DNA of 64,000 bases, from the sequence record PZ154897.1; one strand, given 5' to 3'. The stretch is from a phage. The position numbers were made by a program, and so were the translations under genes. This document shows positions 1-64,000 of this stretch, one piece after another. Below the pieces are notes generated by a model. The model was not told the DNA's origin. It was given only the letters and a program-made list of their open reading frames with translations, and did no database searches. How positions within the stretch are numbered: the stretch's first letter is position 1; every line of letters begins with the position of its first letter.

Positions 1-34
1 AATTGAACCTGCTACTAAAGTTTCCATGTTTTCC

Positions 35-415
35 TCACTTAGTCAAATTTTTTACGCATGAATTATAAGAATTTACTACATACTCCATCGGAGCATTTTT
101 ACCGGTACGCCATTGGTAATTATTAGCCCAATTTGCCCAAAGTTCAGCACAGTAGTTTTCAATTTTTTCTTCACGTGTAATCACATCTGAATTACGATAT
201 GCTTGGGCAGATTCATCTGGACGAATAGCTTCGTCAAAATTCGCCTGCATTTGTTCTACTGTCTGTTTTGGAGCCTCTTTATAACACTTAACATTAGGAT
301 TATAAAATTTGCTTGAACAGTTTACAATTTTTCCTACATCAGACTGATTTACTACTGGTCCTTGAGCTACACAACCAGTAAGACCCAATGCAATAACCAA
401 AATAGCGATTTTCAT
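35..415 (-). CDS. putative secreted lipoprotein, Cys-rich (signal peptide + lipobox LTGC)
   Basis: ORF track 35..427 begins at TTG; trimmed to first ATG (413-415) giving MKIAILVIALGLTGC...; GGAG SD upstream; early-promoter element just upstream. Confidence 0.5.
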   Translation of the reverse strand: MKIAILVIALGLTGCVAQGPVVNQSDVGKIVNCSSKFYNPNVKCYKEAPKQTVEQMQANFDEAIRPDESAQAYRNSDVITREEKIENYCAELWANWANNYQWRTGKNAPMEYVVNSYNSCVKNLTK

Positions 416-444
416 TTCATTCTCCAAATCCGTATCAGTTGATA

Positions 445-482
445 GTTATATAGTACCATAAAGGAACCGGGATGTAAACCAT
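445..482 (-). promoter_or_regulatory. early sigma70-type promoter (-35 GTTTAC, extended -10 TGGTACTATA) driving the lipoprotein gene
   Basis: minus-strand GTTTAC (474-479) and TGGTACTATA (449-458); member of repeated promoter cassette also at 16304, 45344, 49367 with shared upstream TTTTCACAAA. Confidence 0.55.
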
Positions 483-566
483 TTTGTGAAAAAATTTTTA
501 ATGAATTCAAAGGGCCCAGAATCATCTATTTTTCCTAAGTATAGATTTATATTACTTGTATGAAAA

Positions 567-584
567 AGGGACCCGGAGGTCCCT
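567..584 (-). terminator. stem-loop (7-bp stem, CGGA/UCCG loop) followed by U-rich tract downstream of gene 43
   Basis: agggacc-cgga-ggtccct palindrome; minus-strand UUUUCAU follows. Confidence 0.5.
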
Positions 585-596
585 AGATTTATTCTA

Positions 597-3293
597 TCAG
601 CCAAACAGGAAGTCTAACGAAGCTTTTTCCTCATAGTCCATACCTGCCGATTCACACATGCCCGCAAGCGGTTTAACAAACGATTTTTGGAACAAAGTTG
701 AGTAGTCAATCCAAGACAGTACATCAGAACGAATTTCTTTTGGAAGTTCCGTACCCGACGGCCAAGCAATGCACTTATCACCAAATGGATTTCCTTCACG
801 TAATGGAAGAACCATTACCTTATTTCCATCCAAAATTGGAGCTACACCTAAACCATTAACAGCTCGACGATAAGTTAGCACCCCACGAATGTGGAACGGG
901 CATTTAAATCCTGGCCAACCTTTATCATCATATTTCGCTATATCGTTCGCAGTTTTTACTTCAGCAATAACTTTATAGTCAAGTTGACGATATTCTTTCT
1001 CAAAGTTCTTGTAGTATTCTTGGACAGACTCTTCACCTTCCTGAAGAATACGACGAATACTTTCTTCGAGAGCTTCTTGTACTGCTTTTGGTGTTGAACT
1101 CTGCTGAGTTTCCATACCCATGATTTTTAGATGTGGTTCAGCAAATCGTTTATCTTCCATATCATAAACGTTCAGAGCATAACGCTTTTTCGCTTTCCAA
1201 AATCCACCAACACCCTTTGAACCAAGTGGAGGGCAAGAAATAGCTTCACGGTCCATATGCATCAGATGCTCGCGGTTATTCATATAATCACATAACTCAC
1301 GATATGCAACATCAATCATAGGTTCCATCTTTTTCTTACCAAACTGATTCATGAATTCAACTAAATCGTTCTGCTCTTTGAATCGGTCAAGACCAACTTT
1401 TTCAACAACTTTATCTACGCAAACATATACCGAATCAGTATCACCTGCTGCGATGAAATCTTCACCATTAGTTCCACACACTTTATTCAGATACTCATTA
1501 ATTTTACGAGCAATCCACTGAATACCGACTTGACCGAAAATTGTGATAGCAGTAGCATTTCGCAAATCATAGTAACGGAAATGAATATTACCAAGAGCAC
1601 CATAAAGACTGTTAATAAGAATTTTACGGTTCAGTTGATTTGTGTTAGCAAGTGTAGCCGCTTTTTCACATTCTTCAATCAGACTATTGAGAACGGATTC
1701 GGTGTAATTCGATAGTTCATTTAAGAAATCATCATTGAACTTAACATATCGTTCAACTTCTGGTTTAGTTGAACAAGACCCTGCGCCTTTCATAATAATC
1801 TTTTTAATAGCTTCGGCATTCATTTCTTCAGCGAACATTTTCTTTTTCCAATCTTTACGCTGGAAAAATACTTTAGCGATTTCCTTTGGAATGATACCTT
1901 CTTGATGCTTATCATACATCCATCCATTCGGAGAGCAAGAATATTCATCACTCGGTTTAGGAGCTGTTCCTGCAATATATTCATGAATTGGATGAACTTT
2001 AAACTGCCCACGAATAGTCTCAGGACTAATGTTAACCTGACGAATAATGCTAGGATACAGAGACGTCAAGTCAAAACTCATAATATATCGACGAGCAATT
2101 GGTTTAGGTTCAAACACAAATGCACCCGGAAAACTCTGTTTAACGTGCGAACCCTGTTGAGGAATAACCTTATGTTCACCTTTCAATGAGTTAAAAATAA
2201 TAGCATCCCAAGTTTTAATAGGACTCATTACACCAGAAAAAGGCATTTTAGCGTAATAAGACATACTTAAAACTAGATCGATAAACCCACGAATTTTATC
2301 AATTGCTTGAACTGATTCTACGTCAATGATGTTATAACTAATGTATCGTTGATGATTAGTCTCACGAAGTTTATTAATAGGACCATCGTACGGCAATTTA
2401 CCTTTTTTGGTTTCATGTTGAGCAACTGATTCCAAAGAGAACGATGGCAAATTAGTAAATGCGAACTTCTTGTATAAATCTAAATAATCAAGAATAGATA
2501 CGCCATCAATAGAATAAATTTCTTTGCTACCGTACATATTTTGAATTAGTTTAGATTTTACTCGACCGATTGGAGAGAAACGTTTCATACTGCGTTCGCC
2601 GAGAACCATTTTAACACGGTTCATGATATACGGAACGTCAAACCCCTCAATATTCCAACCAGTAAAAATAGCAGGTCGTTTCTGTTCCCAGAGATTGATA
2701 TATTCCATGAGCATATCACGCTCATTATCGAATGGCATATAAATTACTCGGTCAAGAATTTCTTGAGGAACTTCATCACCACCTTCACAGTCAAGCTTAG
2801 CAGCTAACTTTGCATCCCATTTTGATACTGAACCGTACATTGAATTCAACAAATCAAAGACGTAAAAACGGTCGTCAATTGAATCATAATGAGTGATAGC
2901 ATCAATTTCATATTCTGCTTTCATTGGGTCAGGAAATTTATCGCCAGTAACCTCAATGTCACAATTAGCTACACGAACAAATTTTCGGTCATAAACAATT
3001 TCTGAACCATACGTATCACTGATATAAGCGAGTTTAAAATCGTTCATACCGAGAGCTTCGAGACCGATGTCTTCCATTCGCTTCATCCAGTCTCGTGCAT
3101 CTTTCATTGATGGAAATTTTTGAGGAGCGCAATTTTTACCATAAATGTCTTTGTATTTTGACTCTTCCTTACAATGCCTAAACATAGTCGGAAGATATTC
3201 TACTTCGCGAGTACGTTCCTTTCCATTTTCATCAATATAACGTTCAACAATATTATTTCCGACTGTTTCGATAGAGATATAAAATTCTTTCAT
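597..3293 (-). CDS. 43: DNA polymerase gp43 (family B, with 3'-5' exonuclease)
   Basis: 898-aa ORF; N-terminus MKEFYISIETVGNNIVERYIDENGKERTREVEYLPTMF matches T4 gp43 from memory; size identical to T4 gp43. Confidence 0.97.
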   Translation of the reverse strand: MKEFYISIETVGNNIVERYIDENGKERTREVEYLPTMFRHCKEESKYKDIYGKNCAPQKFPSMKDARDWMKRMEDIGLEALGMNDFKLAYISDTYGSEIVYDRKFVRVANCDIEVTGDKFPDPMKAEYEIDAITHYDSIDDRFYVFDLLNSMYGSVSKWDAKLAAKLDCEGGDEVPQEILDRVIYMPFDNERDMLMEYINLWEQKRPAIFTGWNIEGFDVPYIMNRVKMVLGERSMKRFSPIGRVKSKLIQNMYGSKEIYSIDGVSILDYLDLYKKFAFTNLPSFSLESVAQHETKKGKLPYDGPINKLRETNHQRYISYNIIDVESVQAIDKIRGFIDLVLSMSYYAKMPFSGVMSPIKTWDAIIFNSLKGEHKVIPQQGSHVKQSFPGAFVFEPKPIARRYIMSFDLTSLYPSIIRQVNISPETIRGQFKVHPIHEYIAGTAPKPSDEYSCSPNGWMYDKHQEGIIPKEIAKVFFQRKDWKKKMFAEEMNAEAIKKIIMKGAGSCSTKPEVERYVKFNDDFLNELSNYTESVLNSLIEECEKAATLANTNQLNRKILINSLYGALGNIHFRYYDLRNATAITIFGQVGIQWIARKINEYLNKVCGTNGEDFIAAGDTDSVYVCVDKVVEKVGLDRFKEQNDLVEFMNQFGKKKMEPMIDVAYRELCDYMNNREHLMHMDREAISCPPLGSKGVGGFWKAKKRYALNVYDMEDKRFAEPHLKIMGMETQQSSTPKAVQEALEESIRRILQEGEESVQEYYKNFEKEYRQLDYKVIAEVKTANDIAKYDDKGWPGFKCPFHIRGVLTYRRAVNGLGVAPILDGNKVMVLPLREGNPFGDKCIAWPSGTELPKEIRSDVLSWIDYSTLFQKSFVKPLAGMCESAGMDYEEKASLDFLFG

Positions 3294-3330
3294 AGATATT
3301 CCTTAGTTTATAGCCCGAGTTATTAGGCTC
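3291..3330 (-). promoter_or_regulatory. gene 43 translational operator (RNA hairpin with AAUAACUC loop abutting the SD)
   Basis: minus-strand reads GAGCCUAAUAACUCGGGCUAUAAACUAAGGAAUAUCUAUG: 5-bp stem, 8-nt loop, SD AAGGAA, start codon; matches the known autoregulatory gp43 binding site. Confidence 0.8.
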
Positions 3331-3352
3331 TTGATATATTATACTCCAAATA

Positions 3353-3368
3353 AGGGGCCGAAGCCCCT
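3353..3368 (-). other. GGGGC-UUCG-GCCCC tetraloop hairpin (intercistronic RNA stem-loop)
   Basis: aggggc-cgaa-gcccct on plus strand = UUCG tetraloop on minus transcript. Confidence 0.5.
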
Positions 3369-3371
3369 TGC

Positions 3372-3593
3372 TTAAATTAATACCAGTTGTCGGTGAAAAA
3401 TTGTCAATCCATCTGCATTAATTGACTTAACCACTGCGGTAAAGTGTTTTTGTTCTGGGTGAACTAATTTTTGAAATTCTACCTGAAATTTTAGTTGGAG
3501 GTTTTCTGGTAAATCAAAAAGTGTTTCTGTTGCAGAAAGATTATATTTTTCTTTAAGAGACGCCATGTATTCTTGCGGAGTTATAGCAGTCAT
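3372..3593 (-). CDS. hypothetical small protein (74 aa) between regA and gene 43
   Basis: ORF 3372..3635 trimmed to internal ATG directly after regA stop (MTAITPQEYMASLKEK...). Confidence 0.45.
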   Translation of the reverse strand: MTAITPQEYMASLKEKYNLSATETLFDLPENLQLKFQVEFQKLVHPEQKHFTAVVKSINADGLTIFHRQLVLI

Positions 3594-3594
3594 A

Positions 3595-3963
3595 TTAATT
3601 ACCAATCGTATATTTAGGAACGAGTTTCCATTCATGTTTTTGTTTAAAAGAAATAACTCGGAAGTTATTAGTTAAATCTTTCATAAAAGTTCTTTGACCA
3701 GGAACGATTTCAATTAGTCCCCAATCTTCTAATAGCCATGCGATTGAATCACGACGAACTTCATCTTCTTCTGTCATTTCAACCTGGCGACCATCCATAC
3801 GAAGCATTTCTTTAAAATGAACGATATAGTATAGTCCTTTTTTCTGAAGAATATGACAGGACTGATACAGAACTTTATCTTTATTATTAGCAATTCCCAT
3901 ACGAGTCAAAGTTTCTTTTACTTTCAGAAAATCTTCAGGTTTTTTAAGAGTAATTTCAATCAT
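3595..3963 (-). CDS. regA: translational repressor RegA
   Basis: 122-aa ORF MIEITLKKPEDFLKVKETLTRMGIANNKDKVLYQSCHILQKKGLYYIVHFKEM...; size and position between 62 and 43 as in T4. Confidence 0.9.
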   Translation of the reverse strand: MIEITLKKPEDFLKVKETLTRMGIANNKDKVLYQSCHILQKKGLYYIVHFKEMLRMDGRQVEMTEEDEVRRDSIAWLLEDWGLIEIVPGQRTFMKDLTNNFRVISFKQKHEWKLVPKYTIGN

Positions 3964-3964
3964 T

Positions 3965-4528
3965 TTACCATTCCAATGCTAGTTTTTTGAGTTGTTTCTG
4001 TTCTTTTACGTTCTTAGTCACTTCTTTCAAAAAATCATCCGTGACTAATCCTTTTAGTTCTTTTAATACTAAAGGTAGTTTTCCGTTTTTAGTAAGAATT
4101 GATTTATAGTTAATTGCATCATTTGTATTAACTTGATACCGTTTAGCAAGTAACTTAATAATCAATACTTCGGTGGAATCTTCAACCAGTTTTGCCCATT
4201 TACCATATCTTTTACCCCGAGGAACAGCAGCCATCAGATAATTAAAATGAGCTTCATCACTTAAACCTGATCCAATTAAATTCATAGCATATACAGCTGG
4301 CATGCACTCTGGAAATTGTGATAATGCATTCTCAACCATGTATTTTGAATAATCTTTTTGAGCAATAGAGCATTTAGTTTTATTATTAATAGCTCCAATT
4401 ATTTCAAAAAACTCATTTTCAGCTTTTTCTTTAAAAGAATCAGCAGCGGATTGGACAGCTGTCCAATCTTTAGAATACCAAGCAACTTGATGCTCGTTTA
4501 ATTGAATATCATCTTCAAATAAGCTCAT
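3965..4528 (-). CDS. 62: clamp-loader small subunit gp62
   Basis: 187 aa from [22 protein letters not shown]...; adjacent to gp44; ORF-track N-terminal extension trimmed. Confidence 0.9.
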
Positions 4529-4529
4529 A

Positions 4530-5489
4530 TCACTTCCACTGCATTTCACATGCCAATTGAATGAAAAGATATGCTAAATGTAATTCAGTATTAGCCGCAA
4601 TTCCATGATACTGGTTATTTTCACCAACAATTTCATACATACGAATAATACTTTGCGGAGTTACGCGTGTATAGATTTCTTCGGCAAGTTTACCTACGAA
4701 CCACGAATAATCAGCCGCATATTTTGGTGCTAAAGCTCTGAGTTGTTTAACATCTTTATTTTTGAGAGACTCAAGAACATCATCAATAGCACCACGATCG
4801 TTAGTAACCAGTGATAAAATACCAGCATCCAAAACACCTTTAGATGAATAACTATCGAGCTCACCAATAGTTTTACGAAAATCAGGAAAATTCTTTTTAA
4901 CCAAAGCTGCTACAACTTTCATATCAGCTATAGCAATTCCTTCATGCTTACAGATTTCAGTCAATCGACGAATCATCTGCTTCATCATTTCAATTTTATC
5001 TTCATCGGTCGGTTGACCGAACGTAATAACTCGACAGCGTGACTGAAGTGGTTTAATAATACCATCAATATTGTTAGCAGTAATAATAATACTACAGTTT
5101 GAACTATAAGCTTCCATAAAGGAACGAAGATGTCGCTGAGACTCTGCTAACCCTGAACGGTCAAATTCATCAATAACGATTACTTTTTGACGACCATCAA
5201 ATGAAGCGGCGCTGGCAAAATTAGTCAAAGGACCACGAACGAAATCAATTTTACAATCTGACCCATTCACAAACATCATATCAGCATTTACATCATGACA
5301 CAATGCTTTTGCTACAGTTGTTTTACCTGTTCCTGGAGAAGGAGAATGAAGAATAATATGTGGAATCTTACCTTTACTTGTAATAGATTTAAAGGTTTCT
5401 TTATCAAAGGCGGGAAGAATACATTCATCGATAGTAGATGGACGATATTTCTGTTCAAGAATGTGTTCTTTTTCATTTATAGTAATCAT
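4530..5489 (-). CDS. 44: clamp-loader ATPase subunit gp44 (AAA+)
   Basis: 319 aa from [22 protein letters not shown]...; Walker [11 protein letters not shown]; Walker B VIVIDEFD; SRC motif (LQSRCRVI). Confidence 0.95.
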
Positions 5490-5523
5490 AATTTCCTCAT
5501 TCAAGTTTTAGTGTAAATTATAA

Positions 5524-5537
5524 AGGGCCGAAGCCCT
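5524..5537 (-). other. AGGGC-UUCG-GCCCU tetraloop hairpin between genes 44 and 45
   Basis: agggc-cgaa-gccct palindrome in 36-bp intergenic gap. Confidence 0.5.
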
Positions 5538-5540
5538 CTA

Positions 5541-6227
5541 TTAAAAATCGTGGGTAGAATCAGCTTCAAGAGCTACTACATAATTCGCATGTTCACCTTC
5601 AAATTTAGCAGCGCCTTGTTTACCTTTTGCCCAGAGAAGAAGTTTATAATTTCCTGGTTGCATTTTCATATTTGCCATATTGATAATGAAATTAAATGTA
5701 TTTTCACCATCATAATCACCAAGAGTCAAAGAATATTTAACACGGGTCAAAGCAGAATCTTCTACTTTGTTAAAACCGTTAATTACAATTTTACCTTCTT
5801 TTACTGTGATAGCAATTGTATCAATCTGCAGACCGCGAGATACACGCAACAGCTGTTGAAGGTCTTCAGCTTTAATTTCAGTAACAACAGATGCTACCGG
5901 GAATGGAATTGGTTTATTAGGAGCAACTACTGTACTCGGATCGGCTGCTGGCCAAAAAATTGTTGAGCGAGCATCAGCAATTTTAATATTACCATCTTCT
6001 GACTGGGAAATTTCTGCATCATCATTAACTAGAGACAGAATACCGAGAAAACCGTTCAAATCGTAAATCGCTACATCAAAATCAATAACGTCAGAAATAT
6101 TTGCTTCCGCATAAGTGGTACCATTAACCGCGCGAGTCATAATAAATTGACCGGATTTAAGCATAATACCGGAGTTAATAGTAGCGAAATTTTTCAAAAT
6201 ATTCAGCGTATCTTTAGACAGTTTCAT
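5541..6227 (-). CDS. 45: sliding clamp gp45
   Basis: 228-aa ORF MKLSKDTLNILKNFATINSGIMLKSGQFIMTRAVNGTTYAEANISDVIDFDVAIYDLNGF...; size/position as T4 gp45. Confidence 0.95.
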   Translation of the reverse strand: MKLSKDTLNILKNFATINSGIMLKSGQFIMTRAVNGTTYAEANISDVIDFDVAIYDLNGFLGILSLVNDDAEISQSEDGNIKIADARSTIFWPAADPSTVVAPNKPIPFPVASVVTEIKAEDLQQLLRVSRGLQIDTIAITVKEGKIVINGFNKVEDSALTRVKYSLTLGDYDGENTFNFIINMANMKMQPGNYKLLLWAKGKQGAAKFEGEHANYVVALEADSTHDF

Positions 6228-6282
6228 GTAATTTCCTTCAATTCAAATGAGATTTAATTTTATAACTAATTTAATAAAGCAA

Positions 6283-6672
6283 TTAACGATTAAAATCAGC
6301 CGCAATTGTTTCCGCAACAAGTTGAGCAGCAACAATTAGACGTTCATCTGCATTACCGCAATATTCATCTTCAAGGCGTTCACCACATGAAGTCATAATA
6401 AATTTAGCACCGGCGTTTAGGGATTCTGTAGTATGTTTGCGCATTAGTTCAATCCATTTATTACTTACTTCACGATCGATAGCTTCATAATACGCATGAC
6501 GAGCAGGTGCAGATTTAATTTTGTTCTGAATAACTTCCATTGCGTTATCAGAAAGAGACAAAACCCATGCTCGACGAATTTTATTTTGGTTTTGTGGATT
6601 TGAATCAGAACGCACGTGTTTTGGCTGAATATCTTTTACATCAACAGTATAATTCACAGTAATTTTAGTCAT
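6283..6672 (-). CDS. rpbA: RNA polymerase-binding protein RpbA
   Basis: 129-aa ORF immediately downstream of gene 45; synteny and size as T4 rpbA. Confidence 0.7.
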
Positions 6673-6681
6673 AATACACCT

Positions 6682-6873
6682 TTAGTCATAATAATCAGTA
6701 ACAGTCCAAGCTTCATTTCTGTTGGACATTATTTTCGTATATTCTGATTTAAATGCATTCTTAAGCATAGATTCAGTAACTATATGCTCTTCATTAGAAA
6801 AATTATTTCTCAGAATATATCGTTTTATTTCAGGAATAGTTAATAGATGCTGTCCAGTTGAATATTCTGCCAC
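6682..6873 (-). CDS. 45.2: small conserved protein (45.2-like)
   Basis: 63-aa ORF in the 45.2 position between rpbA and 46. Confidence 0.55.
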   Translation of the reverse strand: MAEYSTGQHLLTIPEIKRYILRNNFSNEEHIVTESMLKNAFKSEYTKIMSNRNEAWTVTDYYD

Positions 6874-6924
6874 AGTTCCTCCGTATAAATATGTTTATCA
6901 CTCGCTGTATCAAAAGGATATGTT

Positions 6925-7641
6925 ATGAATTATAAACTAATTTATGAAAAGTTAATCTCTAATGCTAAATCTCGAAAACTTGATTGCTATACTGAATCTC
7001 ATCACATTATACCACGCTGTTTAAACGGTAGTGATGATGCTTCAAACTTAGTAGATTTAACGCCAGAAGAGCACTATGTAGCTCATCAACTTTTAGTAAA
7101 AATTTATCCTTCTGAACCAAAATTAGTCTATGCTGCTAACATGATGACAGTTTCTACGAAATACGCTAAACGTAACAATAAAACTTTCGGCTGGATTCGT
7201 CGTAAACTCTGGGAAATAGAAAAGAATAAAGAGTTCTCCAAAGAGACACGAAAGAAAATGTCCGACGCAGTAGCTAATAAAGCAAGACTAACTTGTCCAC
7301 ATTGCGGTAAGTCTGGATTAAGCGGGAATATGAATCGATGGCATTTTGATAACTGCCCAAATCATCCCAATCCTAAAGTTAGACCGCCAATGTCTAAAGA
7401 ACACAGAAATAATATCTCAAACGGGCTTAAAGCAATCGTTCTTGAAGAAACATCCTGCGAATTCTGCGGAATGATAGGCAAGAAATGCGTTATCGCAGCG
7501 CATAGAAATTTCTGCAAGAAAAATCCAAATGGACGCAAGAAAACTGAAAAGACTGGTACTTGCGTCCATTGTGGTAAAGTTACCACTTTCGGAAATTTAT
7601 CAAGATGGCATAATGATAATTGTAAATATAAACCTAGCTAA
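6925..7641 (+). CDS. HNH homing endonuclease (mob-type) with three C-terminal Zn-finger repeats
   Basis: 238 aa; motif [30 protein letters not shown]; three repeats of C-x-H-C-G...W-H/N-x-D/N-N-C; opposite strand to all neighbours; paralog of 51510..52169. Confidence 0.8.
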   Translation: MNYKLIYEKLISNAKSRKLDCYTESHHIIPRCLNGSDDASNLVDLTPEEHYVAHQLLVKIYPSEPKLVYAANMMTVSTKYAKRNNKTFGWIRRKLWEIEKNKEFSKETRKKMSDAVANKARLTCPHCGKSGLSGNMNRWHFDNCPNHPNPKVRPPMSKEHRNNISNGLKAIVLEETSCEFCGMIGKKCVIAAHRNFCKKNPNGRKKTEKTGTCVHCGKVTTFGNLSRWHNDNCKYKPS

Positions 7642-9322
7642 TCTTAGCTAAACTAAATCTACCAACTTTTTCCATTTGAATGTGCTGACCATATTCCTGT
7701 GGGTCATGGTCTTTATGCGAAATTATGAAGAAGTTGGTATCCTTCAAACCATCTAAAATTTTAGCCACATTTTTAATACCTTCAGCATCAAATGCACCGT
7801 CATACACTTCATCAAGAAATAAACAACTTATTTTAACACCTGAAACTTTTTCAGCAATATCACGCCAAGTAAATAAAAGAGCAATATCAATTCGTGCTTT
7901 TTCACCTTGACTAAATGAAGCATAACTAAAATCTTCACGACCACGGGATTTAATTGTCTCATTAAATTCTTCATCTAATGTAAACACATAATCCGCTTCC
8001 ATTATTTTAAGATAATGGTTAATCTGCTTATTAAATAATGGAATGTACTTTTTAATAATAGCACCTTTAATACCAGAATCTTTGAGCATATCAGTCAAAA
8101 TTCCTCGGTGGTATTTTTCCATTACTAAATTAGTTTTTGTCTTAACAATTTTATCAAGTTCTTCTTGAAGCAGTGCTATTTCATCAGCATGGTCAATAAA
8201 CTCAGAAGATGCTTTTTCTATAGCCGCTTTAACCTTTTTAGCTTTATCTACCGTCGTGATTAGAGATTGCTTTTTATTGCGAATATCATTTGCCAACGTC
8301 TGTTGGGTTTTAATATTATCTCGGTATTCATCAACGAGAACTTTTAAATTATCACGATGTGTTGAAAGCTGTTCAAACGAATGCGTGCATTCAGAAACTT
8401 TATCTTTAATTTTAGAAACAACTTTATCACCGGAACTTAATTGTGACAAACAGGTTGGACATAATCCACCTTCGTGATACATATTAATGACTTTATTATA
8501 CGAGTCAATTTTTGATTTAATTAAAAATGCTTCTTGACCGATTTTATTAAATGCATCAGTCGGGTCTTCATCCAAAACAATATTAACTAATCTTTCATTA
8601 GCTTCTTCTATTTCCGATTTTAGCGTTCTAGCTTCTTTTGCCAAATCATCATACATATTCTGCAGACGAGTAAGGTTATCACCAGTTAATTTTTTCTGGC
8701 GTTCAACGTTATCATTATATATTTTAATTTGTTGGATAATACTATCTTTTTTAACATCAAGCACTTGGTTTTGTGAATTTAATTCACGTATTAGTGCTTT
8801 ATTAAGCTTATCCATTTCAGCTAATGTTCCTACCTCAAGCAGGTCTTCCACAAGCTTTCTTCGCGCAGGGGTCGACAAACCCATGAAAGGGGTATACCCT
8901 GCTGTACCAAGGACAACAATCTGCTTGAAACTGGCATATGACATTCCGATAAGCTGTTCAAATTCTGCTTGGAAATCTTTACTGCTGGCAGATTCATTAA
9001 GACGTGTACCGTTAACGGTGATTTCGAAAACGTTTGGTTTTTGTCCTCTTTTGATATAGTACTTTTTCTCATCATATTCCATCCACAGTTCAACTAAAAG
9101 TTCTTTCTTATTTGTGCTGTTTATTAATTGACCTTTCTTTACATCACGGAATGGCTTGCCAAAAAGCCCAAATGTGATGGCTTCTAACATAGTAGACTTA
9201 CCACCGCCATTTCGTCCAGTAATAAGAGTTTTTTGAACCTTATCTAATTGAATGTCAACTCCATTTTGACCAACTGACATTATATTTTTATATTTTACTC
9301 TATTAAGTTTAAATGATTTCAT
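7634..9322 (-). CDS. 46: recombination endonuclease subunit gp46 (SbcC/Rad50-like ATPase)
   Basis: 562 aa; Walker A GRNGGGKST; long coiled-coil middle; CPTC zinc hook; signature SQGE and D-loop FLDEV. Confidence 0.95.
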   Translation of the reverse strand: MKSFKLNRVKYKNIMSVGQNGVDIQLDKVQKTLITGRNGGGKSTMLEAITFGLFGKPFRDVKKGQLINSTNKKELLVELWMEYDEKKYYIKRGQKPNVFEITVNGTRLNESASSKDFQAEFEQLIGMSYASFKQIVVLGTAGYTPFMGLSTPARRKLVEDLLEVGTLAEMDKLNKALIRELNSQNQVLDVKKDSIIQQIKIYNDNVERQKKLTGDNLTRLQNMYDDLAKEARTLKSEIEEANERLVNIVLDEDPTDAFNKIGQEAFLIKSKIDSYNKVINMYHEGGLCPTCLSQLSSGDKVVSKIKDKVSECTHSFEQLSTHRDNLKVLVDEYRDNIKTQQTLANDIRNKKQSLITTVDKAKKVKAAIEKASSEFIDHADEIALLQEELDKIVKTKTNLVMEKYHRGILTDMLKDSGIKGAIIKKYIPLFNKQINHYLKIMEADYVFTLDEEFNETIKSRGREDFSYASFSQGEKARIDIALLFTWRDIAEKVSGVKISCLFLDEVYDGAFDAEGIKNVAKILDGLKDTNFFIISHKDHDPQEYGQHIQMEKVGRFSLAKIS

Positions 9323-9337
9323 TTTGTATCCAATTGT

Positions 9338-10192
9338 TCACAATGAAGAAAATTCTTTAACTAAAGCCTGTAATGAAGCCTCTATTGGATATCCATTCTT
9401 AACTAACATTTTCCTAAACATCACATGTTTAGGACGATTATATGATATCCACAATTCATACAATTTATCTTTATTATCCCAATGATAGCCTTTTCGTCGA
9501 GATGCTATATGAGCTTTTCTAATCTCCGGATTTTTCCAACTAGCAGCTACTGAATTTGATATAGCTATTTTATATTCAGGTTTTGATAAAGCAGCGCGAA
9601 CAGCCCTTTGGTGTTTAATTTTATTTTCTTCGTTATTAAACCATTCCCTTGAAGCCATTGAAATTTTTTGTTTTGTTTTAAAATTATTTAATCTTTCTTT
9701 GTTATCTTTTCTATTTTTTGCTACTGAAAAATATTTTAATGCCCTTTCTCTAGCAGCATTTCTATTTTGCGGATTTGAATAATACTGTTGAAGCCTTTTT
9801 GATATTGTGTCACTTACATCTTGTTTTATAAAACTATATTCAGCAGCTATTAAATCAACTTCGGCTAAAGATAAATTTTTATATGTTTTTCCTGACATCA
9901 TTCTATTTAAAGCATTTAGCATTTTTCCATTTTTACCTTTTGCTAATAAGAAATGTGCTTTGAAATGATTGAAATGACTTAAATTAACTAAATTCCATGT
10001 AGATTTTAAATATTCAGGAAATATTGATTTAGGAAGCACGTGATGTGCTTCCGTTTTACCTGGAGTTTTAACAGTTGAATTCATAGAAATAAAATTAATG
10101 TAAGACTTGGCGTCTTCTTCGCTCAACACTAATTTTTCAACTAATTCCTTTATTAAAAATTCATCATTAATATCAAGTTTAAAATTCTTCAC
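9338..10192 (-). CDS. HNH-family homing-endonuclease-like protein (AT-rich insert between 46 and 47)
   Basis: 284 aa; EAHHVLPKS...NLVNLSHFNHFKAH resembles the HNH motif of the mob-type ORFs; basic Lys/Asn-rich C-terminus. Confidence 0.5.
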   Translation of the reverse strand: MKNFKLDINDEFLIKELVEKLVLSEEDAKSYINFISMNSTVKTPGKTEAHHVLPKSIFPEYLKSTWNLVNLSHFNHFKAHFLLAKGKNGKMLNALNRMMSGKTYKNLSLAEVDLIAAEYSFIKQDVSDTISKRLQQYYSNPQNRNAARERALKYFSVAKNRKDNKERLNNFKTKQKISMASREWFNNEENKIKHQRAVRAALSKPEYKIAISNSVAASWKNPEIRKAHIASRRKGYHWDNKDKLYELWISYNRPKHVMFRKMLVKNGYPIEASLQALVKEFSSL

Positions 10193-10404
10193 AAAAGATT
10201 CCTTTTAATGTATCTTTTAGACCATTCTATCATATCATCATAATCTAAAAAGTATTCATCAAATTCAGCCATGCAAACAACACCTTGTGCTGCTTTTGAT
10301 GTGATATAAATTATTCCAACATATCTAGAATCTTCTTCGGTGTAATCAATATTTGCTATGAATTCATCGTTAATGTCAAATGTCGAAAACTTCACAGTAT
10401 GCAT
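10189..10404 (-). CDS. hypothetical small protein (46.1/46.2 region)
   Basis: ORF 10189..10452 trimmed to internal Met (MHTVKFSTFDINDEF...); start uncertain. Confidence 0.4.
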   Translation of the reverse strand: MHTVKFSTFDINDEFIANIDYTEEDSRYVGIIYITSKAAQGVVCMAEFDEYFLDYDDMIEWSKRYIKRNLL

Positions 10405-10639
10405 CCTTAATACAAGATACAGCCATATCTTGTAATGATTTAGGTGTGTCATTATCTAAAATGTTGAAGTTAAAAGATACAGCCCAGTCAGTGCAGACCG
10501 TGACCTTTTTAATACAATTATCTTCAACCTCTAACGGTTCAAACCAATATTCAATAATTTCTTTATGCCCAATATCATCTTTTACTTCACATTCAAAATG
10601 CTGACTCATCATAACATTTTTAAATTCATCAAAAGTCAT
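10376..10639 (-). CDS. hypothetical small protein (46.1/46.2 region)
   Basis: 87-aa ORF abutting gene 47 stop. Confidence 0.45.
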   Translation of the reverse strand: MTFDEFKNVMMSQHFECEVKDDIGHKEIIEYWFEPLEVEDNCIKKVTVCTDWAVSFNFNILDNDTPKSLQDMAVSCIKDAYCEVFDI

Positions 10640-11655
10640 TGTGTTGCCTCTACATATAACTGATTTGCATATTGAATAAGTGCTTCGCGATCAGAATCAG
10701 TGATGTCTGGAATTGCATTAATGTATTCTTCCATCAACGTCTGAAGAGATTGAACTTCAACTTCTTCGCTATCATCTGACTCGACAGAGTTATCAATCTT
10801 TGACACAACTCGTAATGAATGCACAACTTTTTCTAGTTCAGATTCGAACTTCGTTAGATTTTTGTCTACCTCAGTTACTATAACACGCACTGATAGATTT
10901 GTAAAATCTTTATAGTCAATTTTTCCCTTAAATGGATACTGAATTCGACGATGCCAGGTAGTGTTGTTTGGAATAAATTCCATTCGTTCTGTTTCTGTAT
11001 CAAACATCCAGAACCCGCGAGGGTCATTCTCGTCACCTGCAGTTAGTGTCCATGGTGTCCCAATATATCTGACGTTAGCAGCCTCAGAGATAGTATGGAA
11101 GTGACCAGACCACACCTCTTTATAAGTCTTAAGGAAATCAGGTTCAAGACCGTGAGATTTCATTCCTTTATAAAAATAAAATCCATTCAACTCCCAGTGA
11201 CCAACACAAAAAGAAGCAGATGAAGTTTTGATGTGTTCAAGAATTTCACCAGTATTTTCTTCGCACATCCAAGGAATTAAATCAATCAAACATCCGTCAA
11301 AATCTACTGTAGTAGGCTTATCATATACTTTAACATTAGGATATTTAGCCAAAAGCTCAGTAGAGGCATTTGGATGCATTACATTTTTATAGTGGAGATC
11401 GTGATTTCCTACAATAGTATGTAATGTGATTCCAACGTCATCAAGCATTTGAACTATTTCGCGAGCAAACTCCATAGTTTTATGCGTGATCGCTTTTCGC
11501 ACATCAAAAATATCACCATATTGAATCCATACAGTAATTCCGTTTTTCTTAGAATATTCTATCGCTTGCTTAATTCCATCAATTTGAATACCGCGAATCC
11601 ACTCATCATCAGCTTTAACGCCTAAATGCCAATCACCTAAATTTAAAATTTTCAT
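10636..11655 (-). CDS. 47: recombination endonuclease subunit gp47 (Mre11/SbcD-like phosphoesterase)
   Basis: 339 aa; MKILNLGDWHLG...; calcineurin-like motifs GDIFD, GNHD, GHWE. Confidence 0.95.
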   Translation of the reverse strand: MKILNLGDWHLGVKADDEWIRGIQIDGIKQAIEYSKKNGITVWIQYGDIFDVRKAITHKTMEFAREIVQMLDDVGITLHTIVGNHDLHYKNVMHPNASTELLAKYPNVKVYDKPTTVDFDGCLIDLIPWMCEENTGEILEHIKTSSASFCVGHWELNGFYFYKGMKSHGLEPDFLKTYKEVWSGHFHTISEAANVRYIGTPWTLTAGDENDPRGFWMFDTETERMEFIPNNTTWHRRIQYPFKGKIDYKDFTNLSVRVIVTEVDKNLTKFESELEKVVHSLRVVSKIDNSVESDDSEEVEVQSLQTLMEEYINAIPDITDSDREALIQYANQLYVEATQ

Positions 11656-11815
11656 ATATCAAGAACCGTCATTGAAATGCAAAATAAAATTATTGAAATA
11701 AATCCATCTGGAGTGCTAAAGAACCCAATCCAACATGCTCTAGTGAATAGATAAAATGCAAGAAAAAGTATCACATATCCAAGAAATATCATTATATCAA
11801 ACTCCGTATAAAGCT

Positions 11816-11833
11816 AAAGGGCCGAAGCCCTTT
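11816..11833 (-). other. AAAGGGC-UUCG-GCCCUUU tetraloop hairpin overlapping the a-gt stop codon
   Basis: perfect 7-bp palindrome with cgaa loop. Confidence 0.5.
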
Positions 11834-13034
11834 ATTTTGTAATAATGTCAAACTGTTCTTTAAAGCAGAAGCTTGAATCTTGATGCTGATACAAAAATTC
11901 ATAAGCTTTTTCACGTTCACGGTCATAAAGAGCTCGGTCAGATGACAGTTCTTTAATACGTTCAAATGTTGATTCCATGTCATTTTCATCAAACCAAACG
12001 ATACCGCTATCGTGTGAAATTAATGGAGTATTATCAACACGGAATTTTAAATTTTCGCCAGTACATTTCCAAAATACCGGAATTGTTCCACATGCACCAA
12101 GCTCGAGATGAGTATATTCTAAAGAACGTTGTAGATATTTTTTGTCCAACTTACTCAGCTGATAACCAAATCCGGATTTACTCATGCGTTCAAGCATTTC
12201 GCTATTTACATAACGGTCGAGAATTTGCGTCGGCAAATTAGGAGCAATTTTAATTTGGTCTACTTGGTGAAGACGATAATACTCGTATGGAATTCCTTTT
12301 TCTTTAATAGGAATGAACGCTGGAGAACGTTCCAGACCTTCCATAATAGTACTTAGTCCTGCAGGTTTAAGATGTTTTTCATGAAAATCAAACATCTGAT
12401 AAAAACCTTTCCATGTAGTCGTACGACCAATCCAACGGTTGATATTCATGTTAATTTCAGAAACATCTTTCCAGTAGGTTGACCGAACCTTCGCAATATC
12501 CATAGGAGGCTGAAAGTTATATACTGCCGGTGCTTCTTCAATATCATCAAACAGAGAAACTGTTTCAGGATACCATTCTTTCATCAGAACTTTATTAAAA
12601 TCACCATTATCAGAATGGCTAAAAATAACATCAGCTCGACGAACAGTTTCTTCTAATCCCAAATTTCGGCGCAAAGAAAGAGAAGAATGGTCATGTTGAT
12701 AAACTACAACACGAACAGAAGGTTTAATGTTATCAATAATTTTTTTATAGTTATTAATAGTGTCTTCTTCAACCGAAGTAGCAGGAACTGAATTGATAAT
12801 TAGAATATCACAATCATTTACCAGCTTAAGTGTTTTATCGTATTCTTTTGCCAATAAAACTGGAATTGAAAATGATTTATAATCATGCGCGCAATTACGA
12901 GTAAATGATTTATCTTTAGCATAAACCAAAGTCACTTCATGACCATTTTTAATAAACCAATCACGTTGCTCGAGTGAGAATTTTGTTACACCACAACCTT
13001 CAAGACCTCGAGCCATAAAAATACATACTTTCAT
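11832..13034 (-). CDS. a-gt: DNA alpha-glucosyltransferase
   Basis: 400 aa; MKVCIFMARGLEGCGVTKFSLEQRDWFIKNGHEVTLVYAKDKSF... matches T4 a-gt from memory. Confidence 0.9.
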   Translation of the reverse strand: MKVCIFMARGLEGCGVTKFSLEQRDWFIKNGHEVTLVYAKDKSFTRNCAHDYKSFSIPVLLAKEYDKTLKLVNDCDILIINSVPATSVEEDTINNYKKIIDNIKPSVRVVVYQHDHSSLSLRRNLGLEETVRRADVIFSHSDNGDFNKVLMKEWYPETVSLFDDIEEAPAVYNFQPPMDIAKVRSTYWKDVSEINMNINRWIGRTTTWKGFYQMFDFHEKHLKPAGLSTIMEGLERSPAFIPIKEKGIPYEYYRLHQVDQIKIAPNLPTQILDRYVNSEMLERMSKSGFGYQLSKLDKKYLQRSLEYTHLELGACGTIPVFWKCTGENLKFRVDNTPLISHDSGIVWFDENDMESTFERIKELSSDRALYDREREKAYEFLYQHQDSSFCFKEQFDIITK

Positions 13035-13085
13035 TTAATATCCTCTTTGTTTTGGTTTATTTTACCAAAAATTTATAAAGCAATA

Positions 13086-13103
13086 TAGGAGCCGAAGCTC
13101 CTA
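13086..13103 (-). other. UAGGAGC-UUCG-GCUCCUA tetraloop hairpin
   Basis: taggagc-cgaa-gctccta palindrome overlapping the stop of the 56-aa ORF. Confidence 0.45.
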
Positions 13104-13271
13104 TCCACATAATACGTCATACAGAGGCTCATTTGAACTTTTAAATCGAATGGGCTTGTACGTAATAGTTCCTTCGGCTTTAGCTTTATCATAAGACTCT
13201 TTAAAACGTCTCATTCTTTCTGCTTTGCCTTTACGGATTTTATCGAAATTTTCAGAAGTCTGGGTGTTCAT
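13101..13271 (-). CDS. hypothetical small basic protein (56 aa), not in ORF track
   Basis: manual translation MNTQTSENFDKIRKGKAERMRRFKESYDKAKAEGTITYKPIRFKSSNEPLYDVLCG; ATG at 13269-13271 directly after upstream stop. Confidence 0.4.
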   Translation of the reverse strand: MNTQTSENFDKIRKGKAERMRRFKESYDKAKAEGTITYKPIRFKSSNEPLYDVLCG

Positions 13272-13274
13272 CTT

Positions 13275-13481
13275 TCACAGTTGCCACCATTTTTTGACTT
13301 GATAAGAATCAACCCACACTTTCATATTAGGGTCTGCTCTTACAATAGGAGGATTAACTTCTTTAATTGAACTATCATGGTATTCTTTTTCAGAAATTTT
13401 CACACAAAGATGACCGTTCAAAGATTCAGTAAATCCTGCATTAATTTTAAGACGCTTGAATTTTACGTGTGTAAGCATCAA
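13275..13481 (-). CDS. hypothetical small protein
   Basis: 68-aa ORF in packed minus-strand array. Confidence 0.4.
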   Translation of the reverse strand: MMLTHVKFKRLKINAGFTESLNGHLCVKISEKEYHDSSIKEVNPPIVRADPNMKVWVDSYQVKKWWQL

Positions 13482-13764
13482 TCATATCCTCAATCTGCGA
13501 TCTAGTAGTCTTCCAAAGAATACTAATGAGTTCATCGTTATATGGCTGTTTTAGAATATCCCGACTTTTCTTGATAGCATATTCGTATTGAGCAAAATTA
13601 TTGTTTTCGGCTGCAATCTGAGCATGTTTATAAAGACGGTTCAGTTCGCGTTTATTTTTAGACAATAACTTATTTGCTTTTCTTTCTGCTTCAAGACGGT
13701 TCTTTTCTTCAATAGAAGAAATAAGCTTTTCAACTTCATCATTAATTTCGGATTTATCAGTCAT
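13447..13764 (-). CDS. hypothetical protein (105 aa, helical/charged)
   Basis: ORF in a-gt to 55 interval. Confidence 0.5.
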   Translation of the reverse strand: MTDKSEINDEVEKLISSIEEKNRLEAERKANKLLSKNKRELNRLYKHAQIAAENNNFAQYEYAIKKSRDILKQPYNDELISILWKTTRSQIEDMIDAYTRKIQAS

Positions 13765-13765
13765 A

Positions 13766-13984
13766 TTATTTCTCTAATATAAAATAAAAATCATCATCTG
13801 TTAAATGATACCGATAGTTTAATTCTACACCATTAGATTTAAAAGCGGTATCATACGGATTTTCTGGATCAATATCAATGTCAAGAGCTAAAACTTCCCT
13901 GAGATACATTTTAAGTAAATAGGGAATAGCTTCAACTTCAGGTATTTCTTCCAAGAATCCGGAGAGGTTAATCGTTAGCCTCAT
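13766..13984 (-). CDS. hypothetical small protein
   Basis: 72-aa ORF immediately downstream of gene 55. Confidence 0.5.
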
Positions 13985-14525
13985 ATAAAAAATCCAAACT
14001 AGGAGAATCGTCTACAACACTTTTCTTTTCAGCCCCCGGTGTTCTATAGGTTGATTCTTCGTAATGCGTCATTTTATCGTAGATGTCTTGAATAAAAGTT
14101 TCATCTACTAACGCAACCATATCGTCGTCACGGCTGTCATAGACATTGTGAACGAAGTAACTATATTTCTTTGCAACTTCCTTACGTTCTTTTTTAATAC
14201 GCTGGACGAATGCATTAAAACAAGCTTGAGTTATATACGCATGTGGGTTTTTATATTTCGTTTCATCAAAATTATGAAGCCCCTTAATAGAAGCTTCTAT
14301 ACCATCTGCAATCATTTCTTGTTTCCAAGACTGGGTGTATCCTGAAAAGTTGAAACGTTTAGATAAGCCTTCTGCAATAAGCATAATGGCTAATCCGATA
14401 GTATCATTCTGACGAACTACTTTATTTGGGTCTTTATTATTTGCTAATTCTGTTTTCCAATCAATAATAGCTTGTAAAAGCTCTTTATTGTTTACGTAAT
14501 TATATTTAGGCTTAGTTTCTGACAT
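13968..14525 (-). CDS. 55: late-transcription sigma factor gp55
   Basis: 185 aa from [54 protein letters not shown]...; matches T4 gp55 from memory. Confidence 0.95.
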
Positions 14526-14603
14526 TTTCACCTCTTAGCTCAATTCATAGATCTATTATATCATAATATTTGAAGATCTATCTTAAAGCATAGAGGATAT
14601 CAG

Positions 14604-14873
14604 TTATCTAAGTAAACAGTATGCTTGGAACACTTTCTCCATCATCTTTTTAAATTCATGAATATCTATGTAATGATCATTAATATCAGCACGATATAAA
14701 AAGTCTAAAAACTTTTTATGGGTGTTAGAATATTTACTTTCATTTAATTCAGAAACATGGCTTTCCCAATATCCAACACCAATCTTATTTGGGAAAAATG
14801 AAATTTTCATGTATTGGTCAACATAGAAAATACCAAAATTTTCAATAGCAATAGAAATATTAATTAATTTCAT
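14604..14873 (-). CDS. hypothetical protein (55.x region)
   Basis: 89-aa ORF. Confidence 0.45.
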   Translation of the reverse strand: MKLINISIAIENFGIFYVDQYMKISFFPNKIGVGYWESHVSELNESKYSNTHKKFLDFLYRADINDHYIDIHEFKKMMEKVFQAYCLLR

Positions 14874-15085
14874 GCATTCATCAACTTAGCCGCTTCAAGA
14901 GCTGCATCTAGTGAATCAAATTGGTCAACGTATTCAATCAATTCGCCGTAATTAGCGTATAACCACCATTGGCTAAATTCATACTCAAGGATGAATCCAT
15001 TTCCTTCAATTTGAGTTAAACCAATACCGTTTGTATTTACTTCATATCCGGCAAGACGCAAATCGTTAATAAGAGCTTCGTTCAT
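14870..15085 (-). CDS. hypothetical small protein (55.x region)
   Basis: 71-aa ORF, 4-bp overlap with neighbour. Confidence 0.5.
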   Translation of the reverse strand: MNEALINDLRLAGYEVNTNGIGLTQIEGNGFILEYEFSQWWLYANYGELIEYVDQFDSLDAALEAAKLMNA

Positions 15086-15087
15086 AA

Positions 15088-15414
15088 TTATACCTTAGCA
15101 ATTTTCAGGTCTGCAAATTTTTTCTTGCGTTGATTTTTCATGCGACGAATAGTTTTATCGGAAATTTCATGCTTTTGATAAGCTTTAGATTCTACACCAA
15201 AAGCTTTAACATCAAATTCTGACAAGATATATTGAACCAACAATTCACGGACAGTATTGCGTCCAATCTTCTGATCATTCTGTTTCATCATTTGATGAAG
15301 CTCTTTTTCCCATTTATCCAAAATTTGAGGAGTTACAATATCGCCTTTTTCTAGCAAAGAAACTACTTTATCATATGCGTAAGAATTAATGACGTTTTTA
15401 ATTTGAATAGTCAT
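15088..15414 (-). CDS. hypothetical protein (55.x region)
   Basis: 108-aa ORF. Confidence 0.5.
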   Translation of the reverse strand: MTIQIKNVINSYAYDKVVSLLEKGDIVTPQILDKWEKELHQMMKQNDQKIGRNTVRELLVQYILSEFDVKAFGVESKAYQKHEISDKTIRRMKNQRKKKFADLKIAKV

Positions 15415-15452
15415 ACATTATCCTCAATTACGTTAAAATTTTATTATCCAAA

Positions 15453-15468
15453 AAGGGCCGAAGCCCTT
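15453..15468 (-). other. AAGGGC-UUCG-GCCCUU tetraloop hairpin
   Basis: aagggc-cgaa-gccctt palindrome. Confidence 0.5.
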
Positions 15469-15667
15469 AGCTAAACCGTTTGGCACCCTTCCAGCCTTCG
15501 TACATCATTGCGGCTGATATTAATATTGCTCCTGAGCAACTTGAATATTTGTGATTCCAAAACCAGTTTAGAAAAACTTCATCATCAATACCTTGGGCTA
15601 TCATATTTTCAAAGAACTGACGACGAGCTTCGGCAATTCGTTGTGATAATTTAGATTCAGGATTCAT
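15467..15667 (-). CDS. hypothetical small protein
   Basis: 66-aa ORF. Confidence 0.45.
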   Translation of the reverse strand: MNPESKLSQRIAEARRQFFENMIAQGIDDEVFLNWFWNHKYSSCSGAILISAAMMYEGWKGAKRFS

Positions 15668-15883
15668 TTAAATTTTCCAGTTACCGTTTTCATCAATAAA
15701 TTTAATCCAGTCATTTACTGACCACTTAGTTGTATCACCTTTTGGAGTAACATTTAAAGTGTATAATCCTTGTTTAAAAAGCATTCGTTTGATATTCATA
15801 TTTTCCTCAGCTGTAACGATAACACTCGTTTGATTTACGCTTAGCAACTCGTTGAGAAGTATTATAATCAAAATCATCGTCAA
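15668..15883 (-). CDS. hypothetical small protein
   Basis: 71-aa ORF. Confidence 0.45.
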   Translation of the reverse strand: MTMILIIILLNELLSVNQTSVIVTAEENMNIKRMLFKQGLYTLNVTPKGDTTKWSVNDWIKFIDENGNWKI

Positions 15884-16100
15884 TGTAAACTGATTTTTTC
15901 AACTTTCTTACTTCACTACGTAATTGACGATTTAGCTCATCTTTAACTTCTGAATCAATGCCTTTCATTCTACGCCATTTATCAGAGCGAAAAATGTTTT
16001 CAACCATATCTTTATGACTTACACCATCAGGAGCTTTGCGCTTTCCAAAATAGTCATAATCACGTACTTTTAAATCTTTACGACGATATGTTTTACCCAT
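15807..16100 (-). CDS. hypothetical basic protein
   Basis: ORF 15807..16145 trimmed to internal Met (MGKTYRRKDLKVRDYDYFGKRK...). Confidence 0.4.
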   Translation of the reverse strand: MGKTYRRKDLKVRDYDYFGKRKAPDGVSHKDMVENIFRSDKWRRMKGIDSEVKDELNRQLRSEVRKLKKSVYIDDDFDYNTSQRVAKRKSNECYRYS

Positions 16101-16275
16101 GGAGTTTAATTTCCTTAGCAACTGAACTAAATACAGCACGATCACAAATCATCTGTTTATGTAACTTGAGTATAAGATAATAAACTTCAAAACCGTTTAC
16201 GTAAGTAACACGAACAACATTACCATTAATAAAATAATATTGTCCCTTTTTAATTTCTTTATCAACCACAACCAT
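16093..16275 (-). CDS. hypothetical small protein
   Basis: 60-aa ORF immediately downstream of an early-promoter cassette. Confidence 0.45.
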   Translation of the reverse strand: MVVVDKEIKKGQYYFINGNVVRVTYVNGFEVYYLILKLHKQMICDRAVFSSVAKEIKLHG

Positions 16276-16303
16276 ATCAAATCCTCAAAGGCAATTCATA
16301 TGT

Positions 16304-16335
16304 TAATAATACCACAGTTTGAACTTCTTGTAAAC
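16304..16335 (-). promoter_or_regulatory. early sigma70-type promoter (repeat-cassette member)
   Basis: minus-strand GTTTAC (16330-16335), spacer, TGGTATTATTA (16304-16314); shared upstream TTTTCACAAAGTTGTTTAC. Confidence 0.5.
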
Positions 16336-16405
16336 AACTTTGTGAAAATTATTTTAGGGAACGATAAGAAGGGAACGATAGCTTAGAATGGTAATATACA
16401 GAATG

Positions 16406-16420
16406 TGAGAAAGAAAGGCC
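16406..16420 (-). terminator. GC-rich hairpin downstream of nrdH
   Basis: ggccc-agag-ggccc stem-loop followed on minus strand by UCUUUCUC. Confidence 0.4.
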
Positions 16421-16433
16421 CAGAGGGCCCGTC

Positions 16434-16754
16434 TTAGTCTTCTATGATATCTCTATCATATCCAAGTGAAATGAGAGTTTCTTTGAAGTGTTTAATGTTC
16501 TTTTGTCTAGAATCATTAATGAAAATGACTGGATAACGAATGTTAAGAGATGTGAATCCAGCGCGTTTAGCAAGAGATACAATCAATGGACGATCATACT
16601 CGATCTTACCATTATTTGTAAGAACTTTATAGAAAGTAAAAGGAGCATTGAGCTCCTTTAGAAGTTTTGTAACTGATTGACATCCAGGACAACGACCTAC
16701 TTCATCTGGAATTCCATAGACTTCAATCTTATTCTTTAAGTTCGAGTTTTGTTC
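16434..16754 (-). CDS. nrdH: glutaredoxin-like protein NrdH (CPGC redox motif)
   Basis: C-terminal ~100 aa IEVYGIPDEVGRCPGCQSVTKLLKELNAPFTFYKV... is a thioredoxin-fold signature; start uncertain (ORF-track start would overlap upstream gene; GTG at 16754 proposed). Confidence 0.65.
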   Translation of the reverse strand, partial: EQNSNLKNKIEVYGIPDEVGRCPGCQSVTKLLKELNAPFTFYKVLTNNGKIEYDRPLIVSLAKRAGFTSLNIRYPVIFINDSRQKNIKHFKETLISLGYDRDIIED

Positions 16755-17040
16755 CACGAGAAATAATTCCTTGATAAGCCCAGTATGGCGGGTTAACAGA
16801 ATCATCGCCAGAATTTTCTTCAGGAAAATAAACCTGGATAACAAATCCAGATGCATCAAAGGTAAAATAAACCGTAGGCAGTTCACCTAACAATTCAGCA
16901 CGAGCATTAATTTCTTCGAGATCTCGTTCACGTCCAGCCCAAAAACTAGGATTTAGACTACATTCATAGAAATAATAGTCATTACCAAACATATCAAACC
17001 CCTTCCAACTCTCTACCACATACTGCTCAAAACTAATCAT
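16729..17040 (-). CDS. hypothetical protein
   Basis: 103-aa ORF MISFEQYVVESWKGFDMFGNDYYFYECSLNPSFWAGRERDLEEINARAELLGELP... Confidence 0.5.
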   Translation of the reverse strand: MISFEQYVVESWKGFDMFGNDYYFYECSLNPSFWAGRERDLEEINARAELLGELPTVYFTFDASGFVIQVYFPEENSGDDSVNPPYWAYQGIISRGTKLELKE

Positions 17041-17042
17041 AA

Positions 17043-17282
17043 TTAAGCCTTTTTATCAAGAACAGCATTAAGCTTGTTAGTAATTTTATCCAGACGCTCA
17101 TTGAACTCGCTAGAAGATAAGCCTTTTTCTGGAGAAATTAAGCTAATTACGAAAAATATAGCAATAAAAGGAATAAGAAAAATAGCACCAACTGCCATAA
17201 ACAAAAAGAACGTTACAGTTGTAAGAAAATCAGCTAAACCTTTACGAAATTTATACATATTTACCCTTAATTGATTAACCAA
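17043..17282 (-). CDS. small membrane protein (one long TM segment)
   Basis: hydrophobic core FLTTVTFFLFMAVGAIFLIPFIAIFFVISLI; start may be internal Met. Confidence 0.45.
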   Translation of the reverse strand: MVNQLRVNMYKFRKGLADFLTTVTFFLFMAVGAIFLIPFIAIFFVISLISPEKGLSSSEFNERLDKITNKLNAVLDKKA

Positions 17283-17372
17283 GCATTGATAAGTACTAAA
17301 CTATACTGCGAATAAAATTCTGGACCAAAATGAAAAATCATATCATTTATAGTATCAATAATATAATTCAGT

Positions 17373-17843
17373 TTAATCATGTTTCCACACCCCATCGGTA
17401 TTTGACCAAAGTCGCTGATTATCTGAACCTCGCCACAGCTTTTTGGTTGGAAGATTTTTCTCATACTTCCCATCAATAATAACATCAACATATTTAAGCA
17501 TTTCTAGTTGTTTAATATCTTCAAACTTGTACCCTGTCCACAACCAAATGCTTTTATTTGGATAAAGATTTTTTACAGTTTGAACAATGCAATGAACATC
17601 ATCTCGGTTATCAGGATAAAGAGGGTCACCTCCAGTTATAGTTAATCCTTCTATATAATCATTATTCAAACATTCAATTAATTGTTCTAGTGTTTCACCA
17701 GTAAATGGAACGCCATTTCTAGCATTCCATGTTGATTTATTATAACACCCTTCGCATTTATGCAAACAACCTGTAACGAAAAGAACTGTCCTGCATCCAG
17801 GACCATTAACAAAGCAGCACGGGTATATTCTGTCATAATTCAT
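17373..17843 (-). CDS. nrdG: anaerobic ribonucleotide reductase activating protein NrdG (radical SAM)
   Basis: 156 aa from MNYDRIYPCCFVNGPGCRTVLFVTGCLHKCEGCYNK; Cys cluster CxxxCxxC; start ATG overlaps upstream stop (ATGA). Confidence 0.9.
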   Translation of the reverse strand: MNYDRIYPCCFVNGPGCRTVLFVTGCLHKCEGCYNKSTWNARNGVPFTGETLEQLIECLNNDYIEGLTITGGDPLYPDNRDDVHCIVQTVKNLYPNKSIWLWTGYKFEDIKQLEMLKYVDVIIDGKYEKNLPTKKLWRGSDNQRLWSNTDGVWKHD

Positions 17844-18670
17844 AATAATATCCAATTTTTCCAAGCTTCATCAGTAGAATTACAGCGTTTTAGTATAAGA
17901 TGTCTAGAAACTTTTATGGCATTTGAGCACTTTTTAATTGAATCATATTTAATACCGTCAACTGAAACGGTTTTGCTAGTTGGAGAAATTTTTCCATACA
18001 TTGGATTTTTTGAACCAACTTGAAGTCCTTTTAAAGCTTTTGAAAGCTTTTGTCTAGATTCCAATGACATGGGAGAATTCTTTTTACCTTCAATAATTCG
18101 CTTGCGATGAAGTTCGCGTTCTTCTTCACTCAAAGAATTGTAATATTTTTTAACACCGTTTGATATAGATAATTTATCTTTCTCAGACCGCTCTCCAGCT
18201 AATTTACTTCTAACATCTTTTCGCTTCATAGCTATGCTTACGGCTTTATTTAAATTTGCTTGATGCTCTGGCGTACGTTTATATTTCTTTAAAGCACGTG
18301 AAATAGCTATTTTAGTTTCTTCTGTTCTCTTTTTACCTTTATTTGCTAAACTATTTTTGCGGCGATGTTCAAGTGTCTGTTCATAGGCAGTTCCACCTTT
18401 TCCACCAGGTTTAATATTATATGTATTTTCTTTTAGACAATACTCTTCGGTTACAAGTTCAGCTTCTTTATCATACATTTGTTTTTCATTATCAAAAACA
18501 TGTAAAATTTCTTTATTAAAATTTTTTCTACCATATTTTAATAAAGCGGCACGAATCAATGTTCCTGACCCCATATAACCGTCATTTATGTTATCGGTGC
18601 TATGCGCACCGATATATTCCTTTGAATTAATTATATTTGTTATTTTATAAATTATATAATACCTATGCAT
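17840..18670 (-). CDS. GIY-YIG homing endonuclease (seg-like) with NUMOD-type DNA-binding repeats
   Basis: 276 aa; N-terminus YYIIYKITNIINSKEYIGAHST...YNIKPGG; about half the N-terminal residues match the segB-like ORF at 46478; overlaps nrdD stop and nrdG start. Confidence 0.8.
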   Translation of the reverse strand: MHRYYIIYKITNIINSKEYIGAHSTDNINDGYMGSGTLIRAALLKYGRKNFNKEILHVFDNEKQMYDKEAELVTEEYCLKENTYNIKPGGKGGTAYEQTLEHRRKNSLANKGKKRTEETKIAISRALKKYKRTPEHQANLNKAVSIAMKRKDVRSKLAGERSEKDKLSISNGVKKYYNSLSEEERELHRKRIIEGKKNSPMSLESRQKLSKALKGLQVGSKNPMYGKISPTSKTVSVDGIKYDSIKKCSNAIKVSRHLILKRCNSTDEAWKNWILL

Positions 18671-20480
18671 GTTTTACTCGTTTTACCATTTCTTTCATTT
18701 TACCTAAATTCCATGGAACAACGCTAGGAGTTCCAAGATATCCGCATGTTCTTCTTATTGTGTTCATCTTTTTAGGATCAGTTTCTCCACAAATAGAACA
18801 AACAAATCCGTTTTCAGTAGGAGTCATTTCATGGGTACTTCCGCATGTAAAACATTTATCTACCGGCATGTTAACACCAAAATAATCTAAATGTTGTGCA
18901 GCATAATCCCATATGGCCTCAAGGCCTTTTAAGTTATTTTTCATATCAGGAAGTTCAACATAAGAAATGTGACCACCTGTCGCAATGAAATGATATGGCG
19001 CTTCACGAGAAATCTTTTCAAACGGAGTAATATTTTCTTCTACTGAAACGTGGAAACTGTTAGTGTACCAGCCTTTATCAGTAACATCCTTTACACTTCC
19101 ATATTTTTCAGTATCAAGTTTACAGAAGCGATAGCACAGGTTTTCAGCAGGTGTAGAATACAAGCTAAAAGCAAAACCGGTTCTTTCAGTCCACTGCTTA
19201 AGACGAGTATTCATTTTAGTTAAAATTTCTTGTCCAATATCACGACCAACAAGAATATTCAATTCGTGAATACCAATGTATCCTAGGGACACTGAACTTC
19301 TACCGTTTTTAAATAACTCAATTATATCATCATCGGGTTTAAGACGAACCCCGAATGCACCTTCTTGGTAAAGAATAGGAGCAACAGTAGCTTTAACTCC
19401 TTTTAAGGAACTAATTCTACACATCAATGCTTCAAAACATAAATCAATTCGTTCATTGAACAATTCGGCAAATTTCTGTTCATTGAACTGTGTTCCAATA
19501 TAAGAATCTAGCGCAATGCGAGGAAGATTCAGTGTTACAACGCCAAGATTATTACGTCCATCAAGAATTTCATTACCAGTCGAATCTTTCCATACGCTCA
19601 AGAAACTGCGGCAACCCATTGGAGAAACAGGAATAGATGAACCTGTGATAGCTTTATTGTTCTTAGCCGAAATGATGTCAGGATACATTCTTTTGCTTGC
19701 ACACTCTAAAGCAAGCTGTTTAATATCATAGTTCGGATCGTCTTTATAAAGATTAACACCTTCTTCAACGAACATAACAAGTTTAGGGAAAATAGGAGTT
19801 ATCCCGTCACGACCAAGACCTTTAATACGATTTTTCAGAATTGCTTTCTGAATCATTCGTTCAGTCCAGTCAGTTCCCGTACCAAATGTAATTGTTACAA
19901 AAGGCGTTTGTCCGTTTGAACTAAAGAGAGTATTTACTTCATATTCATAAGCTTGGAACGCATCGTATACATCTTTTTCTGTTTTAGATTGGGCATAATT
20001 CAATGCATCTGCGATTTGCCATTTTTCCGCGTCCTCAATATGTTTCGCATAGGTGCGTTTAACATAAGGAGAAAGTACTTTATCTACATTCGCAAAAGTC
20101 GTTCCACCATATTGATGGGAAGCAACCTGTGCAGTAATTTGTGCCATAATTGCAGTAGCAACACCGATTGATTTAGGAGTTTCAATCTGTGCATTACCGA
20201 GCTTAAACCCGTTCTCAAGCATTCCTTTTAAATCTACTAAACAACAATTAGTAAAAGGCAATGATATACTGTAATCTAAATCATGAAAATGAATTAATCC
20301 GACGTTATGAGCATTTACAATATGGCTTGGAAGAATACTACAAGCGATATGTTTAGAAACAATACCAGCCATTAAATCTCTTTTTGTTGGAAAGACACGA
20401 GAATCTTTGTTGGCATTTTCGGTATTTAATTCTTTATCTTTATTTGAAATAAAATTTAAAACATCTTTCTCTAAAGACAT
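18663..20480 (-). CDS. nrdD: anaerobic ribonucleoside-triphosphate reductase NrdD (glycyl-radical enzyme), intron-less
   Basis: continuous 605-aa ORF; C-terminal Zn-ribbon CFTCGSTHEMTPTENGFVCSICG and glycyl-radical region RTCGYLGTP. Confidence 0.95.
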   Translation of the reverse strand: MSLEKDVLNFISNKDKELNTENANKDSRVFPTKRDLMAGIVSKHIACSILPSHIVNAHNVGLIHFHDLDYSISLPFTNCCLVDLKGMLENGFKLGNAQIETPKSIGVATAIMAQITAQVASHQYGGTTFANVDKVLSPYVKRTYAKHIEDAEKWQIADALNYAQSKTEKDVYDAFQAYEYEVNTLFSSNGQTPFVTITFGTGTDWTERMIQKAILKNRIKGLGRDGITPIFPKLVMFVEEGVNLYKDDPNYDIKQLALECASKRMYPDIISAKNNKAITGSSIPVSPMGCRSFLSVWKDSTGNEILDGRNNLGVVTLNLPRIALDSYIGTQFNEQKFAELFNERIDLCFEALMCRISSLKGVKATVAPILYQEGAFGVRLKPDDDIIELFKNGRSSVSLGYIGIHELNILVGRDIGQEILTKMNTRLKQWTERTGFAFSLYSTPAENLCYRFCKLDTEKYGSVKDVTDKGWYTNSFHVSVEENITPFEKISREAPYHFIATGGHISYVELPDMKNNLKGLEAIWDYAAQHLDYFGVNMPVDKCFTCGSTHEMTPTENGFVCSICGETDPKKMNTIRRTCGYLGTPSVVPWNLGKMKEMVKRVKHA

Positions 20481-21292
20481 AATTCTAATTTATCCTTTTG
20501 AAATTCTTCGTCTAAATATGGGTTCCAACCCATTTTAAACCTTTTGATGAAATTATCAATTCTAAATTTCGGTAAGTTTAAATCCGCAAAAATAGATGAT
20601 TTACTTTTAAAATATGGACCTAAATAATCATATAAAATTTCTGCGTATTTTAACCATAATATACAAGTACCAGATTTAATTGCTCTCGGAGTTTTCCAAG
20701 GTTTTACACCATACATCGGATTTCCACTTCCTTTATGCCTGATAGAAGATGAAATTCCAATTTTAATTTTAGCTTCCTTTGTGTGCGAAAATCCATGATG
20801 TGGATTTTCTTTCCAGTATTTTTTAGAAGCTTCTGATATTTTCTTTCTGGCTAAATTAGTATGATGCTTTCCATAAAATCCATGATTTTTACCTTTATTA
20901 CGATTTCTTTTAATCATGGTTATTGATTGCTTTTCTCTAGTTTCTTTAGAAGGAGAAATACCATACGTTGTAAATTGACCGTCAGCATATGCTAAATTGA
21001 AATACTCTTTATTCCATATATCTTTTTCTATATTCTTTTGAAATTCAGCTTCAATGCTAGTTATTTGTTCATCTCCGACTAATTGAAAATATAATATTTC
21101 AACTTTCGGCGTTTCTTTCAACAGGGCTTTTTGAAATTCGGAAGATGACGAAGACGAATAATAAAATTTACCATTTTTATCAATAATATTCGTTCCGTCA
21201 AAAGTGCAATTGGTTTTACTTCCAATATAATAATATGGCGGGGTTTTAGCATTAATTCTACTAATAAATGATAGTTTATATACTACATTCAT
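20471..21292 (-). CDS. GIY-YIG-like homing endonuclease (degenerate motif) with NUMOD3 repeats
   Basis: 273 aa; VYKLSFISRINAKTPPYYYIGSKTN; repeats NHGFYGKHHTNLARKKISEASKK / HHGFSHTKEAKIKIGISS / GSGNPMYGVKPWK; very AT-rich; overlaps nrdD start by 10 nt. Confidence 0.6.
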   Translation of the reverse strand: MNVVYKLSFISRINAKTPPYYYIGSKTNCTFDGTNIIDKNGKFYYSSSSSSEFQKALLKETPKVEILYFQLVGDEQITSIEAEFQKNIEKDIWNKEYFNLAYADGQFTTYGISPSKETREKQSITMIKRNRNKGKNHGFYGKHHTNLARKKISEASKKYWKENPHHGFSHTKEAKIKIGISSSIRHKGSGNPMYGVKPWKTPRAIKSGTCILWLKYAEILYDYLGPYFKSKSSIFADLNLPKFRIDNFIKRFKMGWNPYLDEEFQKDKLELCL

Positions 21293-21762
21293 TTTAAACT
21301 CTTTCTAAGCTGCTTCTTGAATGAAGCTATTAATTGTGTTTTGGTGTCAGATTCATTATATTCAAATCCTCTTTGAAGCATCTCGGCCATCATTTCCTCT
21401 TTTCCTAAACGAGAAAATTCCTTTGATTTATCTCCAACGAAGTTAGGGTGAATATTATTTTGGGTGTAATCGGATTTTAAATAAGTAAGTAAATTTTCTA
21501 ACCATTCAAGATAATCAACACCTTGTCCCTTTAAGCCAGAACGATTAAATTTGTGCTTCATTTGACCTTCTGCGGCATTGCATAGATTACAAAGCAATCC
21601 ACGTACCTTTCCTGCTTTTGGTCCATTTAATTCATGGTCATGATCGAGGTGATTAGCTTGAACGTCAGGATTTAGTTCTCGTTGGCAAATTAAGCATTTA
21701 CCATTTTGTGCATCATAAAATTTCTGTTTTTCTTCTTTATATAATTTGCCAGTCAATAACAT
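21289..21762 (-). CDS. 49: endonuclease VII (Holliday-junction resolvase) gp49
   Basis: 157 aa MLLTGKLYKEEKQKFYDAQNGKCLICQRELNPDVQANHLDHDHELNGPKAGKVRGLLCNLCN... matches T4 endo VII from memory. Confidence 0.95.
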   Translation of the reverse strand: MLLTGKLYKEEKQKFYDAQNGKCLICQRELNPDVQANHLDHDHELNGPKAGKVRGLLCNLCNAAEGQMKHKFNRSGLKGQGVDYLEWLENLLTYLKSDYTQNNIHPNFVGDKSKEFSRLGKEEMMAEMLQRGFEYNESDTKTQLIASFKKQLRKSLK

Positions 21763-21803
21763 AATAAACCCTTACCTTAAATAGATAAGGGTATTTATTA
21801 TTT

Positions 21804-22289
21804 TCAAGTATTGTAAAACATTTGATTCAATCGCTTATATTGCCGAATCTTTTGGTCAGAAAAAGAAATTTGAGTTTCAAGCCATTCAATATATTCTGCC
21901 GCAGCTTGCATCAAATTTCCTTCATAGCCATCATTGTTTTCTTGCGCAGCTAATTTAGCTAATGCATATGAAATGCGTTCACCTTGAAAAGCGGCTTTAG
22001 GTTTATGAATAGCTTGATCAACTCGTTCTACAACTTCTTCAATTTCGCCGTTTTCTACTGATTCAGTATTCCATAGGCACCAATATGTAATTGGCTTATC
22101 ATAGATGTTAATAACCTTTCCGTCAGAAAGTTCAATTTCAATAATTCCAGTATCAGGTTCTATATCATCTTCACATTCTTTTGCAAGTTCACGAACTTTA
22201 AAGACAGTACCTGCACTAAGTTCCGGCCAGTAATTACACAGCCCTTTATCAGCACGATTAATTCTAAACCACTTATCTACTGTAATCAT
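21804..22289 (-). CDS. pin: probable protease inhibitor Pin (161 aa) by position and size
   Basis: ORF trimmed to ATG at 22287-22289; synteny downstream of gene 49; identity not sequence-verified. Confidence 0.45.
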   Translation of the reverse strand: MITVDKWFRINRADKGLCNYWPELSAGTVFKVRELAKECEDDIEPDTGIIEIELSDGKVINIYDKPITYWCLWNTESVENGEIEEVVERVDQAIHKPKAAFQGERISYALAKLAAQENNDGYEGNLMQAAAEYIEWLETQISFSDQKIRQYKRLNQMFYNT

Positions 22290-22412
22290 GTCCCATCTCC
22301 ATATCAATTATGTCATTTATTGTAGGTTCATTATATACTGTTTCTTCATCAGTGTAAACCGGTTCTTCCGGTTCTGGCTCTACTGTTTCCCATCTAGCCG
22401 CCCACCAAGGTT

Positions 22413-22733
22413 TTATAGCGTAATCCATTCTCGTATTGTCTGAGTTACTACACGTTCACGGGGCTCGACTAATTCAACAGTCGGAACTGCATAATACCAG
22501 TCAGAATGGTAAGAACCTGAGCGAGATTCATTTACAGACACATGAACGTTATGTTTTGGACTAAAATAAACACACTGACGATATTGACATTTACCGTCTT
22601 GCACCCAGTCTTCTATTTCGACAGGTTTAAGATAATCGGAAAAATCGAAATCATAGTTTTCTGAAAATGCATCATGGTCTTCAATGATTTCACTCAGAAC
22701 TGCATCAACATCTAATTTATTTTCAATATTCAT
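22413..22733 (-). CDS. hypothetical acidic protein
   Basis: 106-aa ORF. Confidence 0.5.
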   Translation of the reverse strand: MNIENKLDVDAVLSEIIEDHDAFSENYDFDFSDYLKPVEIEDWVQDGKCQYRQCVYFSPKHNVHVSVNESRSGSYHSDWYYAVPTVELVEPRERVVTQTIREWITL

Positions 22734-22743
22734 TTGTCACCAA

Positions 22744-22953
22744 TTAATTTCGCAATTTATTAAGTTCTTCATAATCAATCCAGGATTCTAGTCCTGATGG
22801 CAAATCAGATTCAATTTCCCAAAGAAGCTCTTCAATTTTCTGAAGACGATCTAATTCTTCGGCTGGAATAGTAACCATTGACGGAGTTCTTGATACACTA
22901 ATATCGTAAATCATATTTACCCCAGTTTGACCATGCAATCGCCATATTTCCAT
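22744..22953 (-). CDS. hypothetical small protein
   Basis: 69-aa ORF. Confidence 0.45.
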   Translation of the reverse strand: MEIWRLHGQTGVNMIYDISVSRTPSMVTIPAEELDRLQKIEELLWEIESDLPSGLESWIDYEELNKLRN

Positions 22954-23132
22954 TTAGAAATAGACTTTTCACCATTAGAATAATAAACTTCGAGTTTAGC
23001 ACGATTATTTTTAATTTGAATAACCTTTGCTGTCATCAAAGTTCCATACCCATAATAAACTGCAACCTCATCACCTACATATACCGCGCTTCCGCGGTAG
23101 TCATGGATATAATCAGTTCCTTCGAGCATCAT
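22917..23132 (-). CDS. hypothetical small protein
   Basis: 71-aa ORF, 4-bp overlap with nrdC start. Confidence 0.45.
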   Translation of the reverse strand: MMLEGTDYIHDYRGSAVYVGDEVAVYYGYGTLMTAKVIQIKNNRAKLEVYYSNGEKSISKWKYGDCMVKLG

Positions 23133-23392
23133 TTAAAGTATTCCCGCAATTGGTCAAATCCACCAATATGACTTCCATCAGGAGCAAATACTTGTGGCAT
23201 CGTCAGTCCAATTTGAGTATCACGACCTAGTTTCGTCAGAAGCTCAGCGATTTTCTCATCATCAAAAACACCTTTTTCCGGCATAATGTTGATAAATTCA
23301 AACGGCTGTTTCTTCACAGTCAAGAGACGTTTTGCATTATCGCAATACACACATTTGTGGATGTTGCTATCATAACCATATACTTTAAACAT
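23129..23392 (-). CDS. nrdC: thioredoxin/glutaredoxin NrdC
   Basis: 87 aa MFKVYGYDSNIHKCVYCDNAKRLLTVKKQPFEF... with CVYC redox motif; matches T4 NrdC from memory. Confidence 0.9.
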   Translation of the reverse strand: MFKVYGYDSNIHKCVYCDNAKRLLTVKKQPFEFINIMPEKGVFDDEKIAELLTKLGRDTQIGLTMPQVFAPDGSHIGGFDQLREYFK

Positions 23393-23393
23393 A

Positions 23394-23651
23394 TTATTCC
23401 TTAATTCCTAGTACTTGTTTAAAAGTCTCGTCGTAATCAAGACTTTGGCCCGTTTGTTCTTTATGTTTGTATATAATATCACTTACTTCTGATAGCATAT
23501 TTTTATATGAACGAGTTAAAGCAGATTTAAGCACGCTGTATCTATCAGGAAATTTACCGTGTTCATTATAATACGCTATTGCTAATTCACGGACTGCCTT
23601 TTCAGCAATCTCCATATATTCTTTACGCTTTTTCATTTTCTTCTCGGTCAA
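23394..23651 (-). CDS. hypothetical protein (nrdC.1 position)
   Basis: 85-aa ORF. Confidence 0.5.
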
Positions 23652-23940
23652 ATCGGTGTTTGCAATGACGACATTTATAACGAAGAATACTAGTCTGCCA
23701 ATGAACTAATTGTACCTGTTCAGTACCACATTTTGGGCAGTTCGGAACATTCTTAGAAGCCCTTTCGCGGCGTTCAACCATAACCATAATAGCATCCCAT
23801 GCCGGAGGTTTAAAATCTAAATCGTCACAACCATGAATCTTTCCACGCATTTCCAGATCGTCTTCTTCACCAGCCATAATAATTTTAATTAGACTAGAAT
23901 TACTTGAAGCTGCAATGTCTTCTAATAGACGCTTTTTCAT
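23623..23940 (-). CDS. Zn-ribbon protein (CPKCGT...CRHCKH)
   Basis: 105-aa ORF with two CxxC pairs. Confidence 0.5.
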
Positions 23941-24866
23941 TTCAATACCTCAATAGCATTACGTAAACCATTTGCTTTTGCATTAAGAGCTTTTAACAAT
24001 TTGGTGTGTTCGGCAATCTGGGCTTCAACTTCAACCAATCGAGATTTGAGATATTCACGTTCTTCACTCAGGTTATCAACCTTTTCTACTTTAGGTTCTT
24101 TTACATCTGGCTTATATGTATTAGGGTTCTTCAGTTTAATTAGAATGCGTGAACTGTATAACATTGAACCATTATCTTCGGTTTCGTCATACATTTCCAC
24201 TACGTCCATAATTTTTAGCATCATGCGGAGTTTATAAGACAACGAACGAATAGTTTTGTTATGCTTATTAATTTCTCTAGCATTCATGGTGCCGAGATTA
24301 CGTGAGTAATAATAAGGAACCTGGATATTAATTAATACTGATGAACCACCTGGCTTGTGTGTTACTTCATCAGCAATAACCCAATCCTTAACATGAACTG
24401 TATTTGTACGGTCATCACCCGCGGTAAACAGTTTGCGAGCATGCTTAAAAAGCATATTCACTTGGTCATTGAATTGACAAGCAAATTTATCAGCAAATTT
24501 AGTTTCAGGAATGGTAGATAACCAATCAGCCAAATGAGTCTTTTTAACATCGTTAACAATAGTAAATTCAACCAAATCAGTTATAGATGTCTCAGATTTA
24601 ATAAAGCTCGGCTTCATAAAGTTTTTAATGTTATCGCGAGCTACAGTAGAAGATAACATACGAGAACGTTTAAACCATTCAAGCAAATTGCCTAACGAAT
24701 GAGAATAAGCGTTTTGAGTATCTTTACAGATATGATTTTCCTGGCCAACATATTGAAGGAAATCACGAAGAATATTATTGATTACTGCTCTGTGCCCGAT
24801 TTGATAATTACGGTGTTTAGTAATAAGACTGTCAAAATAATCAATATAATGTTTACGAGTTTTCAT
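23937..24866 (-). CDS. paralog family member A: ~260-aa N-terminal domain + Pro/Lys linker + C-terminal coiled coil
   Basis: 309 aa; tail ...[60 protein letters not shown]. Confidence 0.6.
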   Translation of the reverse strand: MKTRKHYIDYFDSLITKHRNYQIGHRAVINNILRDFLQYVGQENHICKDTQNAYSHSLGNLLEWFKRSRMLSSTVARDNIKNFMKPSFIKSETSITDLVEFTIVNDVKKTHLADWLSTIPETKFADKFACQFNDQVNMLFKHARKLFTAGDDRTNTVHVKDWVIADEVTHKPGGSSVLINIQVPYYYSRNLGTMNAREINKHNKTIRSLSYKLRMMLKIMDVVEMYDETEDNGSMLYSSRILIKLKNPNTYKPDVKEPKVEKVDNLSEEREYLKSRLVEVEAQIAEHTKLLKALNAKANGLRNAIEVLK

Positions 24867-24918
24867 GTTCTTCTCACTTGGTTAATGATTTATACTCCGA
24901 GCCATCCTTGGCTTTAAA

Positions 24919-25920
24919 TTACTTAATTAATTGTAAAGCTTGTTCCAGACGATCCAGACGATTAACAGATTCTTCCCAAATCCTTTTAGTCTTCTCATAT
25001 TCTTTCTGTGCTTTATTAGAAATTTCTAGAGCTTCTTTATAAGCTTTTTCTAATGCAATAACTTCTGGACGAATTTCTACCGGTTCAGGTGAATCGTCAA
25101 GACATTCCATTAGTTCCTCAAGGGTAGTTTCTTCTTTAGGAGTATTCACAATTTCTTCGCATTTTTGTTGATAAATTTCTTTATCAGTCGGTGAGTACGC
25201 ACGCTTTACTTCACGAAGGCTAATTATAATTTTATATCCTTCCCAACCACACATATTTTTGAAAGGATATGTATGAATACTTTTTACAGTTTCCATACAG
25301 CCCAAAGCCGCCTCTAATTGATAAGTTATAGTGCTAGCAATTGAGAAAAATTTATTAATATTCTTTTGGTTAGCGTTTGGTGTAAAAAATCCATAATTCA
25401 CAAAAATAGCTACTTTATTTTTATCAAGCTCATATTCTTTTACGATAATCATATCAGAAGCCAAAGGATGAATTTGACGATAATCGCCATAGCATAATTT
25501 AGAAGCTGATTTTAGAATTTGTCCTTTAAAAAGTCTGAAATTACTAATCCAACGACGAGTAAAAATATTCTCAGGGTCTTCTTTATTATTAAGATGATAA
25601 GAATTAACATCACCGAACCAATTATATCCTACTACATCTTTAGTTCGTTTAATTTCTTTCCCAAATTTACTAAGAATATCTCTGTTGACTAAGTATGAAA
25701 GAAGACGAGACCCTTTAAAGGTTTTCTTAATGTCTTCTTTATCTGTACGACTAGAAATTTCACGAACTTCATGAATAAATTTGCCAGAAGAAACAATACT
25801 TGCATCAGTATTATTGAGCCATTGATTGATAATAGAAATCAAACTATTCTGACTAGACATAGGTTTAACTTTATCATCAATAACGCTGTTGAACGATTTG
25901 ATATATTCGTTGCGAGTCAT
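24919..25920 (-). CDS. paralog family member B (C-terminal coiled coil)
   Basis: 333 aa from MTRNEYIKSF (ORF-track extension trimmed; GGAG SD); tail ...SPEPVEIRPEVIALEKAYKEALEISNKAQKEYEKTKRIWEESVNRLDRLEQALQLIK. Confidence 0.6.
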   Translation of the reverse strand: MTRNEYIKSFNSVIDDKVKPMSSQNSLISIINQWLNNTDASIVSSGKFIHEVREISSRTDKEDIKKTFKGSRLLSYLVNRDILSKFGKEIKRTKDVVGYNWFGDVNSYHLNNKEDPENIFTRRWISNFRLFKGQILKSASKLCYGDYRQIHPLASDMIIVKEYELDKNKVAIFVNYGFFTPNANQKNINKFFSIASTITYQLEAALGCMETVKSIHTYPFKNMCGWEGYKIIISLREVKRAYSPTDKEIYQQKCEEIVNTPKEETTLEELMECLDDSPEPVEIRPEVIALEKAYKEALEISNKAQKEYEKTKRIWEESVNRLDRLEQALQLIK

Positions 25921-25947
25921 ATTAATCTCCTCAGTAGAAAGTAAGAA

Positions 25948-25978
25948 CATTATACCACATCCTTGTGGCAAAGTAAAC
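25948..25978 (-). promoter_or_regulatory. early sigma70-type promoter inside the B/C junction
   Basis: minus-strand GTTTAC (25973-25978) and TGTGGTATAAT (25948-25958). Confidence 0.45.
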
Positions 25979-27006
25979 TAGTTTAGTGCATTTAGTGCAT
26001 TGTTCAGTTTAGAACGTTGCTTCGTGAGATTTTTGACTTTTTCTTGAGCTTTTTCTAGCATCTTTTCAGCTTCTAGCACTTCATTAGTTGCTTTAACGAG
26101 TTCATCATCTACTGCCTTGATAGACTTCTCAATCGCATCTGCATGCCATTTTTCAACAGGTTTAAGACTCGGATTTTCAACAGGAAGAAAATTCACTTTA
26201 TTGAATTTCCATTCATCCTTATTACCTGAACTATACATCCAAAATTTAGGATCGTTTGATAAGTAATTGGATAAATTTAAATTTAAGTTATCTTGCACTT
26301 CCTGCTTTTTCTCTTGCGTGACTTCGTCCTTTCTCAAAAAATCGTATTTAAATGAAACGATCATATCAAGTTCATATGTTGTTGTGTCTAATTTAAATCG
26401 TTCGAAATGCTGTGAAATCTTAGACTGAACAGCAGCAACAACATCCATATACTTAAATGCTTCTGTCAACTGCGATTTAAGGCATTCGCAAATTGAAAGA
26501 GAATTTTTTGTATTAGGTTTAAAGCTAATTCGTGCGGTTCTATTATTTTCTTTTAATGGTCTTACTTCCATCTGAAGAGTATAACCATCAAATTTCAGAT
26601 TCTTTAAATTAATATCAGAACCTTTTAATCGACTCGCAGTTGATAAAATTTGCTTTAATTGCCTACGGAACAGAGCAATAAATCTCCATTCAATACGATA
26701 ATGATTTGGATTGAAAAATCCAGATGATAAATCGACCTTACTTTGGCCAACGCCTTGAACAAATAGAGGATTTTTATAATCAATAGTTTTACAGAAATCG
26801 GTGAGCTGCTCACGAGCAGTCATTTGTGTAATATATCCCGCTTTATTAAAATTACGCACCCATTCACTGCTATTCGTATACTTAAAGTGATGAATAACAC
26901 GATTAACTTTATCAGGGTCTAAATTATTTTCACACAAAAATGTCATAACATCACGAGTATAGCTGGCATTACGAACCATATCTTCAATTTGAGAACGAGT
27001 TTTCAT
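25978..27006 (-). CDS. paralog family member C (C-terminal coiled coil)
   Basis: 342 aa; tail ...SLKPVEKWHADAIEKSIKAVDDELVKATNEVLEAEKMLEKAQEKVKNLTKQRSKLNNALNALN. Confidence 0.6.
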   Translation of the reverse strand: MKTRSQIEDMVRNASYTRDVMTFLCENNLDPDKVNRVIHHFKYTNSSEWVRNFNKAGYITQMTAREQLTDFCKTIDYKNPLFVQGVGQSKVDLSSGFFNPNHYRIEWRFIALFRRQLKQILSTASRLKGSDINLKNLKFDGYTLQMEVRPLKENNRTARISFKPNTKNSLSICECLKSQLTEAFKYMDVVAAVQSKISQHFERFKLDTTTYELDMIVSFKYDFLRKDEVTQEKKQEVQDNLNLNLSNYLSNDPKFWMYSSGNKDEWKFNKVNFLPVENPSLKPVEKWHADAIEKSIKAVDDELVKATNEVLEAEKMLEKAQEKVKNLTKQRSKLNNALNALN

Positions 27007-27014
27007 GGTATTCC

Positions 27015-27905
27015 TTAAGATTTAAGTAAATCAACAATTTTAATTAACTTTTCACGCTCAGATTTAGCTTTACTACTCAGTCCAGATAGTCTGAAAATTT
27101 CATCGTCATATTGTTGAATAGAAATATTCAGCTCTTCAATCTGCTTATTAAAATAATCAATTTGTTCAGAATGTTTTTCGTTACTACGAACTGGTACAGG
27201 TTTTGTAGGCAATTTAGTTGAACTGGATTCATCCGGGCGATAAATTAAAATACAACTTGAACCAATAGGGCATTTAGCACCAGATGAATATTCTAGTGTT
27301 CCAGCTTCTTTTAAAACTTCAAAAGCTAAACAGAGATGATGACCCATATTGACATAATCTGTAGAGCGAGCTCTGATGTAATAATCATCTCCGCGAATAC
27401 TAAATTTAAAGCATTTAAGGTCTTCTGTATTATTGGTCTTAAAAATCATTTGTTTATCTAGACCTTTAGCTAATCGAGCGCCCAATGCTAATAATCGTCG
27501 TTGATTTTCCCACAAATCCGCAATCATTTGATCGAATGATAATTTTGGCATTAGTCGACCATAAAGGTCATATCCTTTATTATAATTACGAAGGATTTCG
27601 CTCGCATTAATACGAGACAACGCTCCAATTTTATTAAGGGCTTTCATAATGCGATTAGATAAACTCATTCCAGACCCGGTTGTTCGCTGCAAATGTTTTT
27701 CTAATCCAAATCCAATATCAACTTTAAACTTATCTAAAATTTCTGCATGAACATCTTTGTCGATAACATTCAAATCCAAAGTTGGGTTAAATCTATGAAA
27801 AAATTTATCTGGCTCTCCACGGCGAAGTACAGTCCATTCATTCATCATTTTTTTATTAACTAATGATTTAATTACTGCATTGACATTATTAATTACTACT
27901 GACAT
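27015..27905 (-). CDS. paralog family member D (C-terminal coiled coil)
   Basis: 296 aa from MSVVINNVN (GAGGA SD); tail ...TKPVPVRSNEKHSEQIDYFNKQIEELNISIQQYDDEIFRLSGLSSKAKSEREKLIKIVDLLKS. Confidence 0.6.
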   Translation of the reverse strand: MSVVINNVNAVIKSLVNKKMMNEWTVLRRGEPDKFFHRFNPTLDLNVIDKDVHAEILDKFKVDIGFGLEKHLQRTTGSGMSLSNRIMKALNKIGALSRINASEILRNYNKGYDLYGRLMPKLSFDQMIADLWENQRRLLALGARLAKGLDKQMIFKTNNTEDLKCFKFSIRGDDYYIRARSTDYVNMGHHLCLAFEVLKEAGTLEYSSGAKCPIGSSCILIYRPDESSSTKLPTKPVPVRSNEKHSEQIDYFNKQIEELNISIQQYDDEIFRLSGLSSKAKSEREKLIKIVDLLKS

Positions 27906-27912
27906 ATTTTCC

Positions 27913-28320
27913 TCACTCAATTTCAATTTTACTAAATACACAGAATATGATTGAACAGACTACATAAGCGCCACACACGGATTGAACTAATACCATCCCA
28001 AAGAACCAAACAATATTATCAAACAGTGTCTGTTTTACGTCGAAAGGACGTAAACTTACAGTAATATTATCACCCTTTTCTATTGAAGAATACATCTCTG
28101 GGGAAATATATTCACTAAATCTATAACCGTCTTTGAGTTCATATACGGCAATAAACGATAAACTAGACCCCTTTCCTTGTGTTCCTGTAATGGTATTAAC
28201 TACAGTAACATCATAATCTTTATAATGCATATAATCATTAATTGCGTAATAACCGTATGCAACTACTACACATAAACAACATATCAATAAATTCAATCTT
28301 TTAATTATCAACTGTTTCAT
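27913..28320 (-). CDS. membrane protein (N- and C-terminal TM segments)
   Basis: 135 aa; LLICCLCVVVAYGYYAI and IVWFFGMVLVQSVCGAYVVCSIIFCVF. Confidence 0.5.
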   Translation of the reverse strand: MKQLIIKRLNLLICCLCVVVAYGYYAINDYMHYKDYDVTVVNTITGTQGKGSSLSFIAVYELKDGYRFSEYISPEMYSSIEKGDNITVSLRPFDVKQTLFDNIVWFFGMVLVQSVCGAYVVCSIIFCVFSKIEIE

Positions 28321-28375
28321 AATAATCTCAATTAAAAGGGCTTAGAACCATTATACCATCCTTGGTATAAAGCGG

Positions 28376-28903
28376 TTATGCGAGTACCGTCTTTAACCGT
28401 TCTTCAAACTTCCGAAGAGTATTTTGGCGTTCAGCTCTTTGCTTTTTGTAAGTTTCAATACGCTCTGAAATGAGAGTGTATCGTTCATTTACTGATTCTT
28501 TCATAAAATCAGGAATTTCACGAGAAGCTTTAATCTCATCAAATTTATCAATAACAGCTTGCTCTTCAGCAATTAAGTTATCATACATTAAAATATCTTT
28601 CTTGATGAACTCAATATCTTCTTGAGTTACACGAGATAATTTAGATGCTTTATCCTTTTTGTACTGTTCGTTAGTATCACGAGACCAGTGTAATGTACGA
28701 TTTTTATTCGTATTCTTGTAAATTTCTACAATACCAATCTCATCAATAATAACGATCCAATTCCAACGGGATTTGTAAATTTGTCCTCCATCAACAGTGA
28801 TTTCACCTCCGATTGAGATGTCGTTAAAGAACTTACTCTGTACTTCAGATTTAAATTTACCATCGTTGTAATTTACTAAGTTGAAAATATCTTTAGCGTT
28901 CAT
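28376..28903 (-). CDS. hypothetical protein with C-terminal coiled coil
   Basis: 175-aa ORF preceded by early-promoter cassette. Confidence 0.5.
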   Translation of the reverse strand: MNAKDIFNLVNYNDGKFKSEVQSKFFNDISIGGEITVDGGQIYKSRWNWIVIIDEIGIVEIYKNTNKNRTLHWSRDTNEQYKKDKASKLSRVTQEDIEFIKKDILMYDNLIAEEQAVIDKFDEIKASREIPDFMKESVNERYTLISERIETYKKQRAERQNTLRKFEERLKTVLA

Positions 28904-28929
28904 TTTCTGTTCCTCCGTAGTTGATAGTT

Positions 28930-28961
28930 GTATAGTACCACAGAGGAACAGTCTTGTAAAC
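28930..28961 (-). promoter_or_regulatory. early sigma70-type promoter (repeat-cassette member)
   Basis: minus-strand GTTTAC (28956-28961) and TGGTACTATAC (28930-28940). Confidence 0.5.
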
Positions 28962-28963
28962 CA

Positions 28964-29278
28964 CTAAAAGAAACTTCTTTCACAATTTTTTCCACTGAAC
29001 CATGCACTCACTGCTTTCTTAGTCTCAGGAGCAGTGTTATCCATAAACCATTCAAAGGCAGCCTTTTTATGATTCTGGAGGGCTTCTCGGGCTTTAATCT
29101 GCTCACGGTCTATTAACACTAACATATGAGCCTTTCTTGTCACCATGGGCTTCTTATGATTTTTTGAATACTCCCAGTCATTTGTCCATCGCATTGTCGT
29201 TGCGAATTGAAATACAGCTTCTTTAATCTTAGTTTCGTAAATTTCACGAGCCTTTGAGTATAACATCACTACCTCCAT
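28964..29278 (-). CDS. hypothetical protein
   Basis: 104-aa ORF; start may be internal Met. Confidence 0.45.
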   Translation of the reverse strand: MEVVMLYSKAREIYETKIKEAVFQFATTMRWTNDWEYSKNHKKPMVTRKAHMLVLIDREQIKAREALQNHKKAAFEWFMDNTAPETKKAVSAWFSGKNCERSFF

Positions 29279-29367
29279 TCACCAGTTTAATTCTAGTCAT
29301 CTTTTTAATGGCAGTCCATATAATCTATTTCTGAACTGCCTTTTTGTCATAGAAGTCCTCTTATGAA

Positions 29368-30336
29368 TTATTTCAGAAGAGTAACCTCAGCAATTTCTTC
29401 CCAACCGTTTTTGTCGGTCATAATAAAGTCAGCAAGATAAAGAGCAGTACGCAGTGAAACATTGCGTAAACGGTTAACATTAACTTTCATCCATGATAAT
29501 GCTTTATAAGTTTCTTCATCAGAAAGACCGCGCTTTTGCATCATGTCAGTTGAAAGAATAACATCTTCAACCCTGACCATAATTTCTTCATTAGTGTGAA
29601 CACCCAAATCTAAATAAACCGAGCGGGACACTAATGCTTGTAAGTGTGGAGCAAGTTTAGTACCACGGTCTAATTCGCGGTCAATGTCAACGTTTGTGAT
29701 AAAAACAATCGTTCCTTTAAATTCAAACTCACGCTCAATGCCTTTTTCTTCTAAGTAAGAAGATGCAGTGCTCCAGCAGACTTTACGGGTTTCTCCGGTG
29801 TCCAGAGCGGCTTTTAGAAGATTAAGAATGTCCATATCAGAGAAAACATCCACATCATCAATCAAAAGGACAGAATTCTCTTCACGATTATTCCAAAGCT
29901 GCTCATAAAGACCAATACCAGAGATTTTACCATTAATGCTTTTATATTCAATGTATCCAATATCATTTGCTTTATTTAAAGCTTTATCTAAAGAATACGT
30001 TTTACCAATACCTGCTGCGCCAGAGATAATTAATGAACGAATATTTCCATTAATAATACCATTCGTCATCATTCCCATAACATTAAATCTTTTATTAATG
30101 CGGGTTTTCATATCTTCATATGATTCTTTAACTTCTTCAACTTTTACACCATCATATGAAATATCTGATTTGTAAACCCAAACACCGCGACGTTTACCGT
30201 CAATTTCAACAAAAACTTTACCATCTCCTTGTGCATCTACCGGAGCATTATCTGGGAACCATTCGCCTAAGAGCTCAAAAGTTCCAGAGATTTCTTTACC
30301 GAAGTAGATACCCTTATTGATAGTTACAGTTTTCAT
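29368..30336 (-). CDS. P-loop NTPase (AAA-like ATPase) with ~100-aa N-terminal domain
   Basis: 322 aa from MKTVTINKGIYF; Walker A ISGAAGIGKT, Walker B VLLIDDVD, sensor-like ITNVD; ORF-track 5' extension is a translated promoter-repeat copy. Confidence 0.65.
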   Translation of the reverse strand: MKTVTINKGIYFGKEISGTFELLGEWFPDNAPVDAQGDGKVFVEIDGKRRGVWVYKSDISYDGVKVEEVKESYEDMKTRINKRFNVMGMMTNGIINGNIRSLIISGAAGIGKTYSLDKALNKANDIGYIEYKSINGKISGIGLYEQLWNNREENSVLLIDDVDVFSDMDILNLLKAALDTGETRKVCWSTASSYLEEKGIEREFEFKGTIVFITNVDIDRELDRGTKLAPHLQALVSRSVYLDLGVHTNEEIMVRVEDVILSTDMMQKRGLSDEETYKALSWMKVNVNRLRNVSLRTALYLADFIMTDKNGWEEIAEVTLLK

Positions 30337-30398
30337 TTTATTCTCCAAATCCGTATCAGTTGATAGTTGTATAGTACCATAAGCCCGAAGGCTCCCTA

Positions 30399-31412
30399 TC
30401 ATTTATAATAACTTCGATGGTTTTCAAGATAGACCTTCTCAAGGAAGTCATCCCAGAAACTCATGTCTACTGTTTTAGGCATACCGTTCTTAGAAGCTTC
30501 AGTAGATGCTGCTTCTACTTGATCGACCACATCTTCCAAAAACTCTTGAACGGTTTTAAATGGATGTTTACCCAACTTCACGTCGAGAATAAATGGAGCG
30601 TCTTGAAGTGGATAAACCAAGTCACCAGTTTTGTAAATTTCCAATAGTTGAAGTCCACCACGACAAGCATGGCTCAGAGCTTTCCAGTCGATGCCTTCAT
30701 TGGCTTCGGCCTTACGAGCGCGTTCACCATATTCAGCATTTAATTTGTTCAGTGACTGCTTAAGCTCAATAAGAGAAAGCGTTGTCTGATATTTACGACC
30801 CAATACAGTATAGAACGTTTGTGGGCCTGTTTTCTCATGATCATGGAACACCCATTCACAGAATTCGTTTTTTGGAAGACGATGCTTAATATCTTCAACT
30901 TTAGTACGACGCTGCTTAATGGAACCGTCTTCTTGGTAATCAACCCATTGCTCAGGGATTTGATTAACTACTTTCAATACATCACGTAATGCAGCCAAAC
31001 GAGAACCCTTGACACCGTATTTAGAAGCTTGCTTACGGACATATCCTAAATAGGATTTCATGTTAGTCGTATAAAAACGAGAACGGTTGTCTTGAATAAA
31101 CTTCCACACATCAGGCAAATCAGATTTAACCACTAGTTCAGGTGGAGTGTGAAGCATATCCAATGCTACAGTTTCACCATCTGCTGCTAATTTAAAGAAA
31201 TACTTAAGACTATACAATTCGTGGTCAATATCATCTTTAGTGTTTTTAGATGATGTGTTGTTGGTGTTTTTACTCATGTGCTCTTTGACGTTTCCGATAA
31301 GAATATCACGAGCAGGAGGAACAAAAATTTCTTTAAAATCTACATCAGATTCTGGAGTAGAAGTTCCATAAAGATGACTACCAAAATAGCTTTTCATTAC
31401 TGTTTTCATCAT
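30399..31412 (-). CDS. nucleotidyltransferase-fold protein (Pol-beta/CD-NTase-like N-terminus + helical C-domain)
   Basis: 337 aa; GSHLYGTSTPESDVDF fits hG[GS]-x(9-13)-[DE]h[DE]h; third acidic residue in TVALDMLH. Confidence 0.6.
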   Translation of the reverse strand: MMKTVMKSYFGSHLYGTSTPESDVDFKEIFVPPARDILIGNVKEHMSKNTNNTSSKNTKDDIDHELYSLKYFFKLAADGETVALDMLHTPPELVVKSDLPDVWKFIQDNRSRFYTTNMKSYLGYVRKQASKYGVKGSRLAALRDVLKVVNQIPEQWVDYQEDGSIKQRRTKVEDIKHRLPKNEFCEWVFHDHEKTGPQTFYTVLGRKYQTTLSLIELKQSLNKLNAEYGERARKAEANEGIDWKALSHACRGGLQLLEIYKTGDLVYPLQDAPFILDVKLGKHPFKTVQEFLEDVVDQVEAASTEASKNGMPKTVDMSFWDDFLEKVYLENHRSYYK

Positions 31413-31870
31413 TCAGCCTTATATTCAATAACAGGACATACTTTAGCTTTACGCGCTTTTAAAAATTCGACGATAATAGATTTCTTGGGTTGAATAGGTG
31501 GTAAACCTTTATACGCCCTATCAATATTTTCTACATGTAAAGCATAATCCTTTTTCCATTTATAATCTTTATATTTTTCATGCAGCTGTGCAGGAATAAC
31601 AAATGAACCAATAATAAGTAAAACAAGCAAAATGGCAAGTACAAATGCTGATGGAATAAGAGTCCATAAACTACCAAAAATAAGCCATTTCTGTATGATT
31701 TCTGCGCAGATGATAGTTAGACCTGCGAGTATAGTACATCCGAAAAAAGAAACGAAAAATGTAGGGATAACAATAGACCAAAAGTATGCACACAGTGTCT
31801 TAGGTCGTTTCCATTCATCATTAAACATTTTGAATAATTTATAGTGCCAAGAGCTTTCATTAATAATCAT
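31409..31870 (-). CDS. polytopic membrane protein (about 4 TM helices)
   Basis: 153 aa; four hydrophobic segments; 4-bp overlap with NTase start. Confidence 0.5.
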   Translation of the reverse strand: MIINESSWHYKLFKMFNDEWKRPKTLCAYFWSIVIPTFFVSFFGCTILAGLTIICAEIIQKWLIFGSLWTLIPSAFVLAILLVLLIIGSFVIPAQLHEKYKDYKWKKDYALHVENIDRAYKGLPPIQPKKSIIVEFLKARKAKVCPVIEYKAE

Positions 31871-31872
31871 AA

Positions 31873-32394
31873 TTATCCTTTCATTGAAGGTGTAACAGTT
31901 GTTAAATACTTAATCATAGCTTCAGCTTCTGATTTTGATAATGAAATTTCTCCATTGTTTTGACGAATAGAAATAAAATCCGGATGACGGTCACCACCAG
32001 CTTTCAAAACACACATATAAGTATCAGTTTCATCTTCAATATTTGAAATGATTGAAGCAGTTCCACATGAATGCGGTTTTTGATAAATCAATACGGCTTT
32101 TCTTCCACTGTTTGACTGTTCATAAACTTTTAACACATCAAACAAATCACTTCTTTTATCAATAGCTAAGATGTTGTTTTCATCTTCAATGTTAAATCCT
32201 TCGGATACTTCATAAAGTGTCACCCATAAATCACCTATATCGATAGTAGCATTTTCCTTTCCATGACTTTCAAGAGCATGACAAATTTTCTTGATTTCGT
32301 CATAACTCATTTTAATAATATCATCTCCTTGAATAAGGAAGATGTCATTTTTAAATTCAACACGAATTAAACCGCTTTCACTTGAAATAAACAT
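31873..32394 (-). CDS. hypothetical protein, tandem paralog 1
   Basis: 173 aa; shares EGFNIEDENNILAI / ...SKSEAEAMIKYLTTVTPSMKG with neighbour. Confidence 0.5.
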   Translation of the reverse strand: MFISSESGLIRVEFKNDIFLIQGDDIIKMSYDEIKKICHALESHGKENATIDIGDLWVTLYEVSEGFNIEDENNILAIDKRSDLFDVLKVYEQSNSGRKAVLIYQKPHSCGTASIISNIEDETDTYMCVLKAGGDRHPDFISIRQNNGEISLSKSEAEAMIKYLTTVTPSMKG

Positions 32395-32400
32395 ATTTCC

Positions 32401-32964
32401 TCACTTTGAAATCATAGTTGGAATGACAGAATCAAGATAAGTCTTTAGCGCAATAGCTTCGTCTTTGGTAAATGTGACAATATGTGATCGAAAATCGTCA
32501 ATTTGACGAATAGATACTACATCTCCTTCTTCATAGCATTTTGATACATTTAAAACAGTTTCATCATTCTGATCGCACTGATCGCAAGCGTTAGTAATAA
32601 TAGCATTGCAATTTTTAAGCCATTTTAAACTATGTTTTCTTTCATTAGAATAATAAAAATATTTAATGTAAGTTATAAAATTATCCCAATTATTAATTGA
32701 TAAGCATATTGACTCGCTTTCAATGTTAAATCCTGGGCATAAAGAATAGAAATGAATTTTATGCTCATCATTAATGCTTACAATTTTATCAGTATAAGGA
32801 TATTCAATTTGGGTTAAATGAATAATTTCGCTAGGCGTAAAATATAGCATATCATCTTCTTGCGTCAAACGATACATATTATTTACTTTTTCTATAGCCA
32901 ATTCACCAAAAAGTGAACTAACTTCTAATACTAATCGTTTCATATTAATCCTTTTTATTGGCAC
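32401..32964 (-). CDS. hypothetical protein, tandem paralog 2
   Basis: 187 aa; PGFNIESESICLSI / ...TKDEAIALKTYLDSVIPTMISK. Confidence 0.5.
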   Translation of the reverse strand: MPIKRINMKRLVLEVSSLFGELAIEKVNNMYRLTQEDDMLYFTPSEIIHLTQIEYPYTDKIVSINDEHKIHFYSLCPGFNIESESICLSINNWDNFITYIKYFYYSNERKHSLKWLKNCNAIITNACDQCDQNDETVLNVSKCYEEGDVVSIRQIDDFRSHIVTFTKDEAIALKTYLDSVIPTMISK

Positions 32965-33223
32965 GAATTTGTTCTAAAATTTTAGAATATTCCTTTGTAT
33001 CAGATTTACGTACAATTGATACACTATAAGGCATACTATCGGTGTCTTTTATAAAGCGTTCCAAATGACACTCTAACAAAATTTCTGGATTATAAATCGT
33101 GTACATCAAATTACCTGTTGCTCCACGATATTGGCAGATTTCTACTGATTGAACACCATTCCATAATTTTGTTAAAACTAAATCACCTACTTCTAATTTA
33201 GGAAAGCCCATGTTATTCACCAA
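32945..33223 (-). CDS. hypothetical protein
   Basis: 92-aa ORF. Confidence 0.45.
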   Translation of the reverse strand: MVNNMGFPKLEVGDLVLTKLWNGVQSVEICQYRGATGNLMYTIYNPEILLECHLERFIKDTDSMPYSVSIVRKSDTKEYSKILEQIRANKKD

Positions 33224-33398
33224 TTAAAGTTTCAATATAAGAATCAAGATTTACTTTAGCTTCTTCCATAAGAGTTTTGTATTTAATCTTGTTAGCATGT
33301 CCGGAGAAAGCTGATTCATCAATAATTGTTGATGTATGAACAGCTTTACTATACGTCTCAATTAATTCTCTTAATTTAAAAGCCTGCTCACTTGTCAT
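33213..33398 (-). CDS. hypothetical small protein
   Basis: 61-aa ORF downstream of promoter cassette. Confidence 0.4.
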   Translation of the reverse strand: MTSEQAFKLRELIETYSKAVHTSTIIDESAFSGHANKIKYKTLMEEAKVNLDSYIETLIGE

Positions 33399-33530
33399 TA
33401 CATACTCCTTTGAATAATATCAATAATGTTGTTCACTAGATTATAAGTAAACATTGGGTAATTATATTGAATCATCACATACACAACAAACAAAATTTTC
33501 ATTCTCTTCTCCTTGGCAGTTGACAAGATT

Positions 33531-33560
33531 ACTATACCATAACCTTGCCAACTTGTAAAC
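33531..33560 (-). promoter_or_regulatory. early sigma70-type promoter
   Basis: minus-strand GTTTAC (33555-33560) and TGGTATAGT (33531-33539). Confidence 0.45.
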
Positions 33561-33725
33561 CATTAAATGACGTTTTCAATAAAATTCTGAAGCTTTGTGT
33601 GAGCATCAACCATAATTTTCATTTCTTCCTTTGCGAAAGCTGTACCTCTTTCACGAGAAGAATACTCATAGTCAGAAACTGCATTAGCGTATTCTTCAAT
33701 TAGCTTCATTAAAAACATCTGCTTT

Positions 33726-33920
33726 TCAGTTTTCATTATTCCACCTAATCATTTCAAGATATTGAACTAACTTAGCTTTGGATTTATCCAAATCCTTTTT
33801 TGCTGCTTCTATACCATCGTACGAATATCCTTCGCAATGCTCAACTGCTAATTGATATGAATCTATTTCAACATCACGTGCTAATTTAATGATTTTTTCA
33901 AACTGTTCGCGTGTTAGCAT
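33726..33920 (-). CDS. hypothetical small protein
   Basis: 64-aa ORF. Confidence 0.4.
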   Translation of the reverse strand: MLTREQFEKIIKLARDVEIDSYQLAVEHCEGYSYDGIEAAKKDLDKSKAKLVQYLEMIRWNNEN

Positions 33921-33922
33921 AC

Positions 33923-34126
33923 TTACACTCTCGTATTATGATCGATAATTTCATCAAGAAACATATCTAACGCTTCTACAGCATTATCAACTTTAGTTTC
34001 AAAGTCTTTAATGCCTTTATTCGAAATACCCGATGAATACCAAGCAAAGTCAATCAGCTCTTCATCTGCTTTACGAATTAAAGCTACCAATTCCTTGATT
34101 TTATCTGCTTGTTCGATACTAATCAT
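33923..34126 (-). CDS. hypothetical small protein
   Basis: ORF trimmed to internal Met ([13 protein letters not shown]...). Confidence 0.4.
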   Translation of the reverse strand: MISIEQADKIKELVALIRKADEELIDFAWYSSGISNKGIKDFETKVDNAVEALDMFLDEIIDHNTRV

Positions 34127-34359
34127 TATTCCACCACATATGAAAGAGAGAATATTGCACACGCCATGTGAGTTGCAACTTCATCACACATATCATAACG
34201 TTTCTTAAGAAGTTCTACAAGTTCTTCACTAGTAACTTCATCCATGCCGACGAAAAAATCACCATTAATGATGACGTAGATATTTCCTTCTTGATTGAGT
34301 GCTTCAATTTTCATGATGTTCTCCTCTTTATCCGATGGTTGTATAGTATCACAGCTCAA
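34126..34359 (-). CDS. hypothetical small acidic protein
   Basis: 77-aa ORF; start uncertain. Confidence 0.4.
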
Positions 34360-34372
34360 ATGGAAAGTAAAC
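34340..34372 (-). promoter_or_regulatory. early sigma70-type promoter
   Basis: minus-strand GTTTAC (34367-34372) and TGATACTATAC (34340-34350). Confidence 0.45.
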
Positions 34373-34387
34373 CGGTAAAATGAAAAA

Positions 34388-34405
34388 AGTCTCCCGAAGG
34401 AGACT
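34388..34405 (-). terminator. AGUCUCC-UUCG-GGAGACU hairpin followed by U-run
   Basis: 7-bp palindrome with cgaa loop; minus-strand UUUUUCAUUUU follows; downstream of rI.-1. Confidence 0.55.
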
Positions 34406-34409
34406 AATG

Positions 34410-34796
34410 TTATTCGAGGGAAAGAAGATACTTACTCTGGTAAAACATTCCAGTAATATCATCTATCGTGCTTTGAATGGCTGGAGGCATTTCTTTATAA
34501 ATGCTGTTAGATTGGTCTAGTATACGATCAATCATTTTAATTGTGTCGGTAGGAAGTTTACTAGCATCTGGAATTGAAGGTGTGTATTTTCTACCAGAAT
34601 ACCCCAAATATTGCTCACCAAATTTATCAATCAAATCTGGCAACTCGGAGAAAATAAAATCGTATGCTTTGTGTCTAGCATAACTTTTAGTTTCAAAATG
34701 TGCAGAATGAAAATAAGCTTGTGCAGCCATTAATAAACCTAAGTATTCATCTGCCTTTGAAGGTTTTCCACTTTGTGAAAAGTCGCTGAATTTCAT
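34410..34796 (-). CDS. rI.-1: hypothetical protein (rI.-1 position)
   Basis: 128-aa ORF immediately downstream of rI; symbol by synteny only. Confidence 0.45.
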
Positions 34797-35086
34797 TCAG
34801 TCTCCAATTTAATGTTCATAATTCTAGCGTATGATTGTGCCATCTCCGCGCCTCGTTCTATACATTCAAAATCAGAAGAGCACGGGTCATTTTTATAGGT
34901 CGTTCTCATAAAACTATAGAATTGTTCAGACGATTCTACGCTTTTATTTTCAAAAAGCATATAAACGTGCCTAATACCAGATTCCATAAATTTATCAAAA
35001 TGAGGATCGACATTCGCTTCAATCGGTGGAGATAAAACAAATGACAATCCTAGCATGGCAAATAGTGCCGTTGCTTTTAAGGCCAT
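34793..35086 (-). CDS. rI: lysis-inhibition regulator rI (secreted/membrane-anchored)
   Basis: 97 aa MALKATALFAMLGLSFVLSPPIEANVDPHFDKFMESGIRHVYMLF...; matches T4 rI from memory. Confidence 0.85.
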   Translation of the reverse strand: MALKATALFAMLGLSFVLSPPIEANVDPHFDKFMESGIRHVYMLFENKSVESSEQFYSFMRTTYKNDPCSSDFECIERGAEMAQSYARIMNIKLETE

Positions 35087-35098
35087 AAAGGCCTCCTA

Positions 35099-35311
35099 TC
35101 ATTTTTGTCCTGTATTTACTTTATGCCGATGCACGGCCTTAACTTTATCAAGGTATTTTTCAAAATTTCGCAATCTAGTATAGTCTGCCGGAGATTGGTT
35201 GAGTGATACTTCTCGACGCAAAGCTGAAATGATATTTCCAACTTCCCTACGAATTTCATCTAATTGAAGAACAGTAAGATTGCGAAGTTGCTTTTCAGTT
35301 AATTGTAGCAT
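35099..35311 (-). CDS. rI.1: hypothetical protein (rI.1 position)
   Basis: 70-aa ORF upstream of rI; symbol by synteny. Confidence 0.45.
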
Positions 35312-35336
35312 ATATACCCCTTTAGTTAGATAAACC

Positions 35337-35344
35337 TATTTATA
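35337..35344 (-). promoter_or_regulatory. possible late promoter (TATAAATA on minus strand)
   Basis: tatttata on plus strand 26 nt upstream of the 35311 start codon. Confidence 0.3.
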
Positions 35345-35353
35345 ACTTTTGCA

Positions 35354-35935
35354 CTAACCGAGCTTTTTAGTTAATTCATTCCAATGTTTTCTACACAAAG
35401 AAACATAAATTTCATCACCAATACAGATTTGATTACCTTCTTTAACTGGTGTTCCATCTTCCATTAATCGAGCTGTCATAATAGCTTTTTTACCACAATG
35501 ACAAACTGCTTTTAGTTCAATAAGTTTATCTGCAATCGCCAAAAGTTCTTTAGAACCTTCAAATAATTTTCCAGCGAAATCAGTCCTTAGTCCATAAGCC
35601 ATAACAGGAACATTATATGTATCAACAATTCGGCTTAATTGATGCACCTGTTCAGTTTTTAAAAACTGGGCTTCATCTACAAATACACAATGAATATCTT
35701 TTTGTGCTTCAGCCCATTTATAGAACTCAAAAATATCCATATCATCCGTAATAATATTCGCTTCCTGCTTAATTCCAATGCGAGAAACGACTTCACAGAC
35801 AGAATCACGAGTATCAATAGCAGGCTTAAGAACTAATACACCCATTCCGCGTTCTTTATAATTATGCGCAGCAGTCAAAAGAGAAGCAGATTTTCCAGCA
35901 TTCATTGCTGCATAAGTAAAAATTAAACTCGCCAT
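35354..35935 (-). CDS. tk: thymidine kinase
   Basis: 193 aa; P-loop MNAGKSASLL; C-terminal zinc motif CHCGKKA...CRKHW. Confidence 0.9.
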   Translation of the reverse strand: MASLIFTYAAMNAGKSASLLTAAHNYKERGMGVLVLKPAIDTRDSVCEVVSRIGIKQEANIITDDMDIFEFYKWAEAQKDIHCVFVDEAQFLKTEQVHQLSRIVDTYNVPVMAYGLRTDFAGKLFEGSKELLAIADKLIELKAVCHCGKKAIMTARLMEDGTPVKEGNQICIGDEIYVSLCRKHWNELTKKLG

Positions 35936-35944
35936 ATCACCTTC

Positions 35945-36130
35945 TTAAAGCGTATTCACATAAGCTATTAATTCGTTTTCTTTCTTATCAAACCGATCAG
36001 CAAATTCTTCCTGTTGTTCGGGAGATAGCGGGCCGTATTCATCATAAAAGGCGTTTGCTTCTGTATGCTCATCTAGAAGTTCATGGATAAGCTCAAACAA
36101 TTTATCTTTTTGTTCTTTACTCAGACTCAT
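35945..36130 (-). CDS. hypothetical small acidic protein (tk.1 position)
   Basis: 61-aa ORF. Confidence 0.45.
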   Translation of the reverse strand: MSLSKEQKDKLFELIHELLDEHTEANAFYDEYGPLSPEQQEEFADRFDKKENELIAYVNTL

Positions 36131-36300
36131 ATATTAATTTCCAGAAGTTTTAAAATAATTCGCTTTTGCTTAAATATTTCCATAGTTAAATGATCAGTAT
36201 CTTTTTGACCAATTCCGATGGCAAAACCTTTATTAACAGCGAGTTCAATTAAATTATCGAGTTCACGTAACACTTCATATTGTAACTCAGAACTATTCAT
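36127..36300 (-). CDS. hypothetical small protein (57 aa), not in ORF track
   Basis: manual translation MNSSELQYEVLRELDNLIELAVNKGFAIGIGQKDTDHLTMEIFKQKRIILKLLEINI; ATGA overlaps at both ends suggest translational coupling. Confidence 0.4.
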   Translation of the reverse strand: MNSSELQYEVLRELDNLIELAVNKGFAIGIGQKDTDHLTMEIFKQKRIILKLLEINI

Positions 36301-36524
36301 TTTGGTTTACCTTCTTTAACAAAATCGGGATAAGGATAAAATCCTGAATAAAATCCTTCACCTTTATGATTAATGCATCCTTTATTAGAGCAATAGCACC
36401 AATAATCGAAATCACAAGCCATTTCATCATTGCATAAAGCAAAAACAACTGGCCATTTACACTTTTCACAATGTGCATTTTTAAGAATGCTAGTTTGGCT
36501 CATAACCATGTAACCTTTAAGCAA
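36297..36524 (-). CDS. small Cys-rich protein (probable Zn-binding)
   Basis: 75 aa with CEKCKW...CNDEMACDFDYWCYCSNKGC. Confidence 0.45.
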   Translation of the reverse strand: MLKGYMVMSQTSILKNAHCEKCKWPVVFALCNDEMACDFDYWCYCSNKGCINHKGEGFYSGFYPYPDFVKEGKPK

Positions 36525-36712
36525 TATTCTTCTACATGCTGTTTACGACCTTTCTTATCAATAAAGGTATATTCAACGAATGTTCCAATATAGTCTTTAT
36601 CTACATCATGAGGACTATTAATTGGGCATTTAGTACGGCAAATGCGTTCCCATTGACGAATAATTTCTGCTTTGTTTTTAGGATCAAACGGATGCGGGTA
36701 ATGTACTTTCAT
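36500..36712 (-). CDS. hypothetical small protein
   Basis: 70-aa ORF. Confidence 0.4.
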   Translation of the reverse strand: MKVHYPHPFDPKNKAEIIRQWERICRTKCPINSPHDVDKDYIGTFVEYTFIDKKGRKQHVEEYCLKVTWL

Positions 36713-37163
36713 AATCCACCACTATTAAATCAATATCAGGAGTAAACATGTCGATTAATTTAGAAACCTTATCCCAATCACCGCCAGCAATACCACAACC
36801 TATGCGTGGAATGTAAATTACTGGTTTAAACAAAAGGGTCTCTGCCTGTAGATTTAATTCTATCATGCAGTTTACTAAAGCACCATAATCAAGATTAGGA
36901 CCCGGTTCGTATTGCGTATACAGGTTATAGCATATACCAAATCCCGTAGGACTATGTTTAAAAACAATAGACATATCGCCTAATTTATCACGAGAACCGT
37001 ACTCGGTAGTGGTTTTATCTATTTCTAAAATTTTGGGATAGGCCCTCGCTAATTGACCCGCTACACCTGAACCCATAGTATGAAAGCAGTTGCACCCGTG
37101 CGCAATAATATTACCTTGAAGAAATAGGGCGACAATATCGCCCTTGATATATTTTACAATCAT
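36684..37163 (-). CDS. macrodomain protein (ADP-ribose binding/processing fold)
   Basis: 159 aa; GNIIAHGCNCFHTMGSGVAGQLA and IGCGIAGGDW resemble the two glycine-rich loops of macrodomains. Confidence 0.55.
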   Translation of the reverse strand: MIVKYIKGDIVALFLQGNIIAHGCNCFHTMGSGVAGQLARAYPKILEIDKTTTEYGSRDKLGDMSIVFKHSPTGFGICYNLYTQYEPGPNLDYGALVNCMIELNLQAETLLFKPVIYIPRIGCGIAGGDWDKVSKLIDMFTPDIDLIVVDYESTLPASV

Positions 37164-37501
37164 CTAGTACTCAATCCTCGATTATAAGAATCTACCAAAC
37201 GGTCAACCATTGAATGACAAGCGGCTTTATCTTTCTCCTCCGCAACTGAACATTCTAAGGTATTCCACTTTTTAGCATATCGTTTTAATAAAGTATCGTT
37301 CTTGTATCTGCTTGATTTATCTCTTTCTCCGTCTTTATATGCATATATTAATTTCTGCGCAAATTCAGCTTGGCATGCTTTATTTTTCCCGCAATAATCC
37401 GCGGCAGTACGGTTTACATACTCTCTAATTTCAGTATATGATGTATTTGCTAACGCAGAAAATGAAATTAATCCTATACATAAAACCAAAATTTTAGTCA
37501 T
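37160..37501 (-). CDS. small secreted protein (signal peptide); occupies the vs position
   Basis: 113 aa; MTKILVLCIGLISFSALANTS signal-peptide-like; four Cys. Confidence 0.45.
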   Translation of the reverse strand: MTKILVLCIGLISFSALANTSYTEIREYVNRTAADYCGKNKACQAEFAQKLIYAYKDGERDKSSRYKNDTLLKRYAKKWNTLECSVAEEKDKAACHSMVDRLVDSYNRGLSTR

Positions 37502-38039
37502 TTACTATTTCCAAAAGTTTATTATTTTTAAGGTAGTTAGCCTTTTCTAGGACTTCAGAAGCATATTTAGAACCTGCTTTAACATTCCATCCCGAATTAT
37601 AAGAGGATATAGCCTTTCTTATATCGCCCTTATGTATATTTAACCAATAAGAAAGTTCAATGTACGCCCAGGAAGCTGAATTGGACCGTTTATTCAACAT
37701 TCTTTTTATTTCAGCATCGGTCATATTATAACCAAGTTCCTTAACTCTTGCTCGCATTGTCGGCAAATAATTTTGGAACATTCCATAGGCATGATGCTTT
37801 GGTTTAGATTTTAAATTAACTCCGGCAGAGCTTTCTTGCCATAAAATAGCAGCCATTATATGACCTAATCCACCCTTGTGGATATTTTTATGTGTTTTAT
37901 ATTTTCCATCCTTAGAAAATTGTTCCCCGAATTGATACGCGTAACGCATGTTATCGAGTTGGACATTACTGAAAGTATGCTCGGAGCTATGTGCCATCAT
38001 TGAAATGGCCAATAGACCAGCGAGTAGTGCTTTTCTCAT
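37494..38039 (-). CDS. secreted lytic transglycosylase-like protein (SLT family 1 motifs)
   Basis: 181 aa; signal peptide MRKALLAGLLAISMMAHS; motifs ILWQESS, YGMFQ, SYNSG. Confidence 0.6.
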   Translation of the reverse strand: MRKALLAGLLAISMMAHSSEHTFSNVQLDNMRYAYQFGEQFSKDGKYKTHKNIHKGGLGHIMAAILWQESSAGVNLKSKPKHHAYGMFQNYLPTMRARVKELGYNMTDAEIKRMLNKRSNSASWAYIELSYWLNIHKGDIRKAISSYNSGWNVKAGSKYASEVLEKANYLKNNKLLEIVND

Positions 38040-38046
38040 GCTTACC

Positions 38047-38508
38047 TCATTGAGTTTTAATTACTGCTTTAGAAGCCTTTCCTGGTAAACGACGACTGTT
38101 GATAATTGCCATCCTACATTGAAGTGACGGGTCTTTGAACTTCGCATTAGGTTTACAAACTGTAAATCCAAGCCAAAGATTTCCATCAGTGATTTCTAAA
38201 CGCCCAGGACGATATTCAACCCCATCAATAAAATCCTCGTCAATGTCAGGACGCGGAGGCATACTCAGGAATTCATTAACTTCTAAAACATGGTCTTTTA
38301 TTTTATGGAATAATTCAAAAACATATGTCTCATCAATCTCCCGTTGAATTGCACGATCAAGAAGATGTTGAGAATATTTTAGATGAAACGATGAGACCCC
38401 TGCTGCTTTTGATGCCTCACGAATCTCATTGTTAATTTGACGAAACTCCGACTCAAAGTGACGACGAAGCTTATTTCGACGGATAAAAACTTCTGTATTG
38501 ATAGTCAT
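38047..38508 (-). CDS. regB: site-specific RNA endonuclease RegB
   Basis: 153 aa; size and position (upstream of denV, downstream of early promoter) as T4 regB; identity from synteny and partial recall. Confidence 0.7.
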   Translation of the reverse strand: MTINTEVFIRRNKLRRHFESEFRQINNEIREASKAAGVSSFHLKYSQHLLDRAIQREIDETYVFELFHKIKDHVLEVNEFLSMPPRPDIDEDFIDGVEYRPGRLEITDGNLWLGFTVCKPNAKFKDPSLQCRMAIINSRRLPGKASKAVIKTQ

Positions 38509-38533
38509 GTTATTCTCCTCTTAACTGATAGAA

Positions 38534-38563
38534 AAATTATACCACAGTCAAGAGGAAAAGTAA
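38534..38563 (-). promoter_or_regulatory. early sigma70-type promoter upstream of regB
   Basis: minus-strand GTTTAC (38558-38563) and TGTGGTATAAT (38534-38544). Confidence 0.5.
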
Positions 38564-38568
38564 ACAAG

Positions 38569-38847
38569 TTATTCTTTAAATCTAATCAATTTATTCATAG
38601 ACTTTGAAACTTCTGCACGAACCTCATGTAGGTTTTTAAGCTGTTCAAGACGCTGCTCATAGTAAGCAATTTCATCTTCTTCGAGACAGTCCTGTGAATC
38701 TTCTTTAAGATAACGCGCATAGTCCTGGAAAGCTTTACGGACTACTTCCTGGAAGTCATCAAGACTTTGAATTTTCTTAGGAGCAACAGATACACGACGA
38801 GGGGCAGTATAATACTCATAACCAAACCCTGCGCTTAATTGAGCCAT
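38569..38847 (-). CDS. hypothetical protein (vs.3 position)
   Basis: ORF trimmed to internal Met [13 protein letters not shown]... (92 aa). Confidence 0.4.
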
Positions 38848-39149
38848 TAATATTTTTCCTCTGGTTGGAACACAGCACGACAAGCCCACATACTGGCTTC
38901 TTTGAGTTTCGTTTTAGCAATAGTTAACTGATCAAGACTTTCAGCATAATTCTTTGCGAATTCGCAGTCTTCACAATTATCTAATGCTTCCCAGAATTCA
39001 TCGTATAAAGCATCAAAGATAAGTCCTAAACGAACTTCAGCGTCTTTGATAGCATTCACTTTACTGATTTTATCGTCAGTATGTGGCTTATAACCTTTAA
39101 TATCTTCAATCATATTTGACTTCCTCACCAGTGCATAAATCATATTCAA
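38847..39149 (-). CDS. hypothetical ~100-aa protein at the vs.4 position (candidate Acb2-type sponge by synteny only)
   Basis: second ORF after regB; size near T4 Vs.4; no sequence-level confirmation possible here. Confidence 0.35.
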
Positions 39150-39327
39150 CTAAACGAATAGGTTCATGAATGCCATATCCCTGAACAGAAATTTCTGTCG
39201 TAGGATAAATTCCACTAATATCACCCATATTCCACGCTTCATTAAATTGCTGTTCGCCTGAATTACTAAACCATTCGGCGAAAGCATTTAGCACATCTTT
39301 AGAACCTTCAATAATTATCTTTGCCAT
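39106..39327 (-). CDS. hypothetical small protein
   Basis: 73-aa ORF. Confidence 0.4.
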   Translation of the reverse strand: MAKIIIEGSKDVLNAFAEWFSNSGEQQFNEAWNMGDISGIYPTTEISVQGYGIHEPIRLVEYDLCTGEEVKYD

Positions 39328-39689
39328 TACAGACTCTCGGTAAAGGTACGAGCGATAACGTCGCGCTGCTGTTCCGGAGTCAGAGAGTTAAAGCGAACTG
39401 CATAACCGGATACACGGATGGTCAGCTGCGGATATTTTTCCGGATGCTTAACTGCATCTTCCAGAGTTTCACGACGCAGAACGTTAACGTTCAGGTGTTG
39501 ACCACCTTCAATTTTAACTGTAGGTTGTGTTTCAATTTCAATTTCACGGGCATGCAAACCATAGAAAATTTCTGGGTCTACAAAAGAGTCCTCTTTAAAG
39601 GTTTTAGAGACAATAATTCGTGCTTGAATACCGTCTTCAAAATAAATAGTACCTTTATGCGTGCCTTCAAGAATTTGATATGCTTTCAT
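39327..39689 (-). CDS. autonomous glycyl-radical cofactor (GrcA/YfiD-like)
   Basis: C-terminal ~60 aa [59 protein letters not shown] carry the RVSGY glycyl-radical motif; local GC and codon usage enterobacterial-like. Confidence 0.85.
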
Positions 39690-39697
39690 ATAACCTC

Positions 39698-40024
39698 TCA
39701 ATTAGAAAATAAATTTATCCAAGATTGCTCTTTAATTAAAAATGGCTCAGAATCATATGCCATTAAACTTTGGGTAATTAGTCCTTTAAAAGGCCCATCA
39801 ATAAATTCCATGGTAAAATATGGAATTTTATTCATTAATCTTGCATTAGGAGCAGTGCACAAAACTCTGCATCCTTTGAATACGCCTTTTTGTAATTTGT
39901 ATTGCTTAGGATAAAATTCGCTCAAGACGTTGTTATTTGCCAAAATTTCAAAATGATTCACCAATTTATTTTTAATAGTTTTTGGCGAAAAATAAAGATA
40001 TTCGAAAAGTTGCGTGTCTGTCAT
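39698..40024 (-). CDS. hypothetical protein
   Basis: ORF trimmed to internal Met ([15 protein letters not shown]...). Confidence 0.4.
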
Positions 40025-40611
40025 CATTGCATTCCAATCACAAAAAATTGAGGACGAGTAATACCACCAATGCAACATTTACTATTGCAGCAGTACTGTA
40101 CAGTGTCAATATGAGCATCATAAATCTTATCCATATCAGGAGATTTGACAGGCTCATCAATTATATATAAAATTCGCGAAAGAGATAAACCTCTGAACTT
40201 GCTTCCTTTATTACCAATAAAACTACACACAGAATCAGTAAATAAACGAAAACGTATATCATCATTAGAATAACGCGAAAATTCCTTTTTGATGTTATCT
40301 GCAGAAATTTTAGCATAAGCTGAACTATTAGAAAGAACAATAACTGTTCCACCGTCATACAACCAATTAGCGGCAAAATTAGTTACTGCAATTGATTTAC
40401 CGGATTGACGTCCACCATCTAGTCGAAGTGTGCAATACTGCTTAAGTAAGTCTTCAAATGGCAGGATATATTCGTTTTTACAAATTTCTTCTACTCTAGC
40501 ATCAGAATGGTGTGTAAAAGCATTCATCAGGGATAGATAAGGACCAGTTAAAAATGTTCTCATTTTGTTATCTCTAAATTTGGGCCATTCCGTGGCGCAT
40601 GAATTGTCCAT
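40024..40611 (-). CDS. small P-loop NTPase-like protein
   Basis: 195 aa; Walker A-like GGRQSGKS and Walker B-like ILYIIDEP. Confidence 0.45.
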   Translation of the reverse strand: MDNSCATEWPKFRDNKMRTFLTGPYLSLMNAFTHHSDARVEEICKNEYILPFEDLLKQYCTLRLDGGRQSGKSIAVTNFAANWLYDGGTVIVLSNSSAYAKISADNIKKEFSRYSNDDIRFRLFTDSVCSFIGNKGSKFRGLSLSRILYIIDEPVKSPDMDKIYDAHIDTVQYCCNSKCCIGGITRPQFFVIGMQ

Positions 40612-40708
40612 TTCTGTATTTACCCATTACCGCACTTGGGCTCGACCTTATTACAGGTTGGCGGGAATCCCTCATAGAATCATGAGGTCCAGGTTATTCC
40701 CATGTTAT

Positions 40709-41125
40709 TTAAATGTAAATATTTTTGCCGTAATACTTGTACCAGTGTGGCTTCATTAAAATTTTTTCATCGAGTCGTTGTTGACTCAACCTAATAGCTG
40801 ATTTGCATGGATTATAATCATTTTTCCATTCTACTGGAATATCACTGATGTCAGGAACTTCAGTATCTTTTATACTAAACCCGCGTTTTAAGCATTCCGT
40901 TATAATGTCTGATTGACGCTTTCGCAAAAATTCTAACTTATCGTAAAAGAACGTAACATGACCAGAACCTAAAATAAACTCGGAAGATATTTTAAAATCT
41001 TTAACTCGTTTACCATTTGCCACGTGTTTACGAATTATACCAAAAACACGTGGCAATTCACGGTATTCTGCGATTAAATGCTGATCAGCAAGTTCAGATA
41101 CTAAAGTCAAATTAATACGAGTCAT
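40709..41125 (-). CDS. denV: endonuclease V (pyrimidine-dimer DNA glycosylase) DenV
   Basis: 138 aa [29 protein letters not shown]...WYKYYGK matches T4 endo V from memory. Confidence 0.95.
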
Positions 41126-41148
41126 TTTATCCCTCCAAGTAACTGTGA

Positions 41149-41181
41149 ATATACTATCACAGTTACTTGGAGAAAGTAAAC
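41149..41181 (-). promoter_or_regulatory. early sigma70-type promoter upstream of denV
   Basis: minus-strand GTTTAC (41176-41181) and TGATAGTATAT (41149-41159). Confidence 0.5.
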
Positions 41182-41185
41182 AACT

Positions 41186-41716
<531 letters not shown>

Positions 41717-42172
41717 TTAAAAGAGGCTGTTCATTATTCGGTAAAGTGAAGGACCCATCACATATTGCCACTGAGTACGAGGAATAAGAGCAAAAGCATC
41801 CATCTCTGGAATCATAACACCATCTTTATTTTCAAAATAAGACTCGCAATGGCAATTTCTAAACATCTCATGCTCTACTGGAATCGTATAATAAAATAAC
41901 TGTAAGTCTTTATTACTAGAATATTTAAATACACCTAGGTCTTCTAGAAGGTCTGGATTATAATTATTAAAACCAGTCTCTTCTAAGCATTCTCTTCGTG
42001 CTGCATCTAGCGCGCTTAAATCAGAATTTTCTACACGGCCCTTTGGGATATCCCAGCGATGTGCCATCATTCCAGGCTTACGAGAACCAGTAACCCGACC
42101 CATAAATAAATCTTTATCTTCTGTCATAAAGATAATACCAGCTGATAATGTTTTCATTTTAATTTCCTGCAT
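41717..42172 (-). CDS. nudE: Nudix hydrolase NudE
   Basis: 151 aa; Nudix box GRVENSDLSALDAARRECLEETGF. Confidence 0.85.
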   Translation of the reverse strand: MQEIKMKTLSAGIIFMTEDKDLFMGRVTGSRKPGMMAHRWDIPKGRVENSDLSALDAARRECLEETGFNNYNPDLLEDLGVFKYSSNKDLQLFYYTIPVEHEMFRNCHCESYFENKDGVMIPEMDAFALIPRTQWQYVMGPSLYRIMNSLF

Positions 42173-42642
42173 TCAGTGATAAAGTTATTTAAATTTTGAG
42201 TATATTTCTTTTCATCAAAAATCTTTTGTTGTCTGCGTAGCCGCCATGGCATTTCAATGAACGTGTACCATATCCCAGATAATATTGCTGCTGTAAAAAT
42301 ATTAACAAGTATGGTTAAAAGAATCCAATCTCCTATTCTGTCCATTGGATTTTTTATAAAAAAGTAAAATACGAATGATGTCACAGGAAGACTAATAATA
42401 TACCACAGAATCATAATTTTATCTGTGAACCAATCAGCGTTCGTTAATTTAGCGCGACCATTATGAATACATACGAATTTATCATCTGTTGCAGTAGATG
42501 GCTTAACTGGTTGATATCCCATTCTAAACTCCCTAATCAGCAAATTTTTCATATCTTCGGAACAGCCATTCCAGTCAACTCTATCAACTGGAATGCCATC
42601 ATCCCCATCATCTAAATCATACCAGCGAGTTTTTAAAATCAT
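42154..42642 (-). CDS. two-TM membrane protein, paralog 1 (C-terminal FITECRK tail)
   Basis: 162 aa; TM segments + basic WRLRRQQK + ...NFITECRKLK; overlaps neighbours. Confidence 0.5.
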   Translation of the reverse strand: MILKTRWYDLDDGDDGIPVDRVDWNGCSEDMKNLLIREFRMGYQPVKPSTATDDKFVCIHNGRAKLTNADWFTDKIMILWYIISLPVTSFVFYFFIKNPMDRIGDWILLTILVNIFTAAILSGIWYTFIEMPWRLRRQQKIFDEKKYTQNLNNFITECRKLK

Positions 42643-43004
42643 CTGATTTTCCTACAATCACTCACAAACTCTTTCATTGATTCATTTTCAATATAAGACA
42701 TGTAGCTATTATATTCTTTTAATTGTATTTTGTAATCCTTTTTTCTTTGCCAATTTATTTTAAAATTATCATAATGAAAATATAGAATGATACAAAAGAA
42801 TGAAAATAATGAAATAATTTTAGTATAGCGAAGTTCACTCCAAACTTCTATTATATTTACTGTGCCATCGATGTTTAAAATAAAACAGTCGTCAATTAAC
42901 AATCCAAAAAGACTACCCGCAAGAGCTGCAGCCAACGCCACAGCAAAAATTAAAAATGACTCAGGAAGCGAATATTTGACTTTATTTAGTTTTGGCTTTT
43001 GCAT
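42639..43004 (-). CDS. two-TM membrane protein, paralog 2 (C-terminal FVSDCRK tail)
   Basis: 121 aa; ATGA overlap with paralog 1. Confidence 0.5.
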   Translation of the reverse strand: MQKPKLNKVKYSLPESFLIFAVALAAALAGSLFGLLIDDCFILNIDGTVNIIEVWSELRYTKIISLFSFFCIILYFHYDNFKINWQRKKDYKIQLKEYNSYMSYIENESMKEFVSDCRKIR

Positions 43005-43399
43005 CGTGATTCCTTAACAAATTTCATAATTTCATCAAATTCATACGCAGCAAGTTTAAGCTGATATTCCTTTTTAATCTTTTTACACTGTGCTTTCCAA
43101 TCACGTACGCGTTTACGATAATGCCTTCCTTGATACCAGTATCCTACCCAATTTACAGGTACTAATAAAAATGGAACTATTAATGGAAGAATTAGCATTA
43201 ATACAAGTATTTCGCCAGAATCAATATCAGTCATAACATCTAAAACACCTCCAATAATCAATAGAATTACAAATGATATGAGTATAACAGGACCTATTAA
43301 TACATCAGTAGAAATTAGCTGACGCTTTGGTTCATACTTCACAGGTTTACTTGGAAGGTATAGTGATGGCTTTGACATATTCTCTACATTCCTTAACAA
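42986..43399 (-). CDS. two-TM membrane protein, paralog 3 (C-terminal FVKESRCK tail)
   Basis: 137 aa; start uncertain (possible internal Met MSKPSLY). Confidence 0.5.
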   Translation of the reverse strand: MLRNVENMSKPSLYLPSKPVKYEPKRQLISTDVLIGPVILISFVILLIIGGVLDVMTDIDSGEILVLMLILPLIVPFLLVPVNWVGYWYQGRHYRKRVRDWKAQCKKIKKEYQLKLAAYEFDEIMKFVKESRCKSQN

Positions 43400-43955
43400 A
43401 TTTTTCTAATAATAAATCGCTTTCAAAATTAGGATTTTCCACGAATTTATCAAAAAGATCATCAACAATAGTTAAGATATTCTTTTTACTAAGAATACGT
43501 TTATTTTCATGCTTTGTTTCAGAATCAACTATAAGAGTAAAGAAATATTTCTTTCCCTGAAATTTTACCGTAGTATCAATATAGAACAAATTTGACTTTT
43601 GTAAATTACGTTTAAACCATGCGTCACTTAAACTATAAACGCCAAGATAATCATAATCGTCATTTAAATAACAAACCGTCCATTCAGGAGAAATGAAATC
43701 AGTAAATTCAACATCAAAATCACACGTCAATGAATGAATTGATTCAATACTTTTAATGAGTATTCCAGGACGTATTAAAGACTTTTTACCTCTAGAAAAT
43801 CTTCCAGAAAGACTTTCATCAGTTTCATATGAAGACCCCCAATAGTAATTACGTCCTTCTGCCATACGTTTAAGAGCATTTAGTAATTGGTCTGGAACAT
43901 CAACCTGTCTTTGGAACTCTTCAAACATTGAATTGAAATCACTTTGCATTTTCAT
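43347..43955 (-). CDS. hypothetical protein sharing the C-terminal FVKECRE motif with the membrane paralogs
   Basis: 202-aa ORF. Confidence 0.5.
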   Translation of the reverse strand: MKMQSDFNSMFEEFQRQVDVPDQLLNALKRMAEGRNYYWGSSYETDESLSGRFSRGKKSLIRPGILIKSIESIHSLTCDFDVEFTDFISPEWTVCYLNDDYDYLGVYSLSDAWFKRNLQKSNLFYIDTTVKFQGKKYFFTLIVDSETKHENKRILSKKNILTIVDDLFDKFVENPNFESDLLLEKFVKECREYVKAITIPSK

Positions 43956-43975
43956 TCCTATTTACTCCAAGTAAT

Positions 43976-43991
43976 AGGGGCCGAAGCCCCT
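43976..43991 (-). other. AGGGGC-UUCG-GCCCCU tetraloop hairpin
   Basis: palindrome with cgaa loop in 41-bp intergenic gap. Confidence 0.5.
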
Positions 43992-43996
43992 TATCA

Positions 43997-44590
43997 TTAT
44001 TTCAGAGAATTAATGTATTCCTGAACATCGGCAGAGGTAGTTTCAACCCCGGAAATATTACCGTTAAAGGTTTCAACTCGAGCAAGAGTATCTTCAATAT
44101 CAACCTTAGTTAGCGCTGCGATTTCAACTACATCATCGGCAGTACTAATTCCAAGGGCATTTGCTGCACGAGTTTCACGGATATATTCCAATTTAACTGC
44201 AAGTTCTTGACGAGCATCATCTAATTCAACTACTTTCTTGGCGATTTCAATTCGCATTTCAGCATAACCATCAGCTTTAGTAGTCAACTGCTCAGCTGTT
44301 CGACGATATAGTAAACCGAGCTTAGCATGCATTGTTACATCTTGACCTTCGGAAAGAAGTTTGCGAATTTCACGCTCTTTTGATTCGGCTTGTCGATTCT
44401 TTTCGATAACAAGTTCACGAATACGTTTTTCTTCATTAATAGATTTAACAGAAGCAGTTTTTAGATCTTTAATTTTATCAAGCAGTTTTGCTGCTGCAGC
44501 AGTATACTGTTCTTCAACAGATAGATTTTTAGCCATAGCAGAACCAAGTTTAGTGCGAATAAACTCAACAATTTTCTTCAGTGTGTTCAT
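43997..44590 (-). CDS. coiled-coil protein resembling PspA/IM30 (phage-shock protein A family)
   Basis: 197 aa, mostly helical; local similarity to E. coli PspA recalled from memory (LDDARQEL vs VDDTLARM, IRETRA vs [15 protein letters not shown] vs ARFESFERRI). Confidence 0.4.
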
Positions 44591-44616
44591 AGTATTTCCT
44601 TAGATTGATACAATTA

Positions 44617-44647
44617 GATAATATCACGTTTTTAATAGATTGTAAAC
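44617..44647 (-). promoter_or_regulatory. early sigma70-type promoter upstream of the PspA-like gene
   Basis: minus-strand GTTTAC (44642-44647) and TGATATTATC (44617-44626). Confidence 0.4.
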
Positions 44648-44983
44648 TTATTCTTCGTCTAGCTCGTCGATAAAGACGTTGATGGACTCGACAATGGCAT
44701 CGTTAATAGCCAGTAAAATAAAATCGTCGTCAGTACCTTTATAAGATTCTGAAGCATTGATATATGCTTGATTGGCGAGTTCCCAAGCCTTTTTAAAATA
44801 AGGAGCTTCATCATCAGGACAAATATCCCGCACACCTTCAAAGATACGATTGGCATAATCTAACACCCATTGTACAGGTATGTTTTGAGAACGTTCATTA
44901 AACTCTTTAAAGTCCTTAGATTCAAAAAGCTCTTCAGGGTAATCATTTCTATTGCAAAAATCTTTGCTAAAGTTACGTTTCAT
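44648..44983 (-). CDS. hypothetical acidic protein
   Basis: 111-aa ORF. Confidence 0.45.
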   Translation of the reverse strand: MKRNFSKDFCNRNDYPEELFESKDFKEFNERSQNIPVQWVLDYANRIFEGVRDICPDDEAPYFKKAWELANQAYINASESYKGTDDDFILLAINDAIVESINVFIDELDEE

Positions 44984-45038
44984 AATATTTTCCTCAAATT
45001 ATAGGCTCATAATATCTCAATCATGAGCCTATGTAAAC

Positions 45039-45314
45039 TTATTTCATATTATTAAAATATTCTTCTGCGATTTCGTCGTTATCATGGTAAACTTTAGAAG
45101 ACAGTTTAACATAACCTTCAGCAGTGAACATGTTAATCACAACCTTTACAGTATACCACTGACCGTCTTCATTACCCATTACTGCGTAAGTTTCAAACAT
45201 CGGATGGTCAGGACCGATAACTTTAATATCATTCACTGTACGACCGAAATCTTCTGAAACACATTTCATAAAGAAGTTGAACAGTTCGCCGTAATTATCC
45301 ATTTCATTCTCCAA
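45039..45314 (-). CDS. hypothetical small protein
   Basis: 91-aa ORF downstream of promoter cassette; start may be Met5. Confidence 0.45.
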   Translation of the reverse strand: MENEMDNYGELFNFFMKCVSEDFGRTVNDIKVIGPDHPMFETYAVMGNEDGQWYTVKVVINMFTAEGYVKLSSKVYHDNDEIAEEYFNNMK

Positions 45315-45343
45315 GTTATTTTCTGTATCAGTAGTTGATAGTT

Positions 45344-45375
45344 GTATAGTACCATGGAAAAACGGGGATGTAAAC
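45344..45375 (-). promoter_or_regulatory. early sigma70-type promoter (repeat-cassette member)
   Basis: minus-strand GTTTAC (45370-45375) and TGGTACTATAC (45344-45354); upstream TTTTCACAAAACTGTTTAC. Confidence 0.5.
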
Positions 45376-45506
45376 AGTTTTGTGAAAAATTTTTTTAAAA
45401 AGTTTTAGGGAATTCTAGGGTGGGAAGGGGCAATTAAAGGATAGGATAATATATTATAAAGGGTAGAAACTAAATGATGCCTAGAGAGGTCCAGAAAGGT
45501 CTAGAT

Positions 45507-45539
45507 ACCAAAAAGCCCCAACCTTTCGGTCGGGGCTAA
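45507..45539. repeat. 33-bp direct repeat, copy 1 (terminator module)
   Basis: accaaaaagccccaacctttcggtcggggctaa identical to 46050..46082. Confidence 0.8.
45514..45537 (-). terminator. rho-independent terminator downstream of the IP-like gene
   Basis: agcccc(g/a)acc stem with tttc/GAAA loop; minus-strand UUUUUGG follows. Confidence 0.6.
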
Positions 45540-45544
45540 GAATG

Positions 45545-46003
45545 TTATTTGATTTGTTTAGCAGACCAAATGCGGTCTTTAATAATTTTTTGGATGTCTT
45601 CAACATACTCTAGGTCATGAGCATGTGGATTATCTTTAAAACTATAAGCTCGCGCAAGTTTCTGGCCTTCGGTCTTAATTACCAAAAGTTCTTTAAGAAT
45701 TGCTTCATACCTAGAAATAATTCCTTTAGCAATATTTTTTTCTTGTGCTGCTTTAGGGTCAGCCTTAGGAGCAGGTTTACCAGAAGGTTTTTCGAAAGCC
45801 GCACCAGTAGCAACCAGGCTTTTCCAGGCGGTGGTAACATAGTTACCCACAAAGCCTTCAGCTCTCATATCGTCGTAGAACTTGTACCGAGATTCGTCAG
45901 AAGCATCTTTATAAGAATATTTACCAGCTTTAATAGCAGCAGTTGCTACAGCGCGAACATCTGAAGCGGATGCTTCATTTAAAAATTGAGCATATGATTT
46001 CAT
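45545..46003 (-). CDS. internal-protein-like ORF with capsid-targeting-sequence-like leader (MKSYAQFLNEA)
   Basis: 152 aa; N-terminal decapeptide resembles the T4 IP leader MKTYQEFIAE; Ala/Lys-rich; late promoter upstream; flanked by 33-bp repeats. Confidence 0.5.
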   Translation of the reverse strand: MKSYAQFLNEASASDVRAVATAAIKAGKYSYKDASDESRYKFYDDMRAEGFVGNYVTTAWKSLVATGAAFEKPSGKPAPKADPKAAQEKNIAKGIISRYEAILKELLVIKTEGQKLARAYSFKDNPHAHDLEYVEDIQKIIKDRIWSAKQIK

Positions 46004-46042
46004 CTTATTTCCTGTTTTAATTCGTGATTTAATATACTACTA

Positions 46043-46050
46043 TATTTATA
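46043..46050 (-). promoter_or_regulatory. late promoter TATAAATA
   Basis: tatttata on plus strand ~40 nt upstream of the 46003 start. Confidence 0.5.
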
Positions 46051-46082
46051 CCAAAAAGCCCCAACCTTTCGGTCGGGGCTAA
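46050..46082. repeat. 33-bp direct repeat, copy 2 (terminator module)
   Basis: identical to 45507..45539. Confidence 0.8.
46057..46080 (-). terminator. rho-independent terminator at the 3' end of the tRNA/stable-RNA transcription unit
   Basis: same hairpin as 45514..45537 followed by minus-strand U-run. Confidence 0.6.
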
Positions 46083-46084
46083 AG

Positions 46085-46397
46085 CCTTGCGGCAACCTTG
46101 TCGGGGTTCCACCTGCTAAGGCAAGTGTTTGTACGAAACGCCGGGATTCGAACCCGGTTATTAAGCAGTTGACGCTACTTAATATTTTTAAAAGGCCATA
46201 TCTCGACCATATCCGAACGTTCCGTCAAAAACGCTACTCGGCTTACGGCAAAGATATTTCCTCGAATCGATAATTCGGTGCGCCGTTTCTGCTGTGATGT
46301 AAGAGGGCATCAACAAATCATAAAGATTTATTAACGCAATTCCTTACCCAGGGAACATCAGTCCGACGACTTACCGGTAGCGACCCGGTTTCTTGTC
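46085..46397 (-). ncRNA. stable small-RNA region (candidate rnaC/rnaD-like RNAs); boundaries unresolved
   Basis: ~310-bp non-coding, relatively GC-rich tract downstream of tRNA-Arg with a T-arm-like CCGGGTTCGAATCCCGG element. Confidence 0.35.
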
Positions 46398-46474
<77 letters not shown>

Positions 46475-46477
46475 TAA

Positions 46478-47143
46478 TTAAAATTTCATTTTTCGACCTT
46501 TAAACCATCCTTCTGGAATTGGGTCAGTTTTCTTAATACGTTTAGAAACTTTTTCATCTAATGAATGAATCCACATCATACCAAATTGGGAATTCTTTTC
46601 GCCCTGTTGGTGTTTATTTCTGGCGTGAGATTCTTTCATTTTATTAATAGTTTCAGGAGTATGGGTCTTACCCAAGAAAGATTTAATATTTAAAAATTTC
46701 TCTCTATACTTAGGATTATCCCAAAGCTGTTTAAACCTTTCTGAACCCATTTTACGATATTTTTCTTTAAGGTCTGGGTCGTTCTCAAATCTGGTTTTAA
46801 AAGCAGCAGCCCCTTTTAAGGAAGCTTCTTTCTTTTTATCCAAATATTCTTTAGTGTTTAAATGGTCCCAACCACCTTCACCACCTAATTTCAAATTATA
46901 AACATCAGGGCGCTTTAAAAACTCTTCAGTCACAATATTCTTTTCTGACTCAAACATAGAGGTTTTATCGTCAAAGAACTCTAATATTTCTTTAGAGAAA
47001 TTTTCTATACCATACTTGTCTTGGGCTCTTTTTAATAATTTACCAGAACCCATATATCCATCATCTAAATTTTCGGTAGAATGAGCGCCTATATAGATTT
47101 TATTATTAATTTTATTTGTTATTTTATAAGTGTAATGGAACAT
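46478..47143 (-). CDS. segB: GIY-YIG homing endonuclease in the tRNA cluster (segB-like)
   Basis: 221 aa; YTYKITNKINNKIYIGAHST...YNLKLGGEGG; paralog of 17840..18670; sits between tRNA subclusters as T4 segB does. Confidence 0.8.
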   Translation of the reverse strand: MFHYTYKITNKINNKIYIGAHSTENLDDGYMGSGKLLKRAQDKYGIENFSKEILEFFDDKTSMFESEKNIVTEEFLKRPDVYNLKLGGEGGWDHLNTKEYLDKKKEASLKGAAAFKTRFENDPDLKEKYRKMGSERFKQLWDNPKYREKFLNIKSFLGKTHTPETINKMKESHARNKHQQGEKNSQFGMMWIHSLDEKVSKRIKKTDPIPEGWFKGRKMKF

Positions 47144-47184
47144 AAATATCTCCTATTTCTAAGAGTATTTATGTTCCCAAAATA

Positions 47185-47256
47185 TGGCCCTGGGTGGAAT
47201 TGAACCACCATCTGGCGATTATGAGTCGCTTGCTTGAACCTTCCAGCTACAGGGCC
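47185..47256 (-). tRNA. tRNA-Ile (anticodon CAU, AUA-decoding type)
   Basis: hand-folded; anticodon loop CUCAUAA; T-arm GGTGG-TTCAATT-CCACC; acceptor GGCCCTG/CAGGGCC. Confidence 0.75.
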
Positions 47257-47263
47257 TTGATAT

Positions 47264-47335
47264 GCTGATTGACGGAATCGAACCGCCGACATCCTCATTA
47301 CAAGTGAGGTGCTCTACCTACTGAGCTAAATCAGC
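47264..47335 (-). tRNA. tRNA-Thr (anticodon UGU)
   Basis: hand-folded; anticodon arm CCTCA-CTTGTAA-TGAGG; acceptor GCTGATT/AATCAGC. Confidence 0.8.
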
Positions 47336-47342
47336 GAAATTA

Positions 47343-47429
47343 CGGAGGCGATAGGATTTGAACCTATGAGTCACCGGAGCGACTGCCGGTTTTCAAGACC
47401 GGTGCATTAAACCACTCTGCCACGCCTCC
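47343..47429 (-). tRNA. tRNA-Ser (anticodon UGA), long variable arm
   Basis: hand-folded; anticodon arm CCGGT-CTTGAAA-ACCGG; acceptor GGAGGCG/CGCCTCC; 87 nt. Confidence 0.8.
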
Positions 47430-47431
47430 AG

Positions 47432-47505
47432 TCTCCGCGGCAGGATTTGAACCTGTGACATTCTGCTCCCAAAGCAGACGCTCTACCAAACTGAGCTACA
47501 CGGAG
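47432..47505 (-). tRNA. tRNA-Pro (anticodon UGG)
   Basis: hand-folded; anticodon arm TCTGC-TTTGGGA-GCAGA; 2-nt spacer to tRNA-Ser (dimeric precursor arrangement). Confidence 0.8.
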
Positions 47506-47517
47506 TAAATTAAATTT

Positions 47518-47589
<72 letters not shown>

Positions 47590-47595
47590 AAACTT

Positions 47596-47682
47596 TGGTA
47601 CGAGAAGTGGGACTCGAACCCACAAGGAAATCATTCCGCAGCATTTTAAGTGCTGTGCCTTTACCAATTTGACCATTCTCGC
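47596..47682 (-). tRNA. tRNA-Leu (anticodon UAA), long variable arm, CCA encoded
   Basis: hand-folded; anticodon arm CAGCA-CTTAAAA-TGCTG; T-arm GTGGG-TTCGAGT-CCCAC. Confidence 0.8.
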
Positions 47683-47683
47683 G

Positions 47684-47755
47684 CGGGGAATAAAGGACTC
47701 GAACCTTTGCATCTAGCAGTCAAAGTGCTATGCCTTACCAACTTGGCTAATTCCC
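47684..47755 (-). tRNA. tRNA-Gln (anticodon UUG)
   Basis: hand-folded; anticodon arm TAGCA-CTTTGAC-TGCTA; T-arm AAAGG-TTCGAGT-CCTTT; weak 1:72 pair. Confidence 0.75.
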
Positions 47756-47853
47756 AATTATTAACAAAGGCTCTCTAACAAGAACCCTTGATGATAGAGG
47801 GTATTAATCAGTGCGATATGAGTTAATAATAACAAATAATTCTTAAAGCATAT

Positions 47854-48141
47854 TTACCATTTATGATAATACATATTTACGATGCATTCAAGACCCAAAG
47901 AATTCTTGAAAATATCATATTCAAGAGGACCTTTTTCTGTTTCAATAAAGAAATCAAAGTTAACTGTGTTAAATTTACGGTCTTCCTTCACTAATTTAAC
48001 TTGAGAAGATGAACGGTCAACATAAACCTTTTCAACTTCAAAACATGTTAAAACGCCATAATCATCAATCAAGGCTTTAGCTGCTTCTTGATCATATTTA
48101 TATCCATTTTCAATGGATGATACTTTCGCATAAAGAATCAT
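47854..48141 (-). CDS. hypothetical protein
   Basis: 95-aa ORF upstream of tRNA cluster. Confidence 0.45.
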   Translation of the reverse strand: MILYAKVSSIENGYKYDQEAAKALIDDYGVLTCFEVEKVYVDRSSSQVKLVKEDRKFNTVNFDFFIETEKGPLEYDIFKNSLGLECIVNMYYHKW

Positions 48142-48143
48142 TA

Positions 48144-48527
48144 TCAGCCTTCATCAACAATAGTATGAGTATTGGCATTTACAATTTGCCACCAATCAAA
48201 GCGGTTGGAACCATAATCTGGTTTGTTTTCATTTTCTTTGATAATGTCACGGAGTTCATCTTCAGTGGCGGCTTTCGCGATTAAATCAGCATATCCACCA
48301 CGAGGATAATAATTATCACCTGCAAAAAGTAAAAAATTTGGTTTAATATTATTAAACTCTTCAAGAGTAATAACTTTTCCTGATGGTAGTTGAACAATCT
48401 CTACATATTTATATCCTAATTTTTGAGCAGCATCTACTGCTTCAAGCAAAGTATCATGAGCCCATCCAATTTGACAACCTGGCTTTTCAGATGGATTAGC
48501 CTGATAATCCGCGTACACTTTATACAT
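48144..48527 (-). CDS. hypothetical protein
   Basis: ORF trimmed to internal Met (MYKVYADYQANPSEKPGCQIGWAHD...). Confidence 0.45.
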   Translation of the reverse strand: MYKVYADYQANPSEKPGCQIGWAHDTLLEAVDAAQKLGYKYVEIVQLPSGKVITLEEFNNIKPNFLLFAGDNYYPRGGYADLIAKAATEDELRDIIKENENKPDYGSNRFDWWQIVNANTHTIVDEG

Positions 48528-48528
48528 T

Positions 48529-48714
48529 CTATTCACCTTTAGAAATTTTATCCATAACAATAGCGATTAAACCAATTAAAAATGCTACTACAAGTGAAAA
48601 CACATTTTCTGCTGTAGTTAATAATCCACATATAAATCCAACAAACATTGAAAAACTAAAAGCAGAAGCAGAAATTGCAATAGCAACATTTCGAATTAAT
48701 TCACATCGTTTCAT
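48529..48714 (-). CDS. small two-TM membrane protein
   Basis: 61 aa; VAIAISASAFSFSMFVGFICGLL and FSLVVAFLIGLIAIV. Confidence 0.45.
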   Translation of the reverse strand: MKRCELIRNVAIAISASAFSFSMFVGFICGLLTTAENVFSLVVAFLIGLIAIVMDKISKGE

Positions 48715-48737
48715 TTTATTCTCCTCAGTAATTGATA

Positions 48738-48772
48738 GGGTAATAGTATCACACTACTACCCAGAAGTAAAC
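48738..48772 (-). promoter_or_regulatory. early-type promoter, cassette copy 1 of 3 (TGATACTATTACC)
   Basis: minus-strand GTTTAC (48767-48772) and TGATACTATTACCC (48738-48751). Confidence 0.5.
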
Positions 48773-48775
48773 AAC

Positions 48776-49000
48776 TTATTCCGCTCCAGCAGCTTTCAAA
48801 AGCTTTTTAAGATTAACAGTGCCACGAGCAGAAAACGTGACTTTACCATCCTTTTCACTAATAGAGCCAGTTAACTTAGAAAGTTTATCGCTAGGAATTT
48901 TTTTAAAATCACTTAATGTACCATCAAAAGTTTTCGTAACAATTGGTAGTTCATCTTCATGTCTTTTAGCTTCATTGATAAATTCTTGATATGTTTTCAT
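48776..49000 (-). CDS. internal-protein-like ORF with capsid-targeting leader MKTYQEFINEA
   Basis: 74 aa from Met5 of the ORF-track product; leader matches the T4 IP consensus MKTYQEFIAE. Confidence 0.55.
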   Translation of the reverse strand: MKTYQEFINEAKRHEDELPIVTKTFDGTLSDFKKIPSDKLSKLTGSISEKDGKVTFSARGTVNLKKLLKAAGAE

Positions 49001-49030
49001 TTTGATTTCCATTTAGTTTTGTTTTGATAG

Positions 49031-49064
49031 GGTAATAGTATCACAACTAAACCACCGTGTAAAC
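49031..49064 (-). promoter_or_regulatory. early-type promoter, cassette copy 2 of 3
   Basis: minus-strand GTTTAC (49059-49064) and TGATACTATTACC (49031-49043). Confidence 0.5.
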
Positions 49065-49067
49065 AAT

Positions 49068-49340
49068 TTATTTTAAATAAATTGCATATTTTTTATAACC
49101 AGCCGTCTCGTGACGCAGACCTTTTTCATTAGCAAAGCGTTCAATATTATTAATTTGATTCTGATCAAGTTCTGAAATATCAAATACAAAAAAGTTTCGT
49201 TTATTTCCTAACGTTACATGATTCGTCAAATCAATGTTATAAAGATGATTTATATTATCAATCATAGTCTTAACAGATTTGCTAATTTTTACTTCTTCAT
49301 TAAGAGCAGATTCAACGATAAACTCTTTGAAAGTTTTCAT
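49068..49340 (-). CDS. internal-protein-like ORF with capsid-targeting leader MKTFKEFIVE
   Basis: 90-aa ORF; N-terminus fits the IP leader pattern. Confidence 0.5.
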   Translation of the reverse strand: MKTFKEFIVESALNEEVKISKSVKTMIDNINHLYNIDLTNHVTLGNKRNFFVFDISELDQNQINNIERFANEKGLRHETAGYKKYAIYLK

Positions 49341-49366
49341 TTTATTTTCCTAATTAATTTTGATGA

Positions 49367-49400
49367 GGTAATAGTATCACAACTAAAACCCCGTGTAAAC
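49367..49400 (-). promoter_or_regulatory. early-type promoter, cassette copy 3 of 3
   Basis: minus-strand GTTTAC (49395-49400) and TGATACTATTACC (49367-49379); shared upstream TTTTCACAAAGTTGTTTAC. Confidence 0.5.
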
Positions 49401-49412
49401 AACTTTGTGAAA

Positions 49413-50109
<697 letters not shown>

Positions 50110-50110
<1 letters not shown>

Positions 50111-50823
50111 TATAGTACCTTTAGTGTATTTTTAATTTTAGAAAAAAGTTCTTCAAGAGAACCATCGTTTGTAATTACTAAATCGCCATCACGAATTGGC
50201 AATCCAGCTTCTGTAATATGTGTATCATTGGATTTTTGACCAGGACGAACTACATGAATTACTGTAGCACCCATCGCCCTAGCCGCATCCATTTCATGAT
50301 CTTGACGAGTATCAGGAACGATATAATAATCATAACCTGAGTTAAATTTATCAAGATAATCTAAAGCAAATAATTTTACCCAATACATGCGGTCGAAGTT
50401 ATTAACAATCAAATCCGTACCTAGGGCTTGCATCAGACGACGGACTGACCATTGATCTTCAATATTATTTATAACGTCAGCAATCTTGTTAAATGCTACG
50501 AAATTAACTGCGTCATCAAAAACAAACACACCTTTAATTGGGCTTTTACTATTAAGATAGCAAAATGCTTGTTCCATAATCGTGATTACTTCTGATTTAG
50601 TCAGATTTAAATTAGTCTCACGATCATAGTCAATTCCTTCAAACTCTCTACGAGTTAAGCAAGGATAGTCAGTGTTTGCTGCAAATACACCCCATGCATA
50701 AGCCAATGCATCTTTAATAGGACCAGCAAGTTGATATTTAACTGCAGAATAATTATTCATGATAAAATCTGCAGTAGTATCTTTTCCACTACGCTTTACA
50801 CCACTTAAAAAGATTAGTTTCAT
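50110..50823 (-). CDS. 1: deoxynucleoside monophosphate kinase gp1
   Basis: 237 aa; MKLIFLSGVKRSGKDTTADFIM P-loop. Confidence 0.95.
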
Positions 50824-50872
50824 ATGTTTCTCCTCAAATTTAGTTAAGATTATAACACATGAAACTTAAGCA

Positions 50873-51403
50873 TTAAACTTCTGCTATAATTTTGCCATCT
50901 TTTTCTACTTGAAAATACGTATAAGGAATCGTTGCTGTGCATACTAAAGCTGGGTCTGAATCTTCTGTGTAGCTAAATTCTACTTCAGACAGGTCAGAAA
51001 CCCAAGGCTTATAAAAGTTTATTGACATCACGATTTCAGTTTTACTATTATCTAAAATGTAAAGCGTAATGTATTCAGGACCTGTTTTTTGGGCAGTATT
51101 TTCGCCTGTAAGATAGTTACTAGTTCCTAGCATCCATTCATACATTCCTATCCACGACTTAAGTTCTTCATCAACTATAAATCTCACAATGAGTGGGTCG
51201 TACTCAAATGTAACTCCTGGACGTTGTGCTCGGCCCAGTCCAAACGGCCCAGTCACAGTATCAGTAACAGGTATTCTAATTCCTGGAATAGGAACTGACT
51301 GAGCATTTAAAGTAAAAGCAGATGTAGTATTACTATGTGGTATTGATACTACAAAGTTAGTTGTATTTGCTTGGTTAAAAATTTGTTGCAGAGCTTGCGA
51401 CAT
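50873..51403 (-). CDS. 3: tail sheath stabiliser/tail completion protein gp3
   Basis: 176 aa from MSQALQQIFNQANTTNFVVSIPHSNTT (ORF-track extension trimmed; GAGGA SD). Confidence 0.9.
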   Translation of the reverse strand: MSQALQQIFNQANTTNFVVSIPHSNTTSAFTLNAQSVPIPGIRIPVTDTVTGPFGLGRAQRPGVTFEYDPLIVRFIVDEELKSWIGMYEWMLGTSNYLTGENTAQKTGPEYITLYILDNSKTEIVMSINFYKPWVSDLSEVEFSYTEDSDPALVCTATIPYTYFQVEKDGKIIAEV

Positions 51404-51509
51404 ATATTCCTCATAATGCTTTATAAATGTTGGTGGTATAATGGGTCTAAGTCCCTTCCATTCAATTCCAATTAGAACAAACAATAGAAAAGAATGGAAG
51501 ATAATAGAA

Positions 51510-52169
51510 TTAATTTATTAGACTTCTTAAACGAGCAGAAGTCATAAATGGAAATTTTTCTAAAGTTGGCTTTCGCCAATATCTTGGATGACAAGTTGAT
51601 TTAAAATCAAGAACAATTTTCTTTGCTTCATCAATAGTGCTAACTCCAAAGTTATCTAACATTATTTTCTTTTCTTTTTCCCACCGTTTATTAGCTAAAG
51701 CAGATTGAAGCTTTTTGTTTTTAAATGTATCATTTTTTCTAGAATGAGTTGTGCCTTGTGTCGGACTCCATCCTCTTCCTAAAATAAATCCCTCAGGAAT
51801 TATATCTCCATCATGCAATTTTATACATCTTTTACCATTATTATAATATTTTCGTCCAGTTTGTGTATTTGAAATATTATTTGCATGTTTTCTTTTTAAC
51901 CAACCATAAACTTTATTATTTCTCCTAACATATTTAGTTGAAACCGTCATTTTTATGGCCGCATAAGATAATTTTAAAGAATTTGGGTGTATTTTTACTA
52001 ATAGTTGATGTGCAACATAATGCTCTTCTGGAGTTAAATCAACCAAGTTAGAAGCATCATTACTACCGCCTAAACATTTCGGAATAATATGATGTCTTTC
52101 TTTATATCCAGTAAGGGCTCTATTGCGAGCCCTATCAATTAGTGAATTATAAATTTTTTCATAATTCAT
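51510..52169 (-). CDS. HNH homing endonuclease (mob-type) between genes 3 and 2
   Basis: 219 aa from [10 protein letters not shown]; [35 protein letters not shown] nearly identical to motif in 6925..7641; ATGA overlap with gene 2 stop. Confidence 0.8.
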
Positions 52170-52993
52170 CGTACATTGCTCCAAACTTTGTTTGCAGAGA
52201 AACGTTTTCCTTTGGAGTAGAAGCTTTGGAGTGGCATCAACACAACGTTCGCCCAGTCTTTCGGGGCGATTTCAACAAGGCTACCCATAATATTACCAGG
52301 TATATATGCCTTAATCATTTGGTCTGCACCCCTAAATCCTTTCACTTGACTCCAATCAATTTTTAATTTCGTTTTATTAGTAATAGTAGGTGTATTTGAA
52401 TATTGCTTTAAAAGCTCTTCTAGAAATTGCTGACGAGCTTTAGGTGGAATATAGTGCAAGTTCAATCCATACATTAAATTATGTTTACCTAAACCGAGGT
52501 AAATTATCAAAGGAAATTTATCCCAATAAGGAAGAGTTTCCTTGTGTTTAGCATCATAAGCAAAAGCATATATTCGTCCCGGCTGCGGGCGAACAACTTT
52601 ATGTCCTTTTACTTGCTTAATAGTTTCAGCAAACCACTTTCTGGTTTTATTATTAATTGCTGCGCCTTCATTACGAATTTTATCACGCAATGTTTGTCTG
52701 AATGAATTTATCATAAGCAGTTGTCTTTCTTGCTTATTGAGTTTATTCATTGGTTTTGATTCAAGCTTTTGAATCTTTTCAGCCGTTTTAATTCCTGAAG
52801 CATATTTTGACATTGCCGAAGTAAACGTAGAGTATTTGATTCCTCTTTCTTCAGCAAATTGCTTTCCTGTCATTCCTTTTGCTTTGGCCTTTTTGTATTC
52901 AAGACCTATCTGAATCCATTTCTTTTCATTTAATGATTGCTTAACCTTTGGAACTTGGGGAGTGCTTTCATTAATTATTTGAAAAATAGCCAT
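52166..52993 (-). CDS. 2: DNA end-protector protein gp2
   Basis: 275-aa ORF; position between 3 and 4; size as T4 gp2. Confidence 0.85.
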
Positions 52994-53445
52994 TATGCCC
53001 CCTTAAAGCCAAGAGCTCTTAATCCATCTTCTGTTAGAATTCTAAATTTTATTCCACGCTTTTCAGCTAAAGCCTGCGCTGCTTTCCATTTGTCAGTATT
53101 AACAGAATATGTATAAATTTCATTCATAAATCTTTTCTTCGCTGCAGTTGTTAGATGTGCTGGTTTAACTGGTGGTTGTGTTTCTTTTTTAGGTTTTATT
53201 TCAATAAAAAATTCTTGTCCAGAAGAATCTTTCATCCAAATATCCATGAAGTATCTACGTTTTTTCCCTTCTGCATTACAAAAATAAGGAATTACTGCTG
53301 TTTCACTACCCCATGCAATAATTTCTGGATTTTTATCTAACCATTCAAAAAAGAATTTTTCCCAATTTGATCTATACGTAATTTTTTTAGGGTCACCTCT
53401 ATATTTTGATATATTTTTAGGAACCCATTTTCCAGAATATGCCAT
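52993..53445 (-). CDS. 4: head completion protein gp4
   Basis: 150-aa ORF; divergent from gene 53 with late promoter upstream. Confidence 0.85.
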
Positions 53446-53456
53446 TGGATTCTCCT

Positions 53457-53464
53457 TATAAATA
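53457..53464 (+). promoter_or_regulatory. late promoter TATAAATA for gene 53
   Basis: exact TATAAATA 29 nt upstream of the gene 53 ATG. Confidence 0.65.
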
Positions 53465-53471
53465 GATAATA

Positions 53472-53479
53472 TATTTATA
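53472..53479 (-). promoter_or_regulatory. late promoter TATAAATA (minus strand) for gene 4
   Basis: tatttata on plus strand 27 nt upstream of the gene 4 start; back-to-back with the plus-strand late promoter. Confidence 0.6.
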
Positions 53480-53492
53480 AACAGGAGGGCCC

Positions 53493-54083
53493 ATGCTCTT
53501 TACATTTTTTGATCCGATTGAATATGCGGCCAAAACGGTGAATAAAAACGCGCCGACTATTCCTATGACAGATATTTTTAGAAACTATAAAGACTATTTC
53601 AAACGTGCTCTTGCGGGATACCGCTTACGTACTTATTATATTAAAGGTTCACCACGCCCGGAAGAATTAGCAAATGCTATATATGGAAATCCGCAGTTGT
53701 ATTGGGTTTTATTGATGTGTAATGATAATTATGATCCGTATTATGGATGGATTACTTCGCAAGAAGCTGCTTATCAAGCATCTATACAAAAATACAAAAA
53801 CGTAGGTGGAGACCAAATAGTATATCATGTGAATGAAAACGGTGAAAAATTTTATAATTTAATATCATACGATGATAATCCATATGTTTGGTATGACAAA
53901 GGCGATAAAGCTAGAAAATATCCTCAATATGAAGGAGCACTTGCTGCGGTCGATACGTATGAAGCTGCTGTTCTTGAAAATGAAAAACTTCGTCAAATAA
54001 AAATAATAGCAAAATCAGACATCAATTCATTTATGAACGACCTTATACGTATAATGGAGAAATCTTATGGAAATGATAAGTAA
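53493..54083 (+). CDS. 53: baseplate wedge protein gp53
   Basis: 196-aa ORF MLFTFFDPIEYAAKTVNKNAPTIPMTDIF... Confidence 0.9.
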   Translation: MLFTFFDPIEYAAKTVNKNAPTIPMTDIFRNYKDYFKRALAGYRLRTYYIKGSPRPEELANAIYGNPQLYWVLLMCNDNYDPYYGWITSQEAAYQASIQKYKNVGGDQIVYHVNENGEKFYNLISYDDNPYVWYDKGDKARKYPQYEGALAAVDTYEAAVLENEKLRQIKIIAKSDINSFMNDLIRIMEKSYGNDK

Positions 54084-55794
54084 TAACCTTAATTGGTTTG
54101 TTGGTGTTGTTGAAGATAGAATGGACCCATTAAAATTAGGTCGTGTTCGTGTTCGTGTAGTTGGTCTGCATCCACCTCAAAGAGCGCAAGGCGACGTAAT
54201 GGGTATTCCAACTGATAAATTACCATGGATGTCAGTTATTCAACCTATAACTTCTGCAGCAATGTCTGGAATTGGAGGCTCCGTTACTGGTCCAGTAGAA
54301 GGAACTAGAGTTTATGGTCATTTTTTAGACAAATGGAAAACTAACGGAATTGTCCTTGGCACTTATGGTGGAATAGTTCGCGAAAAACCGAATAGACTTG
54401 AAGGATTTTCTGACCCGACTGGACAGTATCCTAGACGTCTAGGAAATGATACTAACGTATTAAACCAAGGCGGAGAAGTAGGATATGATTCGTCTTCTAA
54501 TATTATCCAAGATAGCAATCTAGATACTGCGATAAATCCCGATGATAGACCGTTATCAGAAATTCCAACTGATGATAATCCAAATATGTCAATGGCTGAA
54601 ATGCTTCGCCGTGATGAAGGATTAAGACTAAAAGTTTATTGGGATACTGAAGGATATCCGACAATTGGTATTGGTCATCTTATCATGAAGCAACCAGTTC
54701 GTGATATGACCCAAATTAATAAAGTTTTATCAAAACAGGTTGGTCGTGAAATTACCGGAAATCCGGGTTCTATTACAATGGAAGAAGCGGTAACTTTATT
54801 TGAACGTGATTTAGCTGATATGCAACGTGACATTAAATCACATTCTAAAGTTGGCCCAGTTTGGCAGGCAGTTAATCGTTCTCGTCAAATGGCATTAGAA
54901 AATATGGCATTTCAGATGGGTGTTGGCGGTGTAGCTAAATTTAACACAATGTTAACTGCTATGTTAGCCGGAGATTGGGAAAAAGCATATAAAGCTGGTC
55001 GTGATTCATTGTGGTATCAACAAACAAAAGGCCGTGCATCCCGTGTTACCATGATTATTCTTACAGGGAATTTGGAATCATACGGTATTGAAGTGAAAAC
55101 ACCGGCTAGGTCTTTGTCAGCAATGGCTGCTGCTGTAGCAAAGTCTTCTGATCCAGCTGACCCTCCTATTCCGAATGATTCGAGAATTTTATTTAAAGAA
55201 CCTGTTTCTTCATATAAAGGTGAATATCCGTATGTTCACACAATGGAAACTGAAAGCGGTCATATTCAGGAATTTGACGATACCCCGGGACAAGAACGAT
55301 ACAGATTAGTTCATCCGACTGGAACATATGAGGAAGTATCACCGTCAGGAAGAAGAACAAGAAAAACTGTTGATAATTTGTATGATATAACAAATGCTGA
55401 TGGTAATTTTTTAGTAGCCGGCGATAAAAAGACTAACGTCGGTGGATCAGAAATTTATTACAACATGGATAATCGTCTTCACCAAATAGATGGAAGCAAC
55501 ACAATATTTGTGCGTGGCGATGAAACTAAGACAGTTGAAGGTAATGGAACTATCCTAGTCAAAGGTAATGTTACTATTGTAGTTGAAGGTAATGCTGACA
55601 TTACAGTTAAAGGAGATGCTACCACTTTAGTTGAAGGAAATCAGACTAATACAGTAAATGGAAATCTTTCTTGGAAAGTTGCTGGGACAGTTGATTGGGA
55701 CGTTGGTGGCGATTGGACAGAAAAAATGGCATCTATGAGTTCTATTTCATCTGGTCAATACACAATTGATGGATCGAGGATTGACATTGGCTAA
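54067..55794 (+). CDS. 5: baseplate hub/tail lysozyme gp5
   Basis: 575 aa; N-terminal OB domain; lysozyme domain MLRRDEGLRLKVYWDTEGYPTIGIGHLI; C-terminal beta-helix VEGN repeats. Confidence 0.97.
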   Translation: MEMISNNLNWFVGVVEDRMDPLKLGRVRVRVVGLHPPQRAQGDVMGIPTDKLPWMSVIQPITSAAMSGIGGSVTGPVEGTRVYGHFLDKWKTNGIVLGTYGGIVREKPNRLEGFSDPTGQYPRRLGNDTNVLNQGGEVGYDSSSNIIQDSNLDTAINPDDRPLSEIPTDDNPNMSMAEMLRRDEGLRLKVYWDTEGYPTIGIGHLIMKQPVRDMTQINKVLSKQVGREITGNPGSITMEEAVTLFERDLADMQRDIKSHSKVGPVWQAVNRSRQMALENMAFQMGVGGVAKFNTMLTAMLAGDWEKAYKAGRDSLWYQQTKGRASRVTMIILTGNLESYGIEVKTPARSLSAMAAAVAKSSDPADPPIPNDSRILFKEPVSSYKGEYPYVHTMETESGHIQEFDDTPGQERYRLVHPTGTYEEVSPSGRRTRKTVDNLYDITNADGNFLVAGDKKTNVGGSEIYYNMDNRLHQIDGSNTIFVRGDETKTVEGNGTILVKGNVTIVVEGNADITVKGDATTLVEGNQTNTVNGNLSWKVAGTVDWDVGGDWTEKMASMSSISSGQYTIDGSRIDIG

Positions 55795-55804
55795 TATACT
55801 TCCA

Positions 55805-56323
55805 ATGAGCGCTGATTTAGGAGAATCCATGGAAGGTTCTTCTATCGACGTCACCTTTACCGCTCAATTAGAAACAGGTGAAACGTTAGTATCTATAAAT
55901 ATAACTAGTTACGAAGAAACTCCTGGGGTTTTAGTAGAAGAAAATCGTTTATATGGAACGTATGAATCTGTATTTGGATTTGGAAATGATGCGTTGAAAT
56001 ATCGTTTAGATAATGAATTTAAAACTGCTGCTTCATGGGAAGACCTTCCAACTGATTCTAATACTCAGTTATATTTATGGAAAGCTCCTCAAAACCTCCA
56101 GAAGACATTCACTTACGAAGTAACATTAATATATGACTACCAAGAACAAGGTGAATCTGGAGGTTCTGGCAGTAATTCTAGGTCATCTTCTGATACTACT
56201 GAACCAACGAATCCTCCAGCTCCAATAAGAAAAACTCTTGTTAAAAATTATACAAAAACTATAGTTGGAAATTGGAGTCGTTGGGCTAATAAATTGAGAA
56301 GCTATGTGTATGAGAGGCCATAA
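55805..56323 (+). CDS. 5.1: baseplate-associated protein gp5.1
   Basis: ORF trimmed to ATG after gp5 stop (MSADLGESMEG...). Confidence 0.6.
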   Translation: MSADLGESMEGSSIDVTFTAQLETGETLVSINITSYEETPGVLVEENRLYGTYESVFGFGNDALKYRLDNEFKTAASWEDLPTDSNTQLYLWKAPQNLQKTFTYEVTLIYDYQEQGESGGSGSNSRSSSDTTEPTNPPAPIRKTLVKNYTKTIVGNWSRWANKLRSYVYERP

Positions 56324-56617
56324 ATGTCAGGATTAAGTTACGATAAGTGTGTTACTGCTGGCCATGAAGCATGGCCTCCAACAGTTGTGAATGCCACACA
56401 AAGTAAAGTATTCACTGGAGGAATTGCTGTTCTCGTAGCAGGTGATCCAATTATAGAACATACAGAAATTAAAAAGCCATATGAAACACATGGCGGAGTG
56501 ACACAACCTAGAACTTCTAAGGTATATGTCACTGGAAAGAAAGCTGTTCAAATGGCTGATCCAATATCATGCGGTGATACTGTGGCTCAGGCATCATCTA
56601 AAGTATTCATTAAATAG
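56324..56617 (+). CDS. 5.4: PAAR-like spike-tip protein gp5.4
   Basis: 97 aa; small Gly/Val-rich PAAR-type fold signature. Confidence 0.8.
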
Positions 56618-56625
56618 GATTTAAA

Positions 56626-58608
56626 ATGGCAAATACCCCTGTAAATTATCAATTAACAAGAACAGCAAATGCTATTCCCGAGATATTCGTCGGGGGTACA
56701 TTTGCTGAAATAAAACAAAACCTCATTGAATGGCTTAATGGTCAAAATGAATTTTTGGATTATGATTTTGAAGGCTCAAGATTAAACGTTCTGTGCGACC
56801 TTTTGGCTTATAATACATTATACATTCAGCAGTTTGGTAATGCTGCCGTGTATGAAAGCTTTATGCGTACTGCTAACTTACGTAGTTCAGTAGTTCAAGC
56901 GGCACAAGATAATGGATATTTACCTACTTCAAAATCAGCTGCTCAAACTGAAATTATGCTAACTTGTACAGACGCATTGAATAGAAATTACATTACTATT
57001 CCTCGTGGTACTCGCTTTTTAGCATATGCAAAAGATACTTCTGTTAATCCTTATAACTTTGTATCTACCGAAGATGTTATTGCTATTCGCGACAAAAATA
57101 ACCAATATTTTCCGCGTTTAAAATTAGCCCAGGGACGTATAGTAAGAACTGAAATCATTTATGATAAATTAACACCTATTATCATTTATGACAAAAATAT
57201 AGATAGAAACCAAGTTAAACTATACGTTGATGGAGCAGAATGGATTAACTGGACAAGAAAGTCAATGGTTCATGCTGGTTCTACATCAACAATTTACTAC
57301 ATGCGTGAAACTATTGATGGAAATACTGAGTTTTATTTTGGCGAAGGTGAGATTTCTGTTAATGCGGCAGAAGGAGCATTGACTGCTAATTATATTGGAG
57401 GTCTTAAACCTACCCAAAACTCTACGATTGTTATTGAGTACATCAGTACTAACGGTGCAGATGCGAATGGCGCAGTCGGATTTTCATACGCAGATACATT
57501 AACAAATATAACTGTCATCAACATTAATGAAAATCCAAACGATGACCCAGATTTTGTTGGGGCAGATGGCGGCGGCGATCCAGAAGATATTGAACGTATT
57601 CGCGAATTGGGTACTATTAAACGCGAAACCCAGCAACGCTGCGTAACTGCAACTGACTATGATACATTCGTTTCAGAGAGATTTGGTTCTATTATTCAAG
57701 CAGTTCAGACGTTCACTGATTCTACTAAACCTGGTTATGCATTTATTGCTGCTAAACCTAAATCAGGTCTGTATTTAACTACTGTACAGCGCGAAGATAT
57801 TAAAAATTATCTCAAAGACTATAATTTAGCTCCTATTACGCCATCAATTATTTCTCCTAATTATCTTTTTATTAAGACTAATTTAAAAGTCACATATGCT
57901 TTAAATAAGCTGCAAGAATCCGAACAGTGGCTCGAAGGTCAAATAATTGATAAAATTGATCGTTATTATACCGAAGATGTAGAAATTTTTAACTCATCTT
58001 TCGCTAAATCTAAGATGTTGACATATGTAGATGATGCAGATCATTCTATCATTGGCTCATCAGCGACAATTCAAATTGTTCGTGAAGTACAAAACTTCTA
58101 TAAAACGCCTGAAGCAGGTATTAAATACAATAATCAAATAAAAGATCGTTCTATGGAATCTAATACGTTTTCATTTAATTCTGGACGAAAGGTTGTAAAT
58201 CCTGATACTGGTTTAGAAGAAGATGTATTATATGACGTTCGCATAGTATCAACAGACCGAGATTCTAAAGGAATTGGTAAAGTTATTATTGGTCCATTTG
58301 CTTCTGGCGATGTTACAGAAAATGAAAACATTCAGCCGTATACAGGCAACGATTTTAACAAATTAGCAAATTCTGATGGACGCGACAAATATTATGTTAT
58401 CGGTGAAATAAATTATCCAGCTGATGTGATTTACTGGAATATCGCTAAAATTAATTTAACATCTGAAAAATTTGAAGTTCAGACTATTGAATTATATTCT
58501 GACCCAACCGATGATGTTATCTTTACTCGCGATGGTTCACTGATTGTATTTGAAAATGACTTACGTCCACAATACTTAACTATCGATTTGGAGCCTATAT
58601 CACAATGA
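56626..58608 (+). CDS. 6: baseplate wedge protein gp6
   Basis: 660-aa ORF MANTPVNYQLTRTANAIPEIFVGGTFAEIKQ... Confidence 0.95.
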   Translation: MANTPVNYQLTRTANAIPEIFVGGTFAEIKQNLIEWLNGQNEFLDYDFEGSRLNVLCDLLAYNTLYIQQFGNAAVYESFMRTANLRSSVVQAAQDNGYLPTSKSAAQTEIMLTCTDALNRNYITIPRGTRFLAYAKDTSVNPYNFVSTEDVIAIRDKNNQYFPRLKLAQGRIVRTEIIYDKLTPIIIYDKNIDRNQVKLYVDGAEWINWTRKSMVHAGSTSTIYYMRETIDGNTEFYFGEGEISVNAAEGALTANYIGGLKPTQNSTIVIEYISTNGADANGAVGFSYADTLTNITVININENPNDDPDFVGADGGGDPEDIERIRELGTIKRETQQRCVTATDYDTFVSERFGSIIQAVQTFTDSTKPGYAFIAAKPKSGLYLTTVQREDIKNYLKDYNLAPITPSIISPNYLFIKTNLKVTYALNKLQESEQWLEGQIIDKIDRYYTEDVEIFNSSFAKSKMLTYVDDADHSIIGSSATIQIVREVQNFYKTPEAGIKYNNQIKDRSMESNTFSFNSGRKVVNPDTGLEEDVLYDVRIVSTDRDSKGIGKVIIGPFASGDVTENENIQPYTGNDFNKLANSDGRDKYYVIGEINYPADVIYWNIAKINLTSEKFEVQTIELYSDPTDDVIFTRDGSLIVFENDLRPQYLTIDLEPISQ

Positions 58609-61600
58609 CAGTAAAAGCACCTTCAGTCACTAGTCTCAGAATTTCCAAGTTATCCGCAAATCAGGTGCAAGTACGCTGGGATGACGTTGGTGCTAATTTC
58701 TACTATTTTGTAGAAATCGCTGAGACAAAAACAAACTCGGGGGAAAATCTCCCGAGTAATCAATACAGATGGATTAACTTAGGATATACTGCAAATAACA
58801 GCTTCTTTTTTGATGATGCTGACCCATTGACATCATACGTTATTAGAGTAGCCACAGCTGCGCAAGATTTTGAGCAGTCTGATTGGATTTATACCGAAGA
58901 GTTTGAAACTTTTGCTACAAATGCTTATACATTTCAAAACATGATTGAAATGCAATTAGCTAATAAATTCATTCAGGAAAAATTTACTCTTAATAATTCT
59001 GATTATGTTAATTTTAATAATGACACTATAATGGCTGCATTGATGAATGAATCATTTCAGTTCAGCCCATCATATGTTGATGTTTCATCAATAAGTAATT
59101 TTATTATTGGTGAAAATGAGTATCATGAAATACAAGGTTCTATTCAGCAAGTATGTAAGGATATTAACCGAGTTTATTTGATGGAATCAGAAGGGATTCT
59201 ATACCTTTTTGAGCGCTATCAACCTGTAGTTAAAGTATCCAATGATAAAGGACAAACTTGGAAAGCTGTAAAGCTCTTCAATGACCGCGTAGGATATCCT
59301 TTATCTAAGACAGTATATTACCAATCTGCGAACACAACATACGTTCTAGGATACGACAAGATTTTCTATGGCCGCAAATCGACTGATGTTAGATGGTCAG
59401 CTGATGATGTCAGATTTAGTTCTCAGGATATAACATTCGCTAAACTCGGTGACCAATTACATCTAGGATTTGATGTAGAAATTTTTGCCACTTACGCGAC
59501 TTTACCAGCTAATGTATACCGTATTGCAGAAGCTATTACTTGCACCGATGATTACATTTACGTTGTCGCCAGAGATAAAGTTAGATACATAAAAACGAGT
59601 AATGCACCTATAGATTCTGATCCATTATCTCCGACATATTCGGAAAGGCTTTTTGAACCTGATACTATGACTATAACTGGAAATCCTAAAGCAGTATGCT
59701 ATAAAATGGATTCTGTCGGTGATAAAGTTTTTGCTCTTATTATTGGTGAAGTTGAAACATTAAATGCTAATCCTAGAACATCAAAAATAATTGATTCTGC
59801 TGATAAAGGAATATATGTTTTAAATCATGACACAAAAACGTGGAAAAGAGTTTTTGGCAACACTGAAGAAGAAAGAAGACGTATTCAACCAGGGTATGCG
59901 AATATGTCAACTGATGGTAAATTAGTTTCTCTATCATCGAGTAATTTTAAATTTTTAAGTGATAATGTTGTTAATGACCCTGAAACTGCAGCAAAATATC
60001 AGTTAATCGGTGCCGTTAAATATGAATTTCCTCGTGAATGGCTAGCTGATAAGCATTATCATATGATGGCATTTATAGCAGATGAAAAGTCTGATTGGGA
60101 AACTTTTACTCCTCAGCCGATGAAATACTACGCTGAACCATTCTTTAACTGGTCTAAAAAATCTAACACACGTTGTTGGATAAACAACTCTGATAGGGTT
60201 GTAGTAGTTTATGCTGATTTAAAATACACTAAAGTTATAGAAAATATTCCGGAAACATCACCAGATAGATTAGTTCATGAATATTGGGACGATGGCGATT
60301 GCACTATAGTAATGCCAAATGTTAAATTCACTGGATTTAAAAAATATGCATCTGGGATGCTTTTCTATAAAGCCTCTGGTGAAATAATTTCTTACTATGA
60401 TTTTAACTATCGTGTTAGAGACACTGTCGAAATTATTTGGAAACCAACTGAAGTATTTTTAAAAGCATTTTTACAAAACCAAGAGCATGAAACTCCTTGG
60501 TCGCCCGAAGAAGAGCGTGGATTAGCTGACCCTGATTTAAGACCATTGATTGGCACAATGATGCCTGATTCTTATTTGTTACAGGATTCGAATTTTGAGG
60601 CATTTTGTGAAGCATATATTCAGTATCTCTCTGATGGATATGGAACTCAGTATAACAATTTACGAAATTTAATTCGTAACAAATATCCACGAGAAGAGCA
60701 TGCATGGGAATATTTGTGGTCAGAGATATATAAAAGAAACATTTATTTAAATGCTGACAAACGTGATGCTGTTGCAAGATTTTTCGAATCACGTAGCTAT
60801 GATTTTTATTCTACTAAAGGAATTGAAGCATCATATAAATTTCTTTTTAAAGTTCTTTATAATGAAGAAGTTGAAATTGAAATTGAATCTGGGGCTGGTA
60901 CTGAATATGATATAATCGTTCAATCTGATTCTTTGACTGAAGACTTAGTAGGACAAACGATTTATACAGCTACAGGAAGATGTAATGTTACTTATATAGA
61001 AAGAAGCTATTCTAATGGTAAATTGCAATGGACCGTAACTATTCATAATCTTTTAGGAAGATTAATTGCCGGTCAAGAAGTTAAAGCAGAAAGACTCCCT
61101 AGTTTTGAAGGCGAAATTATTCGTGGAGTTAAAGGGAAGGATTTGCTTCAAAATAATATAGACTATATTAATAGAAGTCGATCATATTATGTAATGAAAA
61201 TTAAATCCAATTTACCTTCTTCCCGCTGGAAATCTGACGTTATTCGTTTTGTTCATCCAGTAGGATTTGGATTTATAGCAATTACTCTTTTAACAATGTT
61301 TATTAATGTTGGTTTAACTCTTAAACCAACAGAGACTATAATTAATAAATACAAAAACTATAAATGGGATTCTGGATTGCCTACTGAATATGCTGATAGA
61401 GTAGCTAAATTGACTCCAACCGGTGAAATTGAGCATGATTCGGTAACAGGTGAAGCAATTTATGAACCTGGCCCAATGGCTGGTGTAAAATATCCTCTTC
61501 CTGATGACTATAATGCTGAAAATAATAATTCAATATTTCAAGGTCAATTGCCATCTGAACGACGTAAATTAATGAGTCCTTTATTCGATGCATCTGGAAC

Positions 61601-61703
61601 AACATTTGCACAATTTAGGGATTTAGTTAATAAACGTCTAAAAGATAATATAGGAAATCCAAGAGACCCTGAAAATCCAACACAGGTTAAAATAGATGAA
61701 TGA
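58605..61703 (+). CDS. 7: baseplate wedge protein gp7
   Basis: 1032-aa ORF; 4-bp overlap with gp6. Confidence 0.95.
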   Translation: MTVKAPSVTSLRISKLSANQVQVRWDDVGANFYYFVEIAETKTNSGENLPSNQYRWINLGYTANNSFFFDDADPLTSYVIRVATAAQDFEQSDWIYTEEFETFATNAYTFQNMIEMQLANKFIQEKFTLNNSDYVNFNNDTIMAALMNESFQFSPSYVDVSSISNFIIGENEYHEIQGSIQQVCKDINRVYLMESEGILYLFERYQPVVKVSNDKGQTWKAVKLFNDRVGYPLSKTVYYQSANTTYVLGYDKIFYGRKSTDVRWSADDVRFSSQDITFAKLGDQLHLGFDVEIFATYATLPANVYRIAEAITCTDDYIYVVARDKVRYIKTSNAPIDSDPLSPTYSERLFEPDTMTITGNPKAVCYKMDSVGDKVFALIIGEVETLNANPRTSKIIDSADKGIYVLNHDTKTWKRVFGNTEEERRRIQPGYANMSTDGKLVSLSSSNFKFLSDNVVNDPETAAKYQLIGAVKYEFPREWLADKHYHMMAFIADEKSDWETFTPQPMKYYAEPFFNWSKKSNTRCWINNSDRVVVVYADLKYTKVIENIPETSPDRLVHEYWDDGDCTIVMPNVKFTGFKKYASGMLFYKASGEIISYYDFNYRVRDTVEIIWKPTEVFLKAFLQNQEHETPWSPEEERGLADPDLRPLIGTMMPDSYLLQDSNFEAFCEAYIQYLSDGYGTQYNNLRNLIRNKYPREEHAWEYLWSEIYKRNIYLNADKRDAVARFFESRSYDFYSTKGIEASYKFLFKVLYNEEVEIEIESGAGTEYDIIVQSDSLTEDLVGQTIYTATGRCNVTYIERSYSNGKLQWTVTIHNLLGRLIAGQEVKAERLPSFEGEIIRGVKGKDLLQNNIDYINRSRSYYVMKIKSNLPSSRWKSDVIRFVHPVGFGFIAITLLTMFINVGLTLKPTETIINKYKNYKWDSGLPTEYADRVAKLTPTGEIEHDSVTGEAIYEPGPMAGVKYPLPDDYNAENNNSIFQGQLPSERRKLMSPLFDASGTTFAQFRDLVNKRLKDNIGNPRDPENPTQVKIDE

Positions 61704-62700
61704 TTCAAGTGTTATCTATCGTGCGATAGTTACTTCAAAATTTAGAACAGAAAAAATGTTGAATTTTTATAATTCAATTGGAAGTGGTCCGGATAAAAAC
61801 ACTATCTTTATCACATTTGGAAGATCAGAACCATGGTCATCAAATGAAAATGAGGTGGGATTTGCCCCACCTTATCCCACCGATTCTGTATTAGGTGTAA
61901 CTGACATGTGGACTCATATGATGGGAACCGTGAAGGTTCTTCCATCTATGCTTGATGCAGTTATTCCTCGTCGAGATTGGGGAGATACTAGATATCCGGA
62001 TCCATACACATTTAGAATTAACGATATTGTAGTATGTAACTCAGCTCCTTACAATGCTACCGAATCAGGCGCAGGCTGGTTAGTATATCGTTGTTTAGAT
62101 GTTCCTGATACCGGAATGTGTTCAATTGAGTCTTTAACTAATAAGGATGAATGCCTTAAGTTAGGTGGAAAATGGACTCCTTCTGCTAGGTCAATGACTC
62201 CTCCTGAAGGTCGAGGAGACGCGGAAGGAACAATCGAACCTGGAGACGGGTATGTATGGGAATATCTTTTTGAGATTCCGCCTGATGTATCTATAAATAG
62301 ATGTACGAATGAATATATCGTGGTTCCTTGGCCGGAAGAATTAAAAGAAGACCCAACTAGATGGGGGTATGAAGATAATCTCACTTGGCAACAAGATGAT
62401 TTTGGATTAATTTACCGTGTTAAGGCAAATACTATCCGTTTTAAAGCATATTTAGATTCAGTTTATTTTCCTGAAGCTGCACTGCCGGGAAATAAAGGAT
62501 TTAGGCAAATATCAATAATCACGAATCCTCTTGAAGCTAAAGCTCATCCAAATGACCCAAACGTTAAAGCTGAAAAGGATTATTATGATCCGGAAGATTT
62601 AATGAGGCATTCGGGAGAAATGATTTATATGGAAAATAGGCCACCTATTATCATGGCAATGGATCAAACAGAAGAAATCAATATTCTGTTTACATTTTAA
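61696..62700 (+). CDS. 8: baseplate wedge protein gp8
   Basis: 334-aa ORF MNDSSVIYRAIVTSKFRTEKMLNFYNSIGSG... Confidence 0.95.
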   Translation: MNDSSVIYRAIVTSKFRTEKMLNFYNSIGSGPDKNTIFITFGRSEPWSSNENEVGFAPPYPTDSVLGVTDMWTHMMGTVKVLPSMLDAVIPRRDWGDTRYPDPYTFRINDIVVCNSAPYNATESGAGWLVYRCLDVPDTGMCSIESLTNKDECLKLGGKWTPSARSMTPPEGRGDAEGTIEPGDGYVWEYLFEIPPDVSINRCTNEYIVVPWPEELKEDPTRWGYEDNLTWQQDDFGLIYRVKANTIRFKAYLDSVYFPEAALPGNKGFRQISIITNPLEAKAHPNDPNVKAEKDYYDPEDLMRHSGEMIYMENRPPIIMAMDQTEEINILFTF

Positions 62701-62703
62701 CTT

Positions 62704-62729
62704 AAGGGAGCCCATGGGCTCCCTTTTTC
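62704..62729 (+). terminator. rho-independent terminator after gene 8
   Basis: gggagcccatgggctccc perfect palindrome followed by TTTTT. Confidence 0.7.
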
Positions 62730-62731
62730 TT

Positions 62732-62739
62732 TATAAATA
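62732..62739 (+). promoter_or_regulatory. late promoter TATAAATA for gene 9
   Basis: exact TATAAATA 25 nt upstream of the gene 9 ATG. Confidence 0.65.
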
Positions 62740-62763
62740 CTATAAACTCATAAGGAAACCGCT

Positions 62764-63630
62764 ATGTTCATTCAAGAACCAAAGAAATTGATTGATACCG
62801 GCGAAATTGGTAACGCTTCTACTGGTGATATCTTATTCGACGGTGGTAATAAAATTAATAGTGATTTTAACGCAATTTATAATGCGTTTGGCGATCAACG
62901 TAAAATGGCAGTAGCAAATGGAACTGGAGCAGATGGCCAAATTATCCATGCTACTGGATATTATCAAAAACACTCTATCGCAGAGTACGCAACTCCAGTA
63001 AAAGTTGGCACTAGGCATGATATTGATACCTCTACTGTAGGTGTTAAAGTTATCATTGAAAGAGGCGAACTTGGTGATTGTGTTGAATTTATTAACTCAA
63101 ATGGATCAATATCAGTTACTAATCCTTTAACAATTCAAGCCATTGATTCAATTAAAGGTGTTTCAGGTAATTTAGTAGTAACTAGCCCATATAGTAAAGT
63201 AACTTTACGTTGTATTTCATCTGATAATTCTACATCGGTGTGGAATTATTCTATTGAAAGTATGTTTGGTCAAAAGGAATCACCAGCTGAAGGTACATGG
63301 AATATTTCTACATCCGGATCAGTTGATATTCCACTATTTCATCGTACTGAATATAACATGGCTAAATTGTTAGTTACATGCCAATCAGTAGATGGAAGAA
63401 AAATTAAAACGGCAGAAATAAATATTCTTGTGGATACTGTTAATTCAGAGGTCATTTCTTCTGAATATGCTGTCATGCGGGTTGGGAATGAAACCGAAGA
63501 AGACGAAATCGCTAATATTGCATTTAGTATTAAAGAAAATTATGTAACGGCGACTATAAGTTCTTCAACTGTCGGTATGAGAGCAGCAGTTAAAGTTATC
63601 GCTACGCAGAAAATCGGGGTGGCTCAATAA
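62764..63630 (+). CDS. 9: baseplate protein gp9 (long-tail-fibre socket)
   Basis: 288-aa ORF MFIQEPKKLIDTGEIGNASTGDILFDGGNKINSDF... Confidence 0.95.
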   Translation: MFIQEPKKLIDTGEIGNASTGDILFDGGNKINSDFNAIYNAFGDQRKMAVANGTGADGQIIHATGYYQKHSIAEYATPVKVGTRHDIDTSTVGVKVIIERGELGDCVEFINSNGSISVTNPLTIQAIDSIKGVSGNLVVTSPYSKVTLRCISSDNSTSVWNYSIESMFGQKESPAEGTWNISTSGSVDIPLFHRTEYNMAKLLVTCQSVDGRKIKTAEINILVDTVNSEVISSEYAVMRVGNETEEDEIANIAFSIKENYVTATISSSTVGMRAAVKVIATQKIGVAQ

Positions 63631-64000
63631 TGAAACAAAATATTAATATCGGTAATGTTGTTGATGATGGTACCGGTGACTACCTGCGTAAAGGTGGTAT
63701 AAAAATAAATGAAAACTTTGATGAGCTTTATTACGAGCTTGGTGATGGAGATGTTCCATATTCAGCCGGTGCCTGGAAAACTTATGATGCTTCATCTGGT
63801 CAAACACTAAAAGCTGAGTGGGGGAAATCATACGCTATTAATACCTCTTCTGGAAGAGTAACTATAAATCTTCCAAAAGGAACTGTCAATGATTACAACA
63901 AAGTAATTAGAGCTAGAGACGTATTTGCTACATGGAACGTTAACCCAGTTACATTAGTAGCTGCTTCCGGTGATACGATTAAAGGGTCTGCAGTACCAGT
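63630..64000 (+). CDS. 10: baseplate protein gp10, 5' part (runs off window end)
   Basis: ATG overlaps gp9 stop (TAATG); translation MKQNINIGNVVDDGTGDYLRKGGIKINENFDELYYELGDGDVPYSAG...; not in ORF track because no stop in window. Confidence 0.85.
   Translation, partial: MKQNINIGNVVDDGTGDYLRKGGIKINENFDELYYELGDGDVPYSAGAWKTYDASSGQTLKAEWGKSYAINTSSGRVTINLPKGTVNDYNKVIRARDVFATWNVNPVTLVAASGDTIKGSAVP

Follow-up and report, generated by a model that had tools for sequence, protein, structure and literature searches.

What does the small lipoprotein gene between gene 43 and imm of T4-like phages contribute to infection, and is its product part of the barrier that such a phage raises against a second one? 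The DNA-entry block by the 83-residue Imm is a mechanism that has been sought since the 1970s, and Imm and Spackle are the two known superinfection-exclusion proteins of T-even phages. The mechanism of Spackle was solved only in 2020. We studied this question in a stretch of 64,000 nucleotides of phage DNA (sequence record PZ154897.1), here called the window. A first-pass annotation of its first bases had described an ORF for an early-made, Cys-rich lipoprotein and had speculated that it mediates superinfection exclusion or masks a receptor, as Llp of phage T5 does.

Identity of the ORF and its names in public records

The ORF product begins MKIAILVIALGLTGC and shares 124 of 125 residues (99%) with Imm.1 of T4. 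Pfam assigns it to DUF5481 (PF17578) with 239 bits against a cut-off of 27 (E = 5e-72), and it also matches phrog_1754 (E = 5e-44), a group to which no function is assigned. Judged by these matches the ORF is orthologous to imm.1 of bacteriophage T4 (NP_049661, UniProt P18057), a gene which has already been catalogued and whose older name is ORF 42.2 (1980s entry M37159). Thus the first-pass annotation had described the ORF accurately, but had not recognised it as a known T4 gene; the comparison with the T4 imm region which it had proposed identifies the ORF as imm.1, adjoining imm. The slot between gene 43 and imm, the type of promoter and the position of the lipobox are the same in T4 and in the window. 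The two differ in that the window protein has one extra C-terminal Lys and LTGC where T4 has LAGC, and in the spacer of the promoter, which is unlike that of T4 imm.1 and matches another promoter of the window. Over bases 1-700 the window is 100% identical to the DNA of Escherichia phage N2, and with about 500 Tequatrovirus records it shares 90-99% identity.

On the minus strand the ORF spans 35..427 when read from a TTG and 35..415 when read from the first ATG. The TTG at 427 was not accepted as the start, since it overlaps the Shine-Dalgarno (SD) sequence and since the annotations use the ATG at 415..413, which is the start chosen for both T4 and phage N2. The features of the locus are listed in Table 1.

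Table 1. Features of the imm.1 locus, given in window positions and ordered along the direction of transcription.
Feature	Position	Strand	Details
Gene 43 (DNA polymerase), upstream neighbour	597..3293	minus	898-aa ORF; DNA polymerase in the phage N2 and T4 annotations
Intrinsic terminator-like hairpin	559..584	minus	AGGGACC-TCCG-GGTCCCT + T-run; 7 pairs, 5 of them GC; ends the gene 43 transcript
A/T-rich tract, UP-element-like	481..500	minus	upstream of -35; partly conserved in the homologue alignment
T4-early-type promoter	450..479	minus	GTTTACA 479..473, 17-nt spacer, TG 458..457, TACTAT 455..450
Shine-Dalgarno sequence GGAG	422..425	minus	6 nt before the ATG at 415..413; conserved among homologues
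imm.1 coding sequence	35..415	minus	126 aa + stop TGA at 37..35; evidence from ORF, Pfam, phrog and pN/pS
Signal peptide with lipobox	371..415	minus	L12-T13-G14-C15, lipobox codons 382..371; Val at +2
Residues 16-50, probably a flexible tether	266..370	minus	YNPxxKxY motif, Cys33/Cys44; pLDDT <55 in both models
Residues 81-125, predicted helical hairpin	41..175	minus	Cys89 at 151..149, Cys120 at 58..56; pLDDT 83-94
imm ribosome-binding site GAGG	33..36	minus	overlaps the imm.1 stop codon
imm, first 9 codons (METLVAGSI...)	1..27	minus	runs past the window edge; full gene in phage N2 and T4

Within the T4 type imm.1 is a real protein-coding gene under strong purifying selection. Seven Tequatrovirus copies differ from each other at 6-19 nucleotides, nearly all of these differences being synonymous, with a pN/pS of 0-0.13 at a pS of 0.05-0.22 and of about 0.03 within the T4 type. 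Time-resolved omics of T4 infection places imm.1 among the early genes both as RNA and as protein (PMC9697503, supplementary files 4 and 6), these data having been obtained with T4, which is another isolate than the phage of the window.

The names under which imm.1 is found in public records are unsupported. In RefSeq the T4 gene (NC_000866, 26636..27013) is called an iduronate sulfatase, a name which we reject, as Pfam and NCBIfam scans find no sulfatase family in the protein, which comprises 126 aa; from T4 imm.1 this name has spread to three further records (H19, H29 and H67). The label "immunity protein", used in many records, was likewise discarded, as Pfam gives only DUF5481 and the Imm family (PF14373) is not matched; the label apparently derives from the neighbouring gene imm. 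A literature search, in which the name "imm.1" collides with journal abbreviations, found no paper on imm.1 function, and scans of Imm.1 against PADLOC, NCBIfam and PDB sequence profiles gave sub-threshold matches only, mostly on the signal peptide.

Early transcription and linkage to imm

The first-pass annotation had placed the ORF directly downstream of gene 43 and behind a complete early-promoter cassette, and both statements are borne out. A hairpin with a T-run, annotated in the T4 entry M37159 as "pot. transcription termination signal", stands between gene 43 and the imm.1 promoter. The promoter belongs to the T4 early class (sigma-70, pre-MotA), having GTTTAC, a spacer of about 17 nt, TG, TAnnnT and an A/T-rich tract. 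The pattern GTTTAC-N17-19-TANNNT occurs 19 times in the window, 17 times on the minus strand, while 2.8 +/- 1.7 occurrences are expected from shuffles, and the early class of imm.1 in the T4 omics data agrees with this assignment. Upstream of the imm.1 homologues of 11 lineages TTTAC, TG and TA..T are invariant, whereas the flanks have otherwise diverged.

That imm.1 has a promoter of its own, as had also been supposed, does not hold for the phage of the window. The ATG of imm (27..25) comes 7 nt after the imm.1 stop codon, and because this gap cannot hold a further promoter, the promoter upstream of imm.1 is common to imm.1 and imm. With an early promoter in front of imm.1 and imm following at this distance, one early transcript for both genes is to be expected. 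In five further types the gap between the two genes measures 7-14 nt.

Parts of the promoter region are found again elsewhere in the window. The promoter-leader module at 405..540(-), composed of the A/T tract, GTTTACATCCC..., TGGTACTATA, the leader and TTGGAGAATGAAATG, recurs almost exactly at 45301..45436(-), upstream of an ORF at 45039..45302(-). The spacer of the imm.1 promoter of T4 matches the window promoter at 28932..28961(-), which lies within 28887..29022(-). These repeated promoter-leader modules look like exchangeable early-promoter cassettes, comparable with the PeSL idea that Arbiol and colleagues are said to have put forward in 2010.

In all lineages examined, nine in number, the gene of the imm.1 family lies within one gene of imm, and three arrangements can be distinguished. 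In arrangement A the order is 43, promoter, imm.1, imm, 42, with gaps of mostly 7-14 nt; it is found in Tequatrovirus, Gelderlandvirus, Jiaodavirus, Moonvirus and four metagenomic types. Arrangement B (61.4, imm.1, imm, sp, 61.2) is that of the RB69-like Mosigvirus, where the pair lies away from the gene 43 region and directly beside the spackle gene. In arrangement C (43, imm, small ORF, lipoprotein), found in Dhakavirus and Gaprivervirus, the lipoprotein gene stands on the opposite side of imm. The Mosigvirus genes imm.1, imm and sp each follow their own GTTTAC...TACTAT or TATAGT motif, so that three promoter units of one gene each stand in a row. Because imm has a promoter-like motif of its own in this genus, co-transcription of imm.1 and imm is not universal. 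In phage JS09 the promoter motifs of imm and sp are located about 40 nt upstream of the starts (L003 2860..2925 and 3170..3240).

As gene order is broadly conserved in this region, the argument from linkage rests on about two independent rearrangements. The superinfection-exclusion role suggested for the ORF receives circumstantial support from its co-transcription with imm, from the persistent linkage to imm and from the adjacency to sp in Mosigvirus.

Several additional small ORFs are found around the pair. Insertions seem to favour the slot upstream of imm.1: in some Tequatroviruses an 85-aa ORF, hydrophobic and rich in Cys at its N-terminus (MKIVYGCLAVCLVALAAC...), is located between promoter/SD and imm.1 (L015 1234..1491; also in L016-L018). 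The stop codon of this ORF overlaps the SD of imm.1, and the insert corresponds to the two-piece database matches H13, H25 and H30. In phage T2 an 83-aa ORF without signal peptide, "RB51ORF048", lies between gene 43 and imm.1 (L024 771..1022). On the other side, imm is followed in several lineages by a hydrophobic "42.1"-like ORF of 37-49 aa (L015 2137..2286, L009 2040..2183, L010 2061..2171), and a small ORF of this kind separates imm from the lipoprotein gene in Dhakavirus and Gaprivervirus.

Export signal, architecture and divergence of Imm.1

To assess the signal peptide and lipobox noted in the first-pass annotation we searched for the pattern [LVI][ASTVI][GAS]C with the Cys at residue 15-35, preceded by a charged n-region and a hydrophobic core. 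Under this PROSITE-type rule, applied by script, Imm.1 is a predicted lipoprotein, with one Lys (K2) in the n-region, a mean Kyte-Doolittle value of 3.2 in the core, and LTGC ending at Cys15; the Pfam LPAM_1 match on Imm.1 is weak (E = 0.44). Five cysteines had been counted in the approximately 110 aa that follow the lipobox. The number is correct, but it applies to the whole precursor and includes the lipid acceptor, the cysteines being Cys15 and four others (33, 44, 89 and 120).

The lipobox is kept in 10 of 12 family lineages, as LAGC, LVGC, TTGC, LTGC or LLSGC. The Lol sorting rule of E. coli reads the residue which follows the lipid-acceptor Cys. Among the family lineages this residue is V, A, G, S or Q, in no case Asp, so that transfer to the outer membrane is predicted by the E. 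coli rule; the Val at +2 in Imm.1 of the window represents no inner-membrane retention signal. In two metagenomic lineages (P0004 and P0008) the lipobox is replaced by an ordinary signal-peptidase-I site, with cleavage between ...AHA and S or E. The loss of the lipobox to an ordinary signal peptide suggests that the active part of the protein works in the periplasm, and the lipid anchor would be dispensable in some contexts.

Two AlphaFold runs, based on 7 and 12 sequences, agree in giving residues 16-50 low confidence and in predicting a hairpin of two helices (81-104 and 110-125); short helices are predicted at 53-64 and 68-74. The overall confidence of the models is low (pLDDT 66) and was not improved by the broader alignment of the second run. 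Only Cys89 and Cys120, both within the hairpin, are conserved across the whole family. Cys33 and Cys44 are confined to the T4-like N-terminal type, and the YNPxxKxY motif of the tether is invariant within the DUF5481 subgroup. A Foldseek comparison of the model with the PDB gave nothing below E = 1 (best E = 1.5), and a sequence-profile search of all PDB entries with E up to 10 gave no more than two matches, the unrelated 7sua and 9yec.

Cluster searches of 5.8 billion and 1.8 billion proteins found only 3 and 6 clusters, respectively, with family members, which indicates that the Imm.1 family is confined to T4-like phages. Pfam DUF5481 represents only a part of this family, whose range extends over at least seven genera of Tevenvirinae. 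The group phrog_1754 takes in a 148-aa lipoprotein of Salmonella phage Melville (E = 4e-46), the counterpart from Klebsiella phage KpV477 (6e-17), JS98 orf43 (9e-52) and VR7 ORF049c (3e-47), and tblastn with the Melville protein adds Citrobacter phage CF1, whose protein is 58% identical. A direct hhalign comparison of the small DUF5481 alignment with Melville gp037 gives a probability of only 21%, homology being established via phrog_1754. By tblastn 923 phage records contain a family member (657 of the T4 and RB69 types, 112 of the Melville type and 154 of the KpV477 type). T4 Imm matches 989 phage records, some of which are unrelated siphoviruses, and about 93% of the Imm-bearing records also carry a family member. 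A related-locus search with the imm.1 alignment gave seven viral loci and one contaminant contig.

Two database entries carry the names of bacteria. A 514-bp contig of a Bradyrhizobium assembly (L026, NZ_BQUV01000026.1), the only match in a cellular genome, is 99% identical to T4-type imm.1, and a "Xanthomonas campestris" protein (P0020) corresponds to a fragment of the lipoprotein from the Klebsiella phage. In both cases the bacterial assembly looks to be contaminated with phage sequence.

Between types Imm.1 diverges far faster than its neighbours, while within the T4 type it is nearly invariant. Among T2, T4, T6 and the phage of the window Imm.1 is 98-99% identical. Compared with T4, the identities of gp43, Imm and Imm.1 are 89%, 80% and 41% in lineage L021, 84%, 45% and 32% in L006, and 85%, 37% and 40% in L007. 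The proteins P0004 and P0008 look chimeric, combining a T4-like N-terminal motif with an RB69-like C-terminal hairpin. Discrete types which are conserved internally are what would be expected of a module for phage-phage competition.

A comparative study (PMC5885020) grouped Imm.1 with superinfection exclusion and treated it as absent from the RB69 group. Contrary to this, we find a 33%-identical Imm.1 homologue in RB69-like phages, relocated beside sp, which was probably missed in that study through an identity threshold.

Possible role of Imm.1 in superinfection exclusion

Considering linkage, timing, compartment and evolutionary pattern together, we infer that Imm.1 may be a periplasmic auxiliary or specificity component of Imm superinfection immunity, and we would put the probability of this reading at roughly 45%. 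According to this proposal imm.1 and imm would be transcribed early and together from one promoter. Imm.1 is predicted by established rules to be exported by the Sec pathway, lipid-modified at the thiol of Cys15 and cut by signal peptidase II, after which Lol sorting, as the residue rule predicts, would carry it to the outer membrane. The mature protein of 112 aa, as modelled, would consist of the lipid anchor, a flexible tether of approximately 35 residues that contains the YNPxxKxY motif, and, in the periplasm, a small helical domain whose final pair of helices is probably held together by a disulfide between Cys89 and Cys120. Imm.1 would then help to stop a second T-even phage in the periplasm, at tail-tube penetration or DNA transfer. 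To this end it might bind either part of the injection machinery of the incoming phage or Imm at its periplasmic face, with no involvement of outer-membrane receptor masking. More specifically, Imm.1 tethered to the outer membrane and Imm in the inner membrane could form a type-specific trap for the tail-tube tip or the tape measure protein, an elaboration which we regard as doubtful.

Several observations limit this proposal. Plasmid-borne imm alone reportedly excludes T4, a result that is said to go back to Lu and Henning in 1989, so that Imm.1 is not strictly required and could be at most auxiliary. If the two proteins formed a tightly co-evolving complex, Imm.1 would hardly be expected to diverge so much faster than Imm. 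Furthermore, other small envelope-directed ORFs occur in the same cassette, which therefore may simply collect unrelated membrane proteins.

Among the alternatives, a protection of the envelope that is independent of Imm survives best, although we consider it unlikely. Imm.1 would in this case inhibit or sequester an envelope enzyme, such as a peptidoglycan hydrolase, endonuclease I or a protease, or would stabilise the link between outer membrane and peptidoglycan, with the effect that the infected cell survives its own puncture, lysis from without or attack by ghosts. The periplasmic location, the early timing and the neighbouring lysozyme-inhibitor gene sp in Mosigvirus agree with such a function, as do the existence of soluble variants and the conservation across phages with different receptors, which fits a shared target. 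However, Imm.1 has no similarity to known families of lysozyme inhibitors or to any PDB fold, and the strong divergence between types is not expected if the target is a conserved host component within the Enterobacteriaceae.

It is distinctly unlikely, in our view, that imm.1 accompanies imm merely through shared ancestry and the shuffling of promoter cassettes while having an unrelated role, for example in counter-defence against a host system based in the envelope or in lysis-inhibition signalling. Such a history would be in line with the unrelated ORFs taken up by the slot downstream of the imm.1 promoter, with the repetition of the promoter-leader module elsewhere in the window and with the generally high synteny of the region. 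Yet the imm.1-imm pair has survived both a move to another genome region and an inversion of its order, and the co-occurrence of the family with Imm in about 93% of the records also speaks against it.

Imm.1 could also lack any excluding activity of its own and be a helper in Imm biogenesis, which aids the insertion of Imm, its positioning at injection sites or its stability. The persistent adjacency of the two genes and a layout resembling translational coupling are compatible with such a helper, which is nevertheless very unlikely: the predicted Lol sorting brings Imm.1 to the outer membrane while Imm resides in the inner one, Imm.1 is free to vary where Imm holds 80-83% identity, and the two genes stand in reverse order, separated by an ORF, in Dhakavirus and Gaprivervirus. 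Plasmid-borne imm, moreover, is said to work alone.

The receptor masking considered in the first-pass annotation would require, as for Llp of T5 or Cor, that Imm.1 attaches to the phage's own receptor from the periplasmic side and inactivates it, so that adsorption of further phages, or of progeny to debris, is stopped. Imm.1 resembles Llp in being made early, in its predicted outer-membrane lipoprotein nature and in its potential for a disulfide, and it is type-structured between genera. The receptors are OmpC for T4, FadL/OmpF for T2 and Tsx for T6. Because Imm.1 is 98-99% identical in these three phages although their receptors differ, and because similarity to Llp is lacking, masking of a receptor becomes highly improbable. 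Llp occurs neither among the PDB sequence-profile matches with E up to 10 nor among those of Foldseek, and the predicted fold of Imm.1 is helical, in contrast to the beta-rich Llp, so that the analogy with T5 Llp fails in receptor usage, sequence and fold alike. Moreover, T4-infected cells still adsorb secondary phage; this adsorption is the trigger of lysis inhibition. A spanin-type role was rejected because the promoter is early and an i-spanin partner is absent.

If Imm.1 did form a type-specific trap together with Imm, its fast-diverging types would determine the related phages against which exclusion acts and could thereby contribute to genetic isolation between groups of T4-like phages. 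An exclusion function is a plausible idea, and the gene context now gives it a firmer basis. Being conserved, early, envelope-directed and associated with imm in three arrangements, imm.1 is a concrete candidate for a third exclusion component, and as it is accessible to simple T4 genetics it offers a cheap and testable lead into the mechanism of Imm.

Compared with the known systems, Imm.1 shares with Llp, and with Cor of phi80/N15, the properties of a small early phage lipoprotein with disulfide potential that is predicted to be delivered to the outer membrane, on its inner leaflet. With about 62 aa, Llp has a compact, beta-rich fold and binds FhuA, the receptor of its own phage, whereas Imm.1 is predicted to be helical with a long tether, is not similar to Llp and does not vary with receptor usage.

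With T4 Imm and Spackle, Imm.1 has in common that the genes are early and the products located in the envelope, and in Mosigvirus imm.1, imm and sp adjoin one another, with a GTTTAC...TA(C/T)(T/A)(A/G)T motif in front of each. Imm is an inner-membrane protein with two helices (PF14373) and Spackle a soluble periplasmic inhibitor of the gp5 lysozyme, while Imm.1 belongs to neither of these families.

The closest functional analogue of Imm.1 would be Ltp of Streptococcus thermophilus phage TP-J34, a superinfection-exclusion lipoprotein which binds the tape measure protein and thereby blocks the injection of DNA. Ltp differs from Imm.1 in being derived from a prophage and in acting at the outer face of a Gram-positive cytoplasmic membrane; no similarity in sequence or fold was detected in the PDB searches, and Imm.1 has no HTH repeats. 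On the other hand, the anchor, the spacer and the small helical active domain of Ltp recur in the predicted architecture of Imm.1, whose spacer is modelled at low confidence, and the domain of Imm.1 would, like that of Ltp, face the space which is crossed by the incoming tail. Finally, Ltp stays active without its lipid anchor, and for Imm.1 as for Ltp anchor-less forms exist, be they natural or engineered.

Follow-up and report, generated by a model that had tools for sequence, protein, structure and literature searches.

Repeated T4-type early promoter cassettes in a Tequatrovirus genome segment, and gene exchange at some of them

A module repeated on the minus strand of phage sequence PZ154897.1 very probably represents a family of T4-type, sigma-70-dependent early promoters, the recombination between copies observed at some of them being a by-product of promoter similarity. 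The window, i.e., the whole 64,000-nucleotide stretch analysed here, is a segment of a Tequatrovirus (T4-like coliphage) running from gene 43 to gene 8, a span over which its identity to T4 and relatives of T4 is 91-97%. The repeated module corresponds to the well-known strong T4-like early promoter and is, as such, already known; its activity in this phage is predicted from orthology and from agreement with the consensus.

Catalogue and architecture of the promoter cassettes

A weight-matrix scan identifies 14 full early-promoter sites and one truncated site in the window:

450..479, minus strand: early promoter core 5' of the imm.1 homologue (ORF 35..427), with -35 GTTTAC at 474-479, -10 TACTAT at 450-455 and the TTTCACAAA upstream box; T4 counterpart 27051-27080.
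16306..16335, minus strand: early promoter core 5' of the 55.6 homologue (ATG 16275), with the TTTCACAAA box; T4 counterpart 41677-41706.
25949..25978, minus strand: early promoter core 5' of the nrdC.4 homologue (ATG about 25920); T4 counterpart 50944-50973.
28932..28961, minus strand: early promoter core 5' of the nrdC.8 homologue (28376..28903); T4 counterpart 53914-53943.
30337..30382, minus strand: truncated cassette between nrdC.11 (stop 30399) and nrdC.10 (ATG 30336).
33531..33560, minus strand: early promoter core 5' of the mobD.2 homologue (ATG about 33502); T4 counterpart 57961-57990.
34343..34405, minus strand: promoter core (34343-34372) plus upstream hairpin, 5' of the mobD.5 homologue; T4 counterpart 58751-58780.
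38536..38565, minus strand: early promoter core 5' of regB (38047..38508); T4 counterpart 62768-62797.
41151..41181, minus strand: early promoter core with one extra spacer base, 5' of denV (40709..41125); T4 counterpart 66469-66498.
44618..44647, minus strand: early promoter core 5' of the e.6 homologue (43997..44590), left edge of the e.7 cassette.
45009..45038, minus strand: early promoter core without TGn, 5' of the e.7 homologue (44648..44983), right edge of the e.7 cassette.
45346..45375, minus strand: early promoter core 5' of the e.8 homologue (ATG 45302), with the TTTCACAAA box; T4 counterpart 70667-70696.
48743..48772, minus strand: early promoter core 5' of the trna.4 homologue (48529..48714), third tandem copy.
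49035..49064, minus strand: early promoter core 5' of the gene for a 78-aa internal virion protein (48776..49012, phrog_8765), second tandem copy.
49371..49400, minus strand: mosaic early promoter core 5' of the gene for a 90-aa internal head protein (49068..49340, phrog_7673), first tandem copy.

All full sites lie below 49.4 kb, in the early-gene region; the same scan returns no full site on the plus strand of the window and no promoter site between 53.5 and 64 kb, the late block on the plus strand. The ten sites listed by a previous sequence-only reading are all present on the minus strand, and the positions it gave are off by no more than 2-5 nt. The full sites at 25949-25978, 33531-33560, 44618-44647 and 45009-45038 are additional to its list. 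Every site takes up almost all of the short interval that separates the stop codon of one early gene from the RBS/ATG of the following one, with the ATG located 23-43 nt 3' of the -10 on the early (minus) strand. The stop codon of the upstream gene falls 0-13 nt before the -35 in 10/15 cases, and the upstream-element region overlaps the end of the preceding gene at 10 sites.

The -35 GTTTAC is found in 14/14 intact sites and is missing from the truncated one. The hexamers are separated by 17 nt at 13 sites and by 18 nt at 41151, while TGn precedes the -10 at 13 of the 14 intact sites, the exception being 45009. The 17-nt gap previously placed between GTTTAC and TG is in fact that between the hexamers TTTACa and TAcTAT, GTTTAC and TG being 15 nt apart. 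Just 5' of GTTTAC the consensus is A-rich, as in a UP-like element region. The extended upstream box TTTCACAAA, described earlier as part of the recurring module, is restricted to four sites (474, 16330, 45370, and 49395). A start-site box, TAYWAT-N5-YMTCAA, covers the predicted start and occurs 7 times against 0.5 expected. Pairs of copies align from the upstream element to the ATG over 53-93 nt, with 60-96% identity, and form two or three subfamilies; the conserved unit is longer than the ~55 bp first proposed.

In T4, the early consensus comprises GTTTAC at -36 to -31, an A-rich stretch at -40 to -44 and a GT-rich stretch before -12 (Nolan 2006, PMC1524935). T4 early promoters (Pe) belong to the combined UP/-35/TGn/-10 type (Hinton 2010, PMC2988021), and that of regB is a typical one (PMC3014915). 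The presence of this published layout at the sites, the position of the ATGs and the existence of a T4 counterpart at the matching position for all 15 sites agree with the T4-type early-promoter architecture suggested by the sequence-only reading. The promoters resemble those of T4 in GTTTAC, the TGn-extended -10, the A-rich upstream element, the conserved start-site positions and the early genes that they precede. They differ in nothing essential, although the nrdC.10 copy is crippled here by a 58-nt deletion, the T4 denV promoter copy is missing, and the ipI locus holds three copies instead of the two of T4.

A generic -35/-10 scan of the window returns 74 sites against 77.1 in shuffled sequence. 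This lack of excess makes loose promoter-like matches uninformative here, and leaves room for a reading of the sites as chance sigma-70-like matches in AT-rich DNA. In contrast, GTTTAC-N15-TG[GA]TACTAT has 7 exact matches in the window against 0.00 expected from 100 dinucleotide shuffles, far above chance, and GTTTAC-N15-TGRTACTAT with up to three mismatches has 21 against 4.9. With a two-block weight matrix, the 14 full sites score 24-37 bits (16.6-34.9 in leave-one-out scoring), against 0.05 matches of at least 18 bits per 128 kb of first-order Markov sequence. Furthermore, they are all on one strand, intergenic, and conserved at the matching T4 positions. Motif counts, matrix scores and T4 conservation thus refute the chance reading, to which we grant a negligible probability.

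As early promoters, the cassettes each combine an A/T-rich upstream element, the -35 GTTTAC, a spacer of 17 nt with TGn at its end, a -10 of the form TA(c/t)(t/a)AT and the start-site box. Judging from T4, the host RNA polymerase would fire them immediately after infection, so that the minus strand would be transcribed in numerous short early units that overlap one another. As the copies are near-identical over 50-95 nt of each unit, the homologous recombination of the phage can also cross over between them. Such crossovers have demonstrably exchanged, added or removed gene cassettes at both internal-protein loci, at e.7 and between nrdC.11 and nrdC.10. Cassette exchange is regarded as an incidental consequence of the likeness between promoters, acting where the genome is variable, and not as a property of every copy.

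Upstream stem-loop and truncated cassette

The mobD.5 promoter is preceded, at 34388-34405, by a terminator-like hairpin, AGTCTCC-TTCG-GGAGACT, and a T-run. The resulting unit, 34343-34405, is the sole intact promoter-plus-stem-loop unit in the window, a remnant being held by 30337-30382. At the other 13 sites, the best hairpins found in the search for an upstream terminator stem-loop are weak and located inside coding sequence.

The cassette between nrdC.11 and nrdC.10 keeps TGG and the -10 TACTAT (30371-30379; TACTAT at 30371-30376, TGG at 30377-30379), the leader and the RBS. Relative to T4, PST and RB32, a deletion of 58 nt has left the terminator stem without its 3' half and has taken away the T-run, upstream element and -35 together with most of the spacer; the same deletion is found in L043 and ON871820.1. 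This cassette, a member of repeat family D3, is 96% identical to 409-461 and, devoid of a -35, may be inactive or weak. The truncated copy noticed earlier exists, but it is intergenic: its proposed absorption into the 5' region of the ATPase gene is not supported, since a conserved RBS and the ATG at 30336 lie 3' of it. The 344-aa ORF reaching 30402 is an artefact of the deletion.

Recombination breakpoints and promoter cassettes

The sequence-only reading also took the repeats as recombination-prone boundaries of accessory gene cassettes. The idea of gene-swapping boundaries has already been published, in the PeSL (promoter-early stem-loop) and internal-protein-locus model (Repoila 1994; Arbiol 2010; Comeau 2014). 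Comparison with five relatives (T4, FJ1, T2, PST, and RB32), in which counts are small, supports it locally. Of the 59 unique homology breakpoints, 9 are no more than 60 nt from a promoter core, against about 2.5 for a uniform distribution of breakpoints. Against the fairer null of gene junctions, breakpoints are found at 8/15 promoter junctions and at 37/87 others (p=0.31), a weak overall enrichment over ordinary junctions. Post-hoc removal of the breakpoints associated with homing endonucleases gives 8/15 against 24/87 (p=0.049). All of the signal resides in the 30-53 kb region (8/11 promoter junctions against 13/43 others, p=0.013); the boundary claim does not hold in the 1-30 kb region, in which none of the four promoter junctions has a breakpoint among the five relatives. 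Breakpoints inside cassettes are located at 30346-30382, 41126-41136, 44609, 44979-45039, 48752-48779, 49069, and 49319, and the e.7 cassette, between the 44618 and 45009 promoters, is replaced in relatives. Taken together, these comparisons support the boundary role only in part: it is borne out locally, at e.7, between nrdC.11 and nrdC.10 and at both internal-protein loci.

A further reading is that the cassettes are dedicated mobile regulatory elements of the PeSL type, whose main role is gene shuffling via recombination between copies and circular intermediates. This model is in print for RB49/phi1 (PMC2839356) and PST/T4 (PMC4122927). The cassettes here share several features with the PeSL of RB49/phi1, PST/T4 and nt-1/KVP40: strong early promoters are repeated in variable regions, indels or replacements end inside cassettes, degraded half copies occur, and the PST/T4 cassette consensus TTTACW-N17-TAYWAT (PMC4122927) fits. 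PeSL copies are characterised by about 100 bp of shared sequence; those of the present phage align over the 53-93 nt given above. The excess of breakpoints at the 30-53 kb promoter junctions and the mosaic cassettes of the ipI locus also speak for it, as do inserts in T2 and FJ1 positioned exactly at the nrdC.10 cassette, that of T2 being flanked by two stem-loop-plus-promoter copies. In contrast with PeSL, the defining upstream stem-loop is found in only 1/14 intact cassettes (and in the 30337-30382 remnant), and the copies of the conserved 1-30 kb region are free of breakpoints in the five relatives. Moreover, 50/59 breakpoints are more than 60 nt away from any promoter core, 19/59 are linked to homing endonuclease genes, the enrichment falls short of significance when all breakpoints are included, and conservation of the core is explained by promoter function alone. 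A dedicated mobile element is thus possible, though not the probable reading, and early promoters with incidental recombination are preferred.

Internal-protein loci and denV

The three tandem copies were correctly described earlier as each preceding one small gene: 49371-49400 precedes 49068..49340, 49035-49064 precedes 48776..49012, and 48743-48772 precedes 48529..48714. The first two ORFs match internal head/virion protein families, and their products start with MKTFKEFIVE and MKTYQEFI, respectively, a capsid-targeting peptide. These cassettes fit the T-even internal-protein pattern of an early promoter followed by a small IP gene encoding an N-terminal capsid-targeting peptide. In the account of Repoila et al. 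(1994) relayed by Arbiol (2010), T-even IP loci carry variable genes for small injected head proteins, each behind a T4 early promoter that is accompanied by weak, AT-rich stem-loops. As in these loci, different IP genes occupy the same slots across phages: ipI in T4, IpV/IpVI in PST, and Ip5/Ip9/Ip7 in RB32. The combination differs here: the ipI locus has two IP genes and the ipII/ipIII locus none, and a single IP-like gene is located at 45545..46003.

At the ipI locus, all four combinations of spacer type and leader type are present among six genomes, which requires crossovers inside the -10 core. The imm.1 cassette associates an e.8-like spacer with a nrdC.10-like leader, and shares 96% identity over 53 nt with a copy located 30 kb from it. 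For the three tandem copies at 48.7-49.4 kb, an alternative to cassette exchange is tandem duplication and divergence of promoter/IP-gene units: promoter, leader and the first ~10 codons are common to the units (repeat family D7), and both genes match internal-protein families. This origin is unlikely, as the protein bodies belong to different families (phrog_7673 and phrog_8765), the same slots are filled by different genes in T4, PST and RB32, and the four spacer/leader combinations point to exchange rather than to divergence in place.

Both ipII and ipIII are absent from this phage. The T4 equivalent of the 41151..41181 promoter precedes ipIII, whereas here the promoter precedes denV. The T4 denV promoter copy is missing because, ipII and ipIII being absent, denV is joined to the ipIII-type promoter.

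Spacer-leader hairpins

About one-third of the cassettes have a promoter spacer (-30 to -13) that is reverse-complementary to the leader of the cassette's own gene, often including the RBS. A hairpin of 9-19 bp thus results, with the -10 hexamer and the start site in its loop. At 28932..28961, the spacer CTGTTCCTCTG pairs with the RBS-containing leader CGGAGGAACAG; at 33531..33560, the inverted repeat made up by spacer and leader is 13 bp long; at 38536..38565, the pairing extends over 18 bp, RBS included; and at 41151..41181, an inverted repeat of 19 bp flanks the -10 on both sides and extends over the GGAG RBS. With some of the substitutions between relatives, the pairing survives only as G-U, suggestive of a structure at the RNA level.

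The T4 genes e, soc, 49, and I-TevI are gated by hairpins that contain a promoter, which in these known cases is a late promoter. The cassettes at 41151, 28932 and 38536 have the same geometry: a read-through leader would hide the RBS, and an RNA starting internally would leave it free. They differ in that the promoter is a predicted early one and that its own spacer would form the 5' arm. We tentatively propose, as a somewhat doubtful possibility, that each such cassette is a self-contained switch, in which RNA from its own promoter, lacking the 5' arm, is translatable and also open to RegB cleavage at GGAG, while read-through RNA folds and hides the RBS. If true, this would extend hairpin gating from the late promoters of e, soc, 49, and I-TevI to early promoters. 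The arm sequences match within each cassette and differ between cassette types, and the pairing is lost in cassettes that are recombinant within the -10 core.

Early promoter sites

A repeated early-promoter module is present at 14 intact sites of the window, all on the minus strand and each named here by the first coordinate of its core, and as one truncated copy. The string GTTTAC-N15-TGRTACTAT has seven exact matches in the window, all on the minus strand, and none in 100 shuffles; with up to three mismatches (<=3), 21 matches are found against 4.9 expected. The search confirms a frequency far over the shuffle expectation. A two-block weight matrix with a hexamer spacing of 16-18 nt scores the 14 sites at 24-37 bits (16.6-34.9 in leave-one-out), and its scan of the window finds no site on the plus strand or in the late region. 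Matches of at least 18 bits number 0.05 per 128 kb in random sequence of first-order Markov type. A generic sigma-70 scan, with 74 sites found and 77 expected, has no discriminating value in this AT-rich genome. All ten sites listed in the sequence-only reading are among the weight-matrix sites, although that list had missed four more full sites (25949, 33531, 44618, and 45009). The TTTCACAAA box that it placed upstream is real at four sites and carried by no others, and the copies align mutually over 53-93 nt, longer than the ~55-bp unit described.

The sites take up very short spaces between genes. At 10 of the 15, the preceding reading frame stops 0-13 nt short of the -35, and the upstream element consequently runs into its 3' end. 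Downstream, 23-43 nt separate the -10 from the next ATG, which is preceded by a ribosome-binding site of the GGAG type. A conserved box spanning the predicted start, TAYWAT-N5-YMTCAA, has seven occurrences, with 0.5 expected. A terminator-like stem-loop immediately upstream is seen at a single intact site, 34343. According to T4 collinearity, the genes downstream of 13 sites are imm.1, 55.6, nrdC.4, nrdC.8, nrdC.10, mobD.2, mobD.5, regB, denV, e.6, e.7, e.8, and trna.4; those downstream of the other two are small and match internal head/virion protein families.

The module and its promoter role are already known, and the interpretation is textbook: catalogues of T4 early promoters date back to the late 1980s. 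The observation is confirmed and matters little as a discovery. The T4 consensus comprises GTTTAC at -36 to -31, an A-rich stretch at -40 to -44, and a GT-rich stretch before -12 (Nolan 2006, PMC1524935), and these promoters are of a combined UP/-35/TGn/-10 type with further consensus positions (Hinton 2010, PMC2988021). The window sites have this same layout. T4 itself bears the motif at 15 matching positions (27080, 41706, 50973, 53943, 55384, 57990, 58780, 62797, 65413, 66498, 69967, 70359, 70696, 73572, and 73939). Together, layout and positions mark the window sites, by sequence, as T4-type early promoters, as the sequence-only reading had proposed, and they are predicted to be active in this phage. 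No annotated promoter features were found in the T4 records NC_000866 and AF158101, and a literature search for genome-wide T4 transcription start data returned nothing usable. The practical value of the sites lies in annotation. They delimit the early transcription units of this phage, reset the nrdC.10 homologue to a start at 30336, and single out the small genes that are swappable accessory cassettes (e.7, the nrdC.10/11 slot, and the genes of two internal proteins).

The truncated copy

The truncated copy (30337-30382) lies between nrdC.11 and nrdC.10. Alignment shows that T4, PST, and RB32 have a full unit at this junction, composed in order of a GGGAGCC-TTCG-GGCTCCC hairpin with a T-run, the box, GTTTAC, the spacer, TATGGTACTAT, and the leader. 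Relative to these phages, a 58-nt deletion in the window fuses GGGCT to TTATGGTACTAT; GCT microhomology marks both ends, the left of which falls within a GGGC motif of the terminator hairpin. GGGC motifs at T4 deletion end points are a finding of Mosig, noted in Arbiol 2010 (PMC2839356). TGG and TACTAT (30371-30379) survive, followed by the leader, the ribosome-binding site, and the ATG (30336); over 53 nt, this remnant shares 96% identity with the imm.1 cassette (409-461). The deletion also creates an in-frame upstream ATG at 30402 (region 30380-30402), so that an ORF caller would extend the conserved 322-aa NrdC.10 homologue to 344 aa. A real N-terminal extension of NrdC.10 from 30402 is ruled out by the conserved ribosome-binding site and ATG, by family matches starting at the conserved methionine (30336), and by the 969-nt genes annotated in relatives. 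The 344-aa ORF is an accidental in-frame extension made by the deletion, and the copy is therefore intergenic, with the conserved ATG downstream of it, rather than absorbed into the 5' region of the ATPase gene as first read. A role as a MotA-dependent middle promoter was also rejected, the junction sequence having no TGCTT box at about -30.

Most relatives retain an undeleted unit; phage vB_Eco-B1.1 and the IMG/VR genome L043 share the deletion. Exactly at the nrdC.10 cassette, FJ1 harbors an 828-nt insert and T2 a 672-nt insert, the latter with a stem-loop-plus-promoter copy on each flank.

Relatives and homology breakpoints

Many Tequatrovirus genomes, from T4-like phages of Escherichia, Shigella, Yersinia, and Salmonella, share 91-97% identity with the 64-kb window, which is collinear with T4 26598-88455. 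Its minus strand carries gene 43, then the nrdC, tk, regB, denV, e, tRNA, and ipI regions; the plus strand carries, from 53.5 kb, baseplate genes 53 to 8. Between gene 43 and regA lies an 87-aa gene (3372-3635, minus strand) with a match to the RB18 ORF43.1 family. FJ1, PST, and RB32 also have this gene, T4 and T2 lack it, and neither of its boundaries bears a promoter cassette. The T4 49.3 slot is occupied by a 69-aa ORF (22744-22953, minus strand) with a weak match to the T7 gp5.9 RecBCD-inhibitor family (E=5e-4; 20.3 bits, below the cut-off of 24.5).

Breakpoints were mapped from chained BLAST alignments of the window with T4, FJ1, T2, PST, and RB32. IMG/VR scans with gp57B and NrdC.10 as queries returned mostly other genera and 3-4 close relatives, and were left out of this mapping. 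The early region contains 59 distinct homology breakpoints, about one third of which are accounted for by homing-endonuclease-type genes.

Homing-endonuclease-type genes (NUMOD3 and GIY-YIG matches; one is mobB-like per the RB32 annotation)
6925-7641, plus strand
17840-18670, minus strand
20471-21292, minus strand
46478-47143, minus strand
51510-52184, minus strand

The window has no nrdD intron, whereas T4 and PST carry I-TevII.

Nine breakpoints lie no further than 60 nt from a promoter core, where uniform placement would give about 2.5. Gene junctions provide a fairer null, because whole-gene indels end at them anyway; in this comparison, the exclusion of breakpoints associated with homing endonuclease genes (HEGs) was post hoc.

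Gene junctions with breakpoints
All breakpoints: promoter junctions 8/15, other junctions 37/87, p 0.31
Minus 19 HEG-associated breakpoints: promoter junctions 8/15, other junctions 24/87, p 0.049
30-53 kb, HEG-associated excluded: promoter junctions 8/11, other junctions 13/43, p 0.013
1-30 kb, HEG-associated excluded: promoter junctions 0/4, other junctions 11/43, p 1.0

The proposal that the repeats mark recombination-prone boundaries is therefore true locally, not generally. At 30-53 kb, breakpoints are enriched at promoter junctions; at 1-30 kb, none falls at one. This published hypothesis holds here at four loci and not across all copies. The junction-matched test calls for caution: most indels of the region lie away from promoters, and about one third are tied to homing endonucleases.

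Signs of exchange within cassettes and at internal protein loci

Promoters were proposed as recombination linkers at internal protein (IP) loci in 1994, a role generalised to promoter-early stem-loop cassettes (PeSLs) in 2010 (PMC2839356) and 2014 (PMC4122927). The exchange patterns of the window agree with the PeSL model (PMC2839356, PMC4122927) and, at the IP loci, match those of Repoila 1994, as summarised in Arbiol 2010 (PMC2839356). Among 84 cassettes from six genomes, those of the ipI locus pair either of two types of spacer with either of two types of leader, and all four combinations occur, which requires crossing over inside the GTGATACTATTAYC core that they have in common. The window's first IP cassette (49371) belongs to these recombinants. 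At imm.1, the window joins an e.8-like spacer, different from that of T4 and RB32, to a nrdC.10-like leader, and T2 has at this position a complete nrdC.8-type cassette before another gene. The second IP locus of the window (40709-41181) lacks ipII and ipIII (T4 65359-66454), and denV is joined directly to an ipIII-type promoter, with a leader unlike that of T4 denV. T2 and RB32 carry Ip4 in this slot instead of denV.

Direct repeats flank Ip7/Ip9 and ORF133c in the RB32 annotation. In the window, a 35-nt terminator-like hairpin, AGCCCCGACC-GAAA-GGTTGGGGCT with a T-run, occurs in two 100% identical copies (45505-45539 and 46048-46082) flanking a 152-aa gene (45545..46003, minus strand). This gene is absent from T4, T2, and PST, and its product begins with MKSYAQFLNEA, resembling an internal-protein targeting peptide. 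A similar gene in the RB32 annotation is flanked by a 34-bp imperfect direct repeat.

Spacer-leader hairpins

Several cassettes carry a promoter spacer and a leader that are reverse complements of each other over 9-19 bp, placing the -10 and the start site in a hairpin loop. Such cassettes have counterparts in T4, FJ1, T2, PST, and RB32.

Hairpin-type cassettes of the window (minus strand)
28932-28961, 14 bp, ribosome-binding site in the 3' arm
33531-33560, ribosome-binding site outside the 3' arm
38536-38565 (regB), 18 bp, ribosome-binding site in the 3' arm
41151-41181, 19 bp, ribosome-binding site in the 3' arm
45009-45038, ribosome-binding site outside the 3' arm

The three cassettes with lengths given are the strongest pairs, and the arm sequences differ among cassette types. 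Mean duplex energy in the window is -12.5 kcal/mol for a spacer with its own leader vs -8.0 with other leaders, and 0 of 10,000 permutations attained the own-leader mean. Among 68 distinct cassettes of the six genomes, 37% fall within the lowest 5% of unrelated cross-pairs. Promoter-in-hairpin gating of translation is known for some T4 late promoters. From this analogy, the hairpin could restrict translation to transcripts from the cassette's own promoter; no description of such gating at early promoters was found in the newer literature that was searched. Recombinant cassettes lose the pairing, as exemplified by 49371 (-6.5 vs -15.7 in its T4 counterpart).

Follow-up and report, generated by a model that had tools for sequence, protein, structure and literature searches.

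An inverted Mob-type HNH endonuclease gene next to gene 46 of a T-even phage and its relation to a second HNH gene between genes 3 and 2

Two genes for HNH endonucleases lie within conserved gene clusters of the T-even phage genome studied here, one of them inverted between genes 45.2 and 46 and the other between genes 3 and 2. How did these genes come to occupy their places, and how are they related to each other? The original prediction regarded them as the result of a recent duplication and transposition-like spread of one mob-type element into two conserved operons. We analyzed a stretch of 64,000 nucleotides of the phage (sequence record PZ154897.1), which is called the window below, and we designate the two genes HNH gene 1 and HNH gene 2. 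T-even phages are known to carry free-standing genes for HNH homing endonucleases, and the regulation and modularity of these genes have been reviewed (PMC2988022).

The region around HNH gene 1 matches 715 records of T-even phages, about 500 of them with at least 90% identity. The closest matches are RB32/RB51-like Tequatrovirus genomes (97–99% identity). The gene order is T4-like at both sites: 44, 45, rpbA, 45.2, inverted HNH gene 1 and 46 on the first side, and 57A, 1, 3, HNH gene 2 as an extra gene, 2 and 4, followed by 53 and 5, on the second side. HNH gene 1 (RB32ORF054w type) starts with ATG, occupies positions 6925..7641 of the plus strand and encodes 238 aa. Its left neighbor is gene 45.2 (6682..6873, minus strand), which is identical to that of T4 as far as the insertion. 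The host gene adjoining the insertion is gene 46 (7634..9322, minus strand), which encodes an SbcC/Rad50-like recombination nuclease subunit. The predicted antiparallel overlap with the stop of gene 46 was confirmed. It comprises 8 nt (7634..7641), with the TAA codon of HNH gene 1 at 7639–7641 against the TAG codon of gene 46 at 7636–7634. Yersinia phage MHG19 has the same antiparallel arrangement of the two stops with an overlap of 4 nt. HNH gene 1 had also been said to stand alone on the plus strand throughout the first 53 kb. This holds for ORFs of at least 90 aa that start with ATG. Besides HNH gene 1 there are five plus-strand ORFs of such length, including two short ones at 1905..2189 and 11966..12241; the three that were inspected, starting at 5589, 39444 and 45617, lie antisense inside minus-strand ORFs.

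HNH gene 2 (RB32ORF146c type, 219 aa) is located at 51510..52169 on the minus strand, between gene 3 and gene 2, and its proposed presence within the 3-2-4 cluster is real. Neither site contains an HNH gene in T4, as the original prediction had stated. The T4 spacers are empty at both sites (55 bp between 45.2 and 46, 106 bp between 2 and 3), and relative to T4 the insertions at 45.2|46 and 2|3 are precise. A third HNH ORF of 284 aa, MobD-like and absent from T4, lies directly upstream of gene 46 (9338..10192, minus strand); in RB51 it is shortened, and the match covers only 177 aa. All three HNH ORFs of the window belong to phrog_655 (E=1e-68, 9e-59 and 8e-45). An Rfam search of the whole window gave tRNAs as the only families, with no match to a group I intron. 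Since HNH gene 1 is intergenic and no group I intron was matched in the window, we treat it as a free-standing homing endonuclease gene.

The N-terminal part of the HNH gene 1 protein is a Mob-type HNH nuclease domain (aa 1–95, 6925..7209, plus strand). Its HNH motif begins with HHIIP. The residues H26, H27, N41, H50 and H54 do not vary among 18 orthologs with 44–64% identity to HNH gene 1, and neither does any of the 12 zinc ligands. The I-TevIII equivalents of the HNH residues, H26, H27, N39 and H48, were shown to be catalytic (PMC1865063). The protein was assigned to phrog_655 “homing endonuclease” (E=1.3e-68). A BLASTP comparison with T4 gave MobB (E=5e-29), MobE (3e-28), MobD (6e-23) and MobC (1e-21), and the first 120 aa or so are 42–53% identical to the N-terminal regions of MobB, MobD and MobE and 37% identical to that of MobC. 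Among curated profiles, both Pfam matches are below the threshold (HNH, 16.9 bits against a cut-off of 21.4; HNH_5, 17.8 against 27.5), NCBIfam gave only a weak match to the HNH region of IscB, and a sequence search of PDB gave no informative relatives.

The C-terminal half had been described as three tandem zinc-finger repeats of the form CxHCG...W[HN]x[DN]NC. Three CCHC units are indeed present, but only fingers 1 and 3 follow this consensus; finger 2 is of another subtype (CEFCGMIGK...HRNFCKKNPN). Finger 1 (aa 124–144, 7294..7356, CX2CX12HX3C, with invariant ligands) is of the I-TevIII second-finger type. Finger 2 (aa 178–197, 7456..7515, CX2CX11HX3C) is of the I-TevIII first-finger type (CxFCGxIGK...CKxNPN), and finger 3 (aa 213–233, 7561..7623, CX2CX12HX3C) is again of the second-finger type; all three are on the plus strand. 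According to BLASTP, finger 1 is 50% identical to residues 64–91 of T4 I-TevIII over 28 aa (E=1.5e-5), and fingers 2 and 3 are collinear with both fingers of T4 I-TevIII (38% over 63 aa, E=2e-7). The pattern C..C.{10,14}H...C was found in the window ORFs of at least 80 aa in these three units only. The isolated C-terminal half matches two I-TevIII PHROGs, phrog_27406 (E=4.7e-11) and phrog_12324 (E=3.8e-9), and it has no significant match in Pfam, with only sub-threshold hits in Pfam and NCBIfam. Between the nuclease domain and the fingers lies a NUMOD3-like helix (aa 102–116, 7228..7272, plus strand; Pfam NUMOD3 E=0.0036, below the threshold).

An AlphaFold (AF2) model of the protein was built from the ortholog alignment, with a mean pLDDT of 86. 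The model predicts a strand-strand-helix unit at the HNH motif (24–27/42–45/47–60) and a further one per finger. Two helices are predicted in addition, 106–117, where the weak NUMOD3 match lies, and 158–170. Searching for similar folds with the complete model yielded nothing informative. In I-TevIII of phage RB3 each CX2CX12-13HX3C motif binds one zinc and is needed for DNA binding (PMC1865063). The three CCHC fingers of HNH gene 1 most likely bind the target DNA. The domain matches to T4 Mob proteins, I-TevIII and the PHROGs thus characterize HNH gene 1 as a Mob-type nuclease joined to a three-finger array of the I-TevIII type. Like HNH gene 1, I-TevIII (from the nrdB intron of RB3; truncated in T4) combines an HNH nuclease with C-terminal tandem CX2CX12-13HX3C fingers. 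However, it is intron-encoded and has two fingers, whereas HNH gene 1 is free-standing and has three. Moreover, the I-TevIII family phrog_12324 matches only the zinc-finger part, while the N-terminal domain belongs to phrog_655. Because HNH gene 1 is not intron-encoded and matches the I-TevIII PHROG only with its zinc-finger half, it should not be regarded as a strict I-TevIII.

HNH gene 1 has expression signals of its own on the plus strand. The Shine-Dalgarno sequence AAGGA (6914..6918), 6 nt before the ATG, is kept in MHG19 and in locus L021. A T4-type late promoter box TATAAATA (6884..6891) lies 34 nt upstream of the ATG and is the single occurrence of this sequence on the plus strand within the first 53 kb. 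The orthologs in RB51, MHG19 and L021 are preceded by this box as well, equally far from the start and with a similar leader. In the latter two, the box, the distance and much of the leader are kept despite a coding identity of only about 66%. The box is thus a putative late promoter of HNH gene 1. Since HNH gene 1 is inverted, it cannot be read from early or middle transcripts that cover the 46-45 region. Judging from the sequence, synthesis of the protein is most likely confined to the late stage and driven by the TATAAATA promoter of the gene.

In T4, the expression of endonuclease genes is typically delayed by late or middle promoters together with RNA hairpins (PMC2988022). A leader hairpin that would hide the ribosome-binding site, analogous to those of I-TevI, segB and mobE, was sought by folding positions 6892–6945; the result (-5.9 kcal/mol, z=-0.64) was not significant. 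A scan for sigma-70 promoters and terminators around HNH gene 1 gave nothing above chance. Most Mob genes ride on upstream transcripts (PMC2988022), unlike the inverted HNH gene 1 with its putative late promoter. A precedent for antisense orientation to the neighboring genes is SegD of T4 (PMC2988022).

HNH gene 2 has the orientation of its neighbors. Its start overlaps the stop of gene 2 in an ATGA sequence (52166..52169, minus strand), which suggests coupled translation, and this overlap places it in the late 2-3 transcript. HNH gene 2 lacks a separate promoter and appears to be co-transcribed, with coupled translation, in the late operon. Its C-terminal half (126 aa) gave no family match in Pfam, NCBIfam and PHROG searches. 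T4 MobE is 62% identical to HNH gene 2 over 63 aa.

Both genes are distributed patchily among close relatives and always occupy the same site, as is typical of Mob-type genes. Using a query that spans both junctions, we found HNH gene 1 in 59–60 of about 504 Tequatrovirus records, in each case with full coverage in one piece, with both junctions spanned and once per genome. HNH gene 2 is full-length in 37 of 504 records at the same site, and in the others the flanks are joined, i.e., the site is empty; CT01 contains a partial locus of the HNH gene 2 type. The UFV series has only HNH gene 1, vB_EcoM_112 and Elenatom have only HNH gene 2, and RB32, RB33 and OES_C-2 have both. The two genes assort independently among phages. 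In IMG/VR, 30 of the 31 gp46 loci are not occupied by HNH gene 1 (one of these, L027, ends before the site). In MHG19 and in locus L021, which belong to other genera, orthologs with 63–64% amino acid identity occupy this site as well; they too are inverted and overlap the stop of gene 46. A single fixed site per carrier, shared in position and orientation by diverged orthologs, argues for site-specific homing rather than transposition. Homologs of HNH gene 2 that are similarly diverged also adjoin gene 2 in VR25, C6 and Gravdalen. The attribution of both genes to mob-type mobile HNH endonuclease genes inserted in conserved clusters is therefore upheld.

The sequences flanking the insertions are informative about the way in which the genes may move. 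As far as the insertion, the 45.2 side of the window shows 97–100% identity to T4. In gene 46, some 215–240 nt next to the insertion are only 72–85% identical per 60-nt block, and beyond them the identity returns to about 100%. The last 80 codons of gene 46 are 79% identical to T4 versus 97% in an upstream control segment. This divergent 3' tract (7634..7852, minus strand) is linked to HNH gene 1 and may be a co-converted or immunity segment. Across the phage collection the tract is bimodal: 60 records are at least 95% identical to it, none fall between 90% and 95%, and the rest are at about 81% or below. There are as many records with the carrier-type tract (60) as records carrying HNH gene 1. 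An independent pair from a genus other than that of the window repeats the observation. The carrier L021 and the non-carrier L023, whose gene 46 is 94% identical to that of L021 overall, share 41–47 of 60 positions per block in the last 240 nt and 56–60 of 60 elsewhere. In both carrier/non-carrier pairs, the tract of about 215–240 nt is 68–79% identical, and the rest of gene 46 as well as the 45.2 side is 97–100% identical.

The dense mismatches begin in both pairs exactly at nt 1471 of gene 46 (window position 7852), bordering on the 3' side a block of 21 nt that is universally conserved and encodes FTWRDIA. The insertion also replaces the terminal codons of gene 46 (...VGRFSLAKIS in the window versus ...VGRFTVMV in T4). 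At the second site the insertion starts at the stop of gene 2 and alters the last codons of this gene. Beside this insertion, gene 2 diverges over a short patch near its 3' end (52198..52257, minus strand), where 51 of 60 positions agree with T4, against mostly 58–60 of 60 in the adjacent 60-nt blocks. A substitution at the tract boundary of gene 46 was tried as a marker of carriage and was rejected: EK versus S[IKR] is uncorrelated with carriage across genera, since SR is found in the carrier MHG19 and EK in several non-carriers. When carriers of different genera are compared, their gene 46 tracts show no clustering, the identity of 64–68% being at the background level. The cassette has therefore not moved recently between genera and is old within the neighborhood of each lineage.

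The divergent tract and the altered gene ends fit intronless homing with co-conversion of the sequence between the cut and the insertion. The tract boundary in gene 46 may just as well reflect crossing over favored within the conserved block. The SegF and SegG enzymes of intronless homing reportedly cut the neighboring gene away from the insertion and co-convert the flank. The divergent tract of gene 46 resembles such co-conversion. SegD, SegF and SegG of T4 belong to the GIY-YIG nuclease family and occupy different sites. When a carrier and a relative without HNH gene 1 infect together, the HNH gene 1 enzyme would cut the empty allele of the relative within the 3' end of gene 46 or close to it. 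Repair by recombination with the carrier genome would then copy HNH gene 1 and about 215 nt of the divergent end of gene 46 into the recipient. HNH gene 2, which sits at the stop codon of gene 2 and would be expressed within the late 2-3 operon, presumably homes in a similar way to the gene 2/3 junction.

A more specific reading of the gene 46 side seems to us possible, though rather doubtful. It holds that the mobile unit is a cassette of HNH gene 1 and the last 215 nt or so of gene 46, and that the boundary at nt 1471 (window position 7852) marks the cleavage site by the block of the Rad50/SbcC signature motif. Together with the third HNH gene, at the opposite end of gene 46, the cassette would form a “homing-endonuclease island” by which T-even phages exchange whole gene 46. 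Antisense transcripts running into gene 46 late in infection might add a regulatory effect.

Co-option of the genes for something beyond selfish homing is an improbable alternative to homing. The functions considered were the exclusion or degradation of competitor genomes, work with the gp46/47 nuclease, and late antisense down-regulation of gene 46. Several observations agree with such a role. Gene 46 is bracketed by two HNH genes, and a late transcript of HNH gene 1 would run antisense into gene 46, no terminator having been found in 6500–8000. Besides, homing endonucleases with side benefits are documented (PMC13096335, PMC2790892). But the genes are absent from about 88–93% of close relatives, including T4, and thus no general function depends on them.

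Slightly less credible still is the suggestion that the genes are decaying, inactive relics, like mobA and the truncated I-TevIII of T4, which are kept since genes 46 and 2 would have their ends damaged by a deletion. The insertions do supply the last codons and the stops of both gene 46 and gene 2, so clean loss of the HNH genes is constrained. Decayed copies also exist, such as the third HNH ORF in RB51, reduced to a 177-aa match, and the partial locus in CT01. However, the ORFs are intact in 59 records for HNH gene 1 and in 37 records for HNH gene 2. Comparison of HNH gene 1 of the window with the RB51 allele gave dS=0.18, dN=0.011 and dN/dS=0.06. Across genera dS is saturated, and nonetheless the catalytic and zinc-ligand residues are invariant in orthologs with 44–64% identity. 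This invariance and the low dN/dS argue against a decaying relic, as does the conservation of the promoter and the Shine-Dalgarno sequence.

The remaining question is the relation of the two HNH genes to each other. The proteins are alike only over the N-terminal 94 aa, where 69% of residues are identical, including a run of 23 identical amino acids. This is above the identity of the domain to T4 Mob proteins over a comparable length (37–53%) and, together with the empty sites in T4, it speaks for the proposed recent duplication. The nucleotide sequences of the 94-codon core tell otherwise. They are 67.7% identical over 282 nt, with only 55% identity at third codon positions; the longest exact word common to both is 11 nt, and the same codon is used at 39 of the 65 identical residues. 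These values indicate that the similarity of the cores is old and selectively maintained. In database searches, other HNH genes reach up to 88% and 81% nucleotide identity to the two cores over 66–130 nt, while the cores match each other at about 74% over 186 nt, i.e., below the best of those short matches. The C-terminal halves of HNH genes 1 and 2 are unrelated. Low nucleotide identity of the cores and unrelated C-terminal halves thus exclude a recent duplication or transposition as the origin of the pair in our judgement.

A recent duplication of one mob-type element with transposition-like spread into two conserved operons is accordingly very improbable, since in addition to the diverged cores and unrelated C-terminal halves each gene has one fixed site in all carriers, diverged orthologs stand at the same sites in other genera, the two genes are carried independently across phages, and short stretches of each core are nearer in nucleotide sequence to other HNH genes in the databases than to each other. 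The prediction had itself named, as evidence to the contrary, the presence of both genes in all close relatives together with low mutual nucleotide identity; the low identity was found, and the presence in all relatives was not. HNH genes 1 and 2 are linked through an old common catalytic module, as the sequence comparison indicates, i.e., by domain shuffling. The shuffling of catalytic and DNA-binding modules is an accepted mode of evolution of these enzymes (PMC1865063; PMC10448857). Taken together, the window quite probably represents a Tequatrovirus (an RB32/RB51-like T-even phage) in which the Mob family of HNH homing endonucleases has three or more independent free-standing genes, of which HNH genes 1 and 2 share the old catalytic module.

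Both HNH genes are of an already annotated kind that is ordinary for T-even phages. RB32ORF054w/RB51ORF057 and RB32ORF146c (DQ904452, FJ839693) are these two genes themselves, located at identical sites, with 95–99% nucleotide identity and no substantive difference. Their GenBank labels are [quoted passage not shown] and “not conserved from T4 position”. The RB32 and RB51 records provide annotation of these genes without domain analysis, promoter or target, and a literature search for ORF054w found no paper. The T4 genes mobB, mobC, mobD and mobE are the nearest characterized group. Like the genes of the window, they are free-standing between conserved genes and encode a homologous N-terminal HNH domain (33–62% identity, E=1e-17 to 1e-29), and MobE is a proven homing enzyme according to Table 1 of PMC2988022 and to PMC2790892. 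Unlike HNH gene 1, the T4 Mob sequences contain no CCHC zinc fingers, and their insertion sites are other than those found here. SegD of T4 is like HNH gene 1 in being antisense to its neighbors (PMC2988022).

The importance of these results is small beyond the correct identification of annotated but uncharacterized homing endonuclease genes of T-even phages. Nevertheless, they add three points to the knowledge of this family. A Mob nuclease with I-TevIII-type fingers in HNH gene 1 versus the same nuclease with an unrelated half in HNH gene 2 is a clear example of domain shuffling. The conserved putative late promoter on an inverted gene would be an alternative way to delay the expression of an endonuclease. 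Finally, the replicated signature that fits co-conversion, with a boundary common to two genera, may guide the search for the homing site within gene 46. Such details would be useful for the characterization of a new HNH homing enzyme of T-even phages or for explaining the mosaic boundaries of gene 46.

The divergent tract at the 3' end of gene 46 (7634..9322, minus strand), next to the homing endonuclease gene HNH gene 1 (6925..7641, plus strand), begins at the identical nucleotide in two independent pairs of carriers and non-carriers of the latter gene, which belong to different genera. The start lies at position 7852 of the window (nucleotide 1471 of gene 46) in the comparison with T4, and at position 4471 of the carrier locus L021 in the other pair. 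The tract is directly preceded by a universally conserved block, TTTACnTGGCGTGATATTGCT, that encodes FTWRDIA.

Several observations concern other parts of the window. In phage gene 1 (dNMP kinase), which is otherwise nearly identical to that of T4, a block with 46 identical positions out of 60 includes 12 gap columns, i.e., a 12-nt gap relative to T4 at 50470..50517. Eight tRNA genes are encoded on the minus strand at 46401..47756. No group I intron was detected across the entire 64 kb window, whereas the corresponding stretch of T4 has the nrdD intron with I-TevII. The query comprising gene 2, the second HNH gene (51510..52169, minus strand) and gene 3 was only 42% covered in Shigella phage CT01 (OK018184.1, 74139..74473), in two pieces with 98.8% identity; judging by this alignment, CT01 may carry the second HNH gene in partly deleted form. 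The 142 kb record PV654520.1 (“Pseudomonas phage vB_PSGBLB0006”, host P. aeruginosa) shows 98–99% identity to this coliphage region, which suggests a mislabelled or contaminated record.

A third HNH ORF (284 aa; 9338..10192, minus strand; GTG start as listed) matches the homing endonuclease family phrog_655. Its nearest T4 relative is MobD (30% over 243 aa). Among the listed carriers of HNH gene 1, only about seven records reach into this ORF, i.e., four or five distinct phages after merging GenBank/RefSeq duplicates. In RB51 the match is only 177 aa long, and no CDS is annotated there. The ORF is located between gene 46 and 46.1, where T4 has no gene; gene 46 thus has an HNH gene on either side, which is the “HEG island” layout (PMC10448857).

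Follow-up and report, generated by a model that had tools for sequence, protein, structure and literature searches.

An intact endonuclease gene in an AT-rich insert

Is the AT-rich open reading frame (ORF) found upstream of the recombination gene 46 in some T-even phages a mobile gene and, if so, how did it enter this locus, is it still intact and which sequence would it recognize? We analyzed the locus in a 64,000 nt stretch of phage DNA (record PZ154897.1; in the following called the window), which belongs to a Tequatrovirus genome. The ORF occupies positions 9338..10192 on the minus strand and encodes 284 amino acids between a GTG start and a TGA stop codon. The ORF list, PHROG profiles and tblastn identify it as a homing endonuclease gene of the T4 Mob (HNH) type, free-standing and intact. 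ORFs of the same type are annotated as "homing endonuclease" in N2, T2, T6-related and RefSeq records, and we found no paper describing this gene.

The encoded protein contains 13% lysine and 9.1% asparagine, and its pI is 9.9 overall and 10.4 for residues 131–284. The GC content of the ORF is 28.5%, compared with 34.6% for the window (SD of 855-bp windows, 2.6%), which places it in the lowest 1.1% of 855-bp windows. At third codon positions, GC amounts to 18% versus 24–28% in genes 46 and 47. A preliminary description, made from the letters alone, had pointed to a Lys/Asn-rich protein with an HNH-like core and a basic C-terminus and to a composition more AT-rich than that of the flanking genes; all of these features are present.

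Assignment to the Mob family and predicted structure

The HNH core comprises residues 48–80 (EAHHVLPKS...NLVNLSHFNHFKAH; codons at 9953..10051, minus strand) and reads E-A-H50-H51-V-L-P54 ... N67-L-V-N-L ... N-H76-F-K-A-H80. It carries the complete HNH signature, consisting of H50-H51, N67, H76 and H80. In this nuclease superfamily, the signature combines a histidine in strand 1 acting as general base, an asparagine with a structural role and His/Asn residues in the helix that bind the metal. Among 108 aligned relatives, H50, H51, P54, H76 and H80 are invariant, and N67 is conserved in at least 90%. In the AF2 model, two strands (residues 47–51 and 68–72) and a helix (73–84) form the predicted beta-beta-alpha unit (47–84) with pLDDT >90, and further helices span residues 109–233.

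Profile searches matched PHROG 655 "homing endonuclease" over residues 1–282 (E = 8e-45) and phrog_12434 "HNH endonuclease" (E = 6e-16), in agreement with the earlier reading of the protein as an HNH-like endonuclease. By tblastn, it was 29.6% identical to MobD of T4 and RB3 over 83% of the protein (E = 4e-11) and 36.5% identical to mobC-annotated genes over 73% (E ~ 1e-22). The term "divergent", used for it previously, is fair: the protein lies below every Pfam and NCBIfam threshold, with no Pfam family at E ≤ 0.01, no HNH-type family at E ≤ 1 and no match in NCBIfam. Sequence and profile searches against the PDB returned nothing significant, nor did fold searches against solved structures. 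The link to the HNH superfamily through curated profiles is indirect, running through phrog_12434 and through the relatives, of which 19 of 108 match Pfam HNH (PF01844; best E = 4e-7).

Pfam also detected NUMOD3 in 58 of the 108 relatives and an I-HmuI_NUMOD-like domain in four; NUMOD3 was not significant in the window protein itself. Its architecture, with the HNH unit at residues 48–80 followed by a basic helical region at 110–284, nevertheless fits the Mob layout. This C-terminal half (residues ~110–284; 9338..9865, minus strand), basic according to its pI and all-helical in the AF2 model, is presumed to be the DNA-binding region. In the alignment, its final ~50 residues (GYPIxxSLQALVxEF) are kept in homologues from Mosigvirus and Gelderlandvirus.

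An exact 870-bp insertion captures the start of gene 46

Compared with T4, RB32, wV7, JK38, KNP5 and RB10, all of which have the empty site, the ORF sits in an insert of exactly 870 bp between genes 46.1 and 46 (about 9315..10184; 28.4% GC), the boundaries of which are ambiguous within a 9-bp repeat. The anchored locus measures 1701 bp in carriers and 831 bp in empty-site phages, and MAFFT placed the whole difference in a single 870-column gap. The junctions are identical in the window, T2, T6 and RB68. On both sides of the insert lies the 9-bp direct repeat AAGTTTAAA. Its left copy (9306..9314) provides the new codons 4–6 of gene 46, as seen in the alignment with T4, and its right copy (10176..10184) provides codons 4–6 of the endonuclease gene, which are the original codons 4–6 of gene 46. 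An imperfect repeat of 18 bp extends the two copies to 9305..9322 and 10175..10192, respectively. Removing the DNA between both 9-bp copies restores the exact T4 sequence.

The translation start of the endonuclease (10190..10204, minus strand), with the Shine-Dalgarno sequence AAGGA at 10200..10204 and the GTG codon at 10190..10192, is the start of gene 46 in T4. Here the window and T4 are the same: the GTGA overlaps the stop codon of 46.1, and an overlap of 46.1 and 46 is annotated in T4. The N-terminus of the endonuclease, MKNFKL, corresponds to the native first six codons of gene 46. Because the cassette was placed after codon 6 of gene 46, its ORF became fused to the Shine-Dalgarno sequence, the GTG and these six codons. 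The 3′ end of the cassette supplies a replacement start (9320..9337, minus strand), consisting of the 15-nt spacer ACAATTGGATACAAA and an ATG at 9320..9322, as well as re-created codons 1–6, which read MKSFKL in carriers; gene 46 therefore stays whole. In codons 1–3, ATG AAA TCA (MKS) replaces GTG AAG AAT (MKN), which explains why gp46 is annotated to begin with MKS (ATG) in carriers and with MKN (GTG) elsewhere.

Gene 46 itself (7634..9322, minus strand), invaded at its 5′ end, encodes a Rad50/SbcC-like recombination nuclease subunit according to Pfam matches (SMC_N, AAA_23 and the Rad50 zinc hook) and the annotations of related records. It is a continuous ORF of 562 codons that starts 15 nt past the stop codon of the endonuclease gene. 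An intron- or intein-encoded endonuclease was ruled out, as gene 46 is uninterrupted and Rfam returned no group I intron or other RNA at E ≤ 1 over 8800..10800. The N2 annotation had raised the suspicion of an additional insertion separating gene 45 from rpbA; this was wrong, as the window has the normal order 44, 45, rpbA, 45.2.

On the other side of the insert follow gene 46.1 (DUF5487; 10189..10404, minus strand; Pfam E = 2e-48), the stop codon of which overlaps the endonuclease start, and gene 46.2 (T4_Y03C; 10376..10639, minus strand; PF25721, E = 1e-43). The two small overlapping ORFs that had previously been noted together with the endonuclease gene are these two genes; both are residents present in T4 itself and lie outside the island. 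The earlier placement of the island between genes 46 and 47 needs a corresponding adjustment: it does lie upstream of 46, but its neighbor on the other side is 46.1 and not 47.

The insert contains no match to the T4 late-promoter consensus, and its frequency of sigma-70-like sites does not exceed that of shuffled sequence. As read from the sequence, the endonuclease gene would have no promoter of its own and would ride on the 47-46.2-46.1-46 transcript, its translation being coupled to the 46.1 stop codon via the GTGA overlap. Promoter-less, translationally coupled cassettes have been described for the T4 mob and seg genes (PMC2988022). In carriers, gene 46 has lost its coupling to 46.1 and is preceded by a weaker GGA Shine-Dalgarno sequence.

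Sporadic distribution and homologues in two further genera

Among 519 Tequatrovirus-type records, 72 carry the insert (about one in seven) and 446 have the empty site. T2 and T6 are carriers, and T4 lacks the insert. Presence or absence at a single precise site among co-linear genomes is characteristic of homing endonuclease genes and, together with the exact junctions, supports the suggestion in the preliminary description of a separate mobile insertion. A record of phage Ac3, which appeared as a "71% identical divergent allele", was set aside, as it is probably of low quality.

The closest relatives outside Tequatrovirus are the genes annotated as "MobD-like homing endonuclease" in Melville (Salmonella; Gelderlandvirus) and in F2, AV112 and pEK20 (Escherichia; Mosigvirus). 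They are 45% identical by tblastn over 88% of the query (42–43% in the alignment) and co-linear over nearly the full length, including the C-terminus. Such homologues are located just upstream of gene 46 in 10 of about 155 Mosigvirus and 5 of 16 Gelderlandvirus records, thus in the same niche as in the window and with the same link to an alternative allele of the gene 46 5′ end. In these two genera, the gene stands in place of 46.1 or of a 46.1-like ORF (the Mosigvirus homologue replaces 46.1 and begins with its first seven codons), whereas the window keeps 46.1 and has the junction inside gene 46. The Gelderlandvirus gene overlaps the stop codon of gene 47, compared with the GTGA overlap with 46.1 in the window, and in both genera the 3′ end overlaps the start of gene 46 by 14 nt instead of being followed by a 15-nt spacer. 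The sequence upstream of nt 1 of gene 46 varies by genus and consists of the 3′ end of 46.1, a short 46.1-like ORF or the end of gene 47. We further observed that the N-terminus of the window endonuclease resembles gp46.1 (DINDEF..EED..Y).

Two alleles of the gene 46 5′ end

Next to the insert, nt 10–66 of gene 46 (codons 4–22; 9257..9313, minus strand) form a patch that occurs in two versions. The version linked to the endonuclease is called A-type and the other one C-type. Between carriers and RB32-type empty-site phages, 14 of the 57 nt in the patch differ versus 5 of the following 534 nt (Fisher p = 1e-11). The linkage recurs in Mosigvirus (Fisher p = 6e-9) and Gelderlandvirus (p = 2e-15). 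In Tequatrovirus, Mosigvirus and Gelderlandvirus, the identity between A- and C-type alleles is 0.75, 0.79 and 0.56 within the patch, compared with 0.99, 0.987 and 0.955 downstream. All three genera share the end of the patch at nt 63–66 and the same switches from Q12 to K or S and from G19 to Q.

The C-type allele (YQNIMSVGG.P) is present in most phages without the cassette. Its protein sequence is conserved in all three genera, with variable synonymous sites. The GC content of the patch is 21–22% in the A-type, which in this respect resembles the cassette, and 29–41% in the C-type. When carriers of the three genera were compared, the cassette was found only beside A-type sequence. T4 and five Mosigviruses have the A-type patch and an ordinary coupled start, without the cassette. 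Within nt 1–66 of gene 46, carriers differ from T4 only at nt 1, 6–9 and 63–64; apart from the 870-bp indel and 2 nt, the T4 empty site is the same as that of carriers. No cassette-linked SNPs were found on the 46.1 side or past nt 66.

Differences that distinguish carriers directly next to the gene are a known feature of homing genes, and nt ~10–66 of gene 46 are probably the target or immunity region of the endonuclease. Most likely, the A-type is the cleavage-resistant version and the C-type the target, although the evidence on polarity from distant gp46 homologues and cross-genus identities is mixed. This makes the predicted target concrete, namely nt ~30–66 of gene 46 in the C-type as opposed to the A-type. 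The cut sites of known free-standing T4 endonucleases are usually hundreds of base pairs away from the respective gene (PMC2988022), so the true cut site could also lie elsewhere.

A broader joint reading, which we put forward tentatively, is that the mobile unit consists of the endonuclease gene together with an immunity version of the 5′ end of gene 46 (~66 nt) and that this composite cassette has colonized one and the same niche in three genera of the Tevenvirinae. It would have captured the start and first codons of a displaced resident gene each time: that of gene 46 in Tequatrovirus, that of 46.1 in Mosigvirus and, through the stop codon overlap, the end of gene 47 in Gelderlandvirus. 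The resemblance to gp46.1 in DINDEF..EED..Y would then be a relic of a former state, with the cassette in place of 46.1. If this were true, the cassette would, as a side effect, maintain an old trans-genus dimorphism affecting the first beta-strands of gp46, a Rad50-like nuclease presumed to resect the very breaks on which homing depends.

The polarity could also be the opposite, with the A-type, as in T4, being a cleavable homing site disrupted by the insertion and the C-type a derived resistant version that spread because it could not be invaded; T4-like sites would then be uninvaded targets and not losses. In most distant gp46 homologues, position 12 is occupied by K (R/K-Y/W-K-N), as in the A-type, compared with Q12 in the C-type, so the A-type may be ancestral; the exclusive occurrence of the cassette beside A-type sequence and the near identity of the T4 empty site with carriers point in the same direction. 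We nevertheless consider this polarity unlikely. Because nt 1–66 of carriers are nearly those of T4, the insertion hardly alters the A-type site, and carriers would be expected to cut themselves unless recognition reached upstream of nt 1, where the DNA differs among the three genera. Moreover, the A-type patch shares the low GC content of the cassette, and a conserved C-type protein sequence with varying synonymous sites is what one expects of a long-standing native sequence.

Still less probable is that the patch has nothing to do with cleavage or immunity and represents hitch-hiked donor DNA or an adaptation of the 5′ end (AT-rich, unstructured) to the new start, with the cut site elsewhere. 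The lower GC content of the A-type, the uncoupled gene 46 start with its weaker Shine-Dalgarno sequence in carriers and the typically distant cut sites of T4 free-standing endonucleases (PMC2988022) would agree with it. Yet mRNA structure would require neither of the two amino acid switches, which recur together with the same patch end in three genera; T4 and the five Mosigviruses keep the A-type beside a coupled start without any cassette, and the lack of linked SNPs on the 46.1 side and past nt 66 argues against plain hitch-hiking.

Intact, degenerated and lost copies

The copies in T6 and the window are intact, and the ORFs in N2, BYEP01, GRNsp7 and T6 are identical or nearly identical to that of the window. 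The phage T2 copy lost 2 nt in a T4 run (A4 in the mRNA; 9581..9584), and the RB68 copy, annotated as two ORFs, lost 1 nt in a T6 run (A6 in the mRNA; 9664..9669); both losses cause frameshifts. With RB51 and RB68, the alignments both fall one base short of the query, at the same record coordinates, suggesting that RB51 shares the RB68 frameshift. These copies in T2, RB68 and probably RB51 appear to be degenerating. T4, with its A-type allele and without the cassette, looks exactly like the expected product of a deletion between the 9-bp repeats. Degenerate copies and the T4 state would fit later stages of the homing endonuclease cycle. As a further possibility within the composite-cassette reading, the A4 and A6 runs would be slippage-prone expression switches, not signs of simple decay.

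The preliminary description had considered a decaying endonuclease as well, which applies to the T2 and RB68 copies, and by inference to RB51, but not to the window copy. Its synonymous to non-synonymous codon differences from other copies are 8:3, 10:3 and 8:5; by this comparison the window copy is under constraint. That the window ORF is a remnant which no longer cuts DNA and persists through linkage is very improbable: the frameshifted relatives, the divergence from Pfam and NCBIfam families and the insignificant fold searches would be compatible with it, but the ORF is full length, keeps every family-invariant HNH residue, shows an excess of synonymous differences and, in its 284-aa form, represents a cluster of 85 sequences.

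Proposed homing of the cassette

Taken as a whole, we regard it as highly probable that this is a Mob-type cassette that captured the start of gene 46 and homes into this gene, most likely with the A-type as resistant and the C-type as target allele, and that it was probably lost later from some genomes. By analogy with its family, in a co-infection with a cassette-free phage the enzyme would bind through its basic helical C-terminal half, and the beta-beta-alpha-metal HNH site would cut or nick gene 46 of the other phage near its 5′ end. Through T4 recombination repair, the cut genome would then acquire the cassette along with the neighboring ~66 nt of gene 46. The locus would show, at one site, intact, frameshifted, presumably cleanly deleted and presumably never-invaded stages of the homing life cycle.

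Comparison with known homing endonucleases

The element is an ordinary new homing endonuclease gene and not a new kind of system; it adds a well-delimited Mob-type member to the T-even set. With T4 MobD and the other proteins of the MobA–E group it has PHROG 655 in common as well as an N-terminal HNH unit with a distinct basic region on its C-terminal side. Like MobA–E, it is free-standing between conserved genes and sporadically distributed. The genes mobE, mobA and mobC are promoter-less, depend on upstream transcription and overlap the upstream stop codon (PMC2988022), and the window cassette is organized alike. MobD, which is ~30% identical, belongs to the nrdC.11/mobD.1 locus, whereas the window gene lies at the 46.1/46 junction and is absent from T4. 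The distribution of the window gene, present in T2 and T6 but not in T4, reverses the classic situation, where markers of T2 are excluded by T4. This gene further differs from the Mob family in that its ORF is fused to the start and six codons of the invaded gene, the 5′ end of which it re-creates, and in that its candidate target lies within ~66 bp and not hundreds of base pairs away.

In the intronless homing of MobE, SegF and SegG, which goes along with localized marker exclusion, the endonuclease cuts a conserved neighbor gene in phages lacking it, flanking markers are co-converted, and carriers are protected by differences in the target sequence (PMC2988022; PMC2790892). For MobE (nrdA/nrdB) and SegF/SegG, activity, cut site and homing have been demonstrated; for the window gene, comparative sequence analysis suggests the same mechanism. 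I-HmuI and I-TevIII likewise combine an HNH domain with an extended modular DNA-binding tail, as in the family of the window protein with its frequent NUMOD3 domains. These enzymes are intron-encoded and contain NUMOD3 and helix-turn-helix modules, whereas the window gene is not intron-encoded.

Gene order and anatomy of the insertion

The window is a segment of a Tequatrovirus (T4-like) genome, matched at 100% identity over positions 9000-10900 by Escherichia phages N2 and BYEP01 and at 98-99% by many others. On the minus strand, gene 47 (10636..11655) is followed by 46.2 (10376..10639; Pfam T4_Y03C, E=1e-43), 46.1 (10189..10404; Pfam DUF5487, E=2e-48), the endonuclease ORF of 284 aa (9338..10192) and gene 46 (7634..9322; SMC_N, AAA_23 and Rad50 zinc hook). 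In T4, genes 47, 46.2, 46.1 and 46 are contiguous, and the GTG start of gene 46 is overlapped by the 46.1 stop codon. The "two small overlapping ORFs" that the preliminary description had placed beside this ORF in the 46-47 intergenic region are the resident genes 46.1 and 46.2, outside the insert. Near genes 44/45, the N2 record (ON645936.1) lists an 888-bp 'hypothetical protein' and a 687-bp 'DNA polymerase' that match no ORFs in window 4500..6300, where the order is the normal 44, 45, rpbA, 45.2; the annotation of the record is probably offset.

Six phages that lack the ORF (T4, RB32, wV7, JK38, KNP5 and RB10) and three that carry it (T2, T6 and RB68) were compared with the window, which revealed one 870-bp indel between carriers and empty-site phages. 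The junction reads ctattAAGTTTAAAattcttcac in T4 and ctattAAGTTTAAA[tgatttcat ... atatcAAGTTTAAA]attcttcac in the window; a 9-bp direct repeat, extendable to 18 bp with 14/18 identity, thus borders the insert on both sides, and removing everything between its two 9-bp copies restores the exact T4 sequence. The endonuclease ORF starts with T4 gene 46's own Shine-Dalgarno sequence (AAGGA), GTG and six codons (MKNFKL) and still overlaps the 46.1 stop codon through the GTGA. From the 3′ end of the insert, gene 46 receives a 15-nt spacer, a new ATG start and rebuilt first codons, and it therefore begins MKSFKLNR... in the window. No T4 late-promoter consensus was found within the insert, sigma-70-like matches were no more frequent there than in shuffled sequence, and no intron-like RNA was found at the locus.

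The described AT-richness relative to the flanking recombination genes was borne out: the ORF has 28.5% GC compared with 34.6% for the window, ranking among the lowest 1.1% of 855-bp windows, and its GC3 is 18% versus 24-28% in genes 46 and 47. The only other places with 855-bp windows as AT-rich, at ~20000 and ~32000-32500, may hold other genes of mobile or foreign origin.

A divergent Mob-type HNH endonuclease

The protein is Lys/Asn-rich as described (K 13%, N 9%, pI 9.9), its C-terminal half is basic (pI 10.4), and the quoted HNH-like motif lies at residues 48-80. Pfam and NCBIfam did not recognise it; PHROG 655 "homing endonuclease" matched residues 1-282 (E=8e-45) and phrog_12434 "HNH endonuclease" also matched (E=6e-16). 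A tblastn search of phage genomes recovered T4/RB3 MobD (E=4e-11; 29.6% identity over 83%) as well as genes labelled mobC or MobD-like. A profile search gathered 148 relatives; across the 108 that were aligned, H50, H51, P54, H76 and H80 never vary and N67 is conserved in at least 90%, while 19/108 match Pfam HNH and 58/108 NUMOD3. AlphaFold (mean pLDDT 82 for the full length, 86.5 for residues 1-115) puts the motif within a beta-beta-alpha unit formed by strands 47-51 and 68-72 and helix 73-84, with long basic helices after it. As PDB sequence searches returned no match, our assignment of the protein to the Mob-type HNH endonucleases, as a divergent member, rests on its profile matches and conserved motif rather than on its fold. 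What the cassette encodes is an HNH protein of the Mob family whose catalytic signature is intact.

A G+C-rich inverted repeat with a 9-bp stem (10032..10052; GGAAGCACG tga TGTGCTTCC) coincides exactly with codons E48-A-H-H-V-L-P54, which include the catalytic His pair, in an otherwise AT-rich gene; it has a terminator-like score on the plus strand.

Distribution and decay

The proposed mobile insertion is polymorphic in related T-even genomes: among 519 records matching the flanks, 72 contain the insert and 446 have an uninterrupted site. Carriers include the classical phages T2 and T6, as well as RB51, RB68 and PP01. The copies of T6 and the window are intact, whereas the T2 copy is 2 nt short in a run of four T (window 9581-9584) and the RB68 copy 1 nt short in a run of six T (window 9664-9669), each deletion shifting the frame and removing the C-terminal half. 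RB51 probably shares the RB68 loss, since its alignment also lacks one base and spans identical record coordinates. Between copies, synonymous and non-synonymous codon differences number 8:3, 10:3 and 8:5. The suggestion of a decaying endonuclease therefore holds for T2 and RB68, but not for the window. Both inactivating frameshifts lie in homopolymer runs; slippage-prone contingency loci have been proposed in T2 and T4 in a 2025 preprint (PMC12633550). Enterobacteria phage Ac3 (OK040907.1, 34360..35216) aligns with the whole insert at only 71% identity, at RB51's coordinates and with features labelled 'similar to hypothetical protein'; it appears to be a low-quality record rather than a divergent allele.

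The same niche in Mosigvirus and Gelderlandvirus

The closest homologues outside Tequatrovirus (42-43% identity in the protein alignment, 45% by tblastn) are co-linear to the C-terminus and also lie directly upstream of gene 46. In Mosigvirus (10 of ~155 records; AV112, F2 and others), the endonuclease gene replaces codons 8-79 of 46.1 and opens with the first seven codons of that gene, MTKTDYE. In Gelderlandvirus (5 of 16 records; Melville and others), it overlaps the stop codon of gene 47 and takes the place of a short 46.1-like ORF. Capture of a resident start codon thus recurs in this lineage. Two Gelderlandviruses without the endonuclease gene, Salmonella phages S16 and STML-198, differ from each other, S16 retaining a short 46.1-like ORF between genes 47 and 46 and STML-198 showing direct overlap of the two genes, so the interval varies even without the endonuclease gene.

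Endonuclease residues 6-39 (L-DINDEF...EED..Y...; window 10087..10192, minus strand) resemble gp46.1 residues 9-36 (F-DINDEF...EED..Y...), with 12/34 identical (BLASTP, E=4e-4 for a single comparison). The DINDEF codons (endonuclease residues 7-12, gp46.1 residues 10-15) match at 15/18 nt in equal register after a GTGAAG. This likeness may be left over from an earlier time when the cassette was fused to 46.1 or had replaced it.

A linked allele of gene 46

In all three genera, the 5′ allele of gene 46 is tightly linked to the cassette: carriers have an alternative version (A-type) of nt ~10-66. Identity between carriers and the majority of non-carriers is 0.75 over nt 10-66 and 0.99 over nt 67-600 in Tequatrovirus (Fisher p 1e-11), 0.79 and 0.987 in Mosigvirus (p 6e-9), and 0.56 and 0.955 in Gelderlandvirus (p 2e-15). 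The patch ends at nt 63-66 in each genus, and no cassette-linked SNPs were found on the 46.1 side or beyond nt 66. The C-type of non-carriers encodes ...Y-Q-N-I-M-S-V-G-G-x-P and the A-type ...Y-K/S-N-I-M-S-V-G-Q...; A-type patches have a cassette-like GC content of 21-22%, C-type 29-41%. The A-type patches of Tequatrovirus and Gelderlandvirus are identical over nt 10-33, their endonucleases only ~43%. A minority class, comprising T4 and relatives (68 records) and five Mosigviruses such as WFK, has the A-type patch without the cassette.

By analogy with T-even free-standing endonucleases (PMC2988022), the enzyme would cut gene 46 of cassette-free phages during mixed infection, repair would copy cassette and patch into the cut genome, and the patch would be either the target or the immunity determinant. 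We favour, as the probable polarity, the C-type as target and the A-type as immunity allele, because nt 1-66 of the carriers' gene 46 are almost identical to those of T4, leaving an A-type site barely disrupted by insertion; because patch and cassette share their composition; and because the C-type is the native sequence, conserved at the protein level with normal synonymous divergence between genera. If the A-type is immune, T4-like genomes would be immune survivors that either lost the cassette through deletion between the 9-bp repeats or gained the patch alone by conversion. The opposite polarity, an A-type target and a C-type immunity allele, has in its favour that distant gp46 homologues mostly carry Lys at position 12, but we consider it unlikely. 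That the patch is unrelated to cleavage seems somewhat less likely still.

Relation to known T-even endonuclease genes

A second Mob-like HNH homing-endonuclease ORF (6925..7641, plus strand, 238 aa; PHROG 655, E=1e-68; Pfam HNH, E=0.007; Cys-rich C-terminal repeats) lies between 45.2 and gene 46, convergent with gene 46, whose 3′ end it overlaps by 8 bp. The window thus has an HNH endonuclease gene on either side of gene 46; gp46 has 562 aa here and 560 aa in T4. An exact T4 late-promoter consensus TATAAATA (6884..6891, plus strand) lies 34 nt upstream of the second ORF, which is present in RB32 ('similar to mobB') and RB68 and absent from T4, T2 and T6.

The 284-aa ORF is already labelled "homing endonuclease" or "MobD-like" in many GenBank/RefSeq records, and our literature searches found no paper describing it. 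It adds a new, uncharacterised member to a well-known kind of gene. Promoter-less, translationally coupled cassettes are documented for several mob and seg genes of T4 (PMC2988022). With its start-codon capture, a niche shared by three genera and a linked patch, it is a neat but unsurprising case.
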